Source of the DNA: a virus
Taxonomy: Duplodnaviria > Caudoviricetes
DNA: 64,000 nt
Strand: one strand, 5' to 3'
IMG/VR virus record: IMGVR_UViG_3300033075_001751
Coordinates: 69,959 to 133,958 of that record
Shown here: positions 1 through 64,000 of the stretch, piece after piece
Layout: each line of letters begins with the position of its first letter
Numbering within the stretch: the stretch's first letter is position 1
Position numbers and translations under genes: made by a program
The notes under the pieces: model-generated
What the model was told of the DNA's origin: nothing
What the model saw: the letters and a program-made list of their open reading frames with translations, nothing else
Databases searched by the model: none

Positions 1-1197
1 AGGAGCACATTCTTTGACGATGCACAATCCTTCGAAAGTACAGTTGTCACCCACAAAGTCCATCTCCTGTGCCTTGACTTCCACCGGATACCGCTCATAG
101 TAATCCGAAGTGTAGAAAGTACAGTTGGAAAAAGTTGTGTCGGTGTAAGCACCAGTGAGTGTCATACCTGCACAGGCACCATCAACGTGACCTGGAGAAA
201 CGTAAGTGTCCCATTCGTCAACACCACCGTTTGTACCAGGGGCGTACCAAGGCAAACCACTTTCGTCATACACGACAATATCAAGGAAAGGAGAAACAAC
301 CACCGAACCAAGAAGGCTGTTCGCCCATCCGATAAAGACCAAGGTAGAATCGACAGGAGCAACCGGATCATCCACAGGGCAACATCCGGTCCAAGTAGCT
401 GGATGGAAGTAACCGTTACGACCGACATAGCGCATCATCGGGCTACCTTGCACATCCACGCGCAACGTATAGGATTGGTTGCAAAGGAATTCTTTGCAAC
501 AACCGCTTGTCGATGCACGAACAGAATCAGTTGTGATTGTGCCGGCAAGAGTTCCCGGGATCTGTCCAGGACCAGAACCGATCGGAATCGTCAAAACTTC
601 TGCTCCTACATAACCAGTACCGGGGTTGGTAATGGTGACCGAAGAAATGTCAAAAGAGCCGTTGACGACAATCGTAACAATCAAACCTGTCCCGTTTCCA
701 CCTGTCGGTACAATACCGGTGTAAGTACCGGGAGTAGTGTACGTTCCTGGAGAAGCAATGCTCGTTGTCAATACAGCACCTCCAGCAGTGTATGCAGTAG
801 AGCCTACATGCACAATGCTTGGATTTGCAGTACAAGGATCAACCCTGTAAAAACGCGATACGCGCTTAGGATCGATCACTTTGCTTTTGAAAGACTCTTG
901 GTAGCCACCATGGAACTTTCCGATTTTGTCTTTCGAAATAATCGATGCACTTGCCAAAACCAAGGGGCAACAATTGCTCGGAGCTGTCGTGACGACCTCC
1001 CAGGTTTTTGGGTCAAAAAACCCAAAAGATCCTTTTCCGAGAGTTGCTCCAATCAAATCTTGCGTACCATAGGTACCGCCGGAGATGAACCCGCTATTGA
1101 CGGATTGATTCGCGTTGTGTCCAGGTTGACCGAACGCTGGATTCACCTTGTTTCCGAGGTGGATCGTCTGGAGAGCTGTGATACTATCTGATCCCAT
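1..1197 (-). CDS. crAss-like virion structural protein (auxiliary capsid type), runs off the window edge
   Basis: Missing from the ORF track. ATG at 1197 opens a frame to base 1 (MGSDSITALQ...DKIGKFHGGYQESFKSKVIDP...CCKEFLCNQSYTLRVDVQGSP...). Lies downstream of the capsid gene block. Confidence 0.7.
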   Translation of the reverse strand, partial: MGSDSITALQTIHLGNKVNPAFGQPGHNANQSVNSGFISGGTYGTQDLIGATLGKGSFGFFDPKTWEVVTTAPSNCCPLVLASASIISKDKIGKFHGGYQESFKSKVIDPKRVSRFYRVDPCTANPSIVHVGSTAYTAGGAVLTTSIASPGTYTTPGTYTGIVPTGGNGTGLIVTIVVNGSFDISSVTITNPGTGYVGAEVLTIPIGSGPGQIPGTLAGTITTDSVRASTSGCCKEFLCNQSYTLRVDVQGSPMMRYVGRNGYFHPATWTGCCPVDDPVAPVDSTLVFIGWANSLLGSVVVSPFLDIVVYDESGLPWYAPGTNGGVDEWDTYVSPGHVDGACAGMTLTGAYTDTTFSNCTFYTSDYYERYPVEVKAQEMDFVGDNCTFEGLCIVKECAP

Positions 1198-1231
1198 AAT
1201 GGTAATACTTATTGTCTTTGTACTTTATTTT

Positions 1232-1969
1232 TTAATTACCGCGATCCGCGTCTTTTTCATTACGCTGACTTTGCGGCATGTTTTCAATATCTCCGGCGAT
1301 AATCGCGCAAGCTTCTGAAATAATCAACTCCATGATGTCCTCCTTGAATTCAAGGGTAGATTCAACTGTAGAAGTTGCAAGGGTATAAGGGTCTGCACTT
1401 CCGACAACTTGCATTTTCCTTGGTACCCTGTAATAGGTAAGATCGATGGAAGTTGCTGTAAAGTCATCTTTGAAAACCTTTGCTTTGTTTCCCGCAAGAG
1501 TTACAAAAGTTTCGGTCCAATCCCAACTAGGTTTTCTTTCAGAATCCCTGAGCAGTTGAGAAACGTTCAATTCTTCTGCAAGCCATACTTTGAAAGGTTG
1601 TGGTTTAGCACAACACTCTGATGTTGCAGCCATGTCGATCCTTTTGAAAGCAAGATAATCAACCGGCAACGCAGATTCATAAAATGTTTCTCTGTCAATG
1701 AACGGTAGAGACACGGTTTCCAGTAATACCTGAAGATCATCCACTCTACGACGAGATTGTTCGTCTCCCTGTCTTTGTGGGTTTAGCGGAGTAAGTTGCC
1801 TTCTCACCCATTCGATCTGACCCTTGTTGACAGCTTCAACAATTTGCCATGTTTCAAGATTGTCCATATCGAGACTGTCAAGCTTATTCAGCCTTTCTTT
1901 GATCTTCAATATGACTGTTCCATTCAACATGTTATTCTTGGTTCGGAAGGGTTTCCCCTTCCTCCCCAC
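1232..1969 (-). CDS. crAss-like head-tail ring/adaptor protein (likely start MLNGTV)
   Basis: LNKLDS...VNKGQIEWVRRQ...RRVDDLQVLL...LPVDYL...LTYYRVP pattern; position in the capsid operon. Confidence 0.6.
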   Translation of the reverse strand: MGRKGKPFRTKNNMLNGTVILKIKERLNKLDSLDMDNLETWQIVEAVNKGQIEWVRRQLTPLNPQRQGDEQSRRRVDDLQVLLETVSLPFIDRETFYESALPVDYLAFKRIDMAATSECCAKPQPFKVWLAEELNVSQLLRDSERKPSWDWTETFVTLAGNKAKVFKDDFTATSIDLTYYRVPRKMQVVGSADPYTLATSTVESTLEFKEDIMELIISEACAIIAGDIENMPQSQRNEKDADRGN

Positions 1970-1984
1970 TCATCTACGAAAATC

Positions 1985-3010
1985 TTACCTGTTCCACCGC
2001 TCCTGGTACATTTCCAGCAACCTTTTTGCGATCGATCCATTTGCAGGGTTTTCAACAAAAGCAAGAACTTCTTCTTTTGTCTTACCCATTGCCGTATCAT
2101 CGTGCAGCAAGTAGAACTGCTTGTCTTCTTTTTGGATAATACTTTTGCGAGCAAGAGCATCCATTGTGACGACATAGGAATTCAGCGCAGCATTTTCCAT
2201 TTTGTGGAATTTGATGAACTCGGCAGATGCCTTGTAACCAGCTTTCTCAAAATCAGTTTGACCATGAATGAACTGGTCGAGATCGAGATAGATAGTTTCC
2301 TGCGGAGTATTCTTGTTGTAGAACGCAGTTTGATTTCGTGTTACACGAATCGCAACTGCAATCAACGCCATTTTAGCAGGGTGCTTGTCTTTCAGCGTTT
2401 GGAGGATCGAGATTGCCTCGTTACGCAAAACGACCGGTGCGATATCGAATACTGCTGTTTCCATCGCCTCATCAAGATAATACTTGTTAGGCTTTGCCAC
2501 TGACTCCGCTTCCTGCTTGCTTCTGTGAATCAGCGAGAAACCACCTGCTTTGATTGCGCAGATCACCAACAAATCCATTGGGTCAGAAGAATCCAACCCT
2601 TTTGAAAAGTTGTCAACCGTCACCCGCACAGTGTTCCAAAACTTGGCATTGCCGGGTTTCAAATGCACAACTTTGTTCCAGAACTCTTTGTCTTCCACAT
2701 CAAGAACGTTGCCGGTAAGGGCTTTTTCAATGATGGCGACATTGGTACGGATCTGAAGTCTTGCAGTTGCCTGAGCAGTTTTTTCCATCCGCCTGATTTC
2801 AGGTGCTTCTTCATCAAGACCTGTAACGTACCTGAGAACTCCGCTACCGGGCATTGTTTCAATGCAGGTCAACTGTTCTACTTGATAAGTTCCTTCATGA
2901 AGGATCAAATCGTGACGTTCCAGACCCATGTTTGCTACACCTGGTCTCATGTAGGGACGGATGTAATAAAACCCCGCTTTACTTTCTTCTTTCCTTTTTG
3001 GTGCTTTCAT
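1985..3010 (-). CDS. conserved crAss-like capsid-operon protein
   Basis: 341 aa, RYVTGLDE motif, synteny just downstream of the major capsid gene. Confidence 0.55.
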   Translation of the reverse strand: MKAPKRKEESKAGFYYIRPYMRPGVANMGLERHDLILHEGTYQVEQLTCIETMPGSGVLRYVTGLDEEAPEIRRMEKTAQATARLQIRTNVAIIEKALTGNVLDVEDKEFWNKVVHLKPGNAKFWNTVRVTVDNFSKGLDSSDPMDLLVICAIKAGGFSLIHRSKQEAESVAKPNKYYLDEAMETAVFDIAPVVLRNEAISILQTLKDKHPAKMALIAVAIRVTRNQTAFYNKNTPQETIYLDLDQFIHGQTDFEKAGYKASAEFIKFHKMENAALNSYVVTMDALARKSIIQKEDKQFYLLHDDTAMGKTKEEVLAFVENPANGSIAKRLLEMYQERWNR

Positions 3011-3027
3011 TTTCGTAGATGATAATA

Positions 3028-3981
3028 TTATAGAGAAACAACTTCAAGAGCTGCGTTCACATCGATGTGCGAATCTACTGCAACAGTGTCAGTAGTCACA
3101 ATACCAAGCATGTAAAATCCCGAAGCCGGAATTGCAAAATCTGCAGATGTCTTTGCAGTCATGCTGTCTGCACCAGGAGCACTGTGCAATACAGTAGATC
3201 CCGATACCACTGTTCCCAAACTATAAACGTTCAACCCTGTTCCTCCGGAAGAAGCTGGTCTCGTAACCGGATACAATCCAAAAGTAAAGTCACCAGTGGG
3301 TGCGACATCATTTACAGAAAGAATGGTTTTGACACGCATTGTTCGGGTCACTCCAGCAATTGCAGGATATTCTGTTGCAGTGATATACATCAGAGCAACC
3401 GGTGTAGCAACGCCAGTACCTGACTTTACTAAAGCATCTCCTTTTCCAATCATGTAGGTTCCTGCTGTTTCACCGGCAGTGATTGATCCAGAACCTTCTC
3501 CTATTGGAAAAAACGTTTTACCTGTATTGACAAGAACCGAACCTCCAACAGCAATGAATGTTGCAGTAGTGGTACCTACTACAAAAGGATTTGTGAAGTC
3601 CAAGGAAAACAGGGAATTTCCGTTCACTGTTCCGTCAGCTACAGTGAACAATCGTCCTTCCACGAACTCGGAAGCTTCATCCAAGTCTTCATCGCGTACC
3701 CATGCTCCAGTCTTTACGACATAAAGACCATTGTTTGCACCGGTAGATTGATCTTTGACCAAGACAAGATCTCCTGCTACCACAGCAATACCGTCAATAG
3801 TTTGAGTTCCTGCAAGTGTAATGTTCCGGGTTGTAGCTACCCTTGCATGAAGAGCGGGAGCAAGCTTGTTCAGCTCGTCCACAATCAAATTCAAGTGGGC
3901 GAACTGTGCCATTTTCAGATCCCCGCTGTGTTTAAGCAGCGCGGGATCTGGTACGGATTGGGGTGCTTTGAAGTATTTCAT
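3028..3981 (-). CDS. head fibre/decoration protein
   Basis: ATTRNITLAGTQTIDG..VVAGDLVLVKDQ...NNGLYVV..GAWVR domain typical of phage fibre/decoration proteins; Thr/Gly-rich beta C-terminus. Confidence 0.65.
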   Translation of the reverse strand: MKYFKAPQSVPDPALLKHSGDLKMAQFAHLNLIVDELNKLAPALHARVATTRNITLAGTQTIDGIAVVAGDLVLVKDQSTGANNGLYVVKTGAWVRDEDLDEASEFVEGRLFTVADGTVNGNSLFSLDFTNPFVVGTTTATFIAVGGSVLVNTGKTFFPIGEGSGSITAGETAGTYMIGKGDALVKSGTGVATPVALMYITATEYPAIAGVTRTMRVKTILSVNDVAPTGDFTFGLYPVTRPASSGGTGLNVYSLGTVVSGSTVLHSAPGADSMTAKTSADFAIPASGFYMLGIVTTDTVAVDSHIDVNAALEVVSL

Positions 3982-5621
3982 TACAAGTGTCCCCCGGTTA
4001 CAGGATTCTTCATAACGATTTTCAAGACTTTCGTCGGGTCTTTCACCCAGATTGCCTGATGCGCTTGACGCATGTAAACTTTGTAACCGGAGAAGAGTCC
4101 GTTGGATTGGAAAGCACTTGGACGACCAAGGTAGTCACAGGTACCGTTCTGATAGAACCAGCGCAAGTTGTGCTGTTCTGCACGCTTCAAGAGGAAGATG
4201 TTGTCGTTGGTGTTGTCAGTCACATCAAAGATGATGAACGAGTAGCTGGACAACGGGAAACCATCCACCAAAGGATTCTCAATCGAGTTGGTGTTGTAGT
4301 TGTCAAACGCAGGGTTGTATTCGAACACCAGATTTGCAACACCGGGAATTGCGTAGCGGGTGAAAGTAGGAGTGATCCAACCCAACTCCAAACCTTGACC
4401 GGTAATAGAACCGATTTCCTTGGCGTTGATGACAAGACCAGAACCCAAACCTTCTGCAGCAATTGCCTTGGAAACCATTTGAAGTCCACCACGTCCTGTT
4501 TGGATGTGAATCAGACGATTGGATTCCGGATAACGCATGTCTTCTTTGCCGGCAAAGAAGTTATAGATTTCCGTGCGGAAAAGATCCAACGAGAAAGCCG
4601 GTTTGATGTAGATCAACATCGAACTATTGTTCAACTGCGTCCACAAACCGGTCGTCATACGCGATTCATCGATACCGTCATCGGTGATCTTGCCGCCCAA
4701 TCCCCACATGAGATAGGTCTCAAGGTCAACGCCGATTTTGGTGATACAGGCAGCTTCCAGTTTCGTGAGGAAAGACGCAGAAAGCTTACCGTCAGCAATA
4801 GCTTTTTTCGTTCCGTCTTTTCCAAGAGCACCGGTCAATTGGTTCAGATTGACGATAGAAGGATCAAGCTTTTTGTAATCTGCGTATTGCCAGATTTCCA
4901 TAATCGGAACTGTACCGCGACCAGTGAATCCGTAGGTACCGCGAATCAATTGGTCTGCACGCTCGGTGACGTGTTCCGAAACGTGAGCATCCGTGTTGCC
5001 GACATAGTTCATGAATTCACGGAAACCACTGCGGGTAACCACGTCATCATACTTTTGGGAGAATTCTCCTTTGGCAGATGTTTTGCGGAAATACTTGGTA
5101 TTGGGTTCCAAGAAGGCATTGTCCAGGAAACGGGTGCTGTCATTGTTGACAAGGCGGCAGGTGTAGATCACACCGTCACCAGTGGGTTGAATGTCATCCC
5201 CGGTAATGTAAAGTTCCGCACCGGAATACTTGTCATACGAAATGATGGCACCATGACCGAAATCACGACGGGACATCTTGATCCTGAAAGTCTGACCGTC
5301 GATACCTTTTGTGGTGTTCGAAGGTTCCATGTCTTCCACGATAAACGGAAGATCGTTGACAATCGGCATTTGCCATTTGTATTCCCCATTGGGGTTGTCA
5401 ACGGTAATCACGTTTTTGCCACCAAAATTTGCCATGGAATAAAGAGGCATTTCAACTTTTTGTTGAGCTGCCCAAATATCCACAGGACCCAAATCAGTCG
5501 GCTTGGGGTTACCAAGCTGTGTGCTGAGGTGAGCATACGTGATTTGGTTTGAATTGATTGCGTACTCAGTGTCACGCATGAACAAACCATTATTCAGAAC
5601 TGGTGTTCCTGTCGCTGCCAT
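3981..5621 (-). CDS. major capsid protein
   Basis: 546 aa with strong codon bias, C-terminal IWVKDPTKVLKI, position after portal and scaffold-like gene as in crAss-like phages. Confidence 0.85.
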   Translation of the reverse strand: MAATGTPVLNNGLFMRDTEYAINSNQITYAHLSTQLGNPKPTDLGPVDIWAAQQKVEMPLYSMANFGGKNVITVDNPNGEYKWQMPIVNDLPFIVEDMEPSNTTKGIDGQTFRIKMSRRDFGHGAIISYDKYSGAELYITGDDIQPTGDGVIYTCRLVNNDSTRFLDNAFLEPNTKYFRKTSAKGEFSQKYDDVVTRSGFREFMNYVGNTDAHVSEHVTERADQLIRGTYGFTGRGTVPIMEIWQYADYKKLDPSIVNLNQLTGALGKDGTKKAIADGKLSASFLTKLEAACITKIGVDLETYLMWGLGGKITDDGIDESRMTTGLWTQLNNSSMLIYIKPAFSLDLFRTEIYNFFAGKEDMRYPESNRLIHIQTGRGGLQMVSKAIAAEGLGSGLVINAKEIGSITGQGLELGWITPTFTRYAIPGVANLVFEYNPAFDNYNTNSIENPLVDGFPLSSYSFIIFDVTDNTNDNIFLLKRAEQHNLRWFYQNGTCDYLGRPSAFQSNGLFSGYKVYMRQAHQAIWVKDPTKVLKIVMKNPVTGGHL

Positions 5622-5626
5622 TCTAG

Positions 5627-6790
5627 TTATCGATTACTATTGATACTTTCAAATAAATTTCGCTGTACAGGGAGTTTCCTTGCACGGCTAGTACCCGTTT
5701 CTTCGGGTGATTTTTCGCTGTCGGAGGCAGTTTTTTCAGCTTCAGCTTGCTTCAATAACTTCCTGTTTTTCTCGGCTTCTGTGTTTGCTCCTGTCTGACG
5801 CACTTTTGCACGATATTCGTCTGGATTGCTCAGAAGATAAAGTGCTTCCATTACGAGAGGAAGATTAGGTTCGGTGCTTGTGTATTTCTCAAGCAACTTA
5901 CCCATGAGGTTGGTTGGTTTGCCATTTGCTGCCTGATGGTTCATTGAAACCAATCCTTCCACAAGGGAAGTTTTCATTTTGGGTTCAAGTTTGATACCGC
6001 TCAGTTCTCCTTTTTCAACAACCGCTTTGACAGCTGCTGTGAATTTTGCGCGGTTCTCCGCCACTTTGCGGCTATATTCTTGCTGCTCTTTCAAATGGGC
6101 ATCAGCCTCATCTTTCAGAATCTTATCCAACAATGGCTTGACGATTTTTGCTTTTGCTTCCATCGATCCTTTGCGATCTTTGAGAGCAGCAACTTCAGAT
6201 TCGATCAGTTCATCCGGTTCGTCTTTGAGAATCATGTAATTACGAATGATCATTTCGTGATGATCCGGATTCGTAACGTCCAATTCGCGTTGTTCGCGTA
6301 TCTGACCGAGCATTGCCAAAGTACCGGTAATGTCAGTACCTCCGTTTTTGACATAATCCCGAAGATATTCCATTTCTTCCGGCATGTCAGCAAATGCTTC
6401 ATCGCGACCTTGGTTGCGTGCATCTTCCAGGTTTGCAAGAATCAAGTCTTCAGTTTCTTTCTCGTCGTACTCTTCCGGTTTTTTACCGTCATCAAATGCA
6501 AAAAGAGCACCTCCTGCAATCAATTTAGATACAACGGTGAGAGGAGAAGATAAAGGAGTTGTTTTTGACTCGACTGTTTCTGTAACAACTTTTTCGAACA
6601 AAGAATCATCTTCTTTCTCTTCTTCTTTTTTATCCTCTTTATCTTCGTCGAGGAAAGAAGTTTCAAGCTTTCTTGTAAAAGGAGTAACCGGAGGTTCCAC
6701 TTTAGGTGTACCGGTAATACCTCCGAAGATCTCTGACATCAGAGATTCGTCGACTTCCTCCTTTACTATCGTTGTTTCTTGTACTGACAT
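5627..6790 (-). CDS. acidic coiled-coil scaffold-like protein
   Basis: Glu/Asp/Lys-rich helical protein between portal and major capsid genes. Confidence 0.6.
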   Translation of the reverse strand: MSVQETTIVKEEVDESLMSEIFGGITGTPKVEPPVTPFTRKLETSFLDEDKEDKKEEEKEDDSLFEKVVTETVESKTTPLSSPLTVVSKLIAGGALFAFDDGKKPEEYDEKETEDLILANLEDARNQGRDEAFADMPEEMEYLRDYVKNGGTDITGTLAMLGQIREQRELDVTNPDHHEMIIRNYMILKDEPDELIESEVAALKDRKGSMEAKAKIVKPLLDKILKDEADAHLKEQQEYSRKVAENRAKFTAAVKAVVEKGELSGIKLEPKMKTSLVEGLVSMNHQAANGKPTNLMGKLLEKYTSTEPNLPLVMEALYLLSNPDEYRAKVRQTGANTEAEKNRKLLKQAEAEKTASDSEKSPEETGTSRARKLPVQRNLFESINSNR

Positions 6791-6880
6791 AACCTATTTC
6801 GTATTTGAGTGATTCGAAGATAAGAAGTGTTCTTATGTAACTATGAATACCTCTTATCTTTTATCTGATTACATAGCAAA

Positions 6881-9640
6881 CTATTTTTTCTTGGATGCCG
6901 GCTTTGGTTTTACATCAAATTTGTTTTTGTTCTGAACAGCTATCTGCAATTGTTTATCGGCAATTCGCTCTTTGGAAGTCATTTCCTTTTCCTTGAGTGC
7001 AAGTTTGCGATTTTCAATAGACATCTTGTTCTGATCCCGGGATTGCTCCAGGTTCATCTTCTGTTGATATTGACCTTCTTGTTGGATCCTTGCCATCGAG
7101 TCTTCGAAGTCACTACGCTTGTTTTGATCCAAGTCAACCAATGCACCCATACCGGCAGACTTGATTTCAGCTGCAAGGATTGCAGTTTCGTTATCATCAT
7201 CGTTGATCATTTTCTTGAACTCCCTTTCTGCATCCATCTCGGCTTTTTCTGCATCGAGTCTCATCTGTTCCAACTCTTTTTGATGAGCATATTCATCTTG
7301 CTTGAGTTTCATCTGCTTGTTTTCCATTTGCTTGAGCACATGTTGCATCTCAGGCAAGGAATCTGCAGTCATTACTTTTCCGATATCAAAGAGTGACGCG
7401 CCGACAGTATTATTTTCTATTGCAAGGTTTTGAAGTTTTTCGACCAATGCGCGACTATTGGTATTGGTGACGCACACTACACCAAGATCGCGCAAAAGGA
7501 GTTCAGATCCTTGTACTTCAAACATTGCACGTTCAGCACGATTGGTTACGTACTGCAGTTTGATCGAGGGTTTGGTAGAATTGTAATGTTGGGCAATATC
7601 AGTACGCATTGCATGGACCCGGGGCATCAAATGGTCGCAGTGGTTCATGAAGTATTTTTCCGTCTGTGCATGAGAATTGGACACAGCGAACCGGGTACCC
7701 GTTGCCGATTGACCCTCCACAATTTCTCCCATTCTTTCGGGAGTAATTCCGATGACTTCAAATGCTCCTGCTTTTGCAAATTTTGCAATTTCGATGCGAG
7801 AAAAGAGTCTGTTTGTTTGAGACAGATCCATGACTTGCGCACCTGAAAATTGGGAAGGTCCGTTTTCCATGTTGGAAAGAGACTGGTCCACAGGAGCAAT
7901 CTGAAAATTCTTCATTGCAACATAGAATTTGGCGTAGTTGTTTTTACCCCAATCTTCTCCCATGCTGTGCTGCGGAATCATGTTGTGATCTAACAGTAAC
8001 ACTTGTCCCAGTTCGTCCACCAACATATCAGATACTTGGTTCAAGCACAAGTTGTGCATGACCTGATACGGTTTCATCAAATCCACCAGGCATACTGACT
8101 TGGTGTTGCGATCGGAAAATACCGCACCTTCTACCGGCAGTTTACATCCATAAGGATTTGAGTCACCCTTGAACTGAAACTTTAGCGGTCCGATTTCATT
8201 TTGGTTGATTCCGAGATAAATCGGAGCAACCTTGGATTCATCGCCGGTACCCCAAAAAATGGGTCTGTGAGGTCCAATCTTTACTGCACCCCATACCTGA
8301 TTCACCCAAATCCAATCAATGTGTTCACCGTAGACCAAATTGTCTGATTTCTTTTCTTTCAAAAGAGAAGTATCATACAAAGGTTTACAAGTGATTACGT
8401 AGGATTCATCGACAATGGTTTTGAATGTTTCCCCGTTGTCATCGACTTTGGTCAAGTAACCAATCTTGCGTTGAGACTTCCAGTAGACAGTAGTAACCCG
8501 TAAACGACCCCACCGGTTGTTTCCATATCCGTCTTCAGAGTCAAGAAACATGTCTTCCACTACGTCAGTACGACCGATCGGGCTGTCGTAAAAAGAGTTG
8601 AACTGACGCATACCCAAACTTTGGCTGCGGTTCCATTCGTGACTTTCTCCTTTGTCCCAAAAATTTCCGTCATTCATCAATCCGCCCATCGGGTAGATCG
8701 CTCCTTTGACCGGATAGATATTTTCGAGCACTTCCATTTGCTCTTGTGTCATTCTCCATCCGTAAGTATCGATCACATCCGCGACACTCATCATGTCAAA
8801 TTTGCCGACCATGTTACCTTCGGAGATGTAACGCTTACCAGGTGACTTCTGGTAAAAAGTATAAAGAGGATTCCAGAGTTCGATTTCGTAATCGTCCTCT
8901 CCCATTTTAAAGTGCCAGAATTCACGGTCCGTGATCAAATAATCCCGGAAAGCCATTTCTTCCATTTCATCCAAGCGAAACCGTTCGGTATCCATGGTAA
9001 GCTGATGTTCCGCCCAAGTCTCGGCAATGTCACGGTATCCTTGTTCAGAGGTAAAGAAGTCTTGTATTTCCGGGAGCTGCTTGATTTCTTCCGGGTCCAT
9101 TGCTTGCTGAAACTCTTCAGAATTTTCATCCAGTCCTTGTCCGATGAGTCTTTGGGCATAGTCCTGTTGAGCGACAGACAAAAGCATTTCACCGATCATG
9201 TCGGTTTTTGCTTGCATCATGTCGTTGTATCCCCTTTCGTCAGTAGTCCGGAAGGTAACCCGGGTACTGCGTTTGGCAAATTCCGACACCATGGTATTGA
9301 TGACTGGAGGAATGATCGGAAAGAATTTCAAATCAAACACATTGGGATCGTCGGTATTCATCAAACCAATCAAGTCTCCCATTTCAGGATCATCGTCTTG
9401 AGGAAGATAGTCGTCCTTATCGATGATACCTTCTGCAAGTTTGTAATTTTTGGTAAGCCGGCGAGCATTACGAGTTACAAGCTCAAGACCCAAACGCTCA
9501 TACCAGTCAACATTGGAAGTCTTCCACCATTGATCTTTTTCCTTCATTGGAAGGAATTGACGCGGTTGGGTAAGCGTTCCTAACCTGGGAGAACCAGGTT
9601 TCTTTCCATTTGCAAGTTGCTTTGAGCTGTATACTTCCAT
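6881..9640 (-). CDS. portal protein
   Basis: 919 aa, KFFPIIPPVINTMVSEF, KLPVEG...LVDLMKPYQ motifs, long C-terminal coiled coil; follows the terminase. Confidence 0.88.
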   Translation of the reverse strand: MEVYSSKQLANGKKPGSPRLGTLTQPRQFLPMKEKDQWWKTSNVDWYERLGLELVTRNARRLTKNYKLAEGIIDKDDYLPQDDDPEMGDLIGLMNTDDPNVFDLKFFPIIPPVINTMVSEFAKRSTRVTFRTTDERGYNDMMQAKTDMIGEMLLSVAQQDYAQRLIGQGLDENSEEFQQAMDPEEIKQLPEIQDFFTSEQGYRDIAETWAEHQLTMDTERFRLDEMEEMAFRDYLITDREFWHFKMGEDDYEIELWNPLYTFYQKSPGKRYISEGNMVGKFDMMSVADVIDTYGWRMTQEQMEVLENIYPVKGAIYPMGGLMNDGNFWDKGESHEWNRSQSLGMRQFNSFYDSPIGRTDVVEDMFLDSEDGYGNNRWGRLRVTTVYWKSQRKIGYLTKVDDNGETFKTIVDESYVITCKPLYDTSLLKEKKSDNLVYGEHIDWIWVNQVWGAVKIGPHRPIFWGTGDESKVAPIYLGINQNEIGPLKFQFKGDSNPYGCKLPVEGAVFSDRNTKSVCLVDLMKPYQVMHNLCLNQVSDMLVDELGQVLLLDHNMIPQHSMGEDWGKNNYAKFYVAMKNFQIAPVDQSLSNMENGPSQFSGAQVMDLSQTNRLFSRIEIAKFAKAGAFEVIGITPERMGEIVEGQSATGTRFAVSNSHAQTEKYFMNHCDHLMPRVHAMRTDIAQHYNSTKPSIKLQYVTNRAERAMFEVQGSELLLRDLGVVCVTNTNSRALVEKLQNLAIENNTVGASLFDIGKVMTADSLPEMQHVLKQMENKQMKLKQDEYAHQKELEQMRLDAEKAEMDAEREFKKMINDDDNETAILAAEIKSAGMGALVDLDQNKRSDFEDSMARIQQEGQYQQKMNLEQSRDQNKMSIENRKLALKEKEMTSKERIADKQLQIAVQNKNKFDVKPKPASKKK

Positions 9641-11826
9641 TACCTCATGTGCTTGAAAGGGTTGCGGGTACCCTTGGTGCTTCTATTGTTTCCGCCCATG
9701 TGACGGAAAGGACTTGTTTGCAATTTAGCAAATTTTGACATGTCAACCTCTTTCTCTTTTGTTTTGTCAACCACTACCCTGCCACGGTGAGCTTCTTGTA
9801 GTGCGATCAATACCCTGAGAGCTGTGTACGAAACAAGGCGGTCTACGTTTATACCAGCACGGTATTGTTCCATTTCTGTAATGAGCATGATGTCTTTGAT
9901 TTCTTCAATGCCCAATACGGTCTTGACAACTTTTGATCCGTCGCTAGTAAACTCTTGATTGGTGATTGTCCGGATATGATCCTTTAAATACTGCAACATG
10001 TTATCCCGGAAAATAGAACCGGTGTTTCTCCATCCGTAACCGGAGGTATCCATGTTTCCCCGAATATCAGCTTTGAAAATCATCTGGTTTGTCGGGACCA
10101 AATATTTTTGAAGATTCTTTCCGATCATGTGAGTAATGAAACCTGATACGTTATTTTCTACAACAGTCCATGCTCCATACATTTCAATGATCCACTGAAG
10201 ATAATTGTGAGTGTCATCCGGGTTGTCAAAACGACCGCACCATGCTGCAACCATACCGGGTTCTTCAGATGTGACTTCCAGTTTTCCTTCACCGTTTAGC
10301 CGGCGAGTTTCGAATGCAGTTTTATGAACATAAATGGAACAAAGTGATTCCGATGTACGGGTTTTGCCTTTTTCTACCGGGTCAACACTTGCATAGTACG
10401 CACCGAAAGGAGGATTCTTTACAGGTCGCTCCCATACAACCACACAGCCGCGCTTATCTACTGTTTTAGGCGAGATGGGAAAATCCGAGATAGGGTTACG
10501 AGTAGATTTGATATATCGCGGCTTACCATCAGTTTCATCAATTTCAATGTCACAGTATTCTTTTGGATACTCTTTTTCTTCGATTCGCCGACGCTGTGCT
10601 GAAAGAAGATGTTTCGGAAATTCGGATTCTCCCCTAAAATCAAAAGCTTCTTTGATGTTGCGAGGTCTTTGCGAAATTTCGAATTGGTAATCATTAGGAT
10701 CCAGAGTACGACGGAATTCATCATATAACTCTTCAAGTGCAGCCAATGCTTCTTTGACCAAGGAGTTTCCAAATTCATCAATGTAAGGTTCCATTGACCA
10801 CTGTTCTGGAATGAACATTGCGGTTCTTCCGATGGTTCCTTTATCATCAATAAGATTGGATTCGACTGAATAGAACCCATTATCGTCAGGGTTCATTACA
10901 AATTTCTTCAAGGGTTCACATTCTGTAAGTTCACCTACAGAACCAGAAATAATGAAGATACCTGTTGTGAGCATTCCAAAGCGTAATGCCTGACGCATGT
11001 ATCCGTAAGTTTTGTCAGCAGTTTTAGCAATACCTCCTTCTTCATAAAAGAAGATTTTACAAGGTCCACCTACACCGGTGTTTGGTTTACGTTCAAAAGT
11101 GAGAGCTATGAGTTTTCCCATATTACCCTTTTTGATCGTTTTACCATCTATGGTTTCTTCATGTTTTTGCTGCCAGTTGCCCGTACCTCCAGGATTCATT
11201 TCCCGGTACCATGCTGTATGGGTGTTACGGAAGTTTCTACCGGCTTCAAGATATTCCCAAGTTCCTTGCTCGTCAACGTATCTTTTATCAGAAGCTCCCA
11301 TTTTTAAAGTTGGACCCTTTTCAAACCAGAGTTGGTTTAAGAGCTTTGCTGCATGGAAATAGCTCATTGCTATCTGTCGCTTTTTTAGAATCGCTGCGTG
11401 CATTCCGTGAAGTTCCGCAAGCAATTCGTAAATAGAGACGTAGTATTGGGTGTCATATACGTTTACCCTGGAGAAATCATTTTTTACTTTGTCGTAGAGA
11501 GGATTGAAGTTGATCCAATCGTAGTAGTCCCGAGGTAAGTACCAGGTATCGTTGTCACCATGGAATATAGCACCTTCCCTACATTTTTCCTTTTCAAATT
11601 CCCAATATTTAATACTGTCGAGCGTTCCTTCAGGATGGATGCAATAGTATCCATCTCTTTCGAAATTTCTCATCTGCTCATTGAACAGAAAAGCTGTTTT
11701 GTCAAAATTGCAAGTTCCCGGCTCTTTAAAAAGAGGTTTGACAAAGGCTATGAAATCTTCCTTTGTAGCAAACTCTGTGTATGACCAAGAGCCATTTTTC
11801 CAAGTCGGGACTTTTTTGTAACTCAT
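9640..11826 (-). CDS. terL: terminase large subunit
   Basis: Walker A-like ILKKRQIAMSY, Walker B FFYEEGG, RNase H-like nuclease motifs SVDPV...VENN...DRLVS. Confidence 0.92.
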   Translation of the reverse strand: MSYKKVPTWKNGSWSYTEFATKEDFIAFVKPLFKEPGTCNFDKTAFLFNEQMRNFERDGYYCIHPEGTLDSIKYWEFEKEKCREGAIFHGDNDTWYLPRDYYDWINFNPLYDKVKNDFSRVNVYDTQYYVSIYELLAELHGMHAAILKKRQIAMSYFHAAKLLNQLWFEKGPTLKMGASDKRYVDEQGTWEYLEAGRNFRNTHTAWYREMNPGGTGNWQQKHEETIDGKTIKKGNMGKLIALTFERKPNTGVGGPCKIFFYEEGGIAKTADKTYGYMRQALRFGMLTTGIFIISGSVGELTECEPLKKFVMNPDDNGFYSVESNLIDDKGTIGRTAMFIPEQWSMEPYIDEFGNSLVKEALAALEELYDEFRRTLDPNDYQFEISQRPRNIKEAFDFRGESEFPKHLLSAQRRRIEEKEYPKEYCDIEIDETDGKPRYIKSTRNPISDFPISPKTVDKRGCVVVWERPVKNPPFGAYYASVDPVEKGKTRTSESLCSIYVHKTAFETRRLNGEGKLEVTSEEPGMVAAWCGRFDNPDDTHNYLQWIIEMYGAWTVVENNVSGFITHMIGKNLQKYLVPTNQMIFKADIRGNMDTSGYGWRNTGSIFRDNMLQYLKDHIRTITNQEFTSDGSKVVKTVLGIEEIKDIMLITEMEQYRAGINVDRLVSYTALRVLIALQEAHRGRVVVDKTKEKEVDMSKFAKLQTSPFRHMGGNNRSTKGTRNPFKHMR

Positions 11827-12341
11827 TGGTCGTATGCTTTCTTCCTGTCACCTCTGACTCGGGTACTACCTTGCTCGTCTTGAAGTTCCCGGTATGCCTG
11901 TTTGTATGCTGCTGCGTATTCTTTCTGACCTTTCATGTAAGTATTGATGGCTGCAGCATTTCCGTCTCTACCTGTTGTAATTTCTGTATCCGCAAGAAAA
12001 GTGGAAATCTTGTCGTACATTTTCTTTGCTCCGAGATAAGCTCTTTTTGTAGGAGTATCAAAAAGTATAGTGCAAAACTCAAGTGCTTCTTGCATTCCCT
12101 CATCTTCCGGTGAAAAATCCGACCGCAGAGAAGCCAGGATTAGCTCTTCCTTATCATTTTCAGGAGTGTTAAGAAAAGGATTTTTCTTTTCATCCATACA
12201 GGTCATATATTGCAGGTACGCATAACGATCAGTAAAATTATCCGGATACAGCTCCATGATAATTTTCAAAGGATCGTTGACGTAACAGTGACTTGTAGGT
12301 TTTACTACACCTTCTTCTATCGCAAATAGTTCGATTGACAT
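11823..12341 (-). CDS. conserved protein upstream of terL (possible small terminase)
   Basis: Overlaps the terL start; helical; basic C-terminus RVRGDRKKAYDQ. Confidence 0.45.
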   Translation of the reverse strand: MSIELFAIEEGVVKPTSHCYVNDPLKIIMELYPDNFTDRYAYLQYMTCMDEKKNPFLNTPENDKEELILASLRSDFSPEDEGMQEALEFCTILFDTPTKRAYLGAKKMYDKISTFLADTEITTGRDGNAAAINTYMKGQKEYAAAYKQAYRELQDEQGSTRVRGDRKKAYDQ

Positions 12342-12403
12342 ATCTCTTTTTATTAGAACAACAAAGGGTTTGATGCTATCTCCCCCGTTGACTGTTGACC
12401 GGA

Positions 12404-12799
12404 TTATTTTTTCAAATCTCCCATGACACCGCGACTGATCCTGTCGTCAATACGTTCCTTGCAACAATCAAGAAACCCTTGCAAGTGAGCAAGTGCACGT
12501 TCATTGTTGTCGGAAGGAAACCGTGCATTCATTTTGGCAAGCCTGTCCATGAGGGCGATCACCAATTGCTCGGATTGCAAACCAGGTGTAACCGTACCGT
12601 CGTCAGCTTTCTTTACAAACTGTACTTGCTGCCAAGAATTGTCGTACTGGGTTTCTCCATTGCTGAAACCGAGACAATTTTGAAACGTGTAAAGATGAGC
12701 TCCACCTTTTCCGTAAAGATCATCGTTGTCGCTTGCCCATACTGTCGTATCGGGTGAGGGGTAGACCTTGCCTACCGGTTCTCCTGTAACTGCTTTCAT
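12404..12799 (-). CDS. tad1: Tad1/Acb2-family immune-signal sponge protein
   Basis: GGAHLY...VQF...G..SEQLVIALMDRL...F.S.NNERALAHL......ERIDDRISRGVMG matches the Tad1 pattern (GGAyH.Y, I.FQ, DRL, EN..AL.H, R.eDRI.R.V.G). Confidence 0.78.
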   Translation of the reverse strand: MKAVTGEPVGKVYPSPDTTVWASDNDDLYGKGGAHLYTFQNCLGFSNGETQYDNSWQQVQFVKKADDGTVTPGLQSEQLVIALMDRLAKMNARFPSDNNERALAHLQGFLDCCKERIDDRISRGVMGDLKK

Positions 12800-12817
12800 A
12801 GTATTACTCAGATTAAT

Positions 12818-13183
12818 TTACAGAAAATACAACGCTGTCATGTTGCATACAACGTGGAAGATATTGTCAATGATGATCAGCAGCCAAACAGATAACCATG
12901 AAGGGGTATCTTCTGGAAATCCTGCGTTTCGGATGTCGAATGTGCCATTTTTGGCAGCGATGAACCATGCGACAATGTTGGTCCGGTCAATCAGGAAGTG
13001 AGTCCCGAAAATTACCAATACCGCAGGAATGCTCCCAATGAAAAGGAATGGCAAGGAGTAGCTTGCGCAGTGGATAAGACAAGCTTTGAATCCATAGGAC
13101 CCTTTGATTTTTTTGTTTGCTGACATCCAATGGTTTTGAAGGATGTAGTCGCCAATGAAATGTAACAATACTTGCATAATCAT
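12818..13183 (-). CDS. DUF3307-like membrane protein
   Basis: HFIGDYILQ...H...THFLID...DNIFH motifs with hydrophobic segments. Confidence 0.75.
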   Translation of the reverse strand: MIMQVLLHFIGDYILQNHWMSANKKIKGSYGFKACLIHCASYSLPFLFIGSIPAVLVIFGTHFLIDRTNIVAWFIAAKNGTFDIRNAGFPEDTPSWLSVWLLIIIDNIFHVVCNMTALYFL

Positions 13184-13977
13184 AGATTTTTTTTGTGTGC
13201 AATCATAGCCTGCACATGTGATTTTAAATAAGGTACTTCGATAGAATCCACTCTCAGGACCACAGGATTCCCGTTTGCGTCCATTTTGATGTTGCGCTCT
13301 TTGAACTTTCCTTCCTCACCTTCGTCGAATATGACATGGTGAATGATCATCTTACCAGGCTTGAGTTTCGGATTGTGGCGCAACACCATATACATATAGA
13401 GTGAAAGCTGCAGTGCATAGTGGATGAAGTTGCAGTCATCAAGATTGTCGATTGGTTTGAGCATTTTCTTTGAAATACCCTCATGATTGACAAATCCTTT
13501 TTTCTCGATGGTTTTGGAAGTTTTGTAATCGTCAATGTCGACAATTCCGTTGCATACGGTTACGATGTCTCCTTGACCGCACAACGCAGCAGACTCCATG
13601 TAACAAAGGTGTTCCGGATAGATTCCATCTTTAAGGATTTGCGGCGGAGCAAGTTTGATTCCATCTTCCATCACCGGCGCAACTACCGGGATATGAACAC
13701 CGCGTACCAACCCGCTTCCTTTGTCGTGAGCCTCGGTCTCTTTCATCAGGTGATACCAGTGACCTGTTTCAAGAGAAAGATCGGATTTTGTTTTCCAGTG
13801 TTTGCGAATTTCTTCCGGAGGAATACCATACCACGGAGAAGTTTTCTTCTTGGATACCAGCTCAGACATCTTTACAGCATCGAAAGGTTGTTTGAATTTG
13901 GAAATGAATGTCGTGACACCCATCCAATCAATACCTTTGCCGGTATAACTGTGATCTTTCTCGTCAAATTTTAGCAT
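13180..13977 (-). CDS. PD-(D/E)XK (RecB/Cas4-like) nuclease
   Basis: E...GQGDIV...IDDYKT...YALQLSLY motifs. Confidence 0.85.
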   Translation of the reverse strand: MLKFDEKDHSYTGKGIDWMGVTTFISKFKQPFDAVKMSELVSKKKTSPWYGIPPEEIRKHWKTKSDLSLETGHWYHLMKETEAHDKGSGLVRGVHIPVVAPVMEDGIKLAPPQILKDGIYPEHLCYMESAALCGQGDIVTVCNGIVDIDDYKTSKTIEKKGFVNHEGISKKMLKPIDNLDDCNFIHYALQLSLYMYMVLRHNPKLKPGKMIIHHVIFDEGEEGKFKERNIKMDANGNPVVLRVDSIEVPYLKSHVQAMIAHKKNL

Positions 13978-14252
13978 GAGCTTGCCTCCCTCGGGTCATT
14001 TTCTCCCGATAATGTTTGTTTGATATCGTAGCTACCACCGGTATAGCGATTTCCTTTGAAAGCATCTATATCCAACGGAACAAAAGGTTCGGGTTTACTA
14101 CCATACGGAGGTAAACCGGTTAGAGATGAGATGATACCATGACCATTACAAATACCACAGTTTACCATAAGCAACTTAGACGATTCTCGAATCTCTCTTA
14201 CTGTCTTGTTGCCTTTACACAACGGGCATACTTCCCAGGTGCTCATATTCAT
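13971..14252 (-). CDS. small zinc-finger protein
   Basis: CPLCKG...CGICNG (DnaJ-type CxxCxG pair). Confidence 0.6.
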   Translation of the reverse strand: MNMSTWEVCPLCKGNKTVREIRESSKLLMVNCGICNGHGIISSLTGLPPYGSKPEPFVPLDIDAFKGNRYTGGSYDIKQTLSGENDPREASSC

Positions 14253-14566
14253 TCTGTTGGATTGAAACCGATTTCATTGTAAACTTCTTCCTGCTCATCA
14301 TCTGTCAGAATGGCTTTCCACTTCTTGTCATCGCACTCCGCAGCGAGACTTCGTGTTTTTAAAGCTAGTGAACATCCGCACAAACCGCAACAGGGTTGGG
14401 TCATCGGTACTTCACACAGGGTACCTTCCACGTCAATGTGAGGACAACTTGCGCAGATGCTCAAACGGTCCTGAGCTATTGCCTCTACAGAGTCGGTCTT
14501 GAAGAGATTGTTCTTCAGACCTTCAAATATCAACTTCCGGTTCTTCCAAAGCTTGAGTGCTTCCAC
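14249..14566 (-). CDS. Cys-rich phage protein
   Basis: RLSICASC...CCGLCGC.LALKTR...C...KW. Confidence 0.6.
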   Translation of the reverse strand: MEALKLWKNRKLIFEGLKNNLFKTDSVEAIAQDRLSICASCPHIDVEGTLCEVPMTQPCCGLCGCSLALKTRSLAAECDDKKWKAILTDDEQEEVYNEIGFNPTE

Positions 14567-14915
14567 TGTTTATTGCCCTCCTAAGTGCTCTTTTTTGTTC
14601 AAAAATTTTACGTTGACTCGTAATTTCGTACATGATAGACTCCAGTCTTTTCACAGTATCGTTTACATTCCTGGTACCATCCGGTCCAATTGCATCGGGA
14701 TACTTTCTGAATGTACTCAGTCTTTTTTCAATAGCTTTTGGAATCGCATCGAAACAACCCAAGTTTGGAATATAAACCTTGGCTCTGTTTCCTTTGTCCA
14801 GCTGGTCCTGAATCATCCCCCAGTATTGGTTGAGTATTGCCCGTACATGCGACTCATCCATACCCGCTTCTTTGGCGAATTCAGGTATAAGATCGTTTGC
14901 ACGTTGAGGTGTCAT
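14523..14915 (-). CDS. HU/IHF-like DNA-binding protein
   Basis: Two helices followed by KVYIPNLGCF (HU v.i.gfG.F motif). Confidence 0.6.
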   Translation of the reverse strand: MTPQRANDLIPEFAKEAGMDESHVRAILNQYWGMIQDQLDKGNRAKVYIPNLGCFDAIPKAIEKRLSTFRKYPDAIGPDGTRNVNDTVKRLESIMYEITSQRKIFEQKRALRRAINSGSTQALEEPEVDI

Positions 14916-15286
14916 TCTCTTCTTCCAAATTGATAGGTGAGTAAAATGTTACCCTCGCTTGCAATTTGAATCGTATTCGCCAATCTGAGAGTTTTCCGGT
15001 GTCCGATGTTGTCTTTTACCAGAATTCCTTCTTTTACAGCTTTATTCAATGCGCAACGGGCGGACATTTCATTTCCGTAAATGTCTTCGTCAAATGCCTC
15101 TCGACATATATCCAACAAAGAAACGGTTCCTCTTTGAGCAATAATTGCCAAACATGAGCAAAGGGCTTTCGAAAGAATTTTTCCTTGCAAGAAAAAATGA
15201 ATGTGCAGCTGAAGCTCTACGATTTCACGCAGCTCCAGCATGATGCTTCCGGTCGGAGGATGTAGAACTCTGGTCAACTTAGCCAT
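14912..15286 (-). CDS. winged-helix protein, putative
   Basis: SARCALNKAVKEGILVK recognition-helix/wing pattern. Confidence 0.45.
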   Translation of the reverse strand: MAKLTRVLHPPTGSIMLELREIVELQLHIHFFLQGKILSKALCSCLAIIAQRGTVSLLDICREAFDEDIYGNEMSARCALNKAVKEGILVKDNIGHRKTLRLANTIQIASEGNILLTYQFGRRE

Positions 15287-15287
15287 G

Positions 15288-15500
15288 TCAAGCTTCTTTT
15301 TTGTGCAATGATGCCAGGTTTTCCTGTTCTTCGATCAGTCTTTCACGCATCTTGTTCAGCTGCATGATTTCAACTTCACATTTCAGATAATCACGGTATG
15401 GCGAAAGTAATTCAAGTTCTTGTTTGTAGAACTCTGCTTGCTCTTTCATTTTTTCCCGTCGTTTTGCAGCTGCTTCAGCGGTTTCTTTTTTCGTAGACAT
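15288..15500 (-). CDS. small coiled-coil protein (start MSTKK)
   Basis: ATG at 15500, downstream of a TATATTTG element. Confidence 0.55.
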   Translation of the reverse strand: MSTKKETAEAAAKRREKMKEQAEFYKQELELLSPYRDYLKCEVEIMQLNKMRERLIEEQENLASLHKKEA

Positions 15501-15546
15501 CGTGTATATTTTTCTCAAATATACATAAAAGAAATTTACATGCAAC

Positions 15547-15990
15547 TTACATGATCCTCCACATGTCGCGCTCGTTACGACGTTGTTCCTGAAGATTGAT
15601 TTGTTTCAAAAGAGACGGATAGACAATCCATCTTACCAAAACAGCTCCCACAATGACACACACGACCTCATCCCAAAATGCCCGGTGTCCCCAGGGATTG
15701 ATTCCCAACATTTGGATTACATCGATAGCTGCAAGAATGTTGATGAAGTGTAAAAGTAATTTGGTTCGCAACCATTCAGGACCAAGTACAATCGGCTTGT
15801 AAACTTCAATCGGAATGCGCGTCCACAAAAAAAGTTGCAAATACTGAAAAAAAAAGCCCGACCAGGTATACCATAGGTCGGACTGCGGAAACAAAATTCC
15901 TTCAAAACATTCGTATGCTGAGAAGCCAAAGCCGCACAACCAGCCCATCAATCCTAGTAGGAATACTCTGACAAGGTTGATGTCACGCAT
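15547..15990 (-). CDS. multi-pass membrane protein
   Basis: About four hydrophobic segments. Confidence 0.6.
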   Translation of the reverse strand: MRDINLVRVFLLGLMGWLCGFGFSAYECFEGILFPQSDLWYTWSGFFFQYLQLFLWTRIPIEVYKPIVLGPEWLRTKLLLHFINILAAIDVIQMLGINPWGHRAFWDEVVCVIVGAVLVRWIVYPSLLKQINLQEQRRNERDMWRIM

Positions 15991-15991
15991 T

Positions 15992-16294
15992 TTATGTGGG
16001 TCTTACCACACGGATTGGTGCGCCGGGGGATCCTAGCTTCGGATAACAAGAAAAATCATTCCATACTGCAGCAGCAAGAGTGTTAAATTCTACGGTTGTC
16101 ATACCGTTCAGTTCTGCAGCAACTTGGTCCCGCCAAGACGAACTGTGATCTGCTCCGGAACAATTTCCGTTTGGAACTATGATCACATCGTAAAGAAGAA
16201 CCGGAGCGTCGGCAAGAACACAACCGTCAAATCCATTGAGATACGCTGCATCTGCTTTGGACAGTTCTTTGATTTTATTTTTCAGTGTAGCCAT
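15992..16294 (-). CDS. hypothetical protein
   Basis: Tightly packed ORF in the operon. Confidence 0.6.
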   Translation of the reverse strand: MATLKNKIKELSKADAAYLNGFDGCVLADAPVLLYDVIIVPNGNCSGADHSSSWRDQVAAELNGMTTVEFNTLAAAVWNDFSCYPKLGSPGAPIRVVRPT

Positions 16295-16299
16295 AGCGA

Positions 16300-16566
16300 T
16301 CAGAATTTTGCTTTCAACTTGCTTTCGCCATTTCCTTCGTGATCTCCTTGGTCAATTCGATTGACATCTTTTCGGAGGTATTCGATGTCTTTGTCACGTC
16401 TGGCATCCTCGATGTCTTTGAGATCGATTCTTTCCCGGAGCTTCTTAATTTGAGCAATGGCAAGACGCACCATAGCACCAAAGCTAGCAATAATGAGTAA
16501 TATATCAAGCTTTCCATCTTTATAAAACTTCGTGAGTAACTCGGGTATAACTTCTAATATTTCCAT
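16300..16566 (-). CDS. holin-like single-TM protein
   Basis: One TM segment followed by a charged coiled-coil tail. Confidence 0.4.
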   Translation of the reverse strand: MEILEVIPELLTKFYKDGKLDILLIIASFGAMVRLAIAQIKKLRERIDLKDIEDARRDKDIEYLRKDVNRIDQGDHEGNGESKLKAKF

Positions 16567-16641
16567 TGTGGCAAAATTTACGTTAGATAGTTCGACAAGT
16601 AGTGTGATTCTTAAAGATGATCTATTAACGTAATTTAAACT

Positions 16642-18207
16642 TTAAAGCGCAAATGTTTTTCGCTTATATTTTCCTTGAATCCGGATTGGACTATTTCCGC
16701 CAGTTTGATTTCCATGATTAGCCAGTTTAAACATGATACGTTCGCCTACACCTGTACGCGGAAGCGCACCAGAAACGTTCATTTGAGGCATTGCCGCAGG
16801 ATTGACAGTATCTCCTGCATAATTCAATCCGGTGTTTTGCAAAGCAGCCAGCAAAGTAGCAGTTCCAGTTCCCGGTAAATGAGAATAAAATCCTGCCGGT
16901 GAAGCCATGGTGTATGCCGTACCTTGATAAAAAAGCAAACATTCAAATTCCCAATAGCTGAAATACGTTCCCGCAATCGCAGGTACTATTTCAAATCCTC
17001 CTGTGATAGTCCATGCAAGATTGTTCAAAAGGTTAGCTGAACTGAAATTGAGCTTGATATACTGATATCCGTCCAGTGTCCATGTCGGATAGGTCAAAGT
17101 TTCAGTACTCGTGTCATTTTCCGTGACATACATATCGGCAATTGCCGTTGTAACTGTTTTTCCGGTAAACGATTTGAAACTTTCAACGTTAATGTTGATG
17201 AGGGATGCGCCAGCTGTTGTTACTGAAAATACAGAATTGATACCGAGTTTTATTCCGGCAAACTGTGCTGTTGCAGCAGTTGTAACAAGCGTCAATGAAG
17301 ATCCTGTTTTACATTCATGGTTGAAACAAAACGACACTGCGATGTTAATAGCCAAAAACCTGCAATTGTCAAGTTTACAACCTGTATAGTTTGATCGACC
17401 CCACGGGAAATAATCAAACGGAGCAGCGGAATACCCCCATGCAAAAAGCGTATTGATCGCTTTTGTCAATCTCCAAAAATTTCCAAAATCATCGAATCTT
17501 GCTTGCAACCATCCGTTTGGAACATCGTATTCGATTGCGTTTGATGAACCGATGTACCCGGCTGTTGAGCTTTTCAAAAGCAATTGGTAAGCCGGCGAAA
17601 CACCAGGCTCCGTTCCATCGGTAACTGTCGAGTCGACACATTGATATTGCCGGTGTCCCAAAGCGGCTGTTGCCCATATCACTACATCACCAGTAATTGT
17701 TTTGGATCCAACTACCGTAGCGTCACATGTAACACTACCGTTTCCTATGACATCTCCGATCAATGGTAAATTTCCTACTGTCGAATAAACAGTCATTGAA
17801 TCAACGCCATTGTCGGAAATAATAATACCATTCCATCCGCTCGTGCCCGTCACAGCGTCGCCAACGGCAAACGTGCCGCCGTTAAGGTTGTTGTATGTAA
17901 TCGTAAAGCCTTCAAGAGCGTTGTTCCAAATGCCGCTATTTGTGCCGCCGAAAACCACACCTGTTTCTGCTGCAACGCCAGTGTACACACCAACACTTTG
18001 CCAGTCGCAGTTCAAAAACAAACCGAATCCGTTTTGCGCTATCTGTGAACTTGACGAACAGAACAACCATCCTCCCTCATCGCAAATATCAGTTACCAGT
18101 ACCCATTTTCCGGCTGGCAAAGTTCCGTTTGACTGACTGGTTTGCAACTCGGTCAACGTCATTTCAATGGACGAAGGAGCAAACAGATTAACTGATGTAG
18201 TTGCCAT
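16642..18207 (-). CDS. putative virion fibre/structural protein
   Basis: 521 aa, Gly/Thr/Ser-rich and beta-rich, low charge. Confidence 0.55.
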   Translation of the reverse strand: MATTSVNLFAPSSIEMTLTELQTSQSNGTLPAGKWVLVTDICDEGGWLFCSSSSQIAQNGFGLFLNCDWQSVGVYTGVAAETGVVFGGTNSGIWNNALEGFTITYNNLNGGTFAVGDAVTGTSGWNGIIISDNGVDSMTVYSTVGNLPLIGDVIGNGSVTCDATVVGSKTITGDVVIWATAALGHRQYQCVDSTVTDGTEPGVSPAYQLLLKSSTAGYIGSSNAIEYDVPNGWLQARFDDFGNFWRLTKAINTLFAWGYSAAPFDYFPWGRSNYTGCKLDNCRFLAINIAVSFCFNHECKTGSSLTLVTTAATAQFAGIKLGINSVFSVTTAGASLININVESFKSFTGKTVTTAIADMYVTENDTSTETLTYPTWTLDGYQYIKLNFSSANLLNNLAWTITGGFEIVPAIAGTYFSYWEFECLLFYQGTAYTMASPAGFYSHLPGTGTATLLAALQNTGLNYAGDTVNPAAMPQMNVSGALPRTGVGERIMFKLANHGNQTGGNSPIRIQGKYKRKTFAL

Positions 18208-18545
18208 TACCGTGAAGTTGAAATTAACAATTCTGAAGCTTGGGGATCGAATACAACAGCATCAAGAGTTTCTCCGGGCAATGATGTACCCCAGGATACA
18301 CCTTCTTTTGTTTTGACTACTGCTCCCTGCACGATAGCATCTGAACTACCTGTGTTTACAATTGACACTGCTTTTGCACCAGCAGCGATAGTTCCGGAAC
18401 CAGAAACCCTTTGTAAAGTAGTAACAACGGTAACTGGAGTTGCCGGCGTTGCTCCTGAAAGCAAATCTTTAATTGCTTGCAAAAGACGGAATGCGTTGAT
18501 TTCGAAGTTGAACGTACCAGCTTTATGAGGTGTTTTTGGTCCCAT
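18207..18545 (-). CDS. small putative structural protein
   Basis: Beta-rich; first gene of the leftward operon. Confidence 0.5.
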   Translation of the reverse strand: MGPKTPHKAGTFNFEINAFRLLQAIKDLLSGATPATPVTVVTTLQRVSGSGTIAAGAKAVSIVNTGSSDAIVQGAVVKTKEGVSWGTSLPGETLDAVVFDPQASELLISTSR

Positions 18546-18633
18546 CGGTGCACTATTTTTGCCGAATATACTTGAACAGGTTGAATTGCAATGGATTTTG
18601 AAGATTGAAAATTCAAAAATGTTTTGTACTAAG

Positions 18634-18641
18634 TATATTTG
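18634..18641 (+). promoter_or_regulatory. Bacteroidota sigma-A-type -7 element upstream of the paralog array
   Basis: TATATTTG matches TAnnTTTG in the divergent intergenic gap; a second TATATTTA follows, and TATATTCG faces the opposite strand. Confidence 0.55.
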
Positions 18642-18664
18642 AAAAGTGTATATTTATGAAATAT

Positions 18665-19072
18665 ATGAAAAAAGAACAGTTTGAAAAAGTATTGGATTTG
18701 ATCAATGGAGACCCTGCCGAGAGAGCTCTTGCTTTTGAAATGATGTCAAATTTTACATTGGGTGACATTTTTGATTTGCTCAAACGGGTTTTTATCAAAG
18801 GATTCAACTTTACATGGAAGCACTTGGGTATAGAATTAGATGCCCGGAATTGGTTTATCTTCCGTTTTTTCAATCTTCCAGAAGGTTACCATCAAAGTAC
18901 TTTCCGATGGGCTTACTGGGACATCTCGACAATAAGGTGGATCAATCAAAATCGAGATCGGAAGCCTGACAGGACTGTTCCCTTTGTCATCGGTCATGAA
19001 GGATATTGGGTGAGTCAAAATGAATTTGACGTATTTATCAAAAACAGCAATGAAAAAGGAATACCCCGTTGA
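18665..19072 (+). CDS. N-module family protein 1
   Basis: EKVLDLINGDPAERALAFEMM. Confidence 0.75.
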   Translation: MKKEQFEKVLDLINGDPAERALAFEMMSNFTLGDIFDLLKRVFIKGFNFTWKHLGIELDARNWFIFRFFNLPEGYHQSTFRWAYWDISTIRWINQNRDRKPDRTVPFVIGHEGYWVSQNEFDVFIKNSNEKGIPR

Positions 19073-19460
19073 TAAAATCAAAGAGATGCTGCTCAGTGAA
19101 AGTGAAGCAGAACATACCCTGGCTGTTTGCATGATCAAGCAGTACATGAAGTTGGGAGAAGCTGTAGAGGTGCTGAATGTTACCAGACCTTCCTACTCCG
19201 ACAGTGATCTTTCAAGGATCTGTGTAATTCTTTCAATCTATCCGTTGCCTTACCGAATGGTAAAATGTGTTCCTTTTTGGAACGAACTTGTAATGTGGGC
19301 GGCAAAGTCTCCTAATAAAAGAGCATCCAAAAGCGATGCCAGTAAACGGTTATGTGAAAGAGCTGTTCGCCGGTTTATCAGATTACAGATCCACACTCGT
19401 GAAACAAAAGAAAGACTTCTTCGGATTGTATCACTTCCTTTAGAACCGACACATGGCTGA
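19050..19460 (+). CDS. N-module family protein 2
   Basis: DKIKEMLLSESEAEHTLAVCMI. Confidence 0.8.
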   Translation: MKKEYPVDKIKEMLLSESEAEHTLAVCMIKQYMKLGEAVEVLNVTRPSYSDSDLSRICVILSIYPLPYRMVKCVPFWNELVMWAAKSPNKRASKSDASKRLCERAVRRFIRLQIHTRETKERLLRIVSLPLEPTHG

Positions 19461-19788
19461 TCCACAAAAAATAATTGAACTATTGGAATCTTCCGATCCT
19501 GACGAATGTAGGCTTGGGTTGAAACTTCATGCGCAACTTGAATGTAAGGGAGGATTGTTGATGACAATGGCTGAGAATAGAGCTAACGCTACAATAGAGT
19601 TTGCGGAAATGTCTCTTGCTGACAGAATGAAACCGTTGCAACACTTCCTCAATAAGACCATGTATGGTATTGAAGACAAATTTCATACGATCATTACAGG
19701 GAAGAAAGGTCTTCAAAACATACGCGATTTACTGAAAAAGGAGATTGACAATGAAACAAGAAATACAGAAGATAATCGAGCTGATTGA
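19453..19788 (+). CDS. N-module family protein 3
   Basis: QKIIELLESSDPDECRLGLKL. Confidence 0.8.
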   Translation: MADPQKIIELLESSDPDECRLGLKLHAQLECKGGLLMTMAENRANATIEFAEMSLADRMKPLQHFLNKTMYGIEDKFHTIITGKKGLQNIRDLLKKEIDNETRNTEDNRAD

Positions 19789-20245
19789 TGCTCGTAATCC
19801 TACTGACAATGCGCTTGGTAAGCTTTTGATGCAACAGCTTACCCTTTCCGAAGCTTGGATAGTGTGCAACAACACGATCAAAGCCCGCAAGATCAATACG
19901 GTTAGGTTTCTTTTTGACATGTTCGATCCCCGGACTTATCCGTTTAACCGGAGCAAACATATCTTGCAGTGGTCCAAAATCGGTGAATGGGTTCAGGAGA
20001 ATCCCGACCAGAAAGCATGTCTACGTCAAGACCGGAAATGGGATTTGTCAACCGAAGTGAAGTATAAGGTTTGCAAAATGGTAACCAATACCCGCGAACC
20101 TCATCTTGGAGAACAGATGATTTTGGCTCAGTACGGCAAGTTTGTAAAAGAGACCCGGGATTTTTACGTGTTCGATGCAGGGAAAGATGGAGTGTTTAAA
20201 GTAGGAAGGGTTACATTGATATCTATTGATCCGGTAAAACCATGA
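19751..20245 (+). CDS. N-module family protein 4
   Basis: QKIIELIDARNPTDNALGKLLM. Confidence 0.8.
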   Translation: MKQEIQKIIELIDARNPTDNALGKLLMQQLTLSEAWIVCNNTIKARKINTVRFLFDMFDPRTYPFNRSKHILQWSKIGEWVQENPDQKACLRQDRKWDLSTEVKYKVCKMVTNTREPHLGEQMILAQYGKFVKETRDFYVFDAGKDGVFKVGRVTLISIDPVKP

Positions 20246-20625
20246 CAGAGCAAGAAAGAAAAATACTTGATCTGGTGTTTTCAGACGACTTGGATGAAAT
20301 GGTACTCGGCGTGCAGATGCTCAAACCTTTGACCTGCAAGGAATGTTGGTTGTTTTTGAATCACCTGTGGTTGGAGTATCCCTGGTGTTCCAAATCGGAA
20401 CGAGCCAAACGAATCATCTGGTCGCTGTATCCCAACGATTTTTCAGGTGACAGCAAACTTTTACTTGATGCAATGGGATGGGATGACCAGGTAAAAACGT
20501 GGGCTTTCAAAAATCCAGATCTGAAACATGATCCTGTTTGGAAATTTTGTGTACCCGCTTGGTTGAGTCCAGATGATACTGCGGAATATAGACGATTGAG
20601 AGTCAATGTCGATATAAAAATATGA
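20242..20625 (+). CDS. N-module family protein 5
   Basis: RKILDLVFSDDLDEMVLGVQML. Confidence 0.8.
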   Translation: MTEQERKILDLVFSDDLDEMVLGVQMLKPLTCKECWLFLNHLWLEYPWCSKSERAKRIIWSLYPNDFSGDSKLLLDAMGWDDQVKTWAFKNPDLKHDPVWKFCVPAWLSPDDTAEYRRLRVNVDIKI

Positions 20626-21146
20626 TTGATACACAGAAAATTCGTGAGTTGCTGATAAGCGATTCCGAAAGCGACGTAAAACTTGGTTTGCAGATCATGG
20701 CGAATCGCGATCACACATCTGCTTTTCGAGACCACAAGCCGGAGCTGTGGTTAGCGGGTAAAAAAGATGTACTGTGCGACCGAATATTGTACGGTAAAAA
20801 CGGAGTCTTTATCAATTCCTGTTTTGTCCAGTTTCATGAACATGACGTTACTATCGGATCTGAGCCTGATTGGTGGATTGTAGAGGAACGTACCGGCAAA
20901 GTCATTGAAAAGTACGATGTTATTGATTTGCACGAAGGATATGCTCTTAGTCATGACACTGAAATTCATCTTGACTTTTGGAGTAGAATACGAGTTTTGT
21001 TTGGAGCCAGGTTTTTTATGAAACATGAATGCAGTACCGATAAGATGGTCTGTGTGAGTAAAGGCAAGGCAACAATTACAATCGGTAAACCTAAACGAAT
21101 GATTCATCAGATGGAAAGTTTCAATCAATCAGGACCACAGTCATGA
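20622..21146 (+). CDS. N-module family protein 6
   Basis: QKIRELLISDSESDVKLGLQIM. Confidence 0.8.
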   Translation: MIDTQKIRELLISDSESDVKLGLQIMANRDHTSAFRDHKPELWLAGKKDVLCDRILYGKNGVFINSCFVQFHEHDVTIGSEPDWWIVEERTGKVIEKYDVIDLHEGYALSHDTEIHLDFWSRIRVLFGARFFMKHECSTDKMVCVSKGKATITIGKPKRMIHQMESFNQSGPQS

Positions 21147-21592
21147 AGAAAGAAGACGTTGATAAGATCATTGAAATGCTGGACTCTCGTGATACAGACC
21201 AAATCGCATTGGCAAGATTAATGCTGGAACAGGTTTTGCCGACACTTCCTAAATTCAGTCAAGAAATGATGACGGGTCATAAAGATTGGTTGGTGATTAC
21301 GGTATTTCAAGATCATAAAAAACTTTGGTGTGTTGCAAAAAATCAGATTTGGTTTGCTGATACTAAATTAAATGATCAACCTCTCTTGTACATGGAAAAA
21401 AAACCTTATACAAATCAAGGTAATGCCCTTGAAATATATCCTGCAATAGAATTTGATGCGAGTGGAATTTGGGTGAAAAATCCAACTCGCACTGGCGATA
21501 TTACAATGAAAAGTATACATCCTAAGCCTCTGCTTCAATCCCATAGATTTACAATCTTGGATTTTTCCGAGGATAATATTACCAAGATATGA
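21143..21592 (+). CDS. N-module family protein 7
   Basis: DKIIEMLDSRDTDQIALARLML. Confidence 0.8.
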   Translation: MKKEDVDKIIEMLDSRDTDQIALARLMLEQVLPTLPKFSQEMMTGHKDWLVITVFQDHKKLWCVAKNQIWFADTKLNDQPLLYMEKKPYTNQGNALEIYPAIEFDASGIWVKNPTRTGDITMKSIHPKPLLQSHRFTILDFSEDNITKI

Positions 21593-21900
21593 ATGATCAA
21601 TTGCAAAAGATACATGATCTTTTAGAATCAGAGAATATTGATGAAAGAAGGTTGGGAAAACAACTAATTAGAACTTATTTACAAACTGCTGATAAGCCTG
21701 ATGTGAGCATGTTGGTTGTCGGAGCAGCCTATGATGTTACAGGTGTTGTGTGGGAAAAAGGTGTAATACCTTGCATCAAAACCGCAACTAGAATATTTAA
21801 AGGATTCTCAGCAAACGGACAACTTATTACTTTCAATACTTCTGAAGGTTTTTTTGTTGATCGTATCTTATCAATTTCACCTGCATCAAGTGTTGTATGA
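21589..21900 (+). CDS. N-module family protein 8 (small beta-barrel cargo)
   Basis: QKIHDLLESENIDERRLGKQLI...LVVGAAY...FFVDRILSISP. Confidence 0.8.
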   Translation: MNDQLQKIHDLLESENIDERRLGKQLIRTYLQTADKPDVSMLVVGAAYDVTGVVWEKGVIPCIKTATRIFKGFSANGQLITFNTSEGFFVDRILSISPASSVV

Positions 21901-22244
21901 ACGAACAATTAGTCAAGATAGAAGAACTCTTGAGAGCAAATGAGTCTCGTGATTTGGGACAAAGATTGCTCAAGATGTACATGGATCAGATGACATTGTT
22001 GGATTTCAAGTCATTTGAGATTGGAAAGAAATACAATCTGCTTATTGGAATGAATCCTGATACATTAGGTTTCGATATTTATTGCCACCCTCTTATGCGG
22101 TTTGAGTATTACCGAAAATTCACGAACAGTGAACATGTCATGTTGACATTTACCTCACCAGATAGTAAAGTTCACTTTATACGACTGGATACTATTCTTG
22201 CTATCAAGGAAGTTCCGACTAACACATTTGTACCTATAGGATGA
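21897..22244 (+). CDS. N-module family protein 9 (small beta-barrel cargo)
   Basis: VKIEELLRANESRDLGQRLL...FEIGKKY...IRLDTILAI. Confidence 0.8.
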   Translation: MNEQLVKIEELLRANESRDLGQRLLKMYMDQMTLLDFKSFEIGKKYNLLIGMNPDTLGFDIYCHPLMRFEYYRKFTNSEHVMLTFTSPDSKVHFIRLDTILAIKEVPTNTFVPIG

Positions 22245-22495
22245 AAGAGCAGCTTGACAAGATTATTGAAATGCCGTATGAACAGCGTCAACTAGCTCAC
22301 GATCTGCTCAGGATTATTGTTCGTAATAATCGACCTGTTTCCATGGGAGAGTTGTCACGCGCAAGAAGATATCGGTTTTATATGATCAGTCATAATCAAG
22401 GATTATTAACTGTTAATGTAATGGATTGTAATCCTTTTGCTCTTAGTGCCCCTTTTGGTGTAGAATGGATCATTATTCACGCAGAAGAAATATGA
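22241..22495 (+). CDS. N-module family protein 10 (shortened)
   Basis: DKIIEMPYEQRQLAHDLL. Confidence 0.75.
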   Translation: MKEQLDKIIEMPYEQRQLAHDLLRIIVRNNRPVSMGELSRARRYRFYMISHNQGLLTVNVMDCNPFALSAPFGVEWIIIHAEEI

Positions 22496-22812
22496 AAGAA
22501 CAACTTGAAAAAGTAATAGAGATGCTCAATTCTTCGAATCATAATGAGAAATTACTGGGTATTCAATTTATTGAAAACTTGAGAGCTACACTGAACTCCA
22601 CTGTATTTGTACCGGTTCGATATCGTTTGTATTACATAACATCATTTACGTTTCTTAGACAGCATAGCGGTAAAGACTACGATCAAACGATATTGGCGGT
22701 GAGCTGTACAGAAGCTCAATGGTCTGGATGGAAGACAAGTTCCCTTACAGGAGATCGTGAACCTATTTTTAATACAACTGTAACCGGTGTCATAGCCGCA
22801 GAAAGAATATGA
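22492..22812 (+). CDS. N-module family protein 11
   Basis: EKVIEMLNSSNHNEKLLGIQFI. Confidence 0.8.
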   Translation: MKEQLEKVIEMLNSSNHNEKLLGIQFIENLRATLNSTVFVPVRYRLYYITSFTFLRQHSGKDYDQTILAVSCTEAQWSGWKTSSLTGDREPIFNTTVTGVIAAERI

Positions 22813-23129
22813 AAGAAGAGTTTGTCAAGATATCTGAACTACTGCGTTCTAAAAATGTTGCAGATGTAGAGTTAGCCTGGCTTTTGATCAACAATTATAC
22901 TGCTGCTCATCGTCCCTCGGCTATCTCTTTGGAAGAAGATAAATCTTATCTTATTACTCGGGCAAGCATGGAAGGAAAAATATATCGCGATGAACAGATT
23001 TACAAAAGTCGAGAAAAGCTCAATTTCGTAAATGTGCTTCATATAATAAACCCTTCTTCTAATACACACTGGTACATTAGAGAGCACTGGATACTGGAAA
23101 TCGTACCTCATGATTTGGAAACACAATGA
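22809..23129 (+). CDS. N-module family protein 12 (small beta-barrel cargo)
   Basis: VKISELLRSKNVADVELAWLLI...LEEDKSY...WILEIVP. Confidence 0.8.
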   Translation: MKEEFVKISELLRSKNVADVELAWLLINNYTAAHRPSAISLEEDKSYLITRASMEGKIYRDEQIYKSREKLNFVNVLHIINPSSNTHWYIREHWILEIVPHDLETQ

Positions 23130-23590
23130 AAGAACAATTTAAAAAAATAGAAGAGCTGCTTCGATCTGAAGATATTAACTCAAGACAACTTGGGAGACAA
23201 ATGATAAGAAATTATCGAGCCGAATATCCTCTTTTAGAACTAAAAGTAGGAAAAAGATACAACATTGTTTGGGTTAGTGGTCAATACAGACCTAATTTAC
23301 AAAGTATGGATAGGCTGACTTTCAGTTCTACGGTTTGCGATCCTTCGACACACTGGAATAAGGTTGTATGTTTTACCGACGTTCATAGAGGAGTACACAA
23401 GTTTTTATTGAGTTCACTCTTAGATATCACTCATGAAAGAAGAATTCAAAAAAAATGGATGATCTGCTTCAGTCCCGAGATCCTTCCGAAAGGGGGTTGG
23501 GATTGCAATTGGTCCGGAGCTACATCCAAGAAAACAAGCCTTGTAATGTCAATCTTGAGAAAGGCAAGAACTACAAGGTCACCTGGCTAA
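23126..23590 (+). CDS. N-module family protein 13 (would end at 23462 if the A8 tract were A7)
   Basis: KKIEELLRSEDINSRQLGRQMI...LKVGKRY. Confidence 0.75.
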   Translation: MKEQFKKIEELLRSEDINSRQLGRQMIRNYRAEYPLLELKVGKRYNIVWVSGQYRPNLQSMDRLTFSSTVCDPSTHWNKVVCFTDVHRGVHKFLLSSLLDITHERRIQKKWMICFSPEILPKGGWDCNWSGATSKKTSLVMSILRKARTTRSPG

Positions 23591-23748
23591 GAGAGATGGG
23601 CTCGTTGAAAAACATAATTCAATATACCCAAATAGACTTTGAAGGAAGATTTACCCATTATGAGCAAACTCGTAGGAAATATAGAGTCTTGCGATTCATG
23701 AATACCAGTATCCGTTCTGATGATGTACTTGAAATTGTACCGGTATGA
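23433..23748 (+). pseudogene. N-module family protein 14, +1 frameshift in an A8 tract (or expressed from ATG 23455)
   Basis: ATG AAA GAA GAA TTC AAA AAA A ATG GAT GAT CTG; removing one A gives MKEEFKKMDDLLQSRDPSERGLGLQLV. Confidence 0.7.
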
Positions 23749-24050
23749 ACCAAGAGATGATAGACAAGATCAACGAAATGCTCGGCTCAAAAAACAAATC
23801 AGAAGTGGAACTTGGTCGGCAAATGATTCGAACCTGGGTAGAAGAGAACCAACCCTGCAACGTACCGTTGGTGGAAGGTCAAAAGTATCTCGTTACCTAC
23901 TTGAGTATGGATCGATGGATAGAAAGATATGCATTTAGATTCAAAAGAAGGGTCTGGGAATGGTATCAACAACAGGAAAAAGCCATGCTCCAGTTTGAAT
24001 ACAATACTCAAATCTCGGTAAACAGGATTGTGAAAATTGTACCAGTTTAA
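23745..24050 (+). CDS. N-module family protein 15 (small beta-barrel cargo)
   Basis: DKINEMLGSKNKSEVELGRQMI...LVEGQKY...RIVKIVPV. Confidence 0.8.
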   Translation: MNQEMIDKINEMLGSKNKSEVELGRQMIRTWVEENQPCNVPLVEGQKYLVTYLSMDRWIERYAFRFKRRVWEWYQQQEKAMLQFEYNTQISVNRIVKIVPV

Positions 24051-24060
24051 ACGCAAAACA

Positions 24061-24372
24061 ATGAAAGAAGAATTCATTAAGATGAAAGAGATGTTGTTGT
24101 CCGGTGATCCCGAAACGATAAGTCTGGGCAAGCAGTTGATCGCAAATCATATCCGTAGACGCAAGCTCATGAAATTGGAGGAAGGAGTAACTTACATGTT
24201 CACCTGGTGGAATGAGTTTACCGGCATCTATTGTCGTGAAAAGCTTTATCTCGGAGAGTACGCAGGTCTCGGACCAAGACGAATAAGGTTGCAAAGCTTC
24301 ATGGCGGAAACCACATTGAAAAGAGAGTTAATTTTGGATGTCGTAACAATTGACGAGTTTAACGAAACGTAA
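24061..24372 (+). CDS. N-module family protein 16 (small beta-barrel cargo)
   Basis: IKMKEMLLSGDPETISLGKQLI...LEEGVTY...LILDV. Confidence 0.8.
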   Translation: MKEEFIKMKEMLLSGDPETISLGKQLIANHIRRRKLMKLEEGVTYMFTWWNEFTGIYCREKLYLGEYAGLGPRRIRLQSFMAETTLKRELILDVVTIDEFNET

Positions 24373-24373
24373 A

Positions 24374-24679
24374 ATGAAAACAGAGCTACTCAAAATAAAA
24401 CAGTTGTTTGAATCAGACAATCCCGATGATCAAGAATTGGCTATAGTGATATCCAAGAGATACATCCAGATAAATCAGCCGGCAGAGAAAGAGTTGGAAA
24501 TAGGTAAAAAGTACATCGTTACTTTCATGAGCCAACTTGAGAAAACAGTAAAGCAATACGAAGAGCTTTTTGAAGGTATGATAACGTCTAATGGAATGGA
24601 ACTCTTCAACTGGAACAACCCAGATTTTGGAAGAATACGACTTGCAAAATGGAGGATCTTGGACATTTCACCAATTTAA
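24374..24679 (+). CDS. N-module family protein 17 (small beta-barrel cargo)
   Basis: LKIKQLFESDNPDDQELAIVI...LEIGKKY...RILDISPI. Confidence 0.8.
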   Translation: MKTELLKIKQLFESDNPDDQELAIVISKRYIQINQPAEKELEIGKKYIVTFMSQLEKTVKQYEELFEGMITSNGMELFNWNNPDFGRIRLAKWRILDISPI

Positions 24680-24684
24680 ACGCA

Positions 24685-24864
24685 ATGAAGGAAAACAAAA
24701 AGAAACCGCTGTGTACGATATGCGATGATAAAGGATGGATATGGGAGCATCGCTACTCTAGTATAAGTAAACCTTGTCCCTGTTGTCACCATGGAGTACC
24801 AAACGTATGGAAGGAGATCAGGATAGCGCAGATTCTCACCGGTTTGAAATTTCCAAAATTGTAA
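24685..24864 (+). CDS. small zinc-ribbon protein
   Basis: CTICDDKGW...PCPCC. Confidence 0.6.
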   Translation: MKENKKKPLCTICDDKGWIWEHRYSSISKPCPCCHHGVPNVWKEIRIAQILTGLKFPKL

Positions 24865-25000
24865 AAAATTTTGGGGATGAAATTTTAGAGTGTGTTTCTG
24901 TCTCTGTGGAGTCTTCCATTGCACCTCCCCCGCCTCTCCGAAAATCCGAACCACCCCCGGTCAAGTTATGAACCCCTTTACGAATTGAAAAGCATGTCTT

Positions 25001-25192
25001 ATGGATAATTTCTTTGTATCATTCATGATGTTCATTACAGCGTTCTTCTTGGTATGTGCGATCATCTTCGTTCATATCATCCAGACTCATGATCTTATCT
25101 CTCACATTTTGTTGGGAGTGTTTGGTCTCATGATGTCTATTGCATTAATGGGCATTAGCACCTTTGCAATCGAGGAGGAAATGGGGCATTAG
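25001..25192 (+). CDS. small two-TM membrane protein
   Basis: Hydrophobic ORF between the motif and a hairpin. Confidence 0.6.
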   Translation: MDNFFVSFMMFITAFFLVCAIIFVHIIQTHDLISHILLGVFGLMMSIALMGISTFAIEEEMGH

Positions 25193-25236
25193 CCCCTATT
25201 CCTTTGAATCGCATGAGAGAACCCCTTTCAAAGCGC

Positions 25237-25425
25237 ATGGAAACAACTACGTGTGTGAATCCACGCTACAAGGTAGTGATGGAGATTGTCAAACCTGAAG
25301 GTTTGAAGGATATGCAAGCCAAGATCAACCAATGGATCACAACCAAGCAGTTGGTCAAGGTTGAGACTCAGCCCATGTTCGATGGTTCGATCTTCTTTAA
25401 GATCATCCAACTGAAGCAGGAGTGA
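25237..25425 (+). CDS. small early protein
   Basis: ATG 8 nt after the motif. Confidence 0.6.
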   Translation: METTTCVNPRYKVVMEIVKPEGLKDMQAKINQWITTKQLVKVETQPMFDGSIFFKIIQLKQE

Positions 25426-25488
25426 TCCTACTTCTTTGTATCGAACAAAACCCCTTTGTGAGGTTGCGCAAAATAACGCGCTAGAAAT

Positions 25489-25674
25489 ATGGAATACGCT
25501 GTATGGTACACATGTGTGACAATGATGCATCCAAGAGGACGCACCAATAGGACTTATTTTCGTTGGTCTGAGGCATTCGGAAGACCTGTTGCGGTCACCA
25601 GAATGACTGAAAAGGAATACAACAAGGTTCCTTATGAGTCAGGTATGCTCAAGAAAACACTGTATGTGAATTAA
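25489..25674 (+). CDS. small early protein
   Basis: Motif upstream, hairpin downstream. Confidence 0.6.
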   Translation: MEYAVWYTCVTMMHPRGRTNRTYFRWSEAFGRPVAVTRMTEKEYNKVPYESGMLKKTLYVN

Positions 25675-25729
25675 GATAAGGGCGTTTGCCCCTATTCTTT
25701 ACCATCGTAAAAAACCCCTTTCAAAGACC

Positions 25730-25929
25730 ATGAAAAAGATCATTCTGATTGTCATTGCCCTGGTGGGTAGTGCAGTCCTTGCTCAATACTTGTCGTCGAC
25801 CATCGTCCGACATGATCTCACCATCTATCACAACATGAAATGAAGTTCGATCCATGGGGTACCACCGGAGCTCTGATTACGATCGGAGCTGTGCTGGTCG
25901 CAGTCATTCTGGCTGTCTTGCAGAGTTGA
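25730..25929 (+). CDS. two tiny membrane peptides (25730-25843, 37 aa; 25840-25929, 29 aa)
   Basis: MKKIILIVIALVGSAVLAQY... and MKFDPWGTTGALITIGAVLVAVILAVLQS, ATGA overlap, flanked by motif and hairpin. Confidence 0.5.
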
Positions 25930-26013
25930 GTACCTTCGGGTATTCCTCTTTGTATCGTAACAATTCCTAGGTAAGTTCGATACGGAGATATGTCCGTCGA
26001 GACAACCCCTTTT

Positions 26014-26122
26014 CAATCTTGTAAGTTTTCCGAAAGGGACACACCAATCCAGTATCCTGAATCGGGTGCGGTGTGAAGGAGAAGAATTCAGGCATTACCT
26101 GCTCGGTGTCTGAGCAGGATTG
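26014..26122 (+). ncRNA. putative structured ncRNA A
   Basis: Closing stem CAATCTTG/CAGGATTG enclosing three hairpins; motif upstream, U-tailed terminator 26122-26168 downstream; no ORF. Confidence 0.5.
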
Positions 26123-26250
26123 AAACCAGTGACCCAATTCAAACGGGGAAACTGGTTTCTTTTTCTTTGAGTCGGTGTAAAAATATAAGCGTCCGGACGT
26201 AAGAACCCCTTTTTAAGAGTGCGCTTCAAATAACACTGCGCGTCAATATC

Positions 26251-26550
26251 ATGAAAGCTTTTGCATTTGGTTTCAACATTTTCACCATCGCTGGTATTTC
26301 CTATTCTGTATCCAAGTACACCAAGACCCGTGCGGTTGCCAGTGCTATCTACCGCGAGCTGGTTGCCGCGAAGTTGGAGCAGTTTGTCGAAATCCAGAAA
26401 GACAACCGTACACAAGATGCCTACATTGTCTGCATGGTCACACCGTTTACTGAAGGACAGGTTCACCCTGCGTTGGAGATTCTGCGCAAGCACAGCAAGG
26501 ATAATGCTGTTGCGAACAAGGAAAAATTGCTGGCAGAACTTGCTGGCTGA
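26251..26550 (+). CDS. early protein with highly-expressed codon bias
   Basis: Own motif and terminator (GAAGGC-ATCTGC-GCCTTC plus T tract). Confidence 0.75.
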   Translation: MKAFAFGFNIFTIAGISYSVSKYTKTRAVASAIYRELVAAKLEQFVEIQKDNRTQDAYIVCMVTPFTEGQVHPALEILRKHSKDNAVANKEKLLAELAG

Positions 26551-26604
26551 TACGGAATGAAGGCATCTGCGCCTTCTTCTTTGTTTTGTTGCAACAACCC
26601 CTTT

Positions 26605-26745
26605 TCTTGATAGTGTATGCAGCACATTCCGCCAGGTCTAATCCTCTGCGGCTAAACATGTAAGTCCCTAACGGGCAACTCCGGGAGGCATACCCGGTTC
26701 ATCCTCAATTCGTGCTCGGGGATTTGGATGAAGCAAAACAAGGGC
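26605..26745 (+). ncRNA. putative structured ncRNA B
   Basis: Four hairpins (CCGC/GCGG, CCC/GGG, CCGGG/CCCGG, TTCATCC/GGATGAA) between the motif and terminator 26748-26780; no ORF. Confidence 0.45.
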
Positions 26746-26853
26746 GGGGAGAGGGCTGACGAGCTCTCTCCTATCTTTTTTGTTCTGTAGCTCATCCCAA
26801 TCCCTTTCTTACCAAGTATTTAATCACATTTGTTTCACCTAAATCCTACGAAA

Positions 26854-27234
26854 ATGCACTCGAATACAGAAGTACTTTCTACACTCGAACTTGAAACAGG
26901 TTCACGTTTCTCCAAGATTGATATGATCCTCGAATCAGTCTTGGATCCCAATGCCGATACAGGTGATGCTACCGTACTCACCATCAAAATCGAGGATAAG
27001 TCCGAAAAAGTCTATGCGACATTCAGACTCTCCAAAGATGAGCTCTTCAAGCTGCGCAATTGGTTGAACGGTTATGTCTGTGACGCGGAACCTGCAGCCA
27101 ACCCTGATCCTCACGGTGACGACCTGCGTGCACAGATCCAGGCTCTTGTCGAGCAGGGTGTGAGCGAGCGTGATGTCCGTCTCAAGAATCTGCGCGCTGA
27201 CCTTTACGAACATGTAGAGGACGAACGTAAATAA
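26854..27234 (+). CDS. hypothetical early protein
   Basis: ATG after the CACCTAAA leader; hairpin downstream. Confidence 0.7.
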   Translation: MHSNTEVLSTLELETGSRFSKIDMILESVLDPNADTGDATVLTIKIEDKSEKVYATFRLSKDELFKLRNWLNGYVCDAEPAANPDPHGDDLRAQIQALVEQGVSERDVRLKNLRADLYEHVEDERK

Positions 27235-27286
27235 TATCAAGGGAGCATCTGCGCTCCCATCCTATTCACCTCAAATCGCATGTAAT

Positions 27287-27514
27287 ATGATTAAGAATAT
27301 GACTTTCGCCGAAGAAATGGCAGCATTGAAGAGCTTGCCGCAATCTAAAAAACGCCAAGCATCCAACAAGTTATTGGGTAGATTTGACAGGATGTCCAAT
27401 GCCGAAAAAGATCTTGAGAAAGATGCGGTGAGGGAATTCTGTCTATACCGCATAGATGAAAATGAAAAGATTATCGATGCTAACAATAGAGCCATCAATA
27501 GTCTCCGATCATGA
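27287..27514 (+). CDS. hypothetical protein
   Basis: ORF with leader motif. Confidence 0.55.
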   Translation: MIKNMTFAEEMAALKSLPQSKKRQASNKLLGRFDRMSNAEKDLEKDAVREFCLYRIDENEKIIDANNRAINSLRS

Positions 27515-27600
27515 ATATCAGGTTCAAGAAATGGAACTGCGTCCTACGCTTCGCCAAGTACGAAAACGGCAGGATTGCGATTCCCTCATGGTCAGGATGA
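27511..27600 (+). pseudogene. truncated paralog of the DUF4313-like gene at 29647
   Basis: MNIRFKKWNCVLRFAKYENGRIAI versus MIIKFKKWSCSLKWGKYSNGRPAL, then similarity stops abruptly. Confidence 0.7.
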
Positions 27601-27662
27601 GGAGGCAATGGTACCATTGAGGGAAAAGGAAAAGGAGCCCGTAAGCTCCTTGTTCCCTATCC

Positions 27663-27935
27663 TCACTTTGCTTCCAACTTTGCCTTTCGCAGCTTCGCCT
27701 TCGTGAGCTTGAAGAACTTGTAGCATTCACCCACTTGCTTTTCGGTCATGACGAGGGATGAGCCCATGCAGGGCATCCCGATCGAGACCTCGACTTCCAA
27801 CCTGTGCTCCATGAAGTTGACATGGAACTCCATTCCATCGGGATCATCCGCTGGGGTTATGGAGCATGTCGTAATTTCCTTCTTGAAGGCTTCGAAACGC
27901 TCCTCAAGTTCTTGTGCTTTTGTCTTTCTAGCCAT
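27663..27935 (-). CDS. hypothetical protein
   Basis: Lies 3 nt downstream of the RepL-like gene. Confidence 0.65.
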   Translation of the reverse strand: MARKTKAQELEERFEAFKKEITTCSITPADDPDGMEFHVNFMEHRLEVEVSIGMPCMGSSLVMTEKQVGECYKFFKLTKAKLRKAKLEAK

Positions 27936-27938
27936 GGT

Positions 27939-28400
27939 TCAGCAATCTGGACATTCAACTTCAAGAATAGCCTTGAGATTGCCGTTTCTAACCTTGTCGC
28001 CGCCCCGAAAGATGTGCCGGGGGTTGATCTTGTAGAGAGACCCGTTCAACCTCACGATCATCTTGCGCTCGACCAGGAAGGTGACTGCATTGTCGAACGA
28101 CCTCGCACTCCATCCCAGCTCCTTGGCTATGACCTGCTTGAAGGGCTTGGTCATGCTGAACTCCTGACCTTGGGAGTAGCGTTCCATCAACGAGGCGAAA
28201 AGGGAGACACGCACGTCGTCGCTCTGCTTGAGGAACATGACCATCGAAGAGTACATCAACCAGAAGCCCTCCTTGTCCGGTACGAGGTATTTGATCTTGT
28301 TGATCCTGGTGTCAACGACCTCTCCTGTCTCCATATCGACTACATCCGTTACACGAGTGGCTCCAACCCGTAGGTGAGCCTCCGTTCCTTTTGTATTCAT
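27939..28400 (-). CDS. RepL-like winged-HTH protein
   Basis: VDMETGEV N-terminus, IAKELGWSARSFDNAV HTH, YKINP.HIFRG; likely start MNTKG at 28400. Confidence 0.7.
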   Translation of the reverse strand: MNTKGTEAHLRVGATRVTDVVDMETGEVVDTRINKIKYLVPDKEGFWLMYSSMVMFLKQSDDVRVSLFASLMERYSQGQEFSMTKPFKQVIAKELGWSARSFDNAVTFLVERKMIVRLNGSLYKINPRHIFRGGDKVRNGNLKAILEVECPDC

Positions 28401-28460
28401 ACGTAAATATAACGTAGAATATTCATAAAATACGAGCTTTTTATACGTTATATTTACGTA
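28400..28460. promoter_or_regulatory. perfect 17-bp inverted repeat containing divergent TATATTTA elements
   Basis: TACGTAAATATAACGTA (28400-28416) and TACGTTATATTTACGTA (28444-28460). Confidence 0.75.
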
Positions 28461-28620
28461 GTACGCCAGTGGCGACACTCTCATACGCTCACAAGCGTAC
28501 GCCAATGTTGTTTGCAGCGTATGAAATTCGAGTCAATTCATTGGAAGCCAGCAGGTTGTGCTTGGATTTCCCTCTATCTATCATACAACTACTTTTATAC
28601 ACCATTTAACCCAGTTCACC

Positions 28621-29217
28621 ATGAGTATCTTCGAAGCAACACCCGAGGAGCAGCGGGACCACATGCTCAGGCATACAGTCAAGGCGAAGGACGTTCCCGT
28701 GGGAATGACCTTCTATACCAACTACGACGACTACAACCTCAACAATGAATCAGGAGCCAAGGTTATGAACGAGGCTCTCTACTACACCTACACGGAATAC
28801 GGCTTCGACTCGGATGCTCCTATCGATCCCGAGCAGGACGTGTACGTGAGCAAGCCTGAGCTGTGCGGGGTTGCGGTAGTTCCCGAGAAGCAACGGGGTG
28901 TACCGCTCGTACCGGGAGACCCGCAAAGCGAGTACAATGCAATGATGGAGCGCAGGGACTTGTCGGCAGTCGACAAGATGAAACCCCTCCAGGAGCAGTT
29001 CAACAGGAAGATGGAGGGTGTTCCCGACAGCCCTGCGGATGCTCCCGGCAGCTTGATGCTTCGCGGCACAGACCACCAAGGAGAGTTTTCAGGGGACACT
29101 CTGGAATTCACTCCATGGAATGGTGAGCTGATGGCTATCGTTCACAACGGGGATGCTTACGTCCTTAATGCCAAGGACGAGCAGAGGTTGCGGGACTTCC
29201 TCAACGCAAGGGCATGA
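28621..29217 (+). CDS. acidic hypothetical protein
   Basis: Start MSIFE; GC3-rich codons. Confidence 0.7.
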   Translation: MSIFEATPEEQRDHMLRHTVKAKDVPVGMTFYTNYDDYNLNNESGAKVMNEALYYTYTEYGFDSDAPIDPEQDVYVSKPELCGVAVVPEKQRGVPLVPGDPQSEYNAMMERRDLSAVDKMKPLQEQFNRKMEGVPDSPADAPGSLMLRGTDHQGEFSGDTLEFTPWNGELMAIVHNGDAYVLNAKDEQRLRDFLNARA

Positions 29218-29278
29218 CCCAATCCCTTTCACACACCGTATTTAATCACATTCATTTCACCTAAACTTCTATACGATT

Positions 29279-29650
29279 ATGAAATCAATTCACATTCTCA
29301 TCCTGCTCCTGTCAATGGTTGTAGCGGGATGTGTCAGCGATGAGACCCGTCAGGGTTTTGATAAAGCTAAAGTCTATTATCATGAGGGTTGCGAATACCT
29401 CAAGTTCAATGCGTCGAGTCAGAACTCGGCTATCCATTCGCATACTTGTCCTAACCATCCGGTCAAGCTCCTGTCAGCTGAAGGATCCGGATGGCTCATG
29501 CCCGGGGAAGTATTCGAGTTCTATTCCGAGGATGGATCACGCATGATCATCGAAGCGGAAGATATTCTCTATGATGAGATTGACGAGGATGAAATTTACC
29601 TGGAAGTGACCGGAAAGGGATTTACACTTCATGTCTCGGCGAACCTATGA
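29279..29650 (+). CDS. putative lipoprotein
   Basis: Signal peptide ending in a VAGC lipobox. Confidence 0.6.
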   Translation: MKSIHILILLLSMVVAGCVSDETRQGFDKAKVYYHEGCEYLKFNASSQNSAIHSHTCPNHPVKLLSAEGSGWLMPGEVFEFYSEDGSRMIIEAEDILYDEIDEDEIYLEVTGKGFTLHVSANL

Positions 29651-29937
29651 TCATCAAATTCAAGAAATGGAGCTGCTCGCTCAAGTGGGGTAAGTATTCC
29701 AACGGTAGACCTGCATTATTGCTGGTCGATGCTGTCAACGGTGAACCGATCGCCAAAGCTACTGTCAATCTTCCTGACGAACCCTTGCTTCCGGGTGAGG
29801 TGTTTGTCAAGAATTGGCATGAGAACGAAGGCATGCTCAAGTGCCTGGAGCAATACAAGATTGTCGATCCCATCGGAATGGTGGATACCGGCAGGACAAA
29901 AGCATTCAAGTGCAGATTATTAATTGAGCCGGAATGA
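29647..29937 (+). CDS. DUF4313-like protein
   Basis: Y.NGRPALLL...GEPIAKATVNL motif. Confidence 0.6.
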   Translation: MIIKFKKWSCSLKWGKYSNGRPALLLVDAVNGEPIAKATVNLPDEPLLPGEVFVKNWHENEGMLKCLEQYKIVDPIGMVDTGRTKAFKCRLLIEPE

Positions 29938-30374
29938 GCACACAGAAAAAAGGACGCGACTTAAAACCAGGTGATGAGTTCTGGTGGGACAAAAAGAGTG
30001 TAGGGAAATCAAAACCCTGCATTCTTCTGGAACCGGACGAGCATGGTAACAATTCTTACGAAGATCCTGTGTTCACTGGAGAGTGGCATCTTGGATTTGA
30101 AAGAAAGGTATGGACAAAATGAGTACAATCAAGAATGTAGGGGAGCTTCGCGCACTGATTGCGGGGCTCCCGGATGATCTTCGAATACAGGGAAGTATTG
30201 AGATTTACACCCAACCTCCGTCACCTCCCATCAAATGTGATTCGTCAAAACACACGGATCCCATGGAAGGGTTGTTTGACATGACCGAGGAAGAAAGTCA
30301 TGATCTCGATAAACAATGCTTCGGATCCTGACCCAATCCCTTTTCCTATCTGTTTCACCTAAACATTTATTACA

Positions 30375-31286
30375 ATGAAAATACAACTGAAAGATGTACT
30401 GCCGGGAGAATTGTTCTGGCATTCCGAGGAAGATTTTGCGATCGGTAACGATGAAGATGCCGGCAAGATCATCGACCAGACGAAACCCATGTGGGTATGG
30501 GTCAAACGTGAGAACGAAACGTTTACCACTCTTGACGGGAAACCCTGTACACCGAGATTCACGTTACCCTGTTTCGATGGGGGAGTACGGGGCGATATTC
30601 TCGAAGTCCTTGGAAGACCCAACGACAACCTGCTGTTTATCGGAGTTCAGATAGACGAAGATGAAATGGGAATTGTATTGGCATCTGACTCCGAAGCTAC
30701 ACTCCGGCAATATTTGTTGGATCGAGCAGGGTTGGTCGCAATCACCCTTGAAGAAAACAAGGACAGGATCGTAATGCGCAACAACCATGAAGGTTTTGTC
30801 GAGGAGATCGAGACACTGAAAGCCCAATTGAGAATTCTTCCTGAAGCTGCTGCTACGGAAAAACCTGTCGGAGTCGAGACGTATCCACACTATTGGTATG
30901 ACTTGGAATTCTTCAAGGGATACGGCAAATCCCAACTCAAGCAATTCATCCTCGATCAACAAGATCAGATGAAACTCATGCACCACCAAATGGCTAAAAC
31001 GATTGCGAAGAAAAATGTGAAGCTGAAAGAGATGATGCCTGCGGAAAAAGCCAAGTCAAGAGTCCAAGAGATTGATTGGGGAACTGATGAACCAGAAGAT
31101 AATCCTGTCCAGACTCCTGTCCGTACCGAGCAAGAAATCCGGATGGAGATTTTCAAGCTGACAATGGAACTCTTGTCGCTGCAAAGCGGAATGAGCAAGG
31201 AAGAGATCGTAGATCGGTGCTTGGAACGGTTCAAGAAGGATGAACAGATCCGGAAAATGGATCTCAGCACAAAGAATGACTTTTAA
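30375..31286 (+). CDS. hypothetical protein with coiled-coil C-terminus
   Basis: 303-aa ORF with motif and leader. Confidence 0.7.
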   Translation: MKIQLKDVLPGELFWHSEEDFAIGNDEDAGKIIDQTKPMWVWVKRENETFTTLDGKPCTPRFTLPCFDGGVRGDILEVLGRPNDNLLFIGVQIDEDEMGIVLASDSEATLRQYLLDRAGLVAITLEENKDRIVMRNNHEGFVEEIETLKAQLRILPEAAATEKPVGVETYPHYWYDLEFFKGYGKSQLKQFILDQQDQMKLMHHQMAKTIAKKNVKLKEMMPAEKAKSRVQEIDWGTDEPEDNPVQTPVRTEQEIRMEIFKLTMELLSLQSGMSKEEIVDRCLERFKKDEQIRKMDLSTKNDF

Positions 31287-31722
31287 TGGTTTTCCACCAC
31301 CTGACAGCTGTTAGGTGTGCGTTCTTTCGAGTATGTTAGGTTTAGACTGGATTTGCAAGGTGGATTCGCTGGAAACGGCGTTTTCATCTTGTGGGTCTGG
31401 TATAACACTGGGGATTTGTGAGACACTTTGGAGAGATTTGGCGATGATTAGATGTAAGGTTTACGGAGGAAGTGTATGGAAATAAGGGCTTACGGCGTTG
31501 CCGAAATGACCCAATACCCCATCTTATACCTATCAAAAGTGCCAAATTTCAAAAATAACAAGGATTCAAGCGCATACATAGCTTAGAATCCTATTCTATT
31601 CCTTTCTCACTCCTTTTCCTATACCTTTTCCTATTCCTTATTCAACCCCTTTTACTCCCTGTTTTCGACTCATTTCTGTCGTTATCAATATTTCTAAATC
31701 ATTTTACCTAAATACTTCTACT

Positions 31723-32034
31723 ATGATCACTTCTATCAATCAAAGAGAAACCTCTGTAATATTAGGAACACTCACAGCTGCCGGTTACTACGAATCCAAA
31801 AAAGGATACAAAGTATTCCGATACATGCTGGACGGAACACCTGAAAACATTGCACTGTACCACAAAACAGTGTACACCAACAAAGGATACAACATTCCCA
31901 AGCTGCGTGAAGAAGAATATGAAACTGAAGAAGGTCTTGAAAGAACGCTCTACATGAGCAACACTCAACTGCCTTCCGGTACAACGTTGATCCTGTCAAC
32001 AACCGATAAGATCTACCCTCAATTGCAATTCTAA
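31723..32034 (+). CDS. early protein, paralog of the N-terminus of 36367
   Basis: YESKKGYKVFRYML versus YRSKAGNIVFRGLL. Confidence 0.65.
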   Translation: MITSINQRETSVILGTLTAAGYYESKKGYKVFRYMLDGTPENIALYHKTVYTNKGYNIPKLREEEYETEEGLERTLYMSNTQLPSGTTLILSTTDKIYPQLQF

Positions 32035-32083
32035 TCTGTCGATCTGTTTATTTCATATCCCTTTTACCTAAAACTCAATCAAC

Positions 32084-32794
32084 ATGTCCAAGCAACGAAA
32101 ACTCAACGAGAAAGTATCAAAACTCGCAAAAGCAATACGTTCCGGTACAGATTCGATCTGCAAGGAATCCAACAGATGCTACTTCAGCAGGAAAAACGTG
32201 GTAGTGCCTAAAAACCTACTGCGTGCTATTCTACCTGAACTGGTTGATCAAACCTTCAAGGTGTTTGTAGATCCTGGACCGATAGCTGACAGGATTGTCA
32301 AACCTGCTAAACTTGTCGAACCTGTCAAAACTGCTCCGTGGCATACAAAAGCACACGAAAGTCTTGACCGGATTGAAGAAAACATCAAAGCACTGGTTGA
32401 AGAGAATCAACAACTCACAATCAGTCGAGATGCTCTGATAGCAGCTGAAGACAAGAAAACTGTCGGTAAAATGAATCCCGGCGCAGCCCTGCGGTACATC
32501 ATCATGGAATCTGAAGACTTCGGAGCCCAAATCTATTTTGGACAAAACTGTAATTTGTCTCACTCACAACTGTCAAAAGAATTCCAGAAACTTCATCACA
32601 ATGGAGTCTATTGGACATGTGTCGGCGGAGGATTCTACACCATGAGCTCCAACAACTCACGCATGTTCGAACGCGATGAAATCTTGCTGTGGGGTAAATC
32701 CGGAGACTACGGAAAAGCACCTCAACACGTACTGGAAAACGTTGTGGGAATCTACAATCACAACCATCCATTACTACCAATCAGAATACTTTAA
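32084..32794 (+). CDS. protein with a C-terminal Janus/Ocnus (PHPT1)-like domain
   Basis: SHSQL...CVGGG...ILLWGKSGDYGKA resembles PHPT1 YHADI...CLGGG...IHVYGYS.AYGPA. Confidence 0.5.
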   Translation: MSKQRKLNEKVSKLAKAIRSGTDSICKESNRCYFSRKNVVVPKNLLRAILPELVDQTFKVFVDPGPIADRIVKPAKLVEPVKTAPWHTKAHESLDRIEENIKALVEENQQLTISRDALIAAEDKKTVGKMNPGAALRYIIMESEDFGAQIYFGQNCNLSHSQLSKEFQKLHHNGVYWTCVGGGFYTMSSNNSRMFERDEILLWGKSGDYGKAPQHVLENVVGIYNHNHPLLPIRIL

Positions 32795-32800
32795 ATCACA

Positions 32801-32828
32801 GGGAAGGAATAGGCAACTGTTCCTTCCC
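32801..32828 (+). terminator. hairpin
   Basis: GGGAAGGAATAG-GCAA-CTGTTCCTTCCC. Confidence 0.65.
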
Positions 32829-32849
32829 ATTTACCTAAATTCAATTACA

Positions 32850-33152
32850 ATGTATCAGCACGACGATATCTCCGATCCAGACGGATCAATACGAATCGCA
32901 ATCGAAGAAAACTTCATCAAAAAGATGAAGCGTATCACTTGTCTTTCATGTGACGAAGAACATGCCTATGAGCCCGGTTATGGTTGCCATTTCTGCGGTA
33001 GGGATGTACGAAACAATGAACTCACACAAGTCAACACTCCGCAAGGATTGCAGTGGCTTGAAAAAACCGATCCTTCCATTCCCCTGTACAAGCGATGGAA
33101 TGACGGTGAAATCCAAACGTATGTACTTGAACAAGAACTTGCACAACTCTAA
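32850..33152 (+). CDS. zinc-ribbon protein
   Basis: CLSC...CHFC; start MYQHD. Confidence 0.65.
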   Translation: MYQHDDISDPDGSIRIAIEENFIKKMKRITCLSCDEEHAYEPGYGCHFCGRDVRNNELTQVNTPQGLQWLEKTDPSIPLYKRWNDGEIQTYVLEQELAQL

Positions 33153-33163
33153 TAAATTCAATT

Positions 33164-33430
33164 ATGAAATACAATGCAGTCATCACAGTCCTATGGGCTG
33201 TAACCTGGGGAACAGATGAATTTTACAGTACCCCTGCAGTCTACTTCGAAAATGAAGAAGATGCTAAAACCGTATCTGACCTTCCACTCGGATGGTATGA
33301 AGGGAGAGGCTCCATCCTGAGAATCGAATACATCGATGGAATCGGAGCACCGTCCAAAAGATACAACTCCGTCAAAGAATGGTCGGATAATACACTCACT
33401 CCGAACAAAGCAAAACAATACGGTCTCTAA
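33164..33430 (+). CDS. hypothetical protein
   Basis: Packed ORF. Confidence 0.6.
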   Translation: MKYNAVITVLWAVTWGTDEFYSTPAVYFENEEDAKTVSDLPLGWYEGRGSILRIEYIDGIGAPSKRYNSVKEWSDNTLTPNKAKQYGL

Positions 33431-33491
33431 CCCCTTTTCTCACTTGTGGTCACATCGGCTACAATTCCATTTACCTAAACTTCATTTAACT

Positions 33492-33791
33492 ATGCCGCTC
33501 ATCAACGAAGTAACACGAGTCAAGGAATTGCTGTTGCAAAATCCCAATATTCCTGACGACACTGCGATTGAAATCAAAGTGTGGACCGAGGATTCACAAC
33601 CTCCATTGCTTAACCGACAATTCAATACCGGCGAAACCTGGCAATGGATGGACAAAAGTCAAACATGGTTTCGCGATTCCAAATGGTGGGATACACAGTG
33701 GGTGTTCATCCTGCAATCCAAACTCAACGGTGACAAATACTATCACTCAGGCGTTCTTTACTACGTTCCGACTCTTCTCAGGCTCCCATGA
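33492..33791 (+). CDS. Trp-rich hypothetical protein
   Basis: ATG after the ACCTAAA leader. Confidence 0.6.
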   Translation: MPLINEVTRVKELLLQNPNIPDDTAIEIKVWTEDSQPPLLNRQFNTGETWQWMDKSQTWFRDSKWWDTQWVFILQSKLNGDKYYHSGVLYYVPTLLRLP

Positions 33792-34124
33792 AAGTCTTCA
33801 ACATGTCTACCGATCCCAAAGAAGATCTGTTTGACCGCATGGAGCGCGAGCTTGACAGTTGGTTTCAATCTATCCCATTTACCCCAACTTGAAAATGCAA
33901 ACTGTATTTGAAATTGTGATCGTATCCCGAAAAGACTTGTCCATCTTCGAAACATTGTACCAAAGCGGACGATGGATCGAAAGCTACTTCAACATGAGCT
34001 TCATCTCATGGGGTCCGGGAAACTTCAACGTCTACTTCAAAGGCAACGTAAGTAAAATCGTTGAAGAAACGATTACTCGCTTGCTCTTGAAAAAATTCGG
34101 TACAAAATTGATATTGATAAAAGT

Positions 34125-34448
34125 ATGAAAACACTTGTAAGCATGCTGATGCTCCTGCTCATGGCGGTTGTAGCTACAGCGCAGACTCCTGCAAAAGTGG
34201 AGGAAAAGACTGCAAATTGCAGCATTGACCAAAGCGGCAACTATGTCGCAGTATCCCATGCGGTTGCAGAAATGGAGCCCACAGAAACCAAACAAACCTA
34301 CACCGACAGCAAAGGCGTTGTTTACCCTGTTTGGCTCAGTCCGAAAGGAAAACCGTTTGTCTACAAAGTCAGTCGCAACACCGGCAACAAATACAAATTC
34401 TACCTGGTGACCGAACACGACCAAGTACACAAGCCGTTGATTCAATGA
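34125..34448 (+). CDS. secreted/periplasmic protein
   Basis: Signal peptide ending VATA-Q. Confidence 0.65.
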   Translation: MKTLVSMLMLLLMAVVATAQTPAKVEEKTANCSIDQSGNYVAVSHAVAEMEPTETKQTYTDSKGVVYPVWLSPKGKPFVYKVSRNTGNKYKFYLVTEHDQVHKPLIQ

Positions 34449-34463
34449 CATTTAGGTGATCTT

Positions 34464-34488
34464 GCAGGGAACAGAACTGGTTCCCTGC
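34464..34488. terminator. hairpin between convergent genes
   Basis: GCAGGGAAC...GTTCCCTGC. Confidence 0.6.
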
Positions 34489-34493
34489 CTTGG

Positions 34494-34907
34494 TCACTTC
34501 AAAAATGTCAGCTTGTACTTTGCAGTGTTCAGACTAGACTTGATCGTATCCAGATCATTCACAATCTCACTGTAAGGCATTTCTCCTTGCAACGATGTAA
34601 TTTGCGCAGCAAGATCGTCAATGTAACCGATAGCTTCCTGTACACTACTCAGCTTGCGCGGTGTAGAATCCGGAATATCCATCAACATTGCACAAGCACC
34701 CTGATACTGCTCTGCCAAAGTATCAGCATGTCCGGGCAATGCGTCATACAGATCATTCAAAGCAAGATGTGCAGCAAACGAACCGCCACCACTCACTTTC
34801 AAATGTAATTTGTGAAAACTGGTACGGGCATTCATAAGCTCATTTACCAATGCTGCACACGATGCAGCGCAACCTTTAGACGACTGGGGTTTCAATAATG
34901 TTTTCAT
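34494..34907 (-). CDS. Dps/ferritin-like protein (DUF5856-type)
   Basis: HKLHL...SFAAHLAL..LY...DTLAEQYQG...YKL four-helix ferroxidase pattern. Confidence 0.75.
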   Translation of the reverse strand: MKTLLKPQSSKGCAASCAALVNELMNARTSFHKLHLKVSGGGSFAAHLALNDLYDALPGHADTLAEQYQGACAMLMDIPDSTPRKLSSVQEAIGYIDDLAAQITSLQGEMPYSEIVNDLDTIKSSLNTAKYKLTFLK

Positions 34908-34933
34908 TCTCAAATATAAACCCCTTTTTCAAA

Positions 34934-35035
34934 TTGCACATATTCGGATTTTCCGATCACTTAACATGGAGGATGTATGAGATCGCTATGACCGCATAGT
35001 TAATCAAACTTGATCGTGCAAGACAACATACACGA
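34934..35035 (+). ncRNA. putative structured ncRNA C
   Basis: TTGCAC/GTGCAA and GATCA/TGATC stems, internal hairpins, possible TGTATG/CATACA pseudoknot; motif upstream, hairpin 35044-35066 downstream. Confidence 0.4.
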
Positions 35036-35127
35036 GATCGTAAGGGGAGGCTCACAAGGTCTCCCCAAACTTTATATCCTCTCAACCCCTCTTTCCACCT
35101 GTATTTTCCACCTTTAATTCATACTGT

Positions 35128-35325
35128 ATGAGTACTACTCAAAATGAGCGTTTGATCAACGCTCTCATTCGTGCTGACCGCTACCAAGCGGAGCAAACTG
35201 CAATCCAATTGCGCACCAAGCAAGATGCAGGTTTTCACAAAGGCGACGTGACCACCAATGGTCCGGCTACTGTGTACACCCAACCTGGTCGCGCAACCCC
35301 AAAACGCAAATGGGGCTGGATCTAA
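35128..35325 (+). CDS. small early protein
   Basis: Leader motif upstream; UUCG hairpin 35334-35353 downstream. Confidence 0.7.
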   Translation: MSTTQNERLINALIRADRYQAEQTAIQLRTKQDAGFHKGDVTTNGPATVYTQPGRATPKRKWGWI

Positions 35326-35385
35326 ATCGGAAAAGGAGGACTTCGGTCCTCCTAATCCTTTGTATCACCTTTAATTCCAAATACT

Positions 35386-35817
35386 ATGTTAGACTCACTG
35401 CTACAAGAACTTCGTGCAAAACGAAACGCTATCAGACATGAGCTCGTTTCCCTGTTCATTGCGAAAATGGATTTTCAAATTGCACAGCACAAGAAAATCC
35501 TTACACGCATTCAACAAGCAAACAAAACAGATTCAGAACAACTCCTCATTCTGGATGATGTATGTCTGTCCAGCCCTGAAAGTACAGCAGTCATGCAAGC
35601 ACTATCCAATCGTGACAAAAACAAGAAAATCCTTGTTGTAGATCATGTTTCATTAATTGATCCGCACTCAAAATTTACCGATGTTGATCGTATCGCACTA
35701 TCTGATCGTCAACACAAAACAATGATCATCCAAGCACGAGAAGAATATGCATACCCGGTCGAACCAATGACCGGTCAGGAAAAACGTCGTCAACGCAGAA
35801 AATCAAAGAAAAAGTAA
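35386..35817 (+). CDS. hypothetical protein with basic C-terminus
   Basis: ORF with leader motif. Confidence 0.65.
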   Translation: MLDSLLQELRAKRNAIRHELVSLFIAKMDFQIAQHKKILTRIQQANKTDSEQLLILDDVCLSSPESTAVMQALSNRDKNKKILVVDHVSLIDPHSKFTDVDRIALSDRQHKTMIIQAREEYAYPVEPMTGQEKRRQRRKSKKK

Positions 35818-35819
35818 CT

Positions 35820-36131
35820 ATGGGCTTTCACGCAGAAGACATATACTCGGAAAAAACATTGAAATGGGCTGAAAAGACCATCAAGATGTGTGAAGGGTTG
35901 ATGCTTATCAGCAACAATCAACCTCTATCACTATACGGAGGAATCGAATTGTCCAGACTAAATGATTCCGACACCTTCCAAGTCGAACGTGTATCAGGAA
36001 TCGGTATGCGATTCACAATTTGCGAATTTTCCAGCCTCAACAATGAAATTCCAGAAATGGCTTGGCTCATGCGCCAATTAGTGCAACAAAGCTACGCCCA
36101 ATGGAAATGGCGCATTGATGAGCTTTCCTAA
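35820..36131 (+). CDS. hypothetical protein
   Basis: Followed by hairpin 36139-36170. Confidence 0.65.
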   Translation: MGFHAEDIYSEKTLKWAEKTIKMCEGLMLISNNQPLSLYGGIELSRLNDSDTFQVERVSGIGMRFTICEFSSLNNEIPEMAWLMRQLVQQSYAQWKWRIDELS

Positions 36132-36366
36132 GATTCAATACGGATAGATGACTTCGGTTGTCTATCCGTAACGATCTTTCTTTAACTGTTGTACAATCTT
36201 GTTGTAAGCTCTTGTTTGTTTTTCTTTATCTTCTATATCATTAGTTTCTCCATTATCTTTTCTTTTTGCTTACCCAACCCCTTTTTTTATCGGTGTTTTA
36301 TACTCTTTCATATCCTTCCGGCTGTCGTCGGTAAAGGAAAAATTTCACGTTTTAATTTCAATTATC

Positions 36367-36921
36367 ATGGCTGTTATCGGCAAAGTTCACAAAAGCAAGG
36401 ATTTCCCATCCTATCGCAGCAAAGCTGGAAACATTGTGTTTCGTGGTCTCTTGACCGCCAACAAAGCGGGACAAGATGCTTACGAAGCTGCTGTCAAAGC
36501 ACAAGGCTACCAAGCCAACCGCGATGAAGCAACCGGAAAGCTGATCATTCCGCGAGTCGATCCCTTTGTGGACGGAAGCGACGTTCTGTTGACCACCAAA
36601 GGCAACATCGTCATTTCAAACGAGGGTGCTGACGAAATGGAAGCAATGCTCAACCGTGCAAAGCGCACCGGCGACACGAGCTTCGAGAATGCGATCCAAA
36701 CGGAACGCGCAAAGGCAATCGTTGCAAAGGCAATGGGTCAGGGTCCCAAGACGACCTCCTTTACACCTCAGTCCAACGAGCCCTCCGACAGCGGTCCTGC
36801 CGCAGTCGATTTCTCCGCTCAGGAAACTGACGAAGAAGCGATCCAGCGCGAATTGGCAGAAGCAGCTGCAAAGGCAGAAGCTGCCGGCGTGACCGCTGAA
36901 GCAGAGACGACCAACCCATAA
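36367..36921 (+). CDS. abundant early protein with Ala/Glu-rich tail
   Basis: Strong codon bias, own motif and terminator 36943-36980. Confidence 0.8.
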   Translation: MAVIGKVHKSKDFPSYRSKAGNIVFRGLLTANKAGQDAYEAAVKAQGYQANRDEATGKLIIPRVDPFVDGSDVLLTTKGNIVISNEGADEMEAMLNRAKRTGDTSFENAIQTERAKAIVAKAMGQGPKTTSFTPQSNEPSDSGPAAVDFSAQETDEEAIQRELAEAAAKAEAAGVTAEAETTNP

Positions 36922-37075
36922 GGGTGATTTGGAGAAAGAACTTGGAATGGGGCGAAAGCCCTGTTCCATTTTCTTTTTGCATCGCCAAACCTGTATCTGT
37001 GTGGTTATCACCCTCGTTTTAAACTCATGGAGCATCACTGCGCACCTTTGAATCCACCTTCTCATCTTTGATCTT

Positions 37076-37471
37076 ATGAATGATGAAAAAATCAAAGAAC
37101 TTTTGTCTGACCCTTCAAGTAGAAATCTAGGATTACTGCTTCTTGCTCAGACCATGGGCGATCCGGTAAGAGACTATGAGGTGCTTTCATCATGCCGAAA
37201 ACCTGATCTCGCTGTAACATTATTTGCCGCCATATATGGTACACGGTTGATCAGAACACCTTACGATTGGGGTGAAATCAAAAACAAACTCCCTTCGTTA
37301 AAGGTTTTATCACTAGTTCAATTTACAAAAAAGTTCACCTATCACCCAGTTACAAATAACACTGTCTCTCAAAGAGAAGTCTTGTTATACGAACTTGGAC
37401 CAGAGCTTGATTGTCATGAAGACATGATTGCTAGTAATCCCCCTAAATTTCTTGCTCATCTATTTGAATAA
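37076..37471 (+). CDS. N-module family protein 18
   Basis: EKIKELLSDPSSRNLGLLLL. Confidence 0.75.
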   Translation: MNDEKIKELLSDPSSRNLGLLLLAQTMGDPVRDYEVLSSCRKPDLAVTLFAAIYGTRLIRTPYDWGEIKNKLPSLKVLSLVQFTKKFTYHPVTNNTVSQREVLLYELGPELDCHEDMIASNPPKFLAHLFE

Positions 37472-37480
37472 TTCAACACA

Positions 37481-38443
37481 ATGACAGCTCTTACAGTAGG
37501 AGAAATGATCTCCATCTTGAAAAACTATGATCCTTCTCTTGTTCTTGTTTTCAATGACCGGGTGTACAATGAGGATTGTGTGCTTCACAACAAAACAGAA
37601 CCGAAAGAAGATATACTTGAATTTGAAGAAGGTGGTGGAGAAGAAACCCTCAAAATCTTGCGTTTCTCTGGACTTGACAATGATGTTTACTACCATACTT
37701 TAGACTAAGTACAATGCAAAACAAAACACTCATTGCCGCCGCAAAGAAGATACTCAAGGAACTTCTGCCTCAGTGTACTCCTGAAGAACAGCTCATGTTC
37801 AAAAGGATGTACTGTCACACAAATCTGCAAGCTTCTCCTGAAGAAGCAATTGAGCAGATGAATCCTGAGAAAATGGATTGGGCTATCACTCAAGTTGAAC
37901 AAACTCTTGAAAAACACAAAAACAATAAGACACTTCACCCCGATACAACCGAAAATGGCAACTGATACAGCTGTTCAAAAAGCTCCGGTCGATAAAACCC
38001 GGACCACTCCTCAGTTCTGGAAGAAAGTGTTTGCTCATATCGAAGCTGGAGGTTATACGATGAGCGGATTGACCAAGAACCAGATCATGAAGATCATCGA
38101 ACTCATGCGTACTACGACTATTGAATACAAAGGATATGGTACCAATCGTAGAACAATAAACGTTCACGGTGATTGCACTACAAGAGAATTGAAACTTGTT
38201 GCTCAGATGTTAAAAAACGTAAGTCCGCGCACAGCTTTGATTCTATATACTCTTGCTTGGAGTTCAAATTCAAATTTAGTATCGGCACCTGAAACCAGAG
38301 AATGGAGAATTACTTTGGCAATGAACCAAACATTTCCTTTTCCTCCCGTTTCCGATACCATTTTGAAATGTGTACACCATCCTAGTTCTTTGTACGCATG
38401 GTATGAAGACGATACTATCGGCAACTGTCTTGCTCAATCGTAA
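37481..38443 (+). CDS. three hypothetical proteins (37481-37708, 37714-37965, 37955-38443)
   Basis: Contiguous ORFs. Confidence 0.6.
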
Positions 38444-38614
38444 ATCCTGTTCCCGTAATGGAGGAACTTAAAACCGATTCTCCCTCATGATTGGCGCGAA
38501 GTATAGGTTGTGATTTGATGACAAAACCAACTTTAAGACTGGCAACCACATGAGAGGAAAAAACAGAGGGTTCTCAAAGTGAGGTAATCTCAATGTCCCC
38601 TGAGAATGGACCGG

Positions 38615-38658
38615 ACAGTCACAGGTAGACGTATTTCCTACTGTGACTGTGTTTTTTT
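38615..38658 (+). terminator. intrinsic terminator
   Basis: ACAGTCACAG...CTGTGACTGT followed by T7. Confidence 0.7.
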
Positions 38659-38689
38659 GTAATTTTTCATCACCAAAACTAATGTCATT

Positions 38690-39241
38690 ATGAAGACTAT
38701 CGAAACTACTATCACCATGCCCCGGGAAAAAGAGCTGTTTGGGTTTACTTTGAACGACAAAAAGTTCACCGGTAATCCTGCGGCAATTGAATTTACCCGT
38801 CCACTTCAACCAGGTGACAAGGTTGTTGCTGAGGTAAGCTATGTTGAGCTTACCAAAGTGAATGTCATCAAAAAGGTCACTTTACTTCGTGCGATACCAA
38901 ACATGCTTCAGTCGATTGTCTTGTTACAGGACTGGTATGTAAATTTGGTGCGCGAAAAGATGACCAAACGGGAAGTGGTGTGTACCAATTCGGAACTGAT
39001 CGCAAAGACCAAACGCTTTCCAAGCTTGGATGTCATCAAACCGGAATATTCGACACAACCAAATTGCGAGCTGTACCAGTACAAGCATGAGATTTCAGTT
39101 TCCGAATGGAGACGCAATCCACTTGTTCCCGAGGTCATGCTGGTTTGCAACGGTAAGCCGGTCGGATATCTCAACAAAAGCGGTAAGCGTTTGCAGTCGC
39201 TTGTTGATGAAATCCTTGATTTGACTCATGAAAGAGCGTGA
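38690..39241 (+). CDS. hypothetical protein
   Basis: 183-aa ORF. Confidence 0.65.
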   Translation: MKTIETTITMPREKELFGFTLNDKKFTGNPAAIEFTRPLQPGDKVVAEVSYVELTKVNVIKKVTLLRAIPNMLQSIVLLQDWYVNLVREKMTKREVVCTNSELIAKTKRFPSLDVIKPEYSTQPNCELYQYKHEISVSEWRRNPLVPEVMLVCNGKPVGYLNKSGKRLQSLVDEILDLTHERA

Positions 39242-39707
39242 TTCTCGATTTGAAAAAATCCGGGATCTTATGACATCCTCTGAAATCTCCGAAAGAAAAC
39301 TGGGTTGTTCGATGATTCAACAACTTGGTTTTCTTTCAGCAAGAGATTTTGTTGATTGGTATTGCAGTTCAGCAAACTATGGCACGAATCATGCGTTGTT
39401 GCTGATATTGTTTGCTGTACCTCAATGCACTTACTACGGTGGAATGCTGGCTGATTATCGTTTTCGAAGGATTAGATCTGATGTCAGGTGTCCGGTAAGG
39501 AAAAAACCGATTCTTACTCATGGTGAATATGATCCAAACTTCTTGAAAGTGCTTTTTACTACCATGGAGCACTATGGTCAAGATGTCACTGTCGCAAATG
39601 AAAAAGGATGGTTGCTTTGGAAAGGATCGAATGAAACCGATTGGAATTACAAAGTTACACCAGGTTCTTTTTCTCGTCCAATATCAGAAAAAGTAGCATG
39701 GAAATAA
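39228..39707 (+). CDS. N-module family protein 19
   Basis: EKIRDLMTSSEISERKLGCSMI. Confidence 0.75.
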   Translation: MKERDSRFEKIRDLMTSSEISERKLGCSMIQQLGFLSARDFVDWYCSSANYGTNHALLLILFAVPQCTYYGGMLADYRFRRIRSDVRCPVRKKPILTHGEYDPNFLKVLFTTMEHYGQDVTVANEKGWLLWKGSNETDWNYKVTPGSFSRPISEKVAWK

Positions 39708-40509
39708 ACACTCTAGTCAAACACAAGGTTTTATCTTCTCTCGGTATCGGTTGTGTCTCAAAAGAACTCAAACGCAGCTGCAGAGTGAATTTTGGTTCGA
39801 ATGATTGTTGGACAGTATCCAAACGGTTATTGGAGCCGGTCGATGTATCCAAATGCAAGACTCTCTCTTTTCAGAGATACAAGCGCAGAGTGCTGAATGT
39901 AGTCGATCTTGATATCAATAAAGTCATTGTCGGAAACGAAGTACATGAATTTGTAGGTATTGGGTGGATTGTGCTCGGTACAATAACAGAGAATGATTTG
40001 TCAAAGTATCCACGAGTAATTGAATAAAAATGAGTCAGACAGAATCACACATTGGTCGCCTTATTCCAGTAAAAGCAAATGAGGATGAGTCACGAGATGA
40101 CTTGATGAGGAAGATTCTTTTGGAAAACGGACATCCTCTTTTGGATCCAGAAGGTGTTTTTGACAAACTTCACGAATGGTTTGAAGAAGTCACAAATTTC
40201 AAGTATCTTTTTCACAAAGGTAAGTATTGGAAGATTGAAGGTATTGAACTGGATGACAGTGAAGACATCAATCTTGCCAACATGAACAATGACGGTACCT
40301 TCTCTTACGTTACCAGCTTTTACAATGGAGGAGCAAATCTTCATGAAGCTCTTAGCAATCTTCTTGACGGTGAAGTAAAACCTGTCGGTTTTGCTTTGGT
40401 TCCAACCGAGGAGTACACTTCTTTGATTGAAGACAGCATTCTTCTTGGAAAACTTCGTGCCGCCGGTGTCGATAACTGGGAAGGTTTCGACAGTGCTTTA
40501 AAACAGTAA
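39698..40509 (+). CDS. two hypothetical proteins (39698-40027, 40030-40509)
   Basis: Contiguous ORFs; the second ends in the common phage motif L.AAGVDNWEG. Confidence 0.6.
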
Positions 40510-40523
40510 TTCGCAACGAAAAT

Positions 40524-40835
40524 ATGAAAACGTTCAAAATTCAGTATTTGCTCATGATGTTTGCAGTTGTAGCGATTGTCCTGTTGCCTGGGTGCGCAGA
40601 CAATACTCCTGCAATGATTATTGTACAGGATCCTCCTCCTCATGTCTACGGGTTTTGGGGAGGATTGTGGCACGGTATGATTGCATTTCCCGATTTCTTC
40701 GCCAGTCTGTTCTGGGATGATGTCACAGTCTATGCCCAGAGCAACAACGGGCACTGGTACCAATTTGGTTTTCTTTGGGGAGCAGGTGTTATCTTTGGAG
40801 GTAGCTCATCTGTTGTTTCAAAGGTTCGGCGTTAA
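40524..40835 (+). CDS. membrane lipoprotein
   Basis: LPGC lipobox, GFWGGLWHG...NNGHWYQFGF. Confidence 0.7.
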   Translation: MKTFKIQYLLMMFAVVAIVLLPGCADNTPAMIIVQDPPPHVYGFWGGLWHGMIAFPDFFASLFWDDVTVYAQSNNGHWYQFGFLWGAGVIFGGSSSVVSKVRR

Positions 40836-40953
40836 TTGATGTTTCTCTCTGTTTGTCCGCAAATCGTTTTTGGTTGATTGTCCTTTGCGGACCGGGATGG
40901 CGTGGTCTCTCCGATCATTGCCATCCCTTGAGAGAGGAGAAAGGAAAATCAAA

Positions 40954-41529
40954 ATGAAAGAAAAAGAAGAAGAAGAAAAAAGAGAAAACCAGAAAATTGC
41001 AGACCTCCTCTTCGATCTTGACTCCCGACTGTTAGGAATGGAAATGTTGGGAAGATTCGACACGGAAAGAATAGTAACCATTCTCGACATGACTAAATTC
41101 GAATCTGATCAAAAAATTGGAAAGATTGGGACGATGACATTTACCTACCTTGATATGAATCCACAACGCGACAAAATTTTTGAGCTCCTGAGAAGCAAAA
41201 ATGTTGCTGAAGTAAAACTTGGTCTTATGTTGTGCCCTAAAGAACCAGCTGACATTATCGAAATGTTTAAGGAAACTGTATTCCTTACACCTGTAATGCA
41301 TTACTTTTTCTATATCTATGCCTACAGTTTGATGGGAATAGATGAGACAGTTAAGCAAAAGCGTCATGCATGGCAATTGTTAGAAGAAGGTTGTCATAAA
41401 GCCTACTCTTGGGGTAGTACGATTCGTAAGGATATTGAGGGTTTTGATGAAGAAGACATGGAAAAAATTTCTTGTCGAAACTATTACAAACATTCCCTTA
41501 ATCTGAATGCTTTTAAACGTGAACCATGA
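40954..41529 (+). CDS. N-module family protein 20 (two module copies)
   Basis: QKIADLLFDLDSRLLGMEML and internal (41155) MNPQRDKIFELLRSKNVAEVKLGLML. Confidence 0.75.
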   Translation: MKEKEEEEKRENQKIADLLFDLDSRLLGMEMLGRFDTERIVTILDMTKFESDQKIGKIGTMTFTYLDMNPQRDKIFELLRSKNVAEVKLGLMLCPKEPADIIEMFKETVFLTPVMHYFFYIYAYSLMGIDETVKQKRHAWQLLEEGCHKAYSWGSTIRKDIEGFDEEDMEKISCRNYYKHSLNLNAFKREP

Positions 41530-41915
41530 GACAGGAGCAGCTTGCAAAAATATCCGAACTTTTATCTGATCCAGCTTCATGTAAGTTGGGATTGGATATG
41601 GTGTTGCTTCTTAAATCTAATGGTCAAGAAGTTACTGCTCAAGAAATGTGCAGAATTATACAGCGTAGTAGTTTGTCAAACTTGCGCAAAGGTACCCTTG
41701 CTACATATCTCATGTATGTAGACAGTTTGACTTTTAACAACACATTAACCAATCCTTCCAATGAAGTGTCTGTTGCATTTGACGACTGGTTTGAAGGAAG
41801 AATAGCTGACGCAAAATGGAAACCTACTTGGTTGATTACCGCACATGATGATGGTGATCATTTTGATCAACGTCTGACACTTACTGACATGGGAATATAT
41901 GGATTCAGAAGTTGA
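41526..41915 (+). CDS. N-module family protein 21
   Basis: AKISELLSDPASCKLGLDMV. Confidence 0.75.
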   Translation: MRQEQLAKISELLSDPASCKLGLDMVLLLKSNGQEVTAQEMCRIIQRSSLSNLRKGTLATYLMYVDSLTFNNTLTNPSNEVSVAFDDWFEGRIADAKWKPTWLITAHDDGDHFDQRLTLTDMGIYGFRS

Positions 41916-42282
41916 CAAAATTATTGATCTCATACGGGACCGTGAGACTAGAGGACTGGCTATTGCAATGATGATTCACCTTGACGATGACAGTCTCCTT
42001 GCTGTGATGCTCGGCTTGGATGTTTCTGATGGATCTTTTGTGAAGTTGCTGTCGGTTTCATTCTTTGAACGAAAACAGTTTTGCGTTAACGGAGAAATAG
42101 GCTTACGTGACTTTTTTAAAGAAGCATGGTTTCTTAATCCAAAACGACTAAATGAGATGTTTCGATTTGGATTTCTCCTTCGCAAAAAGATTCCTACTTG
42201 TCCTCTTGGTCATTTGACTTCTCATCTCATATCCCTCATCGACGAAGTAGGCACCATTACATACGAAAACCAAGTCAAATGA
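41899..42282 (+). CDS. N-module family protein 22
   Basis: DKIIDLIRDRETRGLAIAMM. Confidence 0.75.
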   Translation: MDSEVDKIIDLIRDRETRGLAIAMMIHLDDDSLLAVMLGLDVSDGSFVKLLSVSFFERKQFCVNGEIGLRDFFKEAWFLNPKRLNEMFRFGFLLRKKIPTCPLGHLTSHLISLIDEVGTITYENQVK

Positions 42283-42593
42283 ACCACAGCTTTCAAAAAA
42301 TAGCAGATTTACTTGAGTCTGATCTAAAAGAAGAACGTGTTCTTGGTAGAATCATGCTAGAGCAACTTGACAAATGCGAACCAGTGTTGGATTTGTTGAA
42401 AGTTTCTCAAAATTCTTGTTTGCTTTGGGTTTGGTTTTATGGACAACCTGTAAATTTTGGTGACTATCGTTCATATAGTACTTTTTATGGAGATAATCGT
42501 TACAAAAGAACTATATTCAAACAGCTAAAACTACTTAATTCAATACCGTATTCTGGAATGTTTCTTGACAAATGGGATATAAATGAAAGCTAA
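42279..42593 (+). CDS. N-module family protein 23
   Basis: QKIADLLESDLKEERVLGRIML. Confidence 0.75.
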   Translation: MNHSFQKIADLLESDLKEERVLGRIMLEQLDKCEPVLDLLKVSQNSCLLWVWFYGQPVNFGDYRSYSTFYGDNRYKRTIFKQLKLLNSIPYSGMFLDKWDINES

Positions 42594-42999
42594 ACTGAAC
42601 GACCACCAAGAAAAAATTCGTGAGCTTCTATACGGAGAACCGAAAGAAAAGCTTCTTGCATTACTGCTCATGAAAGACTGGACATTAAGTGAGATTTGTA
42701 GCTTTCTTAACAGTATCCGAAAAACGGGAGTTTGGCGAAATACTGAATGTACTCTTGTCGTCTTACTTTTATTTTCAGAAGAACTAGTTCATCGAAAAGC
42801 TTGGAAAGGATGGAACGCAATACGATCGTATGCAGCATTATCTTGGAACAGAAACCATATTCCGGATAAAATGGGTGTTTTATCTGGCGATCAAATAAGC
42901 TACGGTCACAATCGAAACGTTGCAAATTGGTTGTTTGACAACGTTTTACTGGGAATGGGATGTGAACTTCCGGTTGATCTGTTCAAAGAAGTCAAATGA
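42583..42999 (+). CDS. N-module family protein 24
   Basis: EKIRELLYGEPKEKLLALLLM. Confidence 0.75.
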   Translation: MKAKLNDHQEKIRELLYGEPKEKLLALLLMKDWTLSEICSFLNSIRKTGVWRNTECTLVVLLLFSEELVHRKAWKGWNAIRSYAALSWNRNHIPDKMGVLSGDQISYGHNRNVANWLFDNVLLGMGCELPVDLFKEVK

Positions 43000-43784
43000 A
43001 CCCATACACATGTAATTTAAACTTGATGAAAAAGATATTCAATTGGTTATTCAAGGGCAGATTGAAACCTGTCGTTATTGATGCAGACAAACTGAGTGAA
43101 AAGGCTCAAGAGTTTGCAATGAAAGGTGCCTTGTCTGTAGTAGAGGAGTACTACACAGGTTACCATTCACCGTTCAAAAAAGCATTGACGGCACAACTTG
43201 AGGAACATAAGGTAGCCTGGCGCATGGAGTTGCCGGACATCATGGCTCTCATTAATGATTCACTTTCAGCCGAAATCACACAGGTTGCTAACACCGTTGT
43301 AGCAAAATCATTTGTCCCGCTAATGAACCGGATGCTTTCTCGTGCGGACAAAGAGATGTTGTTTTCAGATTTGTTGAAAGGTTTTATCAAAGACAATGAC
43401 GCTGAATACGATGATTGCCGGATTAACATAGAGGAACCGACGGGTGACATTTATCTTCACATGACTGTTAAGCTTTCTTGCAAAGAAGAAACTTGGGAAT
43501 TGAGGTTTATGAGCGACTACAAGGATCATCTGAAACTCCCAAAAGACAGACGATACAATCTCAGCTCGTTGCCTTCTCGCCAATCGACAGCGCGTACTTA
43601 TGAAGCACCCAAGATGAAACTCTCAATTGACGGTGCAACATTGGAAATGCCTTTTACAAGGGATGTACTTTCGGACAGCTTTACTGCTTCATGCGCATCC
43701 TATATGATCGCTAATACCAAATTCCAAATGGATTGCGACGATTTTGATGAGGACATGTTTGAAAACGATCGCTGTACCTGCTGA
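42996..43784 (+). CDS. hypothetical phage protein
   Basis: Long coupled ORF without the module. Confidence 0.7.
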   Translation: MNPYTCNLNLMKKIFNWLFKGRLKPVVIDADKLSEKAQEFAMKGALSVVEEYYTGYHSPFKKALTAQLEEHKVAWRMELPDIMALINDSLSAEITQVANTVVAKSFVPLMNRMLSRADKEMLFSDLLKGFIKDNDAEYDDCRINIEEPTGDIYLHMTVKLSCKEETWELRFMSDYKDHLKLPKDRRYNLSSLPSRQSTARTYEAPKMKLSIDGATLEMPFTRDVLSDSFTASCASYMIANTKFQMDCDDFDEDMFENDRCTC

Positions 43785-44203
43785 TGAGGAATGACAAAAT
43801 CCGGGAGTTACTCCAGTCTTCGAACAAAGCTGAACGAGTCTTGGGTGTACAGATGATCTGTCAGATACCATTTGAAGATGCAGTTCATACTCTGTATGGT
43901 TTTGATACGTCTTTGCAGATTAGAGATTTTTCAGCTTATCTGACACAAAACATGATTCTCCATGCATGTTTTGAAATTCGAAAACTTAGAGAACAGTCGT
44001 TTTGTTATCTGCACATGACATCAAAGCATCCAAATTTGATGCAATATGTTCGTGGCGGAATTGAAGTTTCTCCAAAGAAAACTCCTTGGTTGTGTTTGCA
44101 AGACATTGAATCTCTTGGACTTTTTCGTGAAATGATCGAACCTTTTGGTATTGAGTCGTCTATCGATGACTGGGAAAAGAATTACAACAGTGGACAAATA
44201 TGA
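43784..44203 (+). CDS. N-module family protein 25
   Basis: DKIRELLQSSNKAERVLGVQMI. Confidence 0.78.
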   Translation: MRNDKIRELLQSSNKAERVLGVQMICQIPFEDAVHTLYGFDTSLQIRDFSAYLTQNMILHACFEIRKLREQSFCYLHMTSKHPNLMQYVRGGIEVSPKKTPWLCLQDIESLGLFREMIEPFGIESSIDDWEKNYNSGQI

Positions 44204-45282
44204 ATGAAACGTTTGAGTTGAAATCAGCAAACCTCAAATTCGTTGAGGGAAGTAGCGCAAAAGGCTACAAATGTGAAATTGCTCCCAATGGTACAGGTTG
44301 GGATGTAAAGTTTGCATACGGTAGACTTGGTACCTCATTTACCACAGGGACCAAAAATCCTAAACCTGTGAGCTACCGCGATGCAGTCAAAATCTTTGAC
44401 AAACTCGTTGCGGAAAAAACAGGTAAAGGGTACCGTCACGAAGGATCACTTGTTACCTCTATTCAAACGAGTGATAAGGTTGACACTGGCATCCGACCAA
44501 TGCTTCTCAATGAAGTTGTAGATGAAGCGGAATTGGAACGCTTGCTGGATGATGACCGTTGGGACATGCAGGAAAAGTTTGATGGTCGCCGGTTATGCAT
44601 TGAACTGAATGGAGATCAGTCGATTGCATGTAACCGGAAAGGTCAACAGGTTCCTGCAGACCTATACATTCATCACATGCGTCAAATGAATCCTGCTCCT
44701 GGTCTTTACGATGGTGAAGACATGGGTGACAAATTTGTCATTTTTGACTTTCAAGGTGAAAATCGTGACCGGGGATTTGTTCCTTGGGGTAACCGGGTTC
44801 GTTCCATCTGGTCAAAAAGTGATTTTGGTTCTATCAAATTTGCACCTGTTTACGAACAAGGAGACAAGCGTATTGCCTTCAATGAGATCAAAGCTCGTAA
44901 TGGAGAAGGTGTTGTATTTCGTTTTAGTGGAGGAATGTATCGCGCAGGACGACCCAATAGTGGAGGTGACATTCTAAAATGGAAGTTCAAGGCAAGCATT
45001 ACTTGCTCGGTCATCAAAGTGAACGACAAGCGATCGGTTCAACTGGGACTTCGCAAGATATGTAACATTACCGGACTACCCATTTTTGACTTTGTAGGTA
45101 ACGTGACGATTCCTGCTAACCACGACATTCCCGGAATCGGCGATGCTGTAGAAGTGGAATATCTCTACGCTTATCAGGGAGGATCGTTGTATCAGCCGGT
45201 GTACAAAGGAAAAAGAGATGATGTCCCTGTGGACGGATTTGACAAGTTGAAATTTAAACCTGAAGAGGAAACAGAATTATGA
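44200..45282 (+). CDS. WGR-domain ATP-dependent DNA ligase
   Basis: N-terminal AYGRLG...EKTGKGY (WGR), QEKFDG motif I, EGVVFR motif IV, LKWK motif V, OB-fold VEVEY. Confidence 0.85.
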   Translation: MNETFELKSANLKFVEGSSAKGYKCEIAPNGTGWDVKFAYGRLGTSFTTGTKNPKPVSYRDAVKIFDKLVAEKTGKGYRHEGSLVTSIQTSDKVDTGIRPMLLNEVVDEAELERLLDDDRWDMQEKFDGRRLCIELNGDQSIACNRKGQQVPADLYIHHMRQMNPAPGLYDGEDMGDKFVIFDFQGENRDRGFVPWGNRVRSIWSKSDFGSIKFAPVYEQGDKRIAFNEIKARNGEGVVFRFSGGMYRAGRPNSGGDILKWKFKASITCSVIKVNDKRSVQLGLRKICNITGLPIFDFVGNVTIPANHDIPGIGDAVEVEYLYAYQGGSLYQPVYKGKRDDVPVDGFDKLKFKPEEETEL

Positions 45283-46508
45283 GTACAGTGATGTTTATCC
45301 CAAAAGTCTGCCGAGTGGGATGGCAGGAAAGAGACGACACCTACAGCAAAAAGTTGTCTTACATCATTTACTATGATGAGAAAGGCAAACTTCGCAAAGA
45401 GACCAGTTTCGAAGGTTGGCGGGACGAGAAGATTGAACCAATGGATTTTGACAATGTTCCTACCAGCGGTATCGTTCTCAACAAAGGAATCAAACGTGGA
45501 GGATGGGATCATTTCAGCCAGGTAGTACAGAAGGTCCGGGTCTATGATCCTCGTTGTGGTGGAATGGAATTCGAGATTACAATCAACAATCTCATTTACA
45601 TTCTGATGCATGATGACTGTACAAAGCGTGAGCTTATGGGTCAATATGTGTATGCTTGGGCTGGAAAAGAATTGACTTTGTTACCAGTGAGCAGCGAAGA
45701 CTACGTTGAATCTGCTAGGGTTACAAACCTCAAAGATACTAAAGTAAGTGCCAAAGATGTAGTGCCTGGTAAAAGCTATTTGACAAAAGACGGAGCAAAT
45801 CTTCTGTATGTCGGTAGGTTTGAAGTCAAGCATTACAAGCAAGAATCTGAAAAGATTGAAGGATCTCAAAGAGAAGTAAGACATTCATACGGATACGGAA
45901 CTGTTTTACAGTGGGATTGGAAGTACAGATCTTGGATTGAGTCTAAAAAACGTCATGTGTTTAAACTTTTGTCGGGAAACTGTTCCGGAGATTCAATTGA
46001 GATCGGTGAGGAAACGTTTATGACACTTGACGGATTTCAAAAGCTTTCAAGAGAATCAGCAGATTTTAACCAAGAAGCTTTTAATCAAGCTTCCTCGACA
46101 TATTTGCAATCTTGTTTCAGTTCTCGGAACATTGTAGAAGTCATTGAAGACAAAACCCTTCTTGAAGAATGGATGAAAAGTACCTTTGATGGTGACAACT
46201 ATCAAACAGTTGCTTTTACAAAAGACGAAAAGGGATATACAGCTATTTTCCCTCAAAGCCGATCAGTGTATAATCATACTACGCAGACGTATATCCGAGA
46301 TGGATTTACCAAAGGGTATTATGATTCTACTCAACGTTTTCAATTTGATACGATTCCTATTGCATCTGAACCGAAAAGAAATGAAGGTAAAAATGTTCCT
46401 TACAGTGGTACTCTTTGGGAGTTGACCGACGAACAATTTGGAATCAAATTGAAACTTGAAAATGGTTCTATTGTTACATTTTCTAATTACATCAAAAACA
46501 AAGGTTAA
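45279..46508 (+). CDS. conserved large-phage hypothetical protein
   Basis: KLRKETSFEGWRD...VYDPR...FEITINNL...VYAW motif set. Confidence 0.7.
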   Translation: MSTVMFIPKVCRVGWQERDDTYSKKLSYIIYYDEKGKLRKETSFEGWRDEKIEPMDFDNVPTSGIVLNKGIKRGGWDHFSQVVQKVRVYDPRCGGMEFEITINNLIYILMHDDCTKRELMGQYVYAWAGKELTLLPVSSEDYVESARVTNLKDTKVSAKDVVPGKSYLTKDGANLLYVGRFEVKHYKQESEKIEGSQREVRHSYGYGTVLQWDWKYRSWIESKKRHVFKLLSGNCSGDSIEIGEETFMTLDGFQKLSRESADFNQEAFNQASSTYLQSCFSSRNIVEVIEDKTLLEEWMKSTFDGDNYQTVAFTKDEKGYTAIFPQSRSVYNHTTQTYIRDGFTKGYYDSTQRFQFDTIPIASEPKRNEGKNVPYSGTLWELTDEQFGIKLKLENGSIVTFSNYIKNKG

Positions 46509-46509
46509 G

Positions 46510-47264
46510 ATGGCTAAGACACAAAAAGACGACCAGATCATTGTGCAGTTGCAAGAAGCGGTCGAAAAGAAGAAACGTGAGCTCAAAGCAGTTAATGAGC
46601 CCAATGTGACCAACTTGTCTTTCGGGTTTACTGAATCCCAATCGGACCGGCAAAACATCGCGGTGCAGAATATTGACTGGGTGGTACGCGCACTTGCCTG
46701 GCTCATCATGATGAAGGAATGTTGGGAAAAATCCGCAGGTATTCTTGGAGTCAAAACTGAGTTCAAATGGTTGGGCTACACCTATGCAGAATGGGAGAAA
46801 GACCTGGTGCGACGAGCCGGCAAGATCAATTATGCCGAGGAGAAGGCAAAATTGGAACGCTTGGAAGCACGTTTGGAAGAATTGCTCAGTCCTGATGCGA
46901 AAAAGAAGAAGGAGCTGGACTCCATGATGAAAGATCTTCTTGGCTGATGACCAAATCTGATTACGAGGTCGAGGTGTTTGAAGAATTCATTTGTATCCGT
47001 GATCTCAACATGGGCGGAATGTCGGTTACGAATAACATTGAGTCCGTGATCAAAGAGATTGCTGTTCGGGTTCATAAGGAGCTAGGACAGCCTTTAAGGT
47101 GTTTCAAGCTTTTGTACATGGATTCGGAAAAGACGGTAGACGGTATTCGAACTTGTGATAACCGGTTTCATTCATTCTACGGATTGGGAATGAAAACTTT
47201 TCGGGAAGCTTCACTCAATGCTCTGGGAATGGTCATTGACAAAGAAGGTAACTTGCTGAGTTGA
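46510..47264 (+). CDS. two hypothetical proteins (46510-46947 coiled-coil; 46947-47264)
   Basis: Coupled ORFs. Confidence 0.65.
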
Positions 47265-47274
47265 TGAAAACCGT

Positions 47275-47282
47275 TATATTTG
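47275..47282 (+). promoter_or_regulatory. Bacteroidota sigma-A-type promoter of the RNA cluster
   Basis: TTG-N19-TATATTTG. Confidence 0.65.
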
Positions 47283-47318
47283 CAATTGTTCACAATCGAA
47301 ATTTACGATAAAAAAGGT

Positions 47319-47383
47319 GTCACTTGTAGCTCAGTTGGTAGAGTTGCGGCAGCAGTCGGTGGTTCGAGTCCACTCAAGTGACC
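47319..47383 (+). ncRNA. tRNA-like RNA lacking a normal anticodon arm
   Basis: Acceptor GTCACTTG/CAAGTGAC, D arm GCTC-AGTTGGTA-GAGT, T arm GGTGG-TTCGAGT-CCACT; anticodon arm is only TGC-GGCA-GCA. Confidence 0.7.
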
Positions 47384-47416
47384 TAGTTCTAATTTCTTAA
47401 ATCGTTCTTTGTTAAT

Positions 47417-47969
47417 GGGGCTGAATGGAATCGACAGGATATGATCGATTATGAAGGCATGCAAGGGTGATTCCTTTGAAAGATCAACACTTTTAGTTGG
47501 CAACAACACTTCTTCCCCTGAACTCTCCAGCATGTTTGTTGGAAGCGATGGCGTACTGAACACGAACGAAAGCGTGTTCGCTTTTTCTGCTCCGGTTGCG
47601 CAAGCAGCTTGACACCAGGGAACTCAGTGCCCTTGAAAAGACTGAGTGGTGGATGGGTTAGTGGTTTCCACACCCCCAATTAAGCATGTGATTCCTTTGT
47701 AGTTTGTTGTTTCTCTGGACCCGGGTTTGGTTCGGACCCACACAGTAGGGATACTGTGTTAAAAATCACTTGAATTGCTGGAAAGCTAAGTTTAGTTGCG
47801 TGACTAGATATGCCGATCAGCAGCCAATCCTACTGGAAGAAGTAGGCAGGTTCAGAGACTAGGGATGCTACGGCAAGCCCACAGCAAGTGACACCCAGAA
47901 CGGGTGATGAGATAGTCCAATCCTCTAAGAAATTAGAGATTTTCGGGATAGCGAATCCCGGCAGCTCCA
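47417..47969 (+). ncRNA. ssrA: tmRNA (exons 47417-47727 and 47952-47969)
   Basis: GGGGCTG/CAGCTCC-A acceptor with G3:U70; tag frame 47499-47612 ending AQAA-stop; spliced T arm CCGGG-TTCGAAT-CCCGG. Confidence 0.92.
47728..47951 (+). mobile_element. group I intron (224 nt, no ORF) in the tmRNA T-loop
   Basis: P1 GGGTT/GACCC with U:G at the splice site; P AATTGCTGGAAA; Q TCAGCAGCC; R GTTCAGAGACTA; S GATAGTCC; P3 TCACTT/AAGTGA; terminal G. Confidence 0.92.
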
Positions 47970-48048
47970 CAGTATTTGCGTTGCAATCTCAGTCACGGGA
48001 GCAACGTTCATTCAAAGACAGGAGAAAGTGGCTGATACTCCTGTACCA

Positions 48049-48122
48049 GATCGGGTAGTTCAACGGCGAGGATACCTGGCGTGTAGTCAGGGGTGTTGGT
48101 TCGAATCCAGCCCCGATCACCA
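48049..48122 (+). tRNA. atypical tRNA, nominal anticodon TGT (Thr)
   Basis: Full cloverleaf with encoded CCA, but loop CGTGTAG (G33) and a 3-nt variable loop. Confidence 0.65.
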
Positions 48123-48183
48123 ATTTAGTTTTGGAGTTTAAGCATTAGCGCGTTCTTTCTTGTGCGGTGCAATGCCGCACATT

Positions 48184-48273
48184 GGCGATGTGTAGGTCAA
48201 GAGGTTTATTGAGAAATTATCGGTACCGATAGTGTCTTGTAAATTTCGGGAAGTTCGATTCTTCTCATCGCCA
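48184..48273 (+). ncRNA. tRNA-like RNA with a stemless D region and one long helix
   Basis: Acceptor GGCGATG/CATCGCC-A, T arm GGAAG-TTCGATT-CTTCT, ~19-bp interrupted helix in place of the anticodon arm. Confidence 0.6.
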
Positions 48274-48300
48274 CATTGAAAATTTACTTATTTTCGAATT

Positions 48301-48711
48301 ATGAAAATGAAATTTGCATTTGTAATGGTGTTCGCGGTGCTCATGAGCTTCGCGGTACCGAACAGTTGCAAAGCCTCCGTCTTGGATGACGATGTTGGCT
48401 TCGCGATTGAGAACTGTGAAAACAGTACTAATTGTTCGATTTTGAATTTTGATTTTTCACCAGGCGTGCATTCGGATCAGACGATCGAAGTTGCTCATAC
48501 CGGTGTTTTCAAGGGAGCGTTTACGTTGTCCCGCGAAGCTGTGCTGCAAACGTTCAAACCCTTTAAATATTGGGAGGGTGGAACCACGAAAGCACGATTA
48601 TACACACTGAACAGTATTTACAGTTGTGTATTGACATTTACCTCTCCTACCATTGTTGCCCGTCCGTTCGGAAAGGATATCCGCCGGTTGTGTTATGGCG
48701 AGAAGGAGTAA
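48301..48711 (+). CDS. secreted protein
   Basis: N-terminal signal peptide; terminator 48727-48757. Confidence 0.6.
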   Translation: MKMKFAFVMVFAVLMSFAVPNSCKASVLDDDVGFAIENCENSTNCSILNFDFSPGVHSDQTIEVAHTGVFKGAFTLSREAVLQTFKPFKYWEGGTTKARLYTLNSIYSCVLTFTSPTIVARPFGKDIRRLCYGEKE

Positions 48712-48757
48712 GTTATTTCGAAAATCAAAAAGCCGGGTGTAACAGCCTGGCTTTTTT

Positions 48758-48834
48758 GGATCTATAGCTCAGTTGGTTAGAGCATCCGACTCATAATCGG
48801 ACGGTCGCAGGTTCAAGTCCTGCTGGATCCACCA
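48758..48834 (+). tRNA. tRNA-CAT (elongator Met or lysidine Ile2)
   Basis: Canonical cloverleaf, loop CTCATAA, encoded CCA; G1:C72 pair so not an initiator. Confidence 0.93.
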
Positions 48835-48864
48835 CACATTACCAAGTGCGTTCTTTTCGATTCC

Positions 48865-48889
48865 AAGGAGCCCTTCGGGGCTCCTTTTT
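48865..48889 (+). terminator. intrinsic terminator
   Basis: AAGGAGCCC-TTCG-GGGCTCCTT-TTT. Confidence 0.8.
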
Positions 48890-48908
48890 ACATTTTACTT
48901 CGAATCCT

Positions 48909-49379
48909 ATGACTGTAAAAGAGATGTTTTCAAAGTTGATTGGGGCAAACTATTTGCTGTCCAAACCAAATCACTATATCAAAAAGAAGGATCCTTTGAG
49001 GTATACTCTGCGGTCCTGGCTTTATCAAAATCGAGAAAGGGTTTTGAGTGTTTTCACCATGCTCTATGAAGACGATGGTGACGTAACCAAGACCGGCGGA
49101 TTGATGAGTGAATTGGTAAAAGCTCATAAAGAAATTGAACTTTTGACAACACGAAACACAGCTTTGCGCCGCAACAATAACATTGAAAACAGTAAAATGC
49201 TGCAAGATCTTAGACAAAAGATTCAAGATCTGGAGTTTCGAATTGAAGTACTGCAGCAATTTCGTCACACTGAATTCAAGTCTCCTACTGCTGAAGAATC
49301 TGAGCGTGCCGGTCGAGATGTAGAAGAAGCGCAAAAAATAATTAGCGAAAGAAAAAAAGAAAAGGAAAAAGAAAGATGA
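48909..49379 (+). CDS. coiled-coil protein
   Basis: Start MTVKE. Confidence 0.65.
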   Translation: MTVKEMFSKLIGANYLLSKPNHYIKKKDPLRYTLRSWLYQNRERVLSVFTMLYEDDGDVTKTGGLMSELVKAHKEIELLTTRNTALRRNNNIENSKMLQDLRQKIQDLEFRIEVLQQFRHTEFKSPTAEESERAGRDVEEAQKIISERKKEKEKER

Positions 49380-49792
49380 AAAAAGATAGAAGTACGCCTG
49401 AAGAGAAACAGAACCTCAAGATCGTTGACATGCTTGAATCCAAAGCTGACTGTGCGTTGGGTCTTCAGATGTTGCGTGACAAACCGTTGGGCGAAGTTCA
49501 ACGAATACTCGATAAGGTAAACTTCAACAAGGAGCTTCATGGAAAAAAGAAGCCCATTTCACCTTATCGGGCTATGATTGTTCTTTCTATGTTTGAAGTT
49601 GACATTGAGATACTTTCAAGTGGATATTTTAAAAGTCGGAATATTTATTTGGAAGGTATGTGGGATAAACTTTACCATCTTAATCGGAATATGTTTCCTC
49701 TCAAGGATTTTGAGTTGCATTACAGCATTTACAATTATGATCCTGAGTTTTGTGAGCTCATTGGAATTAAAAAGACCAATCCTGTTTCGTAA
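49376..49792 (+). CDS. N-module family protein 26
   Basis: LKIVDMLESKADCALGLQML. Confidence 0.78.
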   Translation: MKKDRSTPEEKQNLKIVDMLESKADCALGLQMLRDKPLGEVQRILDKVNFNKELHGKKKPISPYRAMIVLSMFEVDIEILSSGYFKSRNIYLEGMWDKLYHLNRNMFPLKDFELHYSIYNYDPEFCELIGIKKTNPVS

Positions 49793-50241
49793 TGGCAAAA
49801 CAAGACCGATCACGTAAATCACGTTGGGGAATCCTCAACGATGAACAGATGAAAGTCGTTGAAATCCTTTCCAGTAGTGAACCAGCAATAGGTTATCAAA
49901 TGCTGAAGCAGTTTACACAAGGATCCATTGCAATGATTTTGGACAAAACTGTATTTCAGAACATTGGGGGTTACGCGACCGTTGAACGCAAACCTTACTC
50001 TCTTCCAGTAATGGGGTGCAGGTTTTTGGTTTTCAACTCTCTTTTTTCTTTGGATGTACAGCATTGTACTTTTTCGTCTACTCACCTTTCAATGGATGGT
50101 TTGTGGAATCAAATTACAATTACACCGGAAGATTGGTATGAAAAGCCCGATAAAGACGGCAAGCTAATCTGGTTCATTTTTGATTACCGCAAAGGATTTT
50201 GTGAGTCTCTTGGAATTGAACGAATATCTTACCCCGTATGA
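49792..50241 (+). CDS. N-module family protein 27
   Basis: MKVVEILSSSEPAIGYQML. Confidence 0.75.
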   Translation: MAKQDRSRKSRWGILNDEQMKVVEILSSSEPAIGYQMLKQFTQGSIAMILDKTVFQNIGGYATVERKPYSLPVMGCRFLVFNSLFSLDVQHCTFSSTHLSMDGLWNQITITPEDWYEKPDKDGKLIWFIFDYRKGFCESLGIERISYPV

Positions 50242-50645
50242 GAAAAAAGCCAATTCCGCCCGATTGGGAGAAGATCACCGAACTGCTGGAAAAGGATGAG
50301 TCCGCTGCAATCGGTGTTCAAATGTTGCGACAATTGCCTTTTCAAGTAGTGTGGACAATTTTGAAATATACGAGGTTCTATTCTAATATTCCAAATACGG
50401 GAGATGCGCAAAAAACGTATCGCTTTCTTGTACTCAACAGTTTGTTTTCTTTCAATCTGGAAGAGACTTGTGAAGCTACTTTCAATGGCAGATGCATTTC
50501 TATGAAAGGTATTTTCGATCAGTTCGAAACAGCGGATTCAATCAGGATGCCTGACAAAGAACCGTCTCTGTCATGGATCGTCTATAACTACGACAAGGCT
50601 TTTTGTAAAAAATTAGGAATTAAAAAACTAAGTCAAATAACATGA
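50238..50645 (+). CDS. N-module family protein 28
   Basis: EKITELLEKDESAAIGVQML. Confidence 0.78.
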   Translation: MRKKPIPPDWEKITELLEKDESAAIGVQMLRQLPFQVVWTILKYTRFYSNIPNTGDAQKTYRFLVLNSLFSFNLEETCEATFNGRCISMKGIFDQFETADSIRMPDKEPSLSWIVYNYDKAFCKKLGIKKLSQIT

Positions 50646-51618
50646 AAAAGTACATTTTTAGCTTGCTTTGTTTGTTTGCGGTATCATGTTCGATGCCTGA
50701 TTCTGATACAAAAGAAGGAATTCGCCAGCTTGAACATCTGGGTTACACTGAGATTGTAGCTTATGATAACACAGATGTTTTTTTCAATTGTTGCGGCGAA
50801 GGGTATAACTACACCTCTAAATTTACCGCAAAAGATCAAGATGGTACAGAAGTGCATGGATGCATTTGTGCTACTCTTGGAAAGTCAGTTGTCGTCAAAT
50901 TTATCGCCGAATGAAAAAGCTACTATTTCTGATCCCCTTGCTGATGCTTTGGGGATGTAATGCTTACGAACATCAAGTTGCTACTGATTGTCCAAATGGA
51001 CCAGGTTCGGGTAAATATCAGTGTGTTAGTGATGTTCCGCCTTACATCGAGGAATATGTCGATATGCTAGAAAAAGACACAATGGCTCTTTTTCGACACA
51101 TGCGGTTTATTGTGGAAGAAGAAGATGTTCATTGGGTTTACCGCATGGAGTCTCAAAATCTTCAAATTGATTCCCGGTACAGGACCGCCAAAGTAGAGCA
51201 GTGGAGAACTACACTAATTTGGTTTTTTGGCATTGCTGCTGGTTTGGTATTGCTTATTCTTTTGGTAAGAATGATTCAAGTGGCTATTTCAAACGCTATG
51301 TCAATCCAATATCTTCGAAAAGATGCTGCTCAAGCAGAAATGAGAGCTGCGGAAGAATTGCAAAAAGCTGGAATCTCGGTAGGTACACGAGAGTCAGATC
51401 TGATTGCAAAACAAGCGATGATGATCGACAGTCTCACTGAACAGAATGACATGATGATATCGGAAGAAATGGAGCTCAACAAAGAAGCTCAACAACAAAG
51501 AGCTTTTAATGCCAAGATCTATATTCAGGCTTGTGACATTGAAAAACGAGAAGGAGCACATTGTTCGGAAGAAGTTCTTGCTCTCGTCAGAGAAATTACA
51601 TCACACTGCAGGTCATGA
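50642..51618 (+). CDS. two putative lipoproteins (50642-50914; 50911-51618)
   Basis: Lipoboxes AVSC and LWGC; the second has a TM segment and coiled coil. Confidence 0.6.
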
Positions 51619-54451
51619 GCAAGAAAAAAAAAGTAGTTTCTGCTGAAGAATTAACATTTCTTCGTAGTCTGGAAGCAAAAGATGAAAACGGAAAGGTTGT
51701 GATCACATTAACCGCTCAACCTTACTGTATTGGAATGTATCTTGTTCAAAATCATCAACAAGGAGCTATTACTCACGAAGCTTATTGGAAATATTCGCAA
51801 AAGCTTCTCAAAGAACTGAAAAAAGACAATATCTCTTTTACGTCTTCTGACTCAAAGTACGCAGATTTCATGTCTGTAGAGGACATTGAAAATTACATCC
51901 TAAGATCATGACTGAAATTGAAAGAAACGACAAAATCGTAAACAAGATTGATAAACCTATGAGACGGCTGAAAGTAGCCAACTTCTTGGTGACTTTATCT
52001 CTTGCTTTATCGGTTATAGGGATGTTGGGATGTTGGACATATCTCATTTTCGACATACCTTCTTTGTATGCAGTAATGATTTTGATCGGAACAATTGTTT
52101 CGCTTACCGGCTACAAGTATGCAGTAGACTGGCAAGCAAAAGTCTTTGATGCTTTTCTCAAAGCTACCCGGACAATGATAAATGAGCTGAACGATCTCTT
52201 TCACGACGAAGACGACGAAGATGGATGATGAGAAAGTAATGATCTGGTACTACAAATACAATCCTTGGGTTATGGGAGGTCGTGTACATCAGCCGGTACA
52301 GGAGTTTGTAGACATCATTGAAGAGCGCGACATGGGAAAAGGTATCATTTGCTTCTCTTTTATCCTCAGCAACGGTGAAATGGGAATTGCAGATCAAGCA
52401 ACCCGAGGACTTGTAGGAAATACCTTTGAACAGGTCCAAAAAGATGTGGACGAGGGAGATCCTGAAGTTATGCGCAAACAACAAGAACGTTTTTTGAAAG
52501 TATTGGAAGATGAAGGTTGGGTAATTACAAAATGAAAAAGATCAAACATTGGATTTGGAAATGGCGGCTTGCCCGAGTGTCAAACAAAGAAGTGGAAACC
52601 GAATTTGAGGCTCTTGAACTCATGGAGAAGTTCGAGCCCGGGTTCACGGTTCGCTATTTGGAGCATTCGCCAATATCGCACTGGGAATTTGGAAAAGACT
52701 TGCGAAACGTTGTGCATGCTAATTTCGGATATGAGAACACAGTGCAAGCCTGGTTGGATACAAGAACCACTCTAAACGCTATTCGAAACATGATGCTTTC
52801 TTGTACTTACAATACGTTCGATATCTGCAAGTTGTATCCTTATTCCAAATGGTTGAAACAAGACGACTTCTTTGCGGAGGTCAAACGTCAGCTCGCGGAA
52901 CAACAACAGAAAGAAAATGAGCACTAAAATCTATAATGCATACCGGGTTTCTAAAAAAACTGACCTGAAAGAGTTGTTGAAACAGATGCGGGAGATTGCA
53001 TGTGATGAAGCTTCTAAAGACGCTAGGTTTTTGAAAGCTGTGTGGCGAAGATGTATGCAAATTGTTAACGCCAATCCAAAATCTGTCGATTGGAAAGATG
53101 ATTTCAAACAGGAGTTTGGAATTTATCAATTTGAAAAAGTATTTTTTGAAAGCAGGCGTGACAACGATGAAAGAATTGCAGATGGATCCATTGAACCGGT
53201 AATATGGTTTGATTCAAAGTGGTGGTACTTGAAGTTCCATTCCAATAGTCTTTTTGCAAGAAATGTTGAGAAAAGAATCTCTCAAATACCTGGTATCGAA
53301 GACTATCATTTTCAAGATCAAACAGATGCCCCAGAAAATATTTCCTCTGCTGAATTCAAAAGGCGCGGTAAAAAATGGGACACTTTGCTTGACGAAGATG
53401 ATTCGTTTTCATCATTCATGACTCTACCGGTGTTTACTGCTCACCAGTTTACAAAACTGGTTCAGAGACAATGGTACACCGGAACAAAAGACCTGTACTC
53501 GCATCTCGCTTATCAATTTGACGATTATGAAAGTCACACTGGATCTTAAAACCAACGATAACAAAAACCTTTTGCGTTCAATCCGGAGGTGTTTGTCGAT
53601 CTCCGAATGGGATGATTCGAAAAAGACAACTGAGATCAAGCGTCTCATTGCCGAGCGCGAAGACATTGTTGACTCAGCCATCGAAAGAGTCAAAACACAA
53701 CCCGGTACAAAACCGATTACCAAGGAACGTGCATTTGAGCTAACGTATGCTCGACCTGTTGAAAAACAAGAACAATACCCGACCATGGTGAGTTGGGAAC
53801 GGTTCATGAAAGCCTTGGACATCTACGCTGACGCAAAGGTTGAACAATACAAAAAGTCAAAACGATGAAAGTAGTCCTTCATTTTTGCATTGCTATTTTT
53901 CTTGTCGCAGCTGTTTCTGTACTCATGGTTGTGTATGAGGTGCAAACGGAACTTGCTCTCATTGCAATTACTTCAGTTGTCCCCACATACTTCTTCGGGT
54001 TTCTTTTGATCCAAGGATCGTTGACAAAAGAGGTCAAAATCGAACGGTGGGGAGGAATTGTTCAGACTAAACGAATTTGGAGATGGGAAAAACACAAATG
54101 ACCATGAAAAACAGCATTTATCAGATCAACTTCAAAGATGAGCAACAGGATTTGCTGTTTGTCAAAGTTGAACTTTACACAGATGAACCTCACCAGGAAG
54201 GTGAAATCATTGACGTGTCGACGGGATGTTCTCCGGTGGTTGCAAAAATGTACATCGGCAACGTTGTCAATCTAAAAGACAATACGGTTGGATCAAATTT
54301 CAACTATGCGAAGCCGGCTGAAGGATTTCAAGTCGTAACGACTAAATGGATTGTAGAATCAATTGTGAAAGAAGATGATGGCAACAACAATGAAGAAGGA
54401 GAGGTTCCGCTATCCGCAGGACTTCAACGAGAAGATCAAGGAACTGCTTGA
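51615..54451 (+). CDS. run of coupled hypothetical proteins (51615, 51908, 52221, 52532, 52917, 53527, 53865, 54098)
   Basis: Overlapping start/stop ORFs; no recognised family. Confidence 0.55.
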
Positions 54452-55034
54452 GTCTGATTCCAAATCAGATGTCAAGTTGGGGATCATGCTGCTATTGCGT
54501 GAAAACGGGTTTCGAGCCGGTATGACACTATGGATTGAAGATGACGAAACACTTCATCCTACACCGCTGCTGTTCCTGCACGCTAAAATAGACATGTCAA
54601 GAAATGGATCCAGCGATCGTCCCGTTATAGACCTCATGTGTCTCGATGTAATGGAGACTTGGACCGATGGAAGTGAGCCCCAGGACATAGGGGGAGTTAC
54701 CATTCAAAATTTGATCTATAAGGAAGCAATGTTCACATTTTCCTATGGTTATGTACTTACCAGAGGTATTGAGCGCATGGAGAATCGTCTTGCTGACTAT
54801 GAACGTACTGCAGATAGTTTTGCTAAGACGGTAGTAGAATTGGAAGCAAAATTTGCAAAAGCTCGTTACCAGCGCAAAGTACAAAAGCAAAACGTCAAAG
54901 ACTGTCGTGAACGTCTGGAGAGATTGAAAAACGATCCTTCTGGAAAAGAGTCGTTGGAATATCTTGCTTCTATTCAACGAAAATTGTTGTCTCAAATCAT
55001 GGTAATCGATGAAGAAGAAACCGAACAAGCTTGA
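54390..55034 (+). CDS. N-module family protein 29 (coiled-coil cargo)
   Basis: EKIKELLESDSKSDVKLGIMLL. Confidence 0.78.
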   Translation: MKKERFRYPQDFNEKIKELLESDSKSDVKLGIMLLLRENGFRAGMTLWIEDDETLHPTPLLFLHAKIDMSRNGSSDRPVIDLMCLDVMETWTDGSEPQDIGGVTIQNLIYKEAMFTFSYGYVLTRGIERMENRLADYERTADSFAKTVVELEAKFAKARYQRKVQKQNVKDCRERLERLKNDPSGKESLEYLASIQRKLLSQIMVIDEEETEQA

Positions 55035-55740
55035 CGATCAACAACTGGGGAAGATCCTTGATCTGCTTTGCAGTCCTTACACTTCGGATGATTTTTGGTT
55101 GGGTGTTCAGATGATTTTGAGTACCAATGTGTCGCAGGAACGATTCTGTTTCTTTGCTGCTCGAAACGGTAAATCTGGTGGAGATCTGATTCACATGGTA
55201 AAAGTAGTATACCGAGGAAAATCAGCTGATCCTAGTAATAATTTCGGTACTCTTGAAGGAGGTCTTCGTGATGATTTTTTAAAACATCCTTGGAAAAGAC
55301 GTGCTACACCTAGACTTCCATGGGGTTGTGTTGAAAATTATTCTTACAAAGGGGAGCGTAATCAAGAAGACTGGCAAATCGAATGGGAAAAGCGCAGACC
55401 TTCTTTATTTTTCGTTCTGAGTCAGCGATTCGATGAAACATTGAGCGAGTGGATTGAAGAAGGTGACGCAAAACACAAAGTCCGTATTTTCTTTATCCTC
55501 CTTTCGATTCTCTTGAAACTCAAAAGAGCTGCGGTTGCGTCAAAAGACTGGACCAATATGGCTAAACTTGCGGAAAAAGAATCGAGCCTGCAACACATTC
55601 GGATGTTGACTCGAATTGCTGCCGGCTACAACAGGAATGAAGGAAGCCCTGGTTTTTTAGCTTTGAGTCAGTATTCTAATGGCAACATTGCCAGACTAAA
55701 GTTTTTCAAATGGGAGCTTGAACAAGAAAGGAAAAAATGA
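55009..55740 (+). CDS. N-module family protein 30
   Basis: GKILDLLCSPYTSDDFWLGVQMI. Confidence 0.75.
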   Translation: MKKKPNKLDDQQLGKILDLLCSPYTSDDFWLGVQMILSTNVSQERFCFFAARNGKSGGDLIHMVKVVYRGKSADPSNNFGTLEGGLRDDFLKHPWKRRATPRLPWGCVENYSYKGERNQEDWQIEWEKRRPSLFFVLSQRFDETLSEWIEEGDAKHKVRIFFILLSILLKLKRAAVASKDWTNMAKLAEKESSLQHIRMLTRIAAGYNRNEGSPGFLALSQYSNGNIARLKFFKWELEQERKK

Positions 55741-57880
55741 AAAAGTCATTTGTATTATACGACAGTCGCGCATGGAACGATGTCTCCCGGGCTTCTGTCT
55801 ACACTTGCGCTGAGTCCGAAGAAGAAGCAATTACCGAGTCTGCCGATGCTGCTGAAAATGGTTGGGACGACGGAGTATGGTTCGAATATGATGAAAAAGA
55901 CAAAGACGGAAGTACCTATCTTGTCAACGAAAAGATTCGACCGGACATCATGGAAAACGCAAAAGTAAAGTCATGAAGTTCTTTAAATATCCTCTTACTG
56001 AAACCGAGAACATCAAAGCTCGGCGGTATTTGGGTTATCGTTTCCTTTCATTGTTTTCCAGAAAGTACAGGTTGGAATTGGAGCATTACGAATACTGCGG
56101 AAAATTCAATTTGTACAAATCATGAGCTGGCGGTGGTTACCTACAATCGGAGCGATTTTACTCATTCTGTTTATTTGTGATGAACGGTTGGTTCCGGTTG
56201 AATCTGCACCAAAGATTTACCTCAAAAAAGTAACGAGGGTTGATCCTGTTGTACCCTATCCTCCTGAATTGCTTGATTCCTTGTACCACACTCTTCCTGC
56301 AAGGAAAAGAGCGTCAAGGATGAGAGATTCAACAAAACTTGCAAAAAGAATGCTTGCTTTTCAACTAAAAGAAAATGGAAACTAGAAGAGACCAATTGAA
56401 AAAAGTGCTTGCTGAAAGCACTCCGGAAGTACAAGACAACGCTTTTGGATTGTTTGACCGGGAGGTAGATTCGCTTAATGCTGAGTCTCGCAAACTGACC
56501 GAGCAAATTTGCCGACTGTACTACGGTTACAAGAAAACTACCAAAGAGCAAATTCTCAAAAGACTGGAATCGGTCAAGATTGTTGTCCTTGAAAACAAAG
56601 GTGTAGGTACCATTTATGGTTACTATCAGCTTTCTGAGGAAGCCATGACAAAAATTGTAAACGATCCTCGTGGGCAAAGTTTGACATTCGATGCTTACAC
56701 TACATCCGACAATCTGATGCCTGGATTGGTGGTTGCAAAAGAATGTTTGTTTTTGGTCAAGTCTACCAGTCGGTTTTTTCTCAAACCGGACATCGGCGAA
56801 GTGCTTGACGCAATTAGTTTTCACGATTGGCGCAGTCACAACATCGTTGCTCTTTGTATTGTCAAAGGAAGCCATGAAGAACTTCCCGGTACTGATGGTG
56901 AACACTTTCTCATGACTGTTCAGCTGTTGGAGCCAAAAGTTGAATTTATCAGCGAAGCGGAAAAAGCCAAGGCTGCTGCACTATTACATTCAATGTAACA
57001 TGGAAGAAAGACCAAAAGACCGAAAACTCAGGGATGCTTTGGTGACGTACATTAAAGAGCATCTCTTGATCTTGATCATGGCTGATATGAGTGCTCCTGA
57101 GTCATTCCGGCTTAGGAAGCTGCTCGACATGCTTTTGACTGCCGTTGCCCCATACAGCGATCCCTGGGCTGCAATGGAGACAGCAATGATGAATCTTACC
57201 GGCTTGACCGATGAGCTGACCAGATTGGCTTTGGAGCAGATTCTTGTGAATTGTTCTGAAGCCAATGTTCTGGAGAGCTGCAGGATGACCCCGACCGGCG
57301 AAACAAAATTTGTCTGGACCAAATCCGTAAACGAAGTATGGGGATGCAACACACTCTATGGTGTAGCGCGTATTCATCCTCCTGAGCCTTTGACAAGTAA
57401 ATACATTTTGATCGTAGATCCTTCCACAATGGATGAAGAACCAGCTACGTTTAAAAATGAAGATCTCCGCAAGCTCATGACAATTTTTGAAAACCGCCAT
57501 TTGAGATGGGAGCGTTTGAAGAACAGTTGAGGCAGTGTGAGAAGATTGTAGAGATGACTGATGATGCCTTACTTGCAAAGATTCTTGTCAGAAGAGCTAA
57601 GATCAAGTGGTGGATGATGGGTTTGTATCTTACGAAAGTAGCTTATCCTGATACACAGGAATATACGGTTATTCGACCTTTATGGTGGATGGATAAGCTG
57701 TATAGAAGAAGAATGACGAGTATCCGTAAGCAAAATCCAGACAAATGTCTTTCATCGGAAATTCACCGTTTGATTGAATCGTATTCTACAATTGAAGCAA
57801 CACGTTTGAAAAAAGAACAAAACACAAAACAATGGCTCAACTTAACGAAAGAGATGTCGCAGTTTGCGTCTCAAGACTGA
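55737..57880 (+). CDS. run of hypothetical proteins (55737, 56122, 56375, 57000, 57506)
   Basis: Coupled ORFs. Confidence 0.55.
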
Positions 57881-58662
57881 ATTCTACGCTACGCGACGAG
57901 ATGCAGGGAGCACTCAACGGAGTGATTGTAGTAGCCGGCGGATTTGTCCGATCGGTTATTGCTCATGAGACAATCAACGATATTGATGTATTCATCTCAA
58001 ACGATGTTTCTTTGAACGTGTTGAATCAACGATTGACAAAAGCGGGTTTTGCTGCTCAGTCAAGCCCCAACGCAACTACTTTTGTGAACAATGACAGGAC
58101 TCCGGTCCAAGTCATCACTCGATGGATGTTCGGAAACACTGACAAGTTTACCGATTTGCGACTTGGTACTGAAGCTGAGAAGAAACTTGCTGCATCCATG
58201 ATGTTGCAGGATGTTATTGCGAGTTTCGATTTCACTGTTTGTCAAGCCGGGATCATCTGCATGCCCGGAGGCAAATGGATGGGAATGTGCTCTGATAACT
58301 TTTATGAGGATCTTGCAGCAAAACGGTTGGTTTACACAAGACCAGATCGTAAAGAAGATGCTGGCGGATCCATGCTTCGTTTGTTGAAGTACACCGCAAG
58401 AGGATATCGTGCAACACTAGGTTCGGTTTCTGCAGTTGCCGCAAGATGGTTGATGGGTCAATCTACCGGAGGATGTGAGCTTCGCATTCGTAAAGACGGT
58501 GTTGTTGATGCCGTGACAGTCGGACCAGATCCCGGCGATTGGATGACTCCAATTCAAAACTTTACCACTCTTGATGAAGAGCAGGTTGCAGCAGTTTTGG
58601 AGGACAGGTTGGTTGAAATTGATCCTCCTATTGATGTATCGGTATTACCTTACACGTCATGA
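57832..58662 (+). CDS. nucleotidyltransferase (CCA-adding/poly(A) polymerase head-like)
   Basis: AGGFVR...NDIDVF...VQVI...FDFTVCQ...R..KY..RGY. Confidence 0.8.
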   Translation: MAQLNERDVAVCVSRLNSTLRDEMQGALNGVIVVAGGFVRSVIAHETINDIDVFISNDVSLNVLNQRLTKAGFAAQSSPNATTFVNNDRTPVQVITRWMFGNTDKFTDLRLGTEAEKKLAASMMLQDVIASFDFTVCQAGIICMPGGKWMGMCSDNFYEDLAAKRLVYTRPDRKEDAGGSMLRLLKYTARGYRATLGSVSAVAARWLMGQSTGGCELRIRKDGVVDAVTVGPDPGDWMTPIQNFTTLDEEQVAAVLEDRLVEIDPPIDVSVLPYTS

Positions 58663-60034
58663 CAGACATAGTACTTCGAAAAATGCTCGTAGATGCTCTT
58701 AAAAGTCATCCTCACGCAGCTTTGATAACAGATGTCATCATAGACGGAATGAAAATCGACGATTACAGTAAATTAAGTACACTTGCTGAATCATCAAAAG
58801 GGAGGTTGTTGATTGACGCATTTGCTGGAATCGATCACAGATTGTTGATTCCGGAAGGATCACCTGTTATTGTCAAGCTCAGTTCATACTATAGCGGACA
58901 ATGGGATATTTCAGCAATGCAAGAACAAGGGTTGTGTGTAGATAAGGATTGGTACGTGGGTATTGTTATAGAGCTAAGATCTTACATTACAACCTATCCT
59001 TACAAAGTCAGTATTTCATTCATTGACAAAGAAGGTAACAGGAAAGAAGAAGTTCAGACAGTTGGCTTGAAAGACATAAAACGATGGGTAAAGTGACAGT
59101 AAAAGAGGGGAAGAACGGTGCAGTAGTAACTGTTTCTCAAAACCCCGATACCGGTTATATTTTTTTGGAGCAAATGGTGTCTTACCAGAATCCCAAGACA
59201 GGATTCCTCGGTGAGAAAAAGCGCACAGCTTTTCTTTTCGGAACCGTGTCAATGCTCTTGAATCTCAAGTGGAAGATCGGACAAGAGGTGGACGGAAAAA
59301 TCGTTCTTACCGAGTCATTCGAGCAGACAAAAGGAATGTCCCCAAAAATGGCAGGTGACACCGGCGTATGCTGCAAGCAAAATGGTCGGATGATTTACCA
59401 CAAGACCTGGTATTCATTTGATCCTACTGAACCGGATGTAACAATCCGGCACGACAATAACGCTGAAATTGCGCATGCTGCAAAAGCTCCGCGAGATTTT
59501 GACGTTTCACAAATTTGACGTATATTACTTGGTAATCAATCATTTATGGATATCTTCGTAAAAGAAGGTGACGGTGCTGTGAGCATCTCCCTCAAACGGA
59601 AAAGAGTGTCAAAAGTCTTGGTCGGCAGCTTCAAACCAGACTCTTGTGAGACTTGCGATTGTAAATACCGCAAGTTTACAGCTGTTCAGACTGCTTTTTA
59701 TGAAGGTGTGACCAAAGGTATCGGAGCCATTCCCAAGAACATCAAACTTGAGGAAGAAGCAAAAAACGAAATCCGCAACTTGCATTTTCGAGCAAAACCA
59801 TTGTTGGATGAACTCAAAGCTCAGAAGATTGATCAGTGGACTTTAGATTGCTGTGATCTCATTGAAGACATCTATGGTGTAATGGCACCGATGGAATTGG
59901 AGTTTTCTCAGAAAAAGGGAGTTCCCAATCTCGATCTTGTTGAACACTTGGGGATGTCCCAAGTTGAATTGATCAATGTTTTGATCGAAAACAGTTTACT
60001 ACCAGACTGGTTTTGGGATGAGACGGAGAACTAA
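58659..60034 (+). CDS. three hypothetical proteins (58659-59096, 59084-59518, 59546-60034)
   Basis: ORFs with normal coding character. Confidence 0.6.
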
Positions 60035-60311
60035 GAAACGGGAAAAAGAGGAGAGAGAGTATTCCAAACAAAGAAAAACTTTTCTCTCCTCTCATCCTTA
60101 TTGCCAAGCTGGATTGTCCGGATGTATGGGTTCCTCGGATTGTATCCATCACAAAAAAGGACGCATTGGAGATCTTTTACTAGATCAGCGTTACTGGCTT
60201 GCTTCATGTAATAGCTGTCATGATTGGATCGAGAATCACCCAACTCAAGCCAAAGAACAAGGTCTGAGTGAATCACGTTTAAGTATTGACAATGGGGACA
60301 CAAGCATCTAA
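60018..60311 (+). CDS. small HNH endonuclease
   Basis: CQ...C...IHHKKGR...SCNSCHDWI. Confidence 0.8.
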   Translation: MRRRTKKREKEEREYSKQRKTFLSSHPYCQAGLSGCMGSSDCIHHKKGRIGDLLLDQRYWLASCNSCHDWIENHPTQAKEQGLSESRLSIDNGDTSI

Positions 60312-60609
60312 CTTCGAAAAGCTCAAGGAGCTTATTGAATCTCCTAATTTTGAAGACAGAGAGTTAGGGTTTTTATTGTTCAGTCAGATTCAAGAAGCTA
60401 CTATTTTTCCACCTTTGGAAGTAGGTCGTTCTTACTTTGTTCAAGGTCGAGCGGGATCACCAGACAGACCTCTTTTATGCAAAATGTGGAAACGTATTTT
60501 GGAATACTCTTATTCTTCTTACGCTTTTGGACCTCTTTACTTTTCTGATCAACAAGGAAATAACTATTTTATCTTTCCTGTAGAGATTCTTTCTATCAAC
60601 ACATTATGA
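60292..60609 (+). CDS. N-module family protein 31 (small beta-barrel cargo)
   Basis: EKLKELIESPNFEDRELGFLLF...LEVGRSY...EILSI. Confidence 0.78.
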   Translation: MGTQASNFEKLKELIESPNFEDRELGFLLFSQIQEATIFPPLEVGRSYFVQGRAGSPDRPLLCKMWKRILEYSYSSYAFGPLYFSDQQGNNYFIFPVEILSINTL

Positions 60610-61751
60610 AAACAAAAGACGAATTGCACGATGAAGTGCTGGAAGAGTGCGCACATCATAAGTGCTGTTCTCTTAACATTTCCATGGGTAGCGGCAAAAC
60701 CCGCCTTGCGTTGCGGCGTGTTGCTCAACTTCCCCATGAAACAAAGGTGCTAGTGGTGGTCCCGATCAAAGGTCTGATTGAAAGTTGGAAAAAAGAAGCG
60801 AGGGATAACGGTTTCGGGTATCTGTTGGAAGATATGACTTTCGACATTTACAAGAATCTGCACAAGCACCGTTCTTCTTATGACATGGTTATCTTTGATG
60901 AAATTCATAAGCTCAAAAAGAGTCACGAGTTTTTCATGGAAGGTTGCGGAATGATTTTGGGACTCACTGGCACTCCTCCAAAACAATACTCTGAAGCCGG
61001 CAGACTCATCAGTCACTTTGCTCCTTTCATTTTTGACTATCCTCTTGATGATGCGATTTCCGACGGAATGGTAAATGATTACCAAATCACAGTTCACCTG
61101 ATCGGATTGTCAGAAGAAAAGACGATTGAAAGAACAGTGGAAAAAACCGGTGCTACTTTCTTTGTTTCCGAGAAAAACGACTATGACTACCGATGCGGTA
61201 TCATCGTCGGTATGGAAAAAGAGAAAGACGACTTGTGGAGGACTCGTCCACCAAACTATGCAAAACGATCCGAACAGCTTAACAAAGCGTTGGGTTTGAA
61301 ACGCATTGCCCGGGTAAGTGCGCTCAAAGGATACCCTGGCAAGACAAAGTTTGTACAAAAGCTCTTACCTCAGATTGGAGACCGTACTGTGGTATTTGCA
61401 AATACGAAAGCGCAGGCTGATCTTCTTTGCCCTTACTCTCACTACAGCGGAAACAAACACAGCGACGACAACACCGCGCTGTTCAACACCGGTGGAATCA
61501 ATGTGCTTTCATGTGTTGAACAGTTGTCGATCGGTGTCAACCTGGTGAACGCCAAAAACGGTGTTATCATGCACCTGTATTCCGGTGATTCCGACAAAGG
61601 AAGACAGCGGATGGGTAGGTTGTTGAGACTTAACCCCAATGATAAGTGTCACCTCCATGTAATTTGTTATCGGAAAACCGTAGATGAAAATTGGGTGAGA
61701 GGTGCCCTTGATGACCTGGACCAGTCCAAGATTACTTGGATAAATCACTAG
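60606..61751 (+). CDS. superfamily 2 (DExH) helicase
   Basis: GSGKT, DEIH, LTGT, QRMGRLLR. Confidence 0.9.
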   Translation: MKTKDELHDEVLEECAHHKCCSLNISMGSGKTRLALRRVAQLPHETKVLVVVPIKGLIESWKKEARDNGFGYLLEDMTFDIYKNLHKHRSSYDMVIFDEIHKLKKSHEFFMEGCGMILGLTGTPPKQYSEAGRLISHFAPFIFDYPLDDAISDGMVNDYQITVHLIGLSEEKTIERTVEKTGATFFVSEKNDYDYRCGIIVGMEKEKDDLWRTRPPNYAKRSEQLNKALGLKRIARVSALKGYPGKTKFVQKLLPQIGDRTVVFANTKAQADLLCPYSHYSGNKHSDDNTALFNTGGINVLSCVEQLSIGVNLVNAKNGVIMHLYSGDSDKGRQRMGRLLRLNPNDKCHLHVICYRKTVDENWVRGALDDLDQSKITWINH

Positions 61752-61769
61752 AACCATTATTTTTGACAC

Positions 61770-62015
61770 ATGAATACAAAAACAAAAACGGCTTCCATCC
61801 GCCTGTACAACGACAAAGTTCACTCTCAAAAGGAGGTGATGCTCATGTTGATGAAGTTACTCGGTCATGGTCCGGAACAGGCAATGCAATGTATTGTCAT
61901 CATTGAAACGAAAGGTTCCTATACCGTTCGGGAAGATGTCGATCCTACCATTGCTTTTGATCTGATAGGTGCTATGGACCTTGCCGGCTATAAAGCGGAG
62001 CTGGAATTTAACTAG
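61770..62015 (+). CDS. clpS: ClpS-like Clp protease adaptor
   Basis: IRLYND..HS..EV...L....GH..EQA.QC......KG..TV pattern of ClpS. Confidence 0.75.
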   Translation: MNTKTKTASIRLYNDKVHSQKEVMLMLMKLLGHGPEQAMQCIVIIETKGSYTVREDVDPTIAFDLIGAMDLAGYKAELEFN

Positions 62016-62421
62016 AAAAATGAAGAAGTTCTTTTTGGGACTGTTCCCCAGTCTTGTACGAGAGATTCGCATCGAGACACTTGAACAGGTTTTCGTGTCA
62101 CCCGACAAGGAAACGACGTATATCCGTGTAGCTTTCCTTTTGGAGGAGCTGAAAAATGGGAAAAACAATTTGTCCGCATTGTCTGAGGGGGCGAATCTCC
62201 CTTGGTAAATGCAATCACTGTAAAAAAGAAGTAATTGTCATGGGAAAAATAGCCAACATCTACACTGAGTTTCATTCAAAAGCTGAACGAGACGCGCTTG
62301 ATAAAGCGATCAAGTATGCTCAGGAAAAAGGGCAAACGACGGTCCATGTAGGGCGGTTCATTCAGCTGGACGAAGCTCTTGCTATTCAAAAGTTGTTGAA
62401 AGACTCACCTTTGGAAGAAGA

Positions 62422-62991
62422 ATGAGCAGTGTATACAAAGAGAAAATCGGAAACTTCAAGATCAAAATCAAACAGGAGTCCGATCCTCGCGATCCCCGAA
62501 AGGAGTGGGACAATTTTGGAACTATGCTATGCGCACATGGTAGGTATAATTTAGGTGACAAACATTTCAGAACTTCGGAACAGATCGAAGATGAACTTGC
62601 CGAGAATGATGCTGTTGTGAAGCTACCATTATACCTATACGACCATAGCGGGATTACAATGAATACAACTGGCTTTTCGTGTCCGTGGGACAGTGGGCAA
62701 GTTGGTTTCATCTATGTGGACAAGAAAGGTATTCTTGAAGCGACAGGTGGAAAAAACCTTACGAAAAAACGTCTTGATCACGCCAAGCGATTACTGGAAG
62801 GAGAAGTTGAAACCTATGATTTTTATCTTAGAGGTGAAGTCTATGGTTTTGTGATCGAAGAAAAAGTGGAAGACAAGTGGACTGAGGTTGAAGCTTGTTG
62901 GGGATTTTACGGCAATTACGAAGAAGGTGCTCTTGAAGAAGCTCGTGGTATCGTGAAAAGCCTTATGGAAATTGAAAAAGAAGTTGTATGA
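62422..62991 (+). CDS. conserved phage protein
   Basis: PLYLYDHSG...WDSGQVGFIY...CWGFYG motif. Confidence 0.7.
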   Translation: MSSVYKEKIGNFKIKIKQESDPRDPRKEWDNFGTMLCAHGRYNLGDKHFRTSEQIEDELAENDAVVKLPLYLYDHSGITMNTTGFSCPWDSGQVGFIYVDKKGILEATGGKNLTKKRLDHAKRLLEGEVETYDFYLRGEVYGFVIEEKVEDKWTEVEACWGFYGNYEEGALEEARGIVKSLMEIEKEVV

Positions 62992-63404
62992 ACGAGATGA
63001 GAAGGCTGATTACAGCCAGGATGAAAGTCACCGACGAAGGTAAGCTGGAGTACATCTTTCAACGGGATCAGATCATGACCCGGGAATGGCATAAAAGTCT
63101 CCCAAAGGGTAGTATTGTAGACGTGACCATGGAAGTCGAACTCGAAGAAGCAACGAGTGCGCAGATCAAAAAGATTCATGCCATGATCGGCGACATTGCT
63201 GAAGCTGGTGCGATTTCTTTTGACGAAGCAAAATTGTTGGTGAAAAAAAGATGTGGAATGGCAATTGAGTATCCCATTGGAGATGGGAAGACCGACTGGC
63301 AGATCAAATCTTTCAGCAAGTGTTCAAAAACTGAAATCTCCAACGCTATCGAAGCAGCGATTCTTGTGGGTGATCATTTGAAGCTCAACTTGAGATTGAA
63401 ATGA
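62988..63404 (+). CDS. NinB/Orf-like recombination accessory protein
   Basis: T.AQ.KKIHAMIGDIA...K....S.SK.SK.E.S..IE pattern. Confidence 0.55.
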   Translation: MNEMRRLITARMKVTDEGKLEYIFQRDQIMTREWHKSLPKGSIVDVTMEVELEEATSAQIKKIHAMIGDIAEAGAISFDEAKLLVKKRCGMAIEYPIGDGKTDWQIKSFSKCSKTEISNAIEAAILVGDHLKLNLRLK

Positions 63405-63938
63405 ACAAGCCCAGTGAGTTCCAAATGAAGGTGCTCAAACACATGAAAGACGGCGGTACGATGTGGGTTGAAAGATCCAATCGTCGGGATATCTCTCTTC
63501 TTTCATCAACCGGCGAAGTGATCAAAATCATGAAAAAGACGTTTGATTTCCTTTATTGGGCAAGATACATTGATCCCAATGGACACAATATTCAGGGTAA
63601 AGATTACTATCGCGTTTCAGAAAAAGGTTTAAAAGTATTGGAAAATGTTGACGTTAAACTTGAATAAAATGAAATCTGATCCTGTATTGGAAAATGCAGA
63701 AGGCGAAAAGCCTTTTGTGATGAGCAAAGAACAGTTTGATGCAATGAGCAATGCACTAGATGTATTGAATCAGATTGAACGAAATCTTAGTCGTCTTGTT
63801 CGAAAGAAATCATGCCAATTATCTCTGGGAGCAGGAATTGGTGAAAACAGACTTCTGTTGAATCAGCAGACAGAACTTTTGGATGATCTCTTTTCAGAAA
63901 TTTTTGAAGCTAACCGGCAATTACATGCCGGCGTTTGA
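63401..63938 (+). CDS. two hypothetical proteins (63401-63667, 63669-63938)
   Basis: Adjacent ORFs. Confidence 0.55.
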
Positions 63939-64000
63939 GGTTGAGTTCGAAGTCTACTGCAACACATGCGGACTCGGACTTTCCGGTGACTCGGAGACAG

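Follow-up and report, generated by a model that had tools for sequence, protein, structure and literature searches.

An undescribed family of small proteins with a common N-terminal helical hairpin of about 28 residues is encoded by an uncultured crAss-like phage, the host of which is probably a member of the Bacteroidota. The complete genome of the phage comprises 133,958 bp, and a stretch of 64,000 nucleotides (the window) was analysed here. The window contains 31 of these genes, all on the plus strand, and 32 copies of the hairpin, because one gene (40954-41529) carries two. The interpretation that we tentatively favor, at a probability of roughly 0.4, is that the genes encode non-structural phage proteins and form a family, specific to the lineage and growing by tandem expansion, in which the hairpin serves as a shared docking element. 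The hairpin would tie diverse C-terminal binding domains to one common partner, either another hairpin copy or a hub, and the variable C-terminal domains would engage a range of targets, in the host or in the phage, during takeover or counter-defence.

Extent and organization of the family

Hairpin modules were located with the motif K-I-x-E-L-L-x-S-x-D-x5-L-G-x-x-M-[IL] and with an iterated HMM. The two kinds of scan recovered, with the same coordinates, the 31 ORFs and 32 copies of a preliminary description: 17 genes in 18665-24679, genes starting at 37076 and 39228, five genes in 40954-42999, one starting at 43784, three in 49376-50645, and single genes starting at 54390, 55009, and 60292. 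The family covers 12,229 nt, or 19.1% of the window, in agreement with an earlier estimate of about a fifth, and takes up about a tenth of the genome. The HMM matched 27 window ORFs at E<1e-3, a threshold at which each of 10 sets of residue-shuffled ORFs gave 0 matches; no module match was found on the minus strand of the window at E<1, every match below that value lying on the plus strand. Four copies are weak (21897, 55009, 49849, and 22241). The first three (E 0.09 for 21897) were counted as members by eye or through cargo paralogy; the fourth had no module match in the genome scan and an E value of 0.14 with the seed HMM, and was matched by the barrel-class profile. The whole-genome profile scan returned 36 matches, and the genome has 37 members, six of them beyond the 31 in the window.

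The genomic context of the family is non-structural. Of the 37 members, 36 are encoded on the strand that does not carry the head and structural genes, and the neighbors of family genes include a ligase gene, a helicase gene, and a T7 gp5.9-like RecBCD-inhibitor gene. The exception, a barrel-class member, is encoded outside the window on the minus strand (genome ~28719-29040); it starts with a TTG that overlaps the stop of the virion RNA polymerase gene, and it lies just ahead of a giant gene of 1936 aa.

The largest group of members is the 17-gene array, within which 10 junctions are ATGA overlaps. A TAtaTTTG element ahead of the array is a candidate -7 promoter box of the Bacteroidota type, which may serve the 17 genes as an operon. 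In member 23455 the first half of helix 1 is missing; a +1 shift occurs in the A8 run at 23448-23455, and the truncation follows the extra A in that run, as judged against the orthologue P0001. The element and the 31 genes are as follows (B, barrel class; H, helical class).

18634-18641, +, TAtaTTTG element, ~20 nt before the start of the 17-gene array
18665-19072, +, H-class member (module E 2.5e-10; H profile, hmm 1-108)
19050-19460, +, H-class member, cargo paralog of 42583 (module HMM, H profile)
19453-19788, +, cargo unclassified (module E 4.4e-9; neither B nor H cargo profile)
19751-20245, +, composite of module, H-type helices, and probable B-type barrel at residues 99-160 (H and B profiles)
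20242-20625, +, H-class member, chosen for structure prediction (AF2 model)
20622-21146, +, cargo unclassified, 174 aa (module HMM)
21143-21592, +, cargo unclassified, 149 aa (module HMM)
21589-21900, +, B-class member (B profile E 1.3e-27; class alignment)
21897-22244, +, B-class member, module turn shortened (B profile)
22241-22495, +, B-class member, degenerate module, short barrel (B profile)
22492-22812, +, B-class member (module HMM, B profile)
22809-23129, +, B-class member (module HMM, BLAST, B profile)
23126-23590, +, B-class member lacking the usual stop and extending 136 nt into the next gene (B profile)
23455-23748, +, B-class member, truncated N-terminus (B profile)
23745-24050, +, B-class member, chosen for structure prediction (AF2 model)
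24061-24372, +, B-class member (module HMM, B profile)
24374-24679, +, B-class member (module HMM, BLAST, B profile)
37076-37471, +, module and third helix, remainder unclassified (orthologue in contig L010)
39228-39707, +, H-class member (H profile E 9e-23)
40954-41529, +, two tandem modules, a third helix after each (two HMM domains)
41526-41915, +, cargo unclassified (module HMM)
41899-42282, +, cargo unclassified (module HMM)
42279-42593, +, cargo unclassified (module HMM; P0003)
42583-42999, +, H-class member, cargo paralog of 19050 (module HMM, H profile)
43784-44203, +, H-class member (module HMM, H profile)
49376-49792, +, H-class member in a three-gene sub-cluster (module HMM, BLAST, H profile)
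49849-50241, +, H-class member, weak module (cargo BLAST to 49376 and 50238; H profile E 2.8e-23)
50238-50645, +, H-class member (module HMM, BLAST, H profile)
54390-55034, +, 214 aa, long coiled-coil-like C-terminus (module E 7.5e-9; weak PHROG matches of coiled-coil type)
55009-55740, +, 243 aa, weak module, cargo unclassified (low-confidence Atlas model)
60292-60609, +, B-class member, helicase gene directly downstream (B profile E 5.8e-24)

Cargo classes and predicted folds

The C-termini had been described as mostly unalignable, unrelated cargo on a constant module. By BLAST they are indeed unalignable, but comparison with profiles sorts 21 of the 31 into two full-length paralog classes. 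The 11 members of the barrel (B) class are full-length paralogs with a Sm/SH3/WYL-like beta-barrel, and the 10 members of the helical (H) class have a common Trp-rich all-alpha domain of which the module is the first hairpin; one gene (19751) probably has both domains, and 10 of the 31 genes match neither cargo profile. What stands of the original claim is that the module occurs with at least two different predicted folds: the B and H profiles are unrelated (hhalign probability 0.13%), and no single fold accounts for all members.

The AF2 model of a B-class protein (mb0fd49953b30, gene 23745; pLDDT 92.1, pTM 0.78) has two helices (3-13 and 18-35) and five strands (47-53, 59-74, 77-84, 88-91, and 95-100). 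The structures closest to it are the WYL domains of PafBC, BrxR, CapW, and DriD (rmsd 2.0-2.7 Å over 62-67 residues), followed by designed SH3 barrels and Hfq, with VIA-align Z values (5.6-6.3 and ~5, respectively) in the range that the tool calls common. The AF2 model of an H-class protein (m492ef1175100, gene 20242; pLDDT 81.5, pTM 0.77) has six helices, the first hairpin spanning 3-12 and 17-27; members of the class have four to six helices, and the best structural matches of the model are weak (HEAT/ARM/TOG segments, Z <= 4.2). The pTM values of 0.77-0.78 suggest that, in both classes, the hairpin forms one unit with the remainder of the predicted fold.

The composite gene 19751 matches the H profile over its full length and the B profile in a second domain (i-E 4e-4), and an hhalign comparison gives an E value of 0.003 and a probability of 10.6%, versus 0.17% for a reversed control. 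This gene probably joins B and H, so domain loss or gain, and not a multitude of separate fusions, probably connects the classes. Within each class, copies multiply through tandem duplication.

Sequence and conservation of the hairpin

Helix 1 of the hairpin has the pattern x-x-[FL]-x-K-I-x-E-L-L and is followed by an S-x-D cap and by helix 2, with L-G-x-x-M-[IL]. Lys5 is invariant (35 of 35 aligned copies), and many copies have Asp at the Glu-equivalent position. Selection for the hairpin shows in its protein and not in its DNA sequence: third-codon-position identity is 0.32, only 37% of identical residues are encoded by the same codon, and the codons for the conserved Lys and Leu are mixed. 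In orthologue pairs, hairpin identity is 0.65 versus 0.54 for the cargo, and is the higher of the two in 22 of 28 pairs. Hairpins of different cargo classes resemble each other nearly as much as those of one class, with identities of 0.30 between classes versus 0.32-0.35 within them, but the slightly greater closeness within classes (permutation p ~5e-4) amounts to a weak co-divergence with the cargo, which is expected from vertical paralogy and not from free shuffling.

The module had also been likened to a HEAT repeat. It resembles HEAT/PBS-lyase-type and LRV repeats in its helix-turn-helix geometry, its L-L-x-S-x-D-like turn, and a small residue in helix 2, and the weak alpha-solenoid matches of the H model point the same way; however, none of the 31 members matches Pfam HEAT, HEAT_2, HEAT_PBS, HEAT_EZ, or LRV at E <= 1. 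In contrast to HEAT-type repeats, the barrel class has a single hairpin and no solenoid, and Lys5 is invariant.

Relatives in sequence databases

The module profile is specific: a search of 1.84e9 protein representatives with it returned only 28 proteins at E<=1e-3. Twenty-six of the 28 are small proteins with the hairpin at residues 2-40 (i.e., N-terminal), and the hairpin proteins come from a few related uncultured phages and from a bacterial DUF6272 fusion. The bacterial proteins with the hairpin fused to DUF6272 are P0017 and P0042; a DUF6272 homologue from Cytophagales lacks it. When all 31 members were compared with Pfam at E<=1, only scattered chance-level matches resulted, with no effector-associated domain (EAD), HEAT-type, WYL, or LSM family among them; PHROG, PDB, and GenBank-phage searches returned no relative of the family, and a PDB profile search returned nothing. 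The family is real, and it is undescribed.

Related phage contigs carry syntenic arrays with unequal copy numbers: L006 has 13 module genes, L009 has 17-18, and L010 has ~10, including a second protein with a duplicated hairpin (L010:7373). The family is a clear example of several folds that carry one constant element, and related phages differ in copy number, which makes it a tractable system for studying how phages assemble and renew their repertoires of host-interaction proteins.

Possible functions of the hairpin

The best hub candidate for docking is P0043, a protein of 350 aa with an internal hairpin at residues ~213-240. Its gene is translationally coupled, by an ATGA overlap, to a MoxR-like AAA gene, which is preceded by a DUF2201 vWA-metallopeptidase gene, and four module genes lie directly upstream. 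P0043 is not known as a core component, and its candidate link to the MoxR/vWA genes is one of adjacency in one genome. Judged by its sequence contexts (internal in P0043, doubled in 40954 and L010:7373, and fused to DUF6272), the hairpin behaves as a separable unit. Several features count against docking. Most of the conserved positions (the hydrophobic strip, the S-x-D cap, and L-G) are basic needs of hairpin folding, the hairpin of the H class is merely the first repeat of a small helical domain, and the pTM values of the models may mean that the hairpin packs on its own C-terminal domain and leaves little free surface. If the hairpin is a docking adaptor, phages would share the adaptor-plus-effector logic known from bacterial conflict systems and from animal death-domain signaling, and the hairpin would offer a handle by which the targets of some thirty proteins could be pulled down together.

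It is also quite possible that the genes are ordinary fast-evolving paralogs, in which the hairpin is a folding nucleus or cap kept from one ancestral gene and has no common partner; the hairpin would then look modular because the remainder of each protein diverged beyond recognition or was deleted. The two full-length alignable classes, which take in 21 of the 31 genes, the probable bridge between them in 19751, the weak co-divergence of hairpin and cargo, and the expansion by tandem duplication with ATGA-coupled junctions all fit this explanation, as do the location of conserved residues mainly at core or capping positions and the high pTM, which suits single compact units. Yet a bacterial DUF6272 kinase-like protein carries the same hairpin, which is absent from the relatives of that protein, and the hairpin also occurs within a protein of 350 aa and in tandem duplicate, occurrences that point to a unit capable of transfer; furthermore, hairpin identity is ~30% across classes that have no detectable similarity elsewhere, and Lys5 is invariant though the hairpin core does not need it. 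A quite improbable alternative is that hairpins of different members stack in trans, forming mixed solenoids or homo- or heterotypic oligomers with no separate hub. A lone alpha-alpha hairpin leaves a hydrophobic strip exposed unless it is covered, two proteins have two modules in cis, and the H-class model stacks several hairpins in cis, but the monomer models are already compact and no data are specific to trans contacts.

Very unlikely is a role of the hairpin as a virion-targeting or ejection signal, in which case a ready-made set of effectors would enter the capsid and then the cell together with the DNA and the virion RNA polymerase. The barrel-class member that overlaps the virion RNA polymerase gene and precedes the 1936-aa gene is consistent with such a role. 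T4 internal proteins have an N-terminal capsid-targeting leader of ~10 residues that is cut off by the prohead protease, and their genes are late. The phage family resembles them in having a short constant N-terminal element on highly variable small proteins at a plastic locus, and its module contains I-x-E, the pattern of the T4 prohead-protease site, probably as an amphipathic-helix coincidence. In contrast to the T4 leader, the element is a predicted folded hairpin of 28 residues within a compact domain rather than a cleavable leader, its Glu-equivalent is often Asp, and it is also found internally in one protein and on a bacterial protein. All but one of the genes lie among non-structural genes, opposite the structural strand and in operons with DNA-metabolism and anti-defence genes.

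Comparison with known systems

The EADs of MoxR-vWA/STAND conflict systems are small, non-enzymatic, mostly alpha-helical terminal domains (Kaur, Burroughs, Iyer and Aravind 2020, eLife; PMC7159879). One copy is found on a component beside the MoxR/vWA genes and many others on diverse small proteins in the same genome, with lineage-specific paralog expansion of up to 19 per genome; their proposed role is coupling via homotypic contacts (PMC7159879). The phage hairpin is likewise small, non-enzymatic, helical, and terminal, and has undergone lineage-specific paralog expansion. It also has a copy next to MoxR/vWA genes (internal, in P0043) and more copies on diverse small proteins, a pattern seen in one genome that may correspond to the one in EAD systems. 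Unlike EADs, it has no match to a Pfam EAD family, its carrier is a phage and not a multicellular bacterium, and its cargo appears to consist of tiny binding-type folds rather than enzymes or STAND NTPases. A more specific proposal, which we regard as unlikely, is that the virus encodes in the hairpin a homotypic adaptor comparable to EADs or Death domains. Either ~35 small effectors would join the MoxR-vWA-metallopeptidase machine of the phage via the 350-aa protein, or adaptor-only decoys would jam host immune complexes that use the same hairpin (e.g., hairpin-DUF6272 proteins). Such an adaptor-coupled effector library, if real, would have no described precedent among phages.

The B class, predicted to form a helix followed by a five-stranded barrel, is similar to WYL, Sm/Hfq, and SH3-like barrels; unlike WYL and LSM proteins, it has neither a sequence match to those models nor an HTH partner domain.

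To our knowledge, it is unusual for a tailed phage to have about a tenth of its genome in one family of ~100-160-aa proteins. Space is limited in the genomes of tailed phages, and a phage that devotes about 19% of the window to one family probably experiences strong diversifying pressure from its host. Virus multigene families that expand and contract include the ASFV MGFs and the poxvirus ankyrin/PRANC proteins. The phage family resembles these in its dozens of diverged tandem paralogs, in a copy number that varies among relatives, and in a presumed host-interaction role, whereas ASFV and the poxviruses are large eukaryotic DNA viruses.

Extent of the hairpin family

This phage genome contains a tandemly expanded family of genes whose products begin with a new and specific α-α hairpin that is conserved at the protein level. 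A strict regular expression for this module gave 15 matches, every one on the plus strand. A profile hidden Markov model (HMM) seeded with those matches and iterated over six-frame open reading frames (ORFs) recovered 31 genes and 32 module copies in the window, the same number and coordinates as in the preliminary description. The genes cover 12,229 nt, or 19.1% of the window, close to the fifth estimated earlier. At E < 1e-3, the module HMM matches 27 ORFs of the window and 0 in ten shuffled ORF sets, and the window's minus strand yields no ORF below E 1; the shuffled ORFs and the strand asymmetry rule out a chance motif.

The consensus of the module alignment (A2) is x-x-[FL]-x-K-I-x-E-L-L-x-S-x-[DN]-x-x-x-x-x-L-G-x-x-M-[IL], in which the Lys is invariant and the Leu near-invariant. 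Third codon positions across the modules are 32% identical, identical residues use the same codon in 37% of cases, and the conserved Lys and Leu are encoded by mixed codons. Because third-position identity is low and synonymous codons are mixed, selection acts on the protein sequence of the hairpin. Neither a repeat at the DNA or RNA level nor recent gene conversion explains the shared 5' ends, since third positions show background identity and synonymous codons vary. The 17 genes at 18665-24679 form a tightly coupled operon, with ten ATGA overlaps and, about 20 nt upstream of its first start codon, a single TAtaTTTG element.

Genome setting

The window is bases 69,959-133,958 of a 133,958-bp virus contig that is rated complete. 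Against anything named, the portal reaches no more than 24-30% identity; Leptolyngbya phage Lbo-JY46 is its top match, csAssE-Sib comes next, and many crAss-like phages follow. Past 18.6 kb, nearly all genes are on the plus strand.

Landmarks in the window
3981-5621, minus strand, major head protein (minus-strand block, 1-18.5 kb)
6881-9640, minus strand, portal (same block)
9640-11826, minus strand, large terminase (same block)
24971-36284, plus strand, 11 occurrences of AACCCCTTT (0.68 expected)
40030-40509, plus strand, 159-aa protein; C-terminal residues 122-157 match Pfam PF25708, the T7 gp5.9 RecBCD inhibitor (passing the cut-off, with E 7.7e-10)
44200-45282, plus strand, ligase-like gene
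48049-48122, plus strand, tRNA-Thr (TGT)
48758-48834, plus strand, tRNA-Met (CAT)
60606-61751, plus strand, helicase

All eleven AACCCCTTT motifs are confined to the stretch between family blocks, and the motif probably serves this phage as a specific signal for promoters or cassettes.

Cargo classes

At least two different predicted folds are firmly established behind the hairpin. BLAST of the post-hairpin regions joins just two small groups, in keeping with the earlier view that the C-termini are mostly unalignable; profiles and alignments nevertheless resolve two classes that align over their full length. The barrel class comprises eleven window genes (21589 to 24374, plus 60292), in which the hairpin is followed by L-E-x-G-x-x-Y-x-V and the C-terminal end reads I-L-x-I-x-P. 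A confident AlphaFold2 (AF2) model of 23745-24050, built from the barrel-class alignment, has two helices and then five strands (pLDDT 92.1, pTM 0.78). Its barrel aligns best with the WYL domains of PafBC, BrxR, CapW, and DriD (Z 5.6-6.3) and next with designed SH3 barrels and Hfq (Z about 5), values that indicate the type of fold rather than a function.

The helical class comprises ten genes (18665, 19050, 19751, 20242, 39228, 42583, 43784, 49376, 49849, and 50238) in which the hairpin is followed by a third helix, a fourth that ends in F-x-x-P, and then a W...W..N-P-D motif. The model of 20242-20625 consists of six helices only (pLDDT 81.5, pTM 0.77), and its fold matches are weak ones only, to HEAT, ARM, and TOG segments. 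In this class, the hairpin is simply the domain's first repeat. The two models agree with the small β-barrels and Trp-rich helical domains described earlier, and the weak fold matches fit a HEAT-like reading of the module, although no Pfam family matches it.

The barrel and helical cargo profiles are unrelated (hhalign probability 0.13%), and 10 window members match neither. The HMM suggested gene 21143 as a barrel-class member, but an hhalign comparison restricted to its cargo did not confirm this. Both profiles match the gene at 19751-20245 and its orthologue P0028, the helical one over the front part and the barrel one over residues 99-160 (domain i-E 4e-4; hhalign E 0.003, versus a reversed control at 0.17% probability). 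Both barrel motifs can also be seen by eye, and together these results are suggestive of a composite architecture linking the two classes.

Across 28 pairs of orthologues, identity is 65% in the hairpin and 54% in the cargo, with the hairpin more conserved in 22 of the 28. Purifying selection thus acts on both parts, somewhat more strongly on the hairpin. Hairpin identity is 0.35 and 0.32 within the cargo classes versus 0.30 between them (permutation p about 5e-4). The hairpin has therefore stayed nearly constant across cargo classes, with a slight co-divergence that fits duplication inside classes rather than free shuffling.

Members elsewhere in the genome

Four further members lie at 7.4-9.0 kb of the same genome. 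Directly downstream of them is a tightly coupled block, which is followed by a PD-(D/E)XK nuclease. The MoxR-like AAA gene of this block is preceded by the DUF2201 gene, and its stop is overlapped by the start of a 350-aa protein that carries a hairpin copy internally, at residues ~213-240. Just one member sits among genes for virion or ejection proteins. It starts with a TTG that overlaps the stop codon ending the virion RNA polymerase gene, and a 1936-aa gene comes next; a search for an orthologue of this member found none. The family totals 37 genes in the phage genome.

Family-associated features outside the window
Genome 8988-12578 (L002:2489-6079), DUF2201 vWA-plus-metallopeptidase, MoxR-like AAA, and 350-aa protein with internal hairpin
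Genome ~28719-29040 (L012:6220-6537), minus strand, barrel-class member by the barrel-class profile

Distribution and searches for relatives

The hairpin is firmly placed in only a small clade of uncultured phages and in a bacterial fusion. The module profile proved specific, with 28 matches at E <= 1e-3 among 1.84 billion representative proteins. Twenty-six are proteins of 73-222 aa with the hairpin at residues 2-40; five of these are the window's own, and most others are orthologues of genes in this genome. The remaining two are a low-complexity sequence and a repeat protein that matches the turn region only. This repeat protein, P0022 (569 aa), is unrelated and has at least five repeats of about 45 residues with R-S-D-x-P-E-E-R-x-L-G-x-A-L; its match to the module is limited to the turn and the beginning of helix 2, and it has no Pfam family match.

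Related uncultured phage contigs carry the same arrays, with varying copy number and content: 13 module genes in L006, syntenic with 18.7-24.7 kb; 17-18 in L009, from the 136.8-kb contig Ga0654438_0000004 of JGI 3300079095; and about 10 in L010 and L011, syntenic with 37-50 kb. One profile match is cellular: P0017, on a bacterial-looking contig (L005:10001-10669). P0017 and its relative P0042 (44% identical) have a very good hairpin at residues ~13-38, ahead of a DUF6272 domain that is SiaB / HATPase_c_2-like. DUF6272 clusters are most frequent in Bacteroidota and overlap HATPase_c_2, and a Cytophagales DUF6272 homologue (L013:3280-3855) is without the hairpin.

The preliminary description had recognized no described phage family, and the searches agree. 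Pfam and PHROGs gave isolated chance-level matches only for all 31 members; blastn and tblastn against GenBank phages gave no match to the family; and literature searches turned up no phage family of this kind. PDB profile searches with the A2, barrel-class (A3), and A4 alignments gave nothing below E 0.1, and Foldseek of both AF2 models against PDB and BFVD gave nothing at E <= 1e-3. The module profile is absent from Lbo-JY46 and csAssE-Sib, the two named phages with the most similar portals, in a scan that, as a positive control, recovered 36 matches from the genome of the window itself. A homologous-protein search started from an alignment of the whole family yielded just 16 close relatives. 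Related loci in IMG/VR were sought with A3, A4, the portal, and the major head protein, yielding no further relatives, and with TerL, yielding one 9-kb fragment without module genes. ESM Atlas look-ups for 55009 gave nothing usable. The family is real and undescribed, on a scale unusual for a tailed phage.

Possible roles of the hairpin

The family is partly modular and partly the product of ordinary paralogy. The earlier picture of a constant dock with unrelated cargo holds insofar as two unrelated cargo profiles and folds follow a separable hairpin; "one dock, 31 unrelated cargos" is too strong, because ordinary paralogy within two classes accounts for two thirds of the genes and, in the helical class, the hairpin is just the domain's opening repeat. 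The hairpin nevertheless behaves as a separable unit: one protein has it internally, two have it doubled, and in bacteria it is joined to a kinase-like domain that in related proteins occurs without it. Its invariant Lys is not needed for the hairpin core. From this behavior and the Lys, a role as a shared docking element is tentatively preferred, at a probability of roughly 0.4, over a purely structural relic, which is the more doubtful reading though still a plausible one. A packaging signal like that of T4 is unlikely for most members, against which the gene positions speak, but the polymerase-adjacent member keeps it alive for a subset.

The genomic pattern recalls the effector-associated-domain (EAD) principle described for bacterial conflict systems (PMC7159879), in which, as here, one copy is on a MoxR/vWA-coupled protein and many copies are on small proteins. 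The resemblance is in layout only; here no EAD profile matches, and binding is a candidate property.

Neighboring genes and a possible frameshift

Compared with its orthologue P0001, gene 23455 has its ATG-AAA-GAA-GAA-TTC start shifted out of frame by an A8 run at 23448-23455, and the upstream gene 23126 has no stop before 23590. The run may reflect an error in sequencing a homopolymer or a true frameshift, or it may be a site of slippage on A-AAA-AAA that would fuse two members. The gp5.9-like gene (40030-40509) is flanked on both sides by family genes; at that place L010 has a 303-aa AAA ATPase (5997-6908, plus strand; PF00004, E 6e-14) between family genes. Beside the L006 array, in the structural-side block, is a minus-strand gene (L006:1-345) whose product has a precomputed Pfam match to Acb3 (PF25187, an anti-CBASS family). 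The gene after the Cytophagales DUF6272 homologue looks SiaC-like by eye, and CHAT-caspase, AAA/nSTAND3-like, LRR, and MoxR genes lie within a few kilobases of P0017.

Follow-up and report, generated by a model that had tools for sequence, protein, structure and literature searches.

The window analysed here, a stretch of 64,000 nucleotides, makes up the latter half of an IMG/VR virus record of 133,958 bp (IMGVR_UViG_3300033075_001751), which is rated complete by CheckV. Between positions 47417 and 47969 it carries a phage tmRNA gene in two exons, with an intact group I intron inserted in the T-loop (Table 1). An initial annotation had proposed this arrangement, including the absence of an endonuclease ORF from the intron, and it is borne out by a match to the group I intron family (RF00028), by covariation among relatives and by a truncated match to the tmRNA family (RF00023).

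Table 1. Coordinates of the split tmRNA gene, its intron and an upstream promoter element in the window
Feature	Position	Strand	Basis or remark
Candidate −7 promoter element, Bacteroidota type, TAnnTTTG form	47276..47283	+	seen in sequence; inferred from known consensus
tmRNA exon 1, 311 nt	47417..47727	+	RF00023 3′-truncated match
Acceptor 5′ strand	47417–47423	+	
Tag reading frame (putative start)	47499..47612	+	resume GGC 47499–47501, 37 sense codons, stop TGA 47610–47612 in hairpin
T-stem 5′ strand	47721–47725	+	
T-loop nt 1–2	47726–47727	+	
Group I intron, 224 nt	47728..47951	+	RF00028 83.2 bits; covariation; no ORF
P1	47723–47727/47735–47739	+	U47727·G47735 at cut
P10 guide	47729–47734	+	can pair with first six exon-2 bases (6 bp)
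P2	47740–47746/47753–47759	+	
P3	47766–47771/47886–47891	+	
P4	47776–47781/47817–47822	+	
P5 region	47785–47813	+	
P6	47829–47834/47841–47846	+	
P7	47855+47857–47861/47913–47918	+	
Extra hairpin (P7.1), between P7 and P3′	47862–47880	+	
P8	47892–47896/47902–47906	+	
P9, GAAA loop	47923–47928/47933–47938	+	
Terminal G	47951	+	
tmRNA exon 2, 18 nt	47952..47969	+	direct reading
T-loop nt 3–7	47952–47956	+	
T-stem 3′ strand	47957–47961	+	
Acceptor 3′ strand	47962–47968	+	pairs with 47417–47423 incl. G3·U
Discriminator A	47969	+	CCA not encoded

Portal, large terminase (TerL) and major capsid (MCP) proteins are all encoded in the 134-kb record. Its TerL is ~24% identical to the terminases of Crassvirales, Flavobacterium and Cellulophaga phages, while the best match of its MCP (29%) is to Leptolyngbya phage Lbo-JY46, followed by csAssE-Sib and Cellulophaga phi17:2-like phages. 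On these protein similarities, the phage is acceptably described as a distant member of the crAss-like assemblage. The label ‘crAss-like’ used in the initial annotation therefore holds in the broad sense and fails in the narrow one. A search for sister genomes via TerL returned a single 9-kb fragment, and the public runs that contain the stretch are wastewater and freshwater metagenomes. A gene for SmpB was searched for in the phage and is absent; host SmpB would presumably serve the phage tmRNA.

A search with the tmRNA model in Infernal, which the initial annotation had proposed as a check, matched exon 1 to RF00023 at 47.4 bits (gathering threshold 47; E = 6.4e-18; model positions 1–353 of 374), with the 3′ truncation exactly at 47727. 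This match was obtained when the searched stretch was ended at the predicted 5′ splice site, and its score barely attains the gathering cut-off, in truncated mode only. The alignment ends after the second U of the T-loop, and the 21 model positions left uncovered correspond to the 18 nt of exon 2 together with CCA. Besides the elements listed in Table 1, exon 1 holds a D-loop-like segment, a long P2 helix, PK1 and further pseudoknot-like elements. Its first 23 nt are those of two intron-less phage tmRNAs, L003 and L004, which score 83–85 bits against RF00023.

The 7-bp acceptor stem with its G3·U pair, an alanine identity mark, and the T arm with its 7-nt loop form only across the intron, that is, after the exons are joined. 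The minimum free energy (MFE) fold of the spliced 329-nt form has the canonical tmRNA shape, comprising an acceptor stem, a T arm, a long P2 around a PK1-like region, a tag region with its stop codon in a hairpin, and further pseudoknot-like elements. Across the intron, the T stem is 100% paired in 17 relatives that were partly chosen for pairing, with double changes in two of its pairs. A profile built solely from relatives matched the window in three collinear pieces (matches at 47681–47727 and 47952–47969), in which the adjacent model positions 362 and 363 fall on 47727 and 47952. When relatives were spliced in silico at the same site, ARAGORN called a tmRNA in 11 of 21 constructs.

In the Rfam tmRNA alignment the resume codon of the model falls on GGC 47499–47501, while the tag end and stop are aligned by the tmRNA_permuted model. 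We infer that this GGC is the resume codon, an assignment that could be wrong given a tag of 37 codons against the usual 10. The tag peptide ends in ...VAQAA, and the tags of related phage tmRNAs are long too (~20–25 residues). A 12-nt direct repeat is also found in the tmRNA (47467–47478 and 47688–47699, + strand), each copy lying right after a GCATG. One copy is in PK1 and the other in the 3′ strand of P2, and the two GCATG motifs are themselves the P2 strands, which makes alternative pairings possible.

The group I model, likewise proposed as an Infernal check, matched the region from 47702 to 47939 over its full length (RF00028 positions 1–253; 83.2 bits against a gathering threshold of 50; E = 1e-19), and this match is unique in the genome. 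Exon 1 ends in GGGTT, G47951 is the last base of the intron and exon 2 follows directly; the exon and intron boundaries first given for the locus are exact, base for base. Every structural element named at that time is present (P1 with its U·G pair, P10, P2, P3, P4, P7, the extra hairpin, P8, P9 and the terminal G). No ORF of endonuclease size was found in the insert, since the stop-to-stop frames that overlap it reach at most 70 aa and none lies wholly inside. Among the eight ORFs that flank the intron, a Pfam scan detected no homing endonuclease or nuclease domain.

Covariation was assessed on an alignment of 17 distinct intron copies, each extended by 12 nt of exon 1 and by the 18-nt exon 2, and the structure tested was written from the window's own sequence. 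In this alignment 92.4% of cells are paired, compared with 33–42% when the partners are slid, and both-sided changes occur in 30 pairs; none of 500 shuffles attained any of these measures. Compensatory pairs are found in P2 (6 of 7), P3 (3), P4 (3), P6 (6), P7 (1), P8 (2) and P9 (6). P1 is invariant and the U47727·G47735 pair is kept in 17 of 17 copies, while the four inner pairs of P10 are 88% paired in the relatives, with one compensatory case that involves the exon-2 sequence. The inner pairs of the hairpin between P7 and P3′ co-vary as well. Extra P7.1/P7.2 helices at this place are said to define subgroup IA in the 1990 scheme of Michel and Westhof, and by these criteria the hairpin suggests that the intron may belong to subgroup IA. 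Folded as a single sequence (z = −3.7), the intron yields P2, P3, P4, P6, P7.1, P8 and P9. The intron tail (47943–47949) is also complementary to 47955–47961 in exon 2, and in the MFE fold the two pair into a hairpin that resembles a T arm and encloses the 3′ splice site (47943–47961, + strand). This hairpin would compete with P10 and is unconserved among relatives.

The suggestion that the split defeats standard gene finders was correct. In the intact window, the tmRNA is called neither by ARAGORN nor by Rfam at the gathering threshold. RF00023 gave no match on the whole window or on 47100–48300, where Rfam returned only a weak match to tmRNA_permuted. ARAGORN made no call on the in-silico spliced form either, at default settings or with thresholds relaxed to 70%. 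This silence is uninformative, because ARAGORN also misses the intron-less L003 and L004 despite their Rfam calls; recognition by ARAGORN is a heuristic of the tool and does not define the tmRNA family. Annotation based on ARAGORN and Rfam thus misses intron-split phage tmRNAs and leaves the region blank or mis-annotated, and phage ssrA genes are therefore under-counted.

A survey of phage tmRNAs for alleles with and without the intron, also proposed at the outset, recovered both kinds in one clade. The clade was defined by a 21-nt 5′ end alone and comprised 109 IMG/VR loci, which divided into 74 uninterrupted genes (380–417 nt), 10 split genes, 8 unresolved and 17 truncated loci. The intron is thus present in 10 of 92 resolvable genes (~11%), always at the same T-loop site and with a length of 220–224 nt. 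After removal of the intron, the 10 split genes are 85–99% identical to intron-less sisters, five of them at 97% or more. The best pairs are of equal length, with identities of 0.990 (L043/L103), 0.985 (L016/L137) and 0.985 (L028/L128). Four of the intron-less sisters were scanned and score 97–112 bits against RF00023. Comparative evidence of this kind demonstrates the exact predicted junction, 47727/47952. The survey, the ARAGORN calls on relatives spliced in silico and the joined RNA-library contigs described below are three independent lines in favour of this junction. The T stems of the intron-plus alleles all end in GGG, while about half of the intron-less alleles differ at this point; the uniform ending is explained by the pairing of P1 with an invariant guide. 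At four of the uninterrupted loci (L094, L103, L128 and L137), a GOLLD RNA (RF02032, 174–330 bits) lies ~0.1–1.5 kb from the tmRNA gene.

Bacterial intron-form tmRNA genes were reportedly first described by Williams in 2002. The initial annotation had placed T-loop introns in some clostridial tmRNAs, and they are not confined there: a 2025 catalogue lists 883 unique bacterial intron-form tmRNAs from 21 phyla, with introns at four T-loop subsites (PMC11915505). One of these, ‘position 3’ after the second loop U, was recorded in only nine genomes, all of the class Bacteroidia (PMC11915505). The GGGUU/CGAAU join in the window rebuilds a 7-nt TψC loop between loop nucleotides 2 and 3, which is the same subsite, as compared by the catalogue's description. 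RefSeq viruses were searched for the catalogue, which mentions no phage intron form (PMC11915505), and our literature search for an intron-split phage tmRNA found no report.

The window's gene shares with the bacterial intron-form genes a TψC-loop group I intron in which the −1 U is paired to a G in P1, a terminal G, a P7.1 region, and a short intron of a mostly ORF-less class. Unlike them, it lies on a phage genome instead of a bacterial chromosome. With an intron of 224 nt and a gene of 553 bp, it also falls at the small end of the catalogue, whose intron-form genes measure at least 545 bp and whose introns average 293 nt (PMC11915505). With the uninterrupted phage tmRNAs (L003, L004, L103, L137 and others; RF00023 83–112 bits) it shares a long tag, theirs ending in Ala-Ala or Val-Ala, and a setting in a tRNA gene cluster. 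These genes differ from it in being intron-less, in their length of 380–443 nt against 329 nt spliced, and in tags shorter than 37 codons. The gene form is hence one known from bacteria, here with a phage member that is common in uncultivated phages, and it changes nothing that is known of the mechanism of tmRNA or of group I introns.

The narrow search pattern used to follow the intron further was built on P1 and the P3–P4 region; a first pattern, anchored on exon 2, had matched neither viral contigs nor species genomes. The narrow pattern matched 35 IMG/VR viral contigs and two metagenome contigs. Among 185,579 species genomes it gave two matches, one of which is real; the other (L010) was discarded as a chance match in which Rfam detects no intron. 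The real match (L011; GenBank JBBACR010000001.1) lies on a contig of 425,361 bp that is labelled as belonging to a Candidatus Pacearchaeota MAG. This contig carries a complete intron-split tmRNA and agrees with an IMG/VR viral contig (L031) in length, exon-1 end and intron start; it probably comes from a giant phage that was binned with an archaeon by mistake. Reports of ‘first’ tmRNAs or introns drawn from MAG catalogues can therefore be phage DNA.

Carriers of the intron include near-complete phages of 169, 281 and 425 kb without detectable TerL similarity to the window's phage, as well as a complete TAG-recoded crAss-like phage. L012, L017, L024 (minus strand) and ~12 similar IMG/VR loci, from TAG-recoded crAss-like phages, have the same intron inside a tmRNA gene that is circularly permuted. 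In these genes the 5′ half of the T arm is followed by an intron with a ~205-aa antisense ORF, by exon 2 and, 86–210 nt downstream, by the 5′ strand of the acceptor. A RAGATH-7-associated RNA (Rfam) lies directly upstream of the intron at these loci and may belong to the acceptor piece of the tmRNA; RAGATH-9 and hatchet ribozymes are found farther upstream. In L019, L038, L146 and the L024 group, the terminal G of the intron, right before exon 2, is replaced by A, and these introns are either decayed or use an unusual 3′ splice site.

Bacterial tRNA genes are known to carry group I introns in their anticodon loops, and here an intron of the same family as the window's is also found in a phage tRNA. 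In the cultured jumbo Klebsiella phage Muenster (L047; MT708547.1, ~832–1140), an unannotated tRNA(CAU) is split in its anticodon loop, and a gene for an HNH endonuclease lies ~250 nt downstream. The Muenster intron scores 104 bits against RF00028 and is ~75% identical over ~180 nt to the intron of L016, a relative of the window's gene. In both settings the intron sits in the 7-nt loop of a tRNA-shaped domain and its guide pairs with both halves of the loop, the target being the anticodon loop in one case and, in the window, the T-loop of a tmRNA. To judge by this distribution, the window's intron fits a mobile, phage-borne lineage.

A broader proposal can be put forward tentatively, and we would not yet rely on it: the position-3 T-loop intron may be primarily a phage element, transferred horizontally between the tmRNA and tRNA genes of phages that are not related to each other (crAss-like phages, TAG-recoded crAss-like phages with permuted tmRNA, and jumbo phages of 170–425 kb). 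The few cases listed as ‘Bacteroidia’ or ‘archaeal’ in genome catalogues would then be phage contigs or copies derived from phages, and phages would be the reservoir of tmRNA introns. The loci also offer a natural series, with intron-plus and intron-minus alleles, copies with or without the antisense ORF, losses of the terminal G, and standard next to permuted genes, which is well suited to the study of how group I introns spread and decay.

Contigs from RNA libraries contain joined forms of the gene. Logan metatranscriptome contigs from two studies carry an exon 1 that is ~98.7% identical to the window's and continue directly after 47727 with 18–20 nt resembling exon 2. These contigs show a sister allele without the intron, whether through splicing or because its gene has none, and are no proof that the window's own copy splices. 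That they are the spliced product, so that splicing in vivo would already be documented, is a substantial possibility that we nevertheless do not favour over the intron-less allele of a sister strain. It draws on the exact break at 47727 in contigs of two studies and on one joined contig that ends at the discriminator base, like a mature end. Against it, 3 of the 18 exon-2 positions are unlike those of the window, compared with a difference of ~1.3% in exon 1, one contig overruns the discriminator by 2 nt with letters that are not CCA, and RNA is indistinguishable from DNA carry-over in such contigs. IMG/VR yielded no joined copy of this variant as DNA, which is also counted against splicing, and no close relatives of exon 1.

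Two further contigs are of a different kind. One from a wastewater metatranscriptome (X15), a very abundant RNA, matches 47706–47727 and 47952–47970 and thus has the final 41 nt of the spliced phage tmRNA but nothing else of it. Its record 8, where 47727 is joined to 47952 at a depth of ~1100, was rejected as a spliced product, the upstream part being unlike exon 1; this RNA may come from an uninterrupted tmRNA gene, either the host's or that of some other bacterium. The other, from run X13, matches 47401–47437 and 47714–47971 and has a tmRNA 5′ end, an intron and an exon 2 that are ~97% identical to the window's, while the whole tmRNA body is swapped for 290 unlike letters. Either the X13-type gene is a mosaic or the middle of the tmRNA diverges quickly.

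The region 47417–47969 is thus best explained, with high confidence, as a standard (non-permuted) phage ssrA gene whose T-loop is interrupted by a group I intron that is intact, has no ORF and belongs to the self-splicing type; the preferred reading of this intron is that of a selfish mobile element. The primary transcript would be inactive as a tmRNA until the 224-nt intron is removed. The internal guide would pair with the last five bases of exon 1 (P1, with U·G at the cut) and, as P10, with bases 1–6 of exon 2, and guanosine-initiated self-splicing would join 47727 to 47952. The join would create the T arm and allow the 7-bp acceptor stem with the G3·U alanine identity pair to close. The 329-nt product, once CCA has been added, would be charged with alanine and, with host SmpB, would rescue stalled ribosomes, adding an unusually long tag of ~37 residues with an Ala-Ala end. 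The intron itself would belong to a phage-borne lineage that colonises tmRNA and tRNA genes at their T-loops and anticodon loops, represented here by a copy without an endonuclease gene.

It is improbable that the intron is instead kept for a benefit, either by timing the maturation of the tmRNA or by breaking a site for integrases, homing nucleases or CRISPR spacers. Splicing is indeed needed before function, and the statement that it gates maturation holds only trivially, the T arm and acceptor stem being unable to form beforehand; no sign of regulation was found. The GGG ending of all intron-plus T stems, against about half of the intron-less ones, could point to lineage-specific site constraints, yet the pairing of P1 with its invariant guide accounts for it. 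The presence of the intron in ~11% of the clade's genes, next to near-identical intron-less sisters, is the sporadic pattern of a mobile element. For the proposed shielding of the site from integrases, nucleases and CRISPR no evidence was found. Two viral contigs (L005 and L006), phage fragments that agree fully with the window's spliced form in the T arm and the acceptor 3′ strand, had been considered as att sites for their uninterrupted 3′ end; they were rejected, having no integrase and being permuted intron-less tmRNA genes.

That the gene is decaying, with an intron that no longer splices or an RNA that no longer tags, is equally improbable: the rejection of the spliced form by ARAGORN, the atypically long tag, the lack of SmpB in the phage and the A-ending introns of L019, L038 and L146, which indicate that decay occurs in the lineage, would fit a relic or a tRNA-like decoy against host trans-translation, but the U·G pair, terminal G, P7 pocket and all core helices of the window's intron are intact, as are the acceptor, G3·U, T arm, P2 and open tag frame (with its Ala-Ala-stop in a hairpin) of the tmRNA, and near-identical exon 1 is covered by RNA-library contigs in three runs from the two studies. 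A decoy of this sort has been described in mycobacteriophage DS6A, whose CDS-less tmRNA interferes with host trans-translation (PMC11915505).

A candidate promoter element lies upstream of the split gene. Bacteroidota promoters are known to follow a consensus with a −7 element, and the candidate of this type in the window (Table 1) stands 37 nt upstream of a tRNA-like element that precedes the tmRNA; a stricter two-box Bacteroidota promoter pattern gave no match. The tRNA-like element itself (47320–47382, + strand) is 63 nt long, ends 34 nt 5′ of the tmRNA and scores 41.2 bits with the Rfam tRNA model, with no call by ARAGORN. Its acceptor, D and T arms are intact, and a mini-hairpin of 2 bp with a 4-nt loop stands in place of the anticodon arm. 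Possible identities for it are a processing signal, a decoy or a pseudogene.
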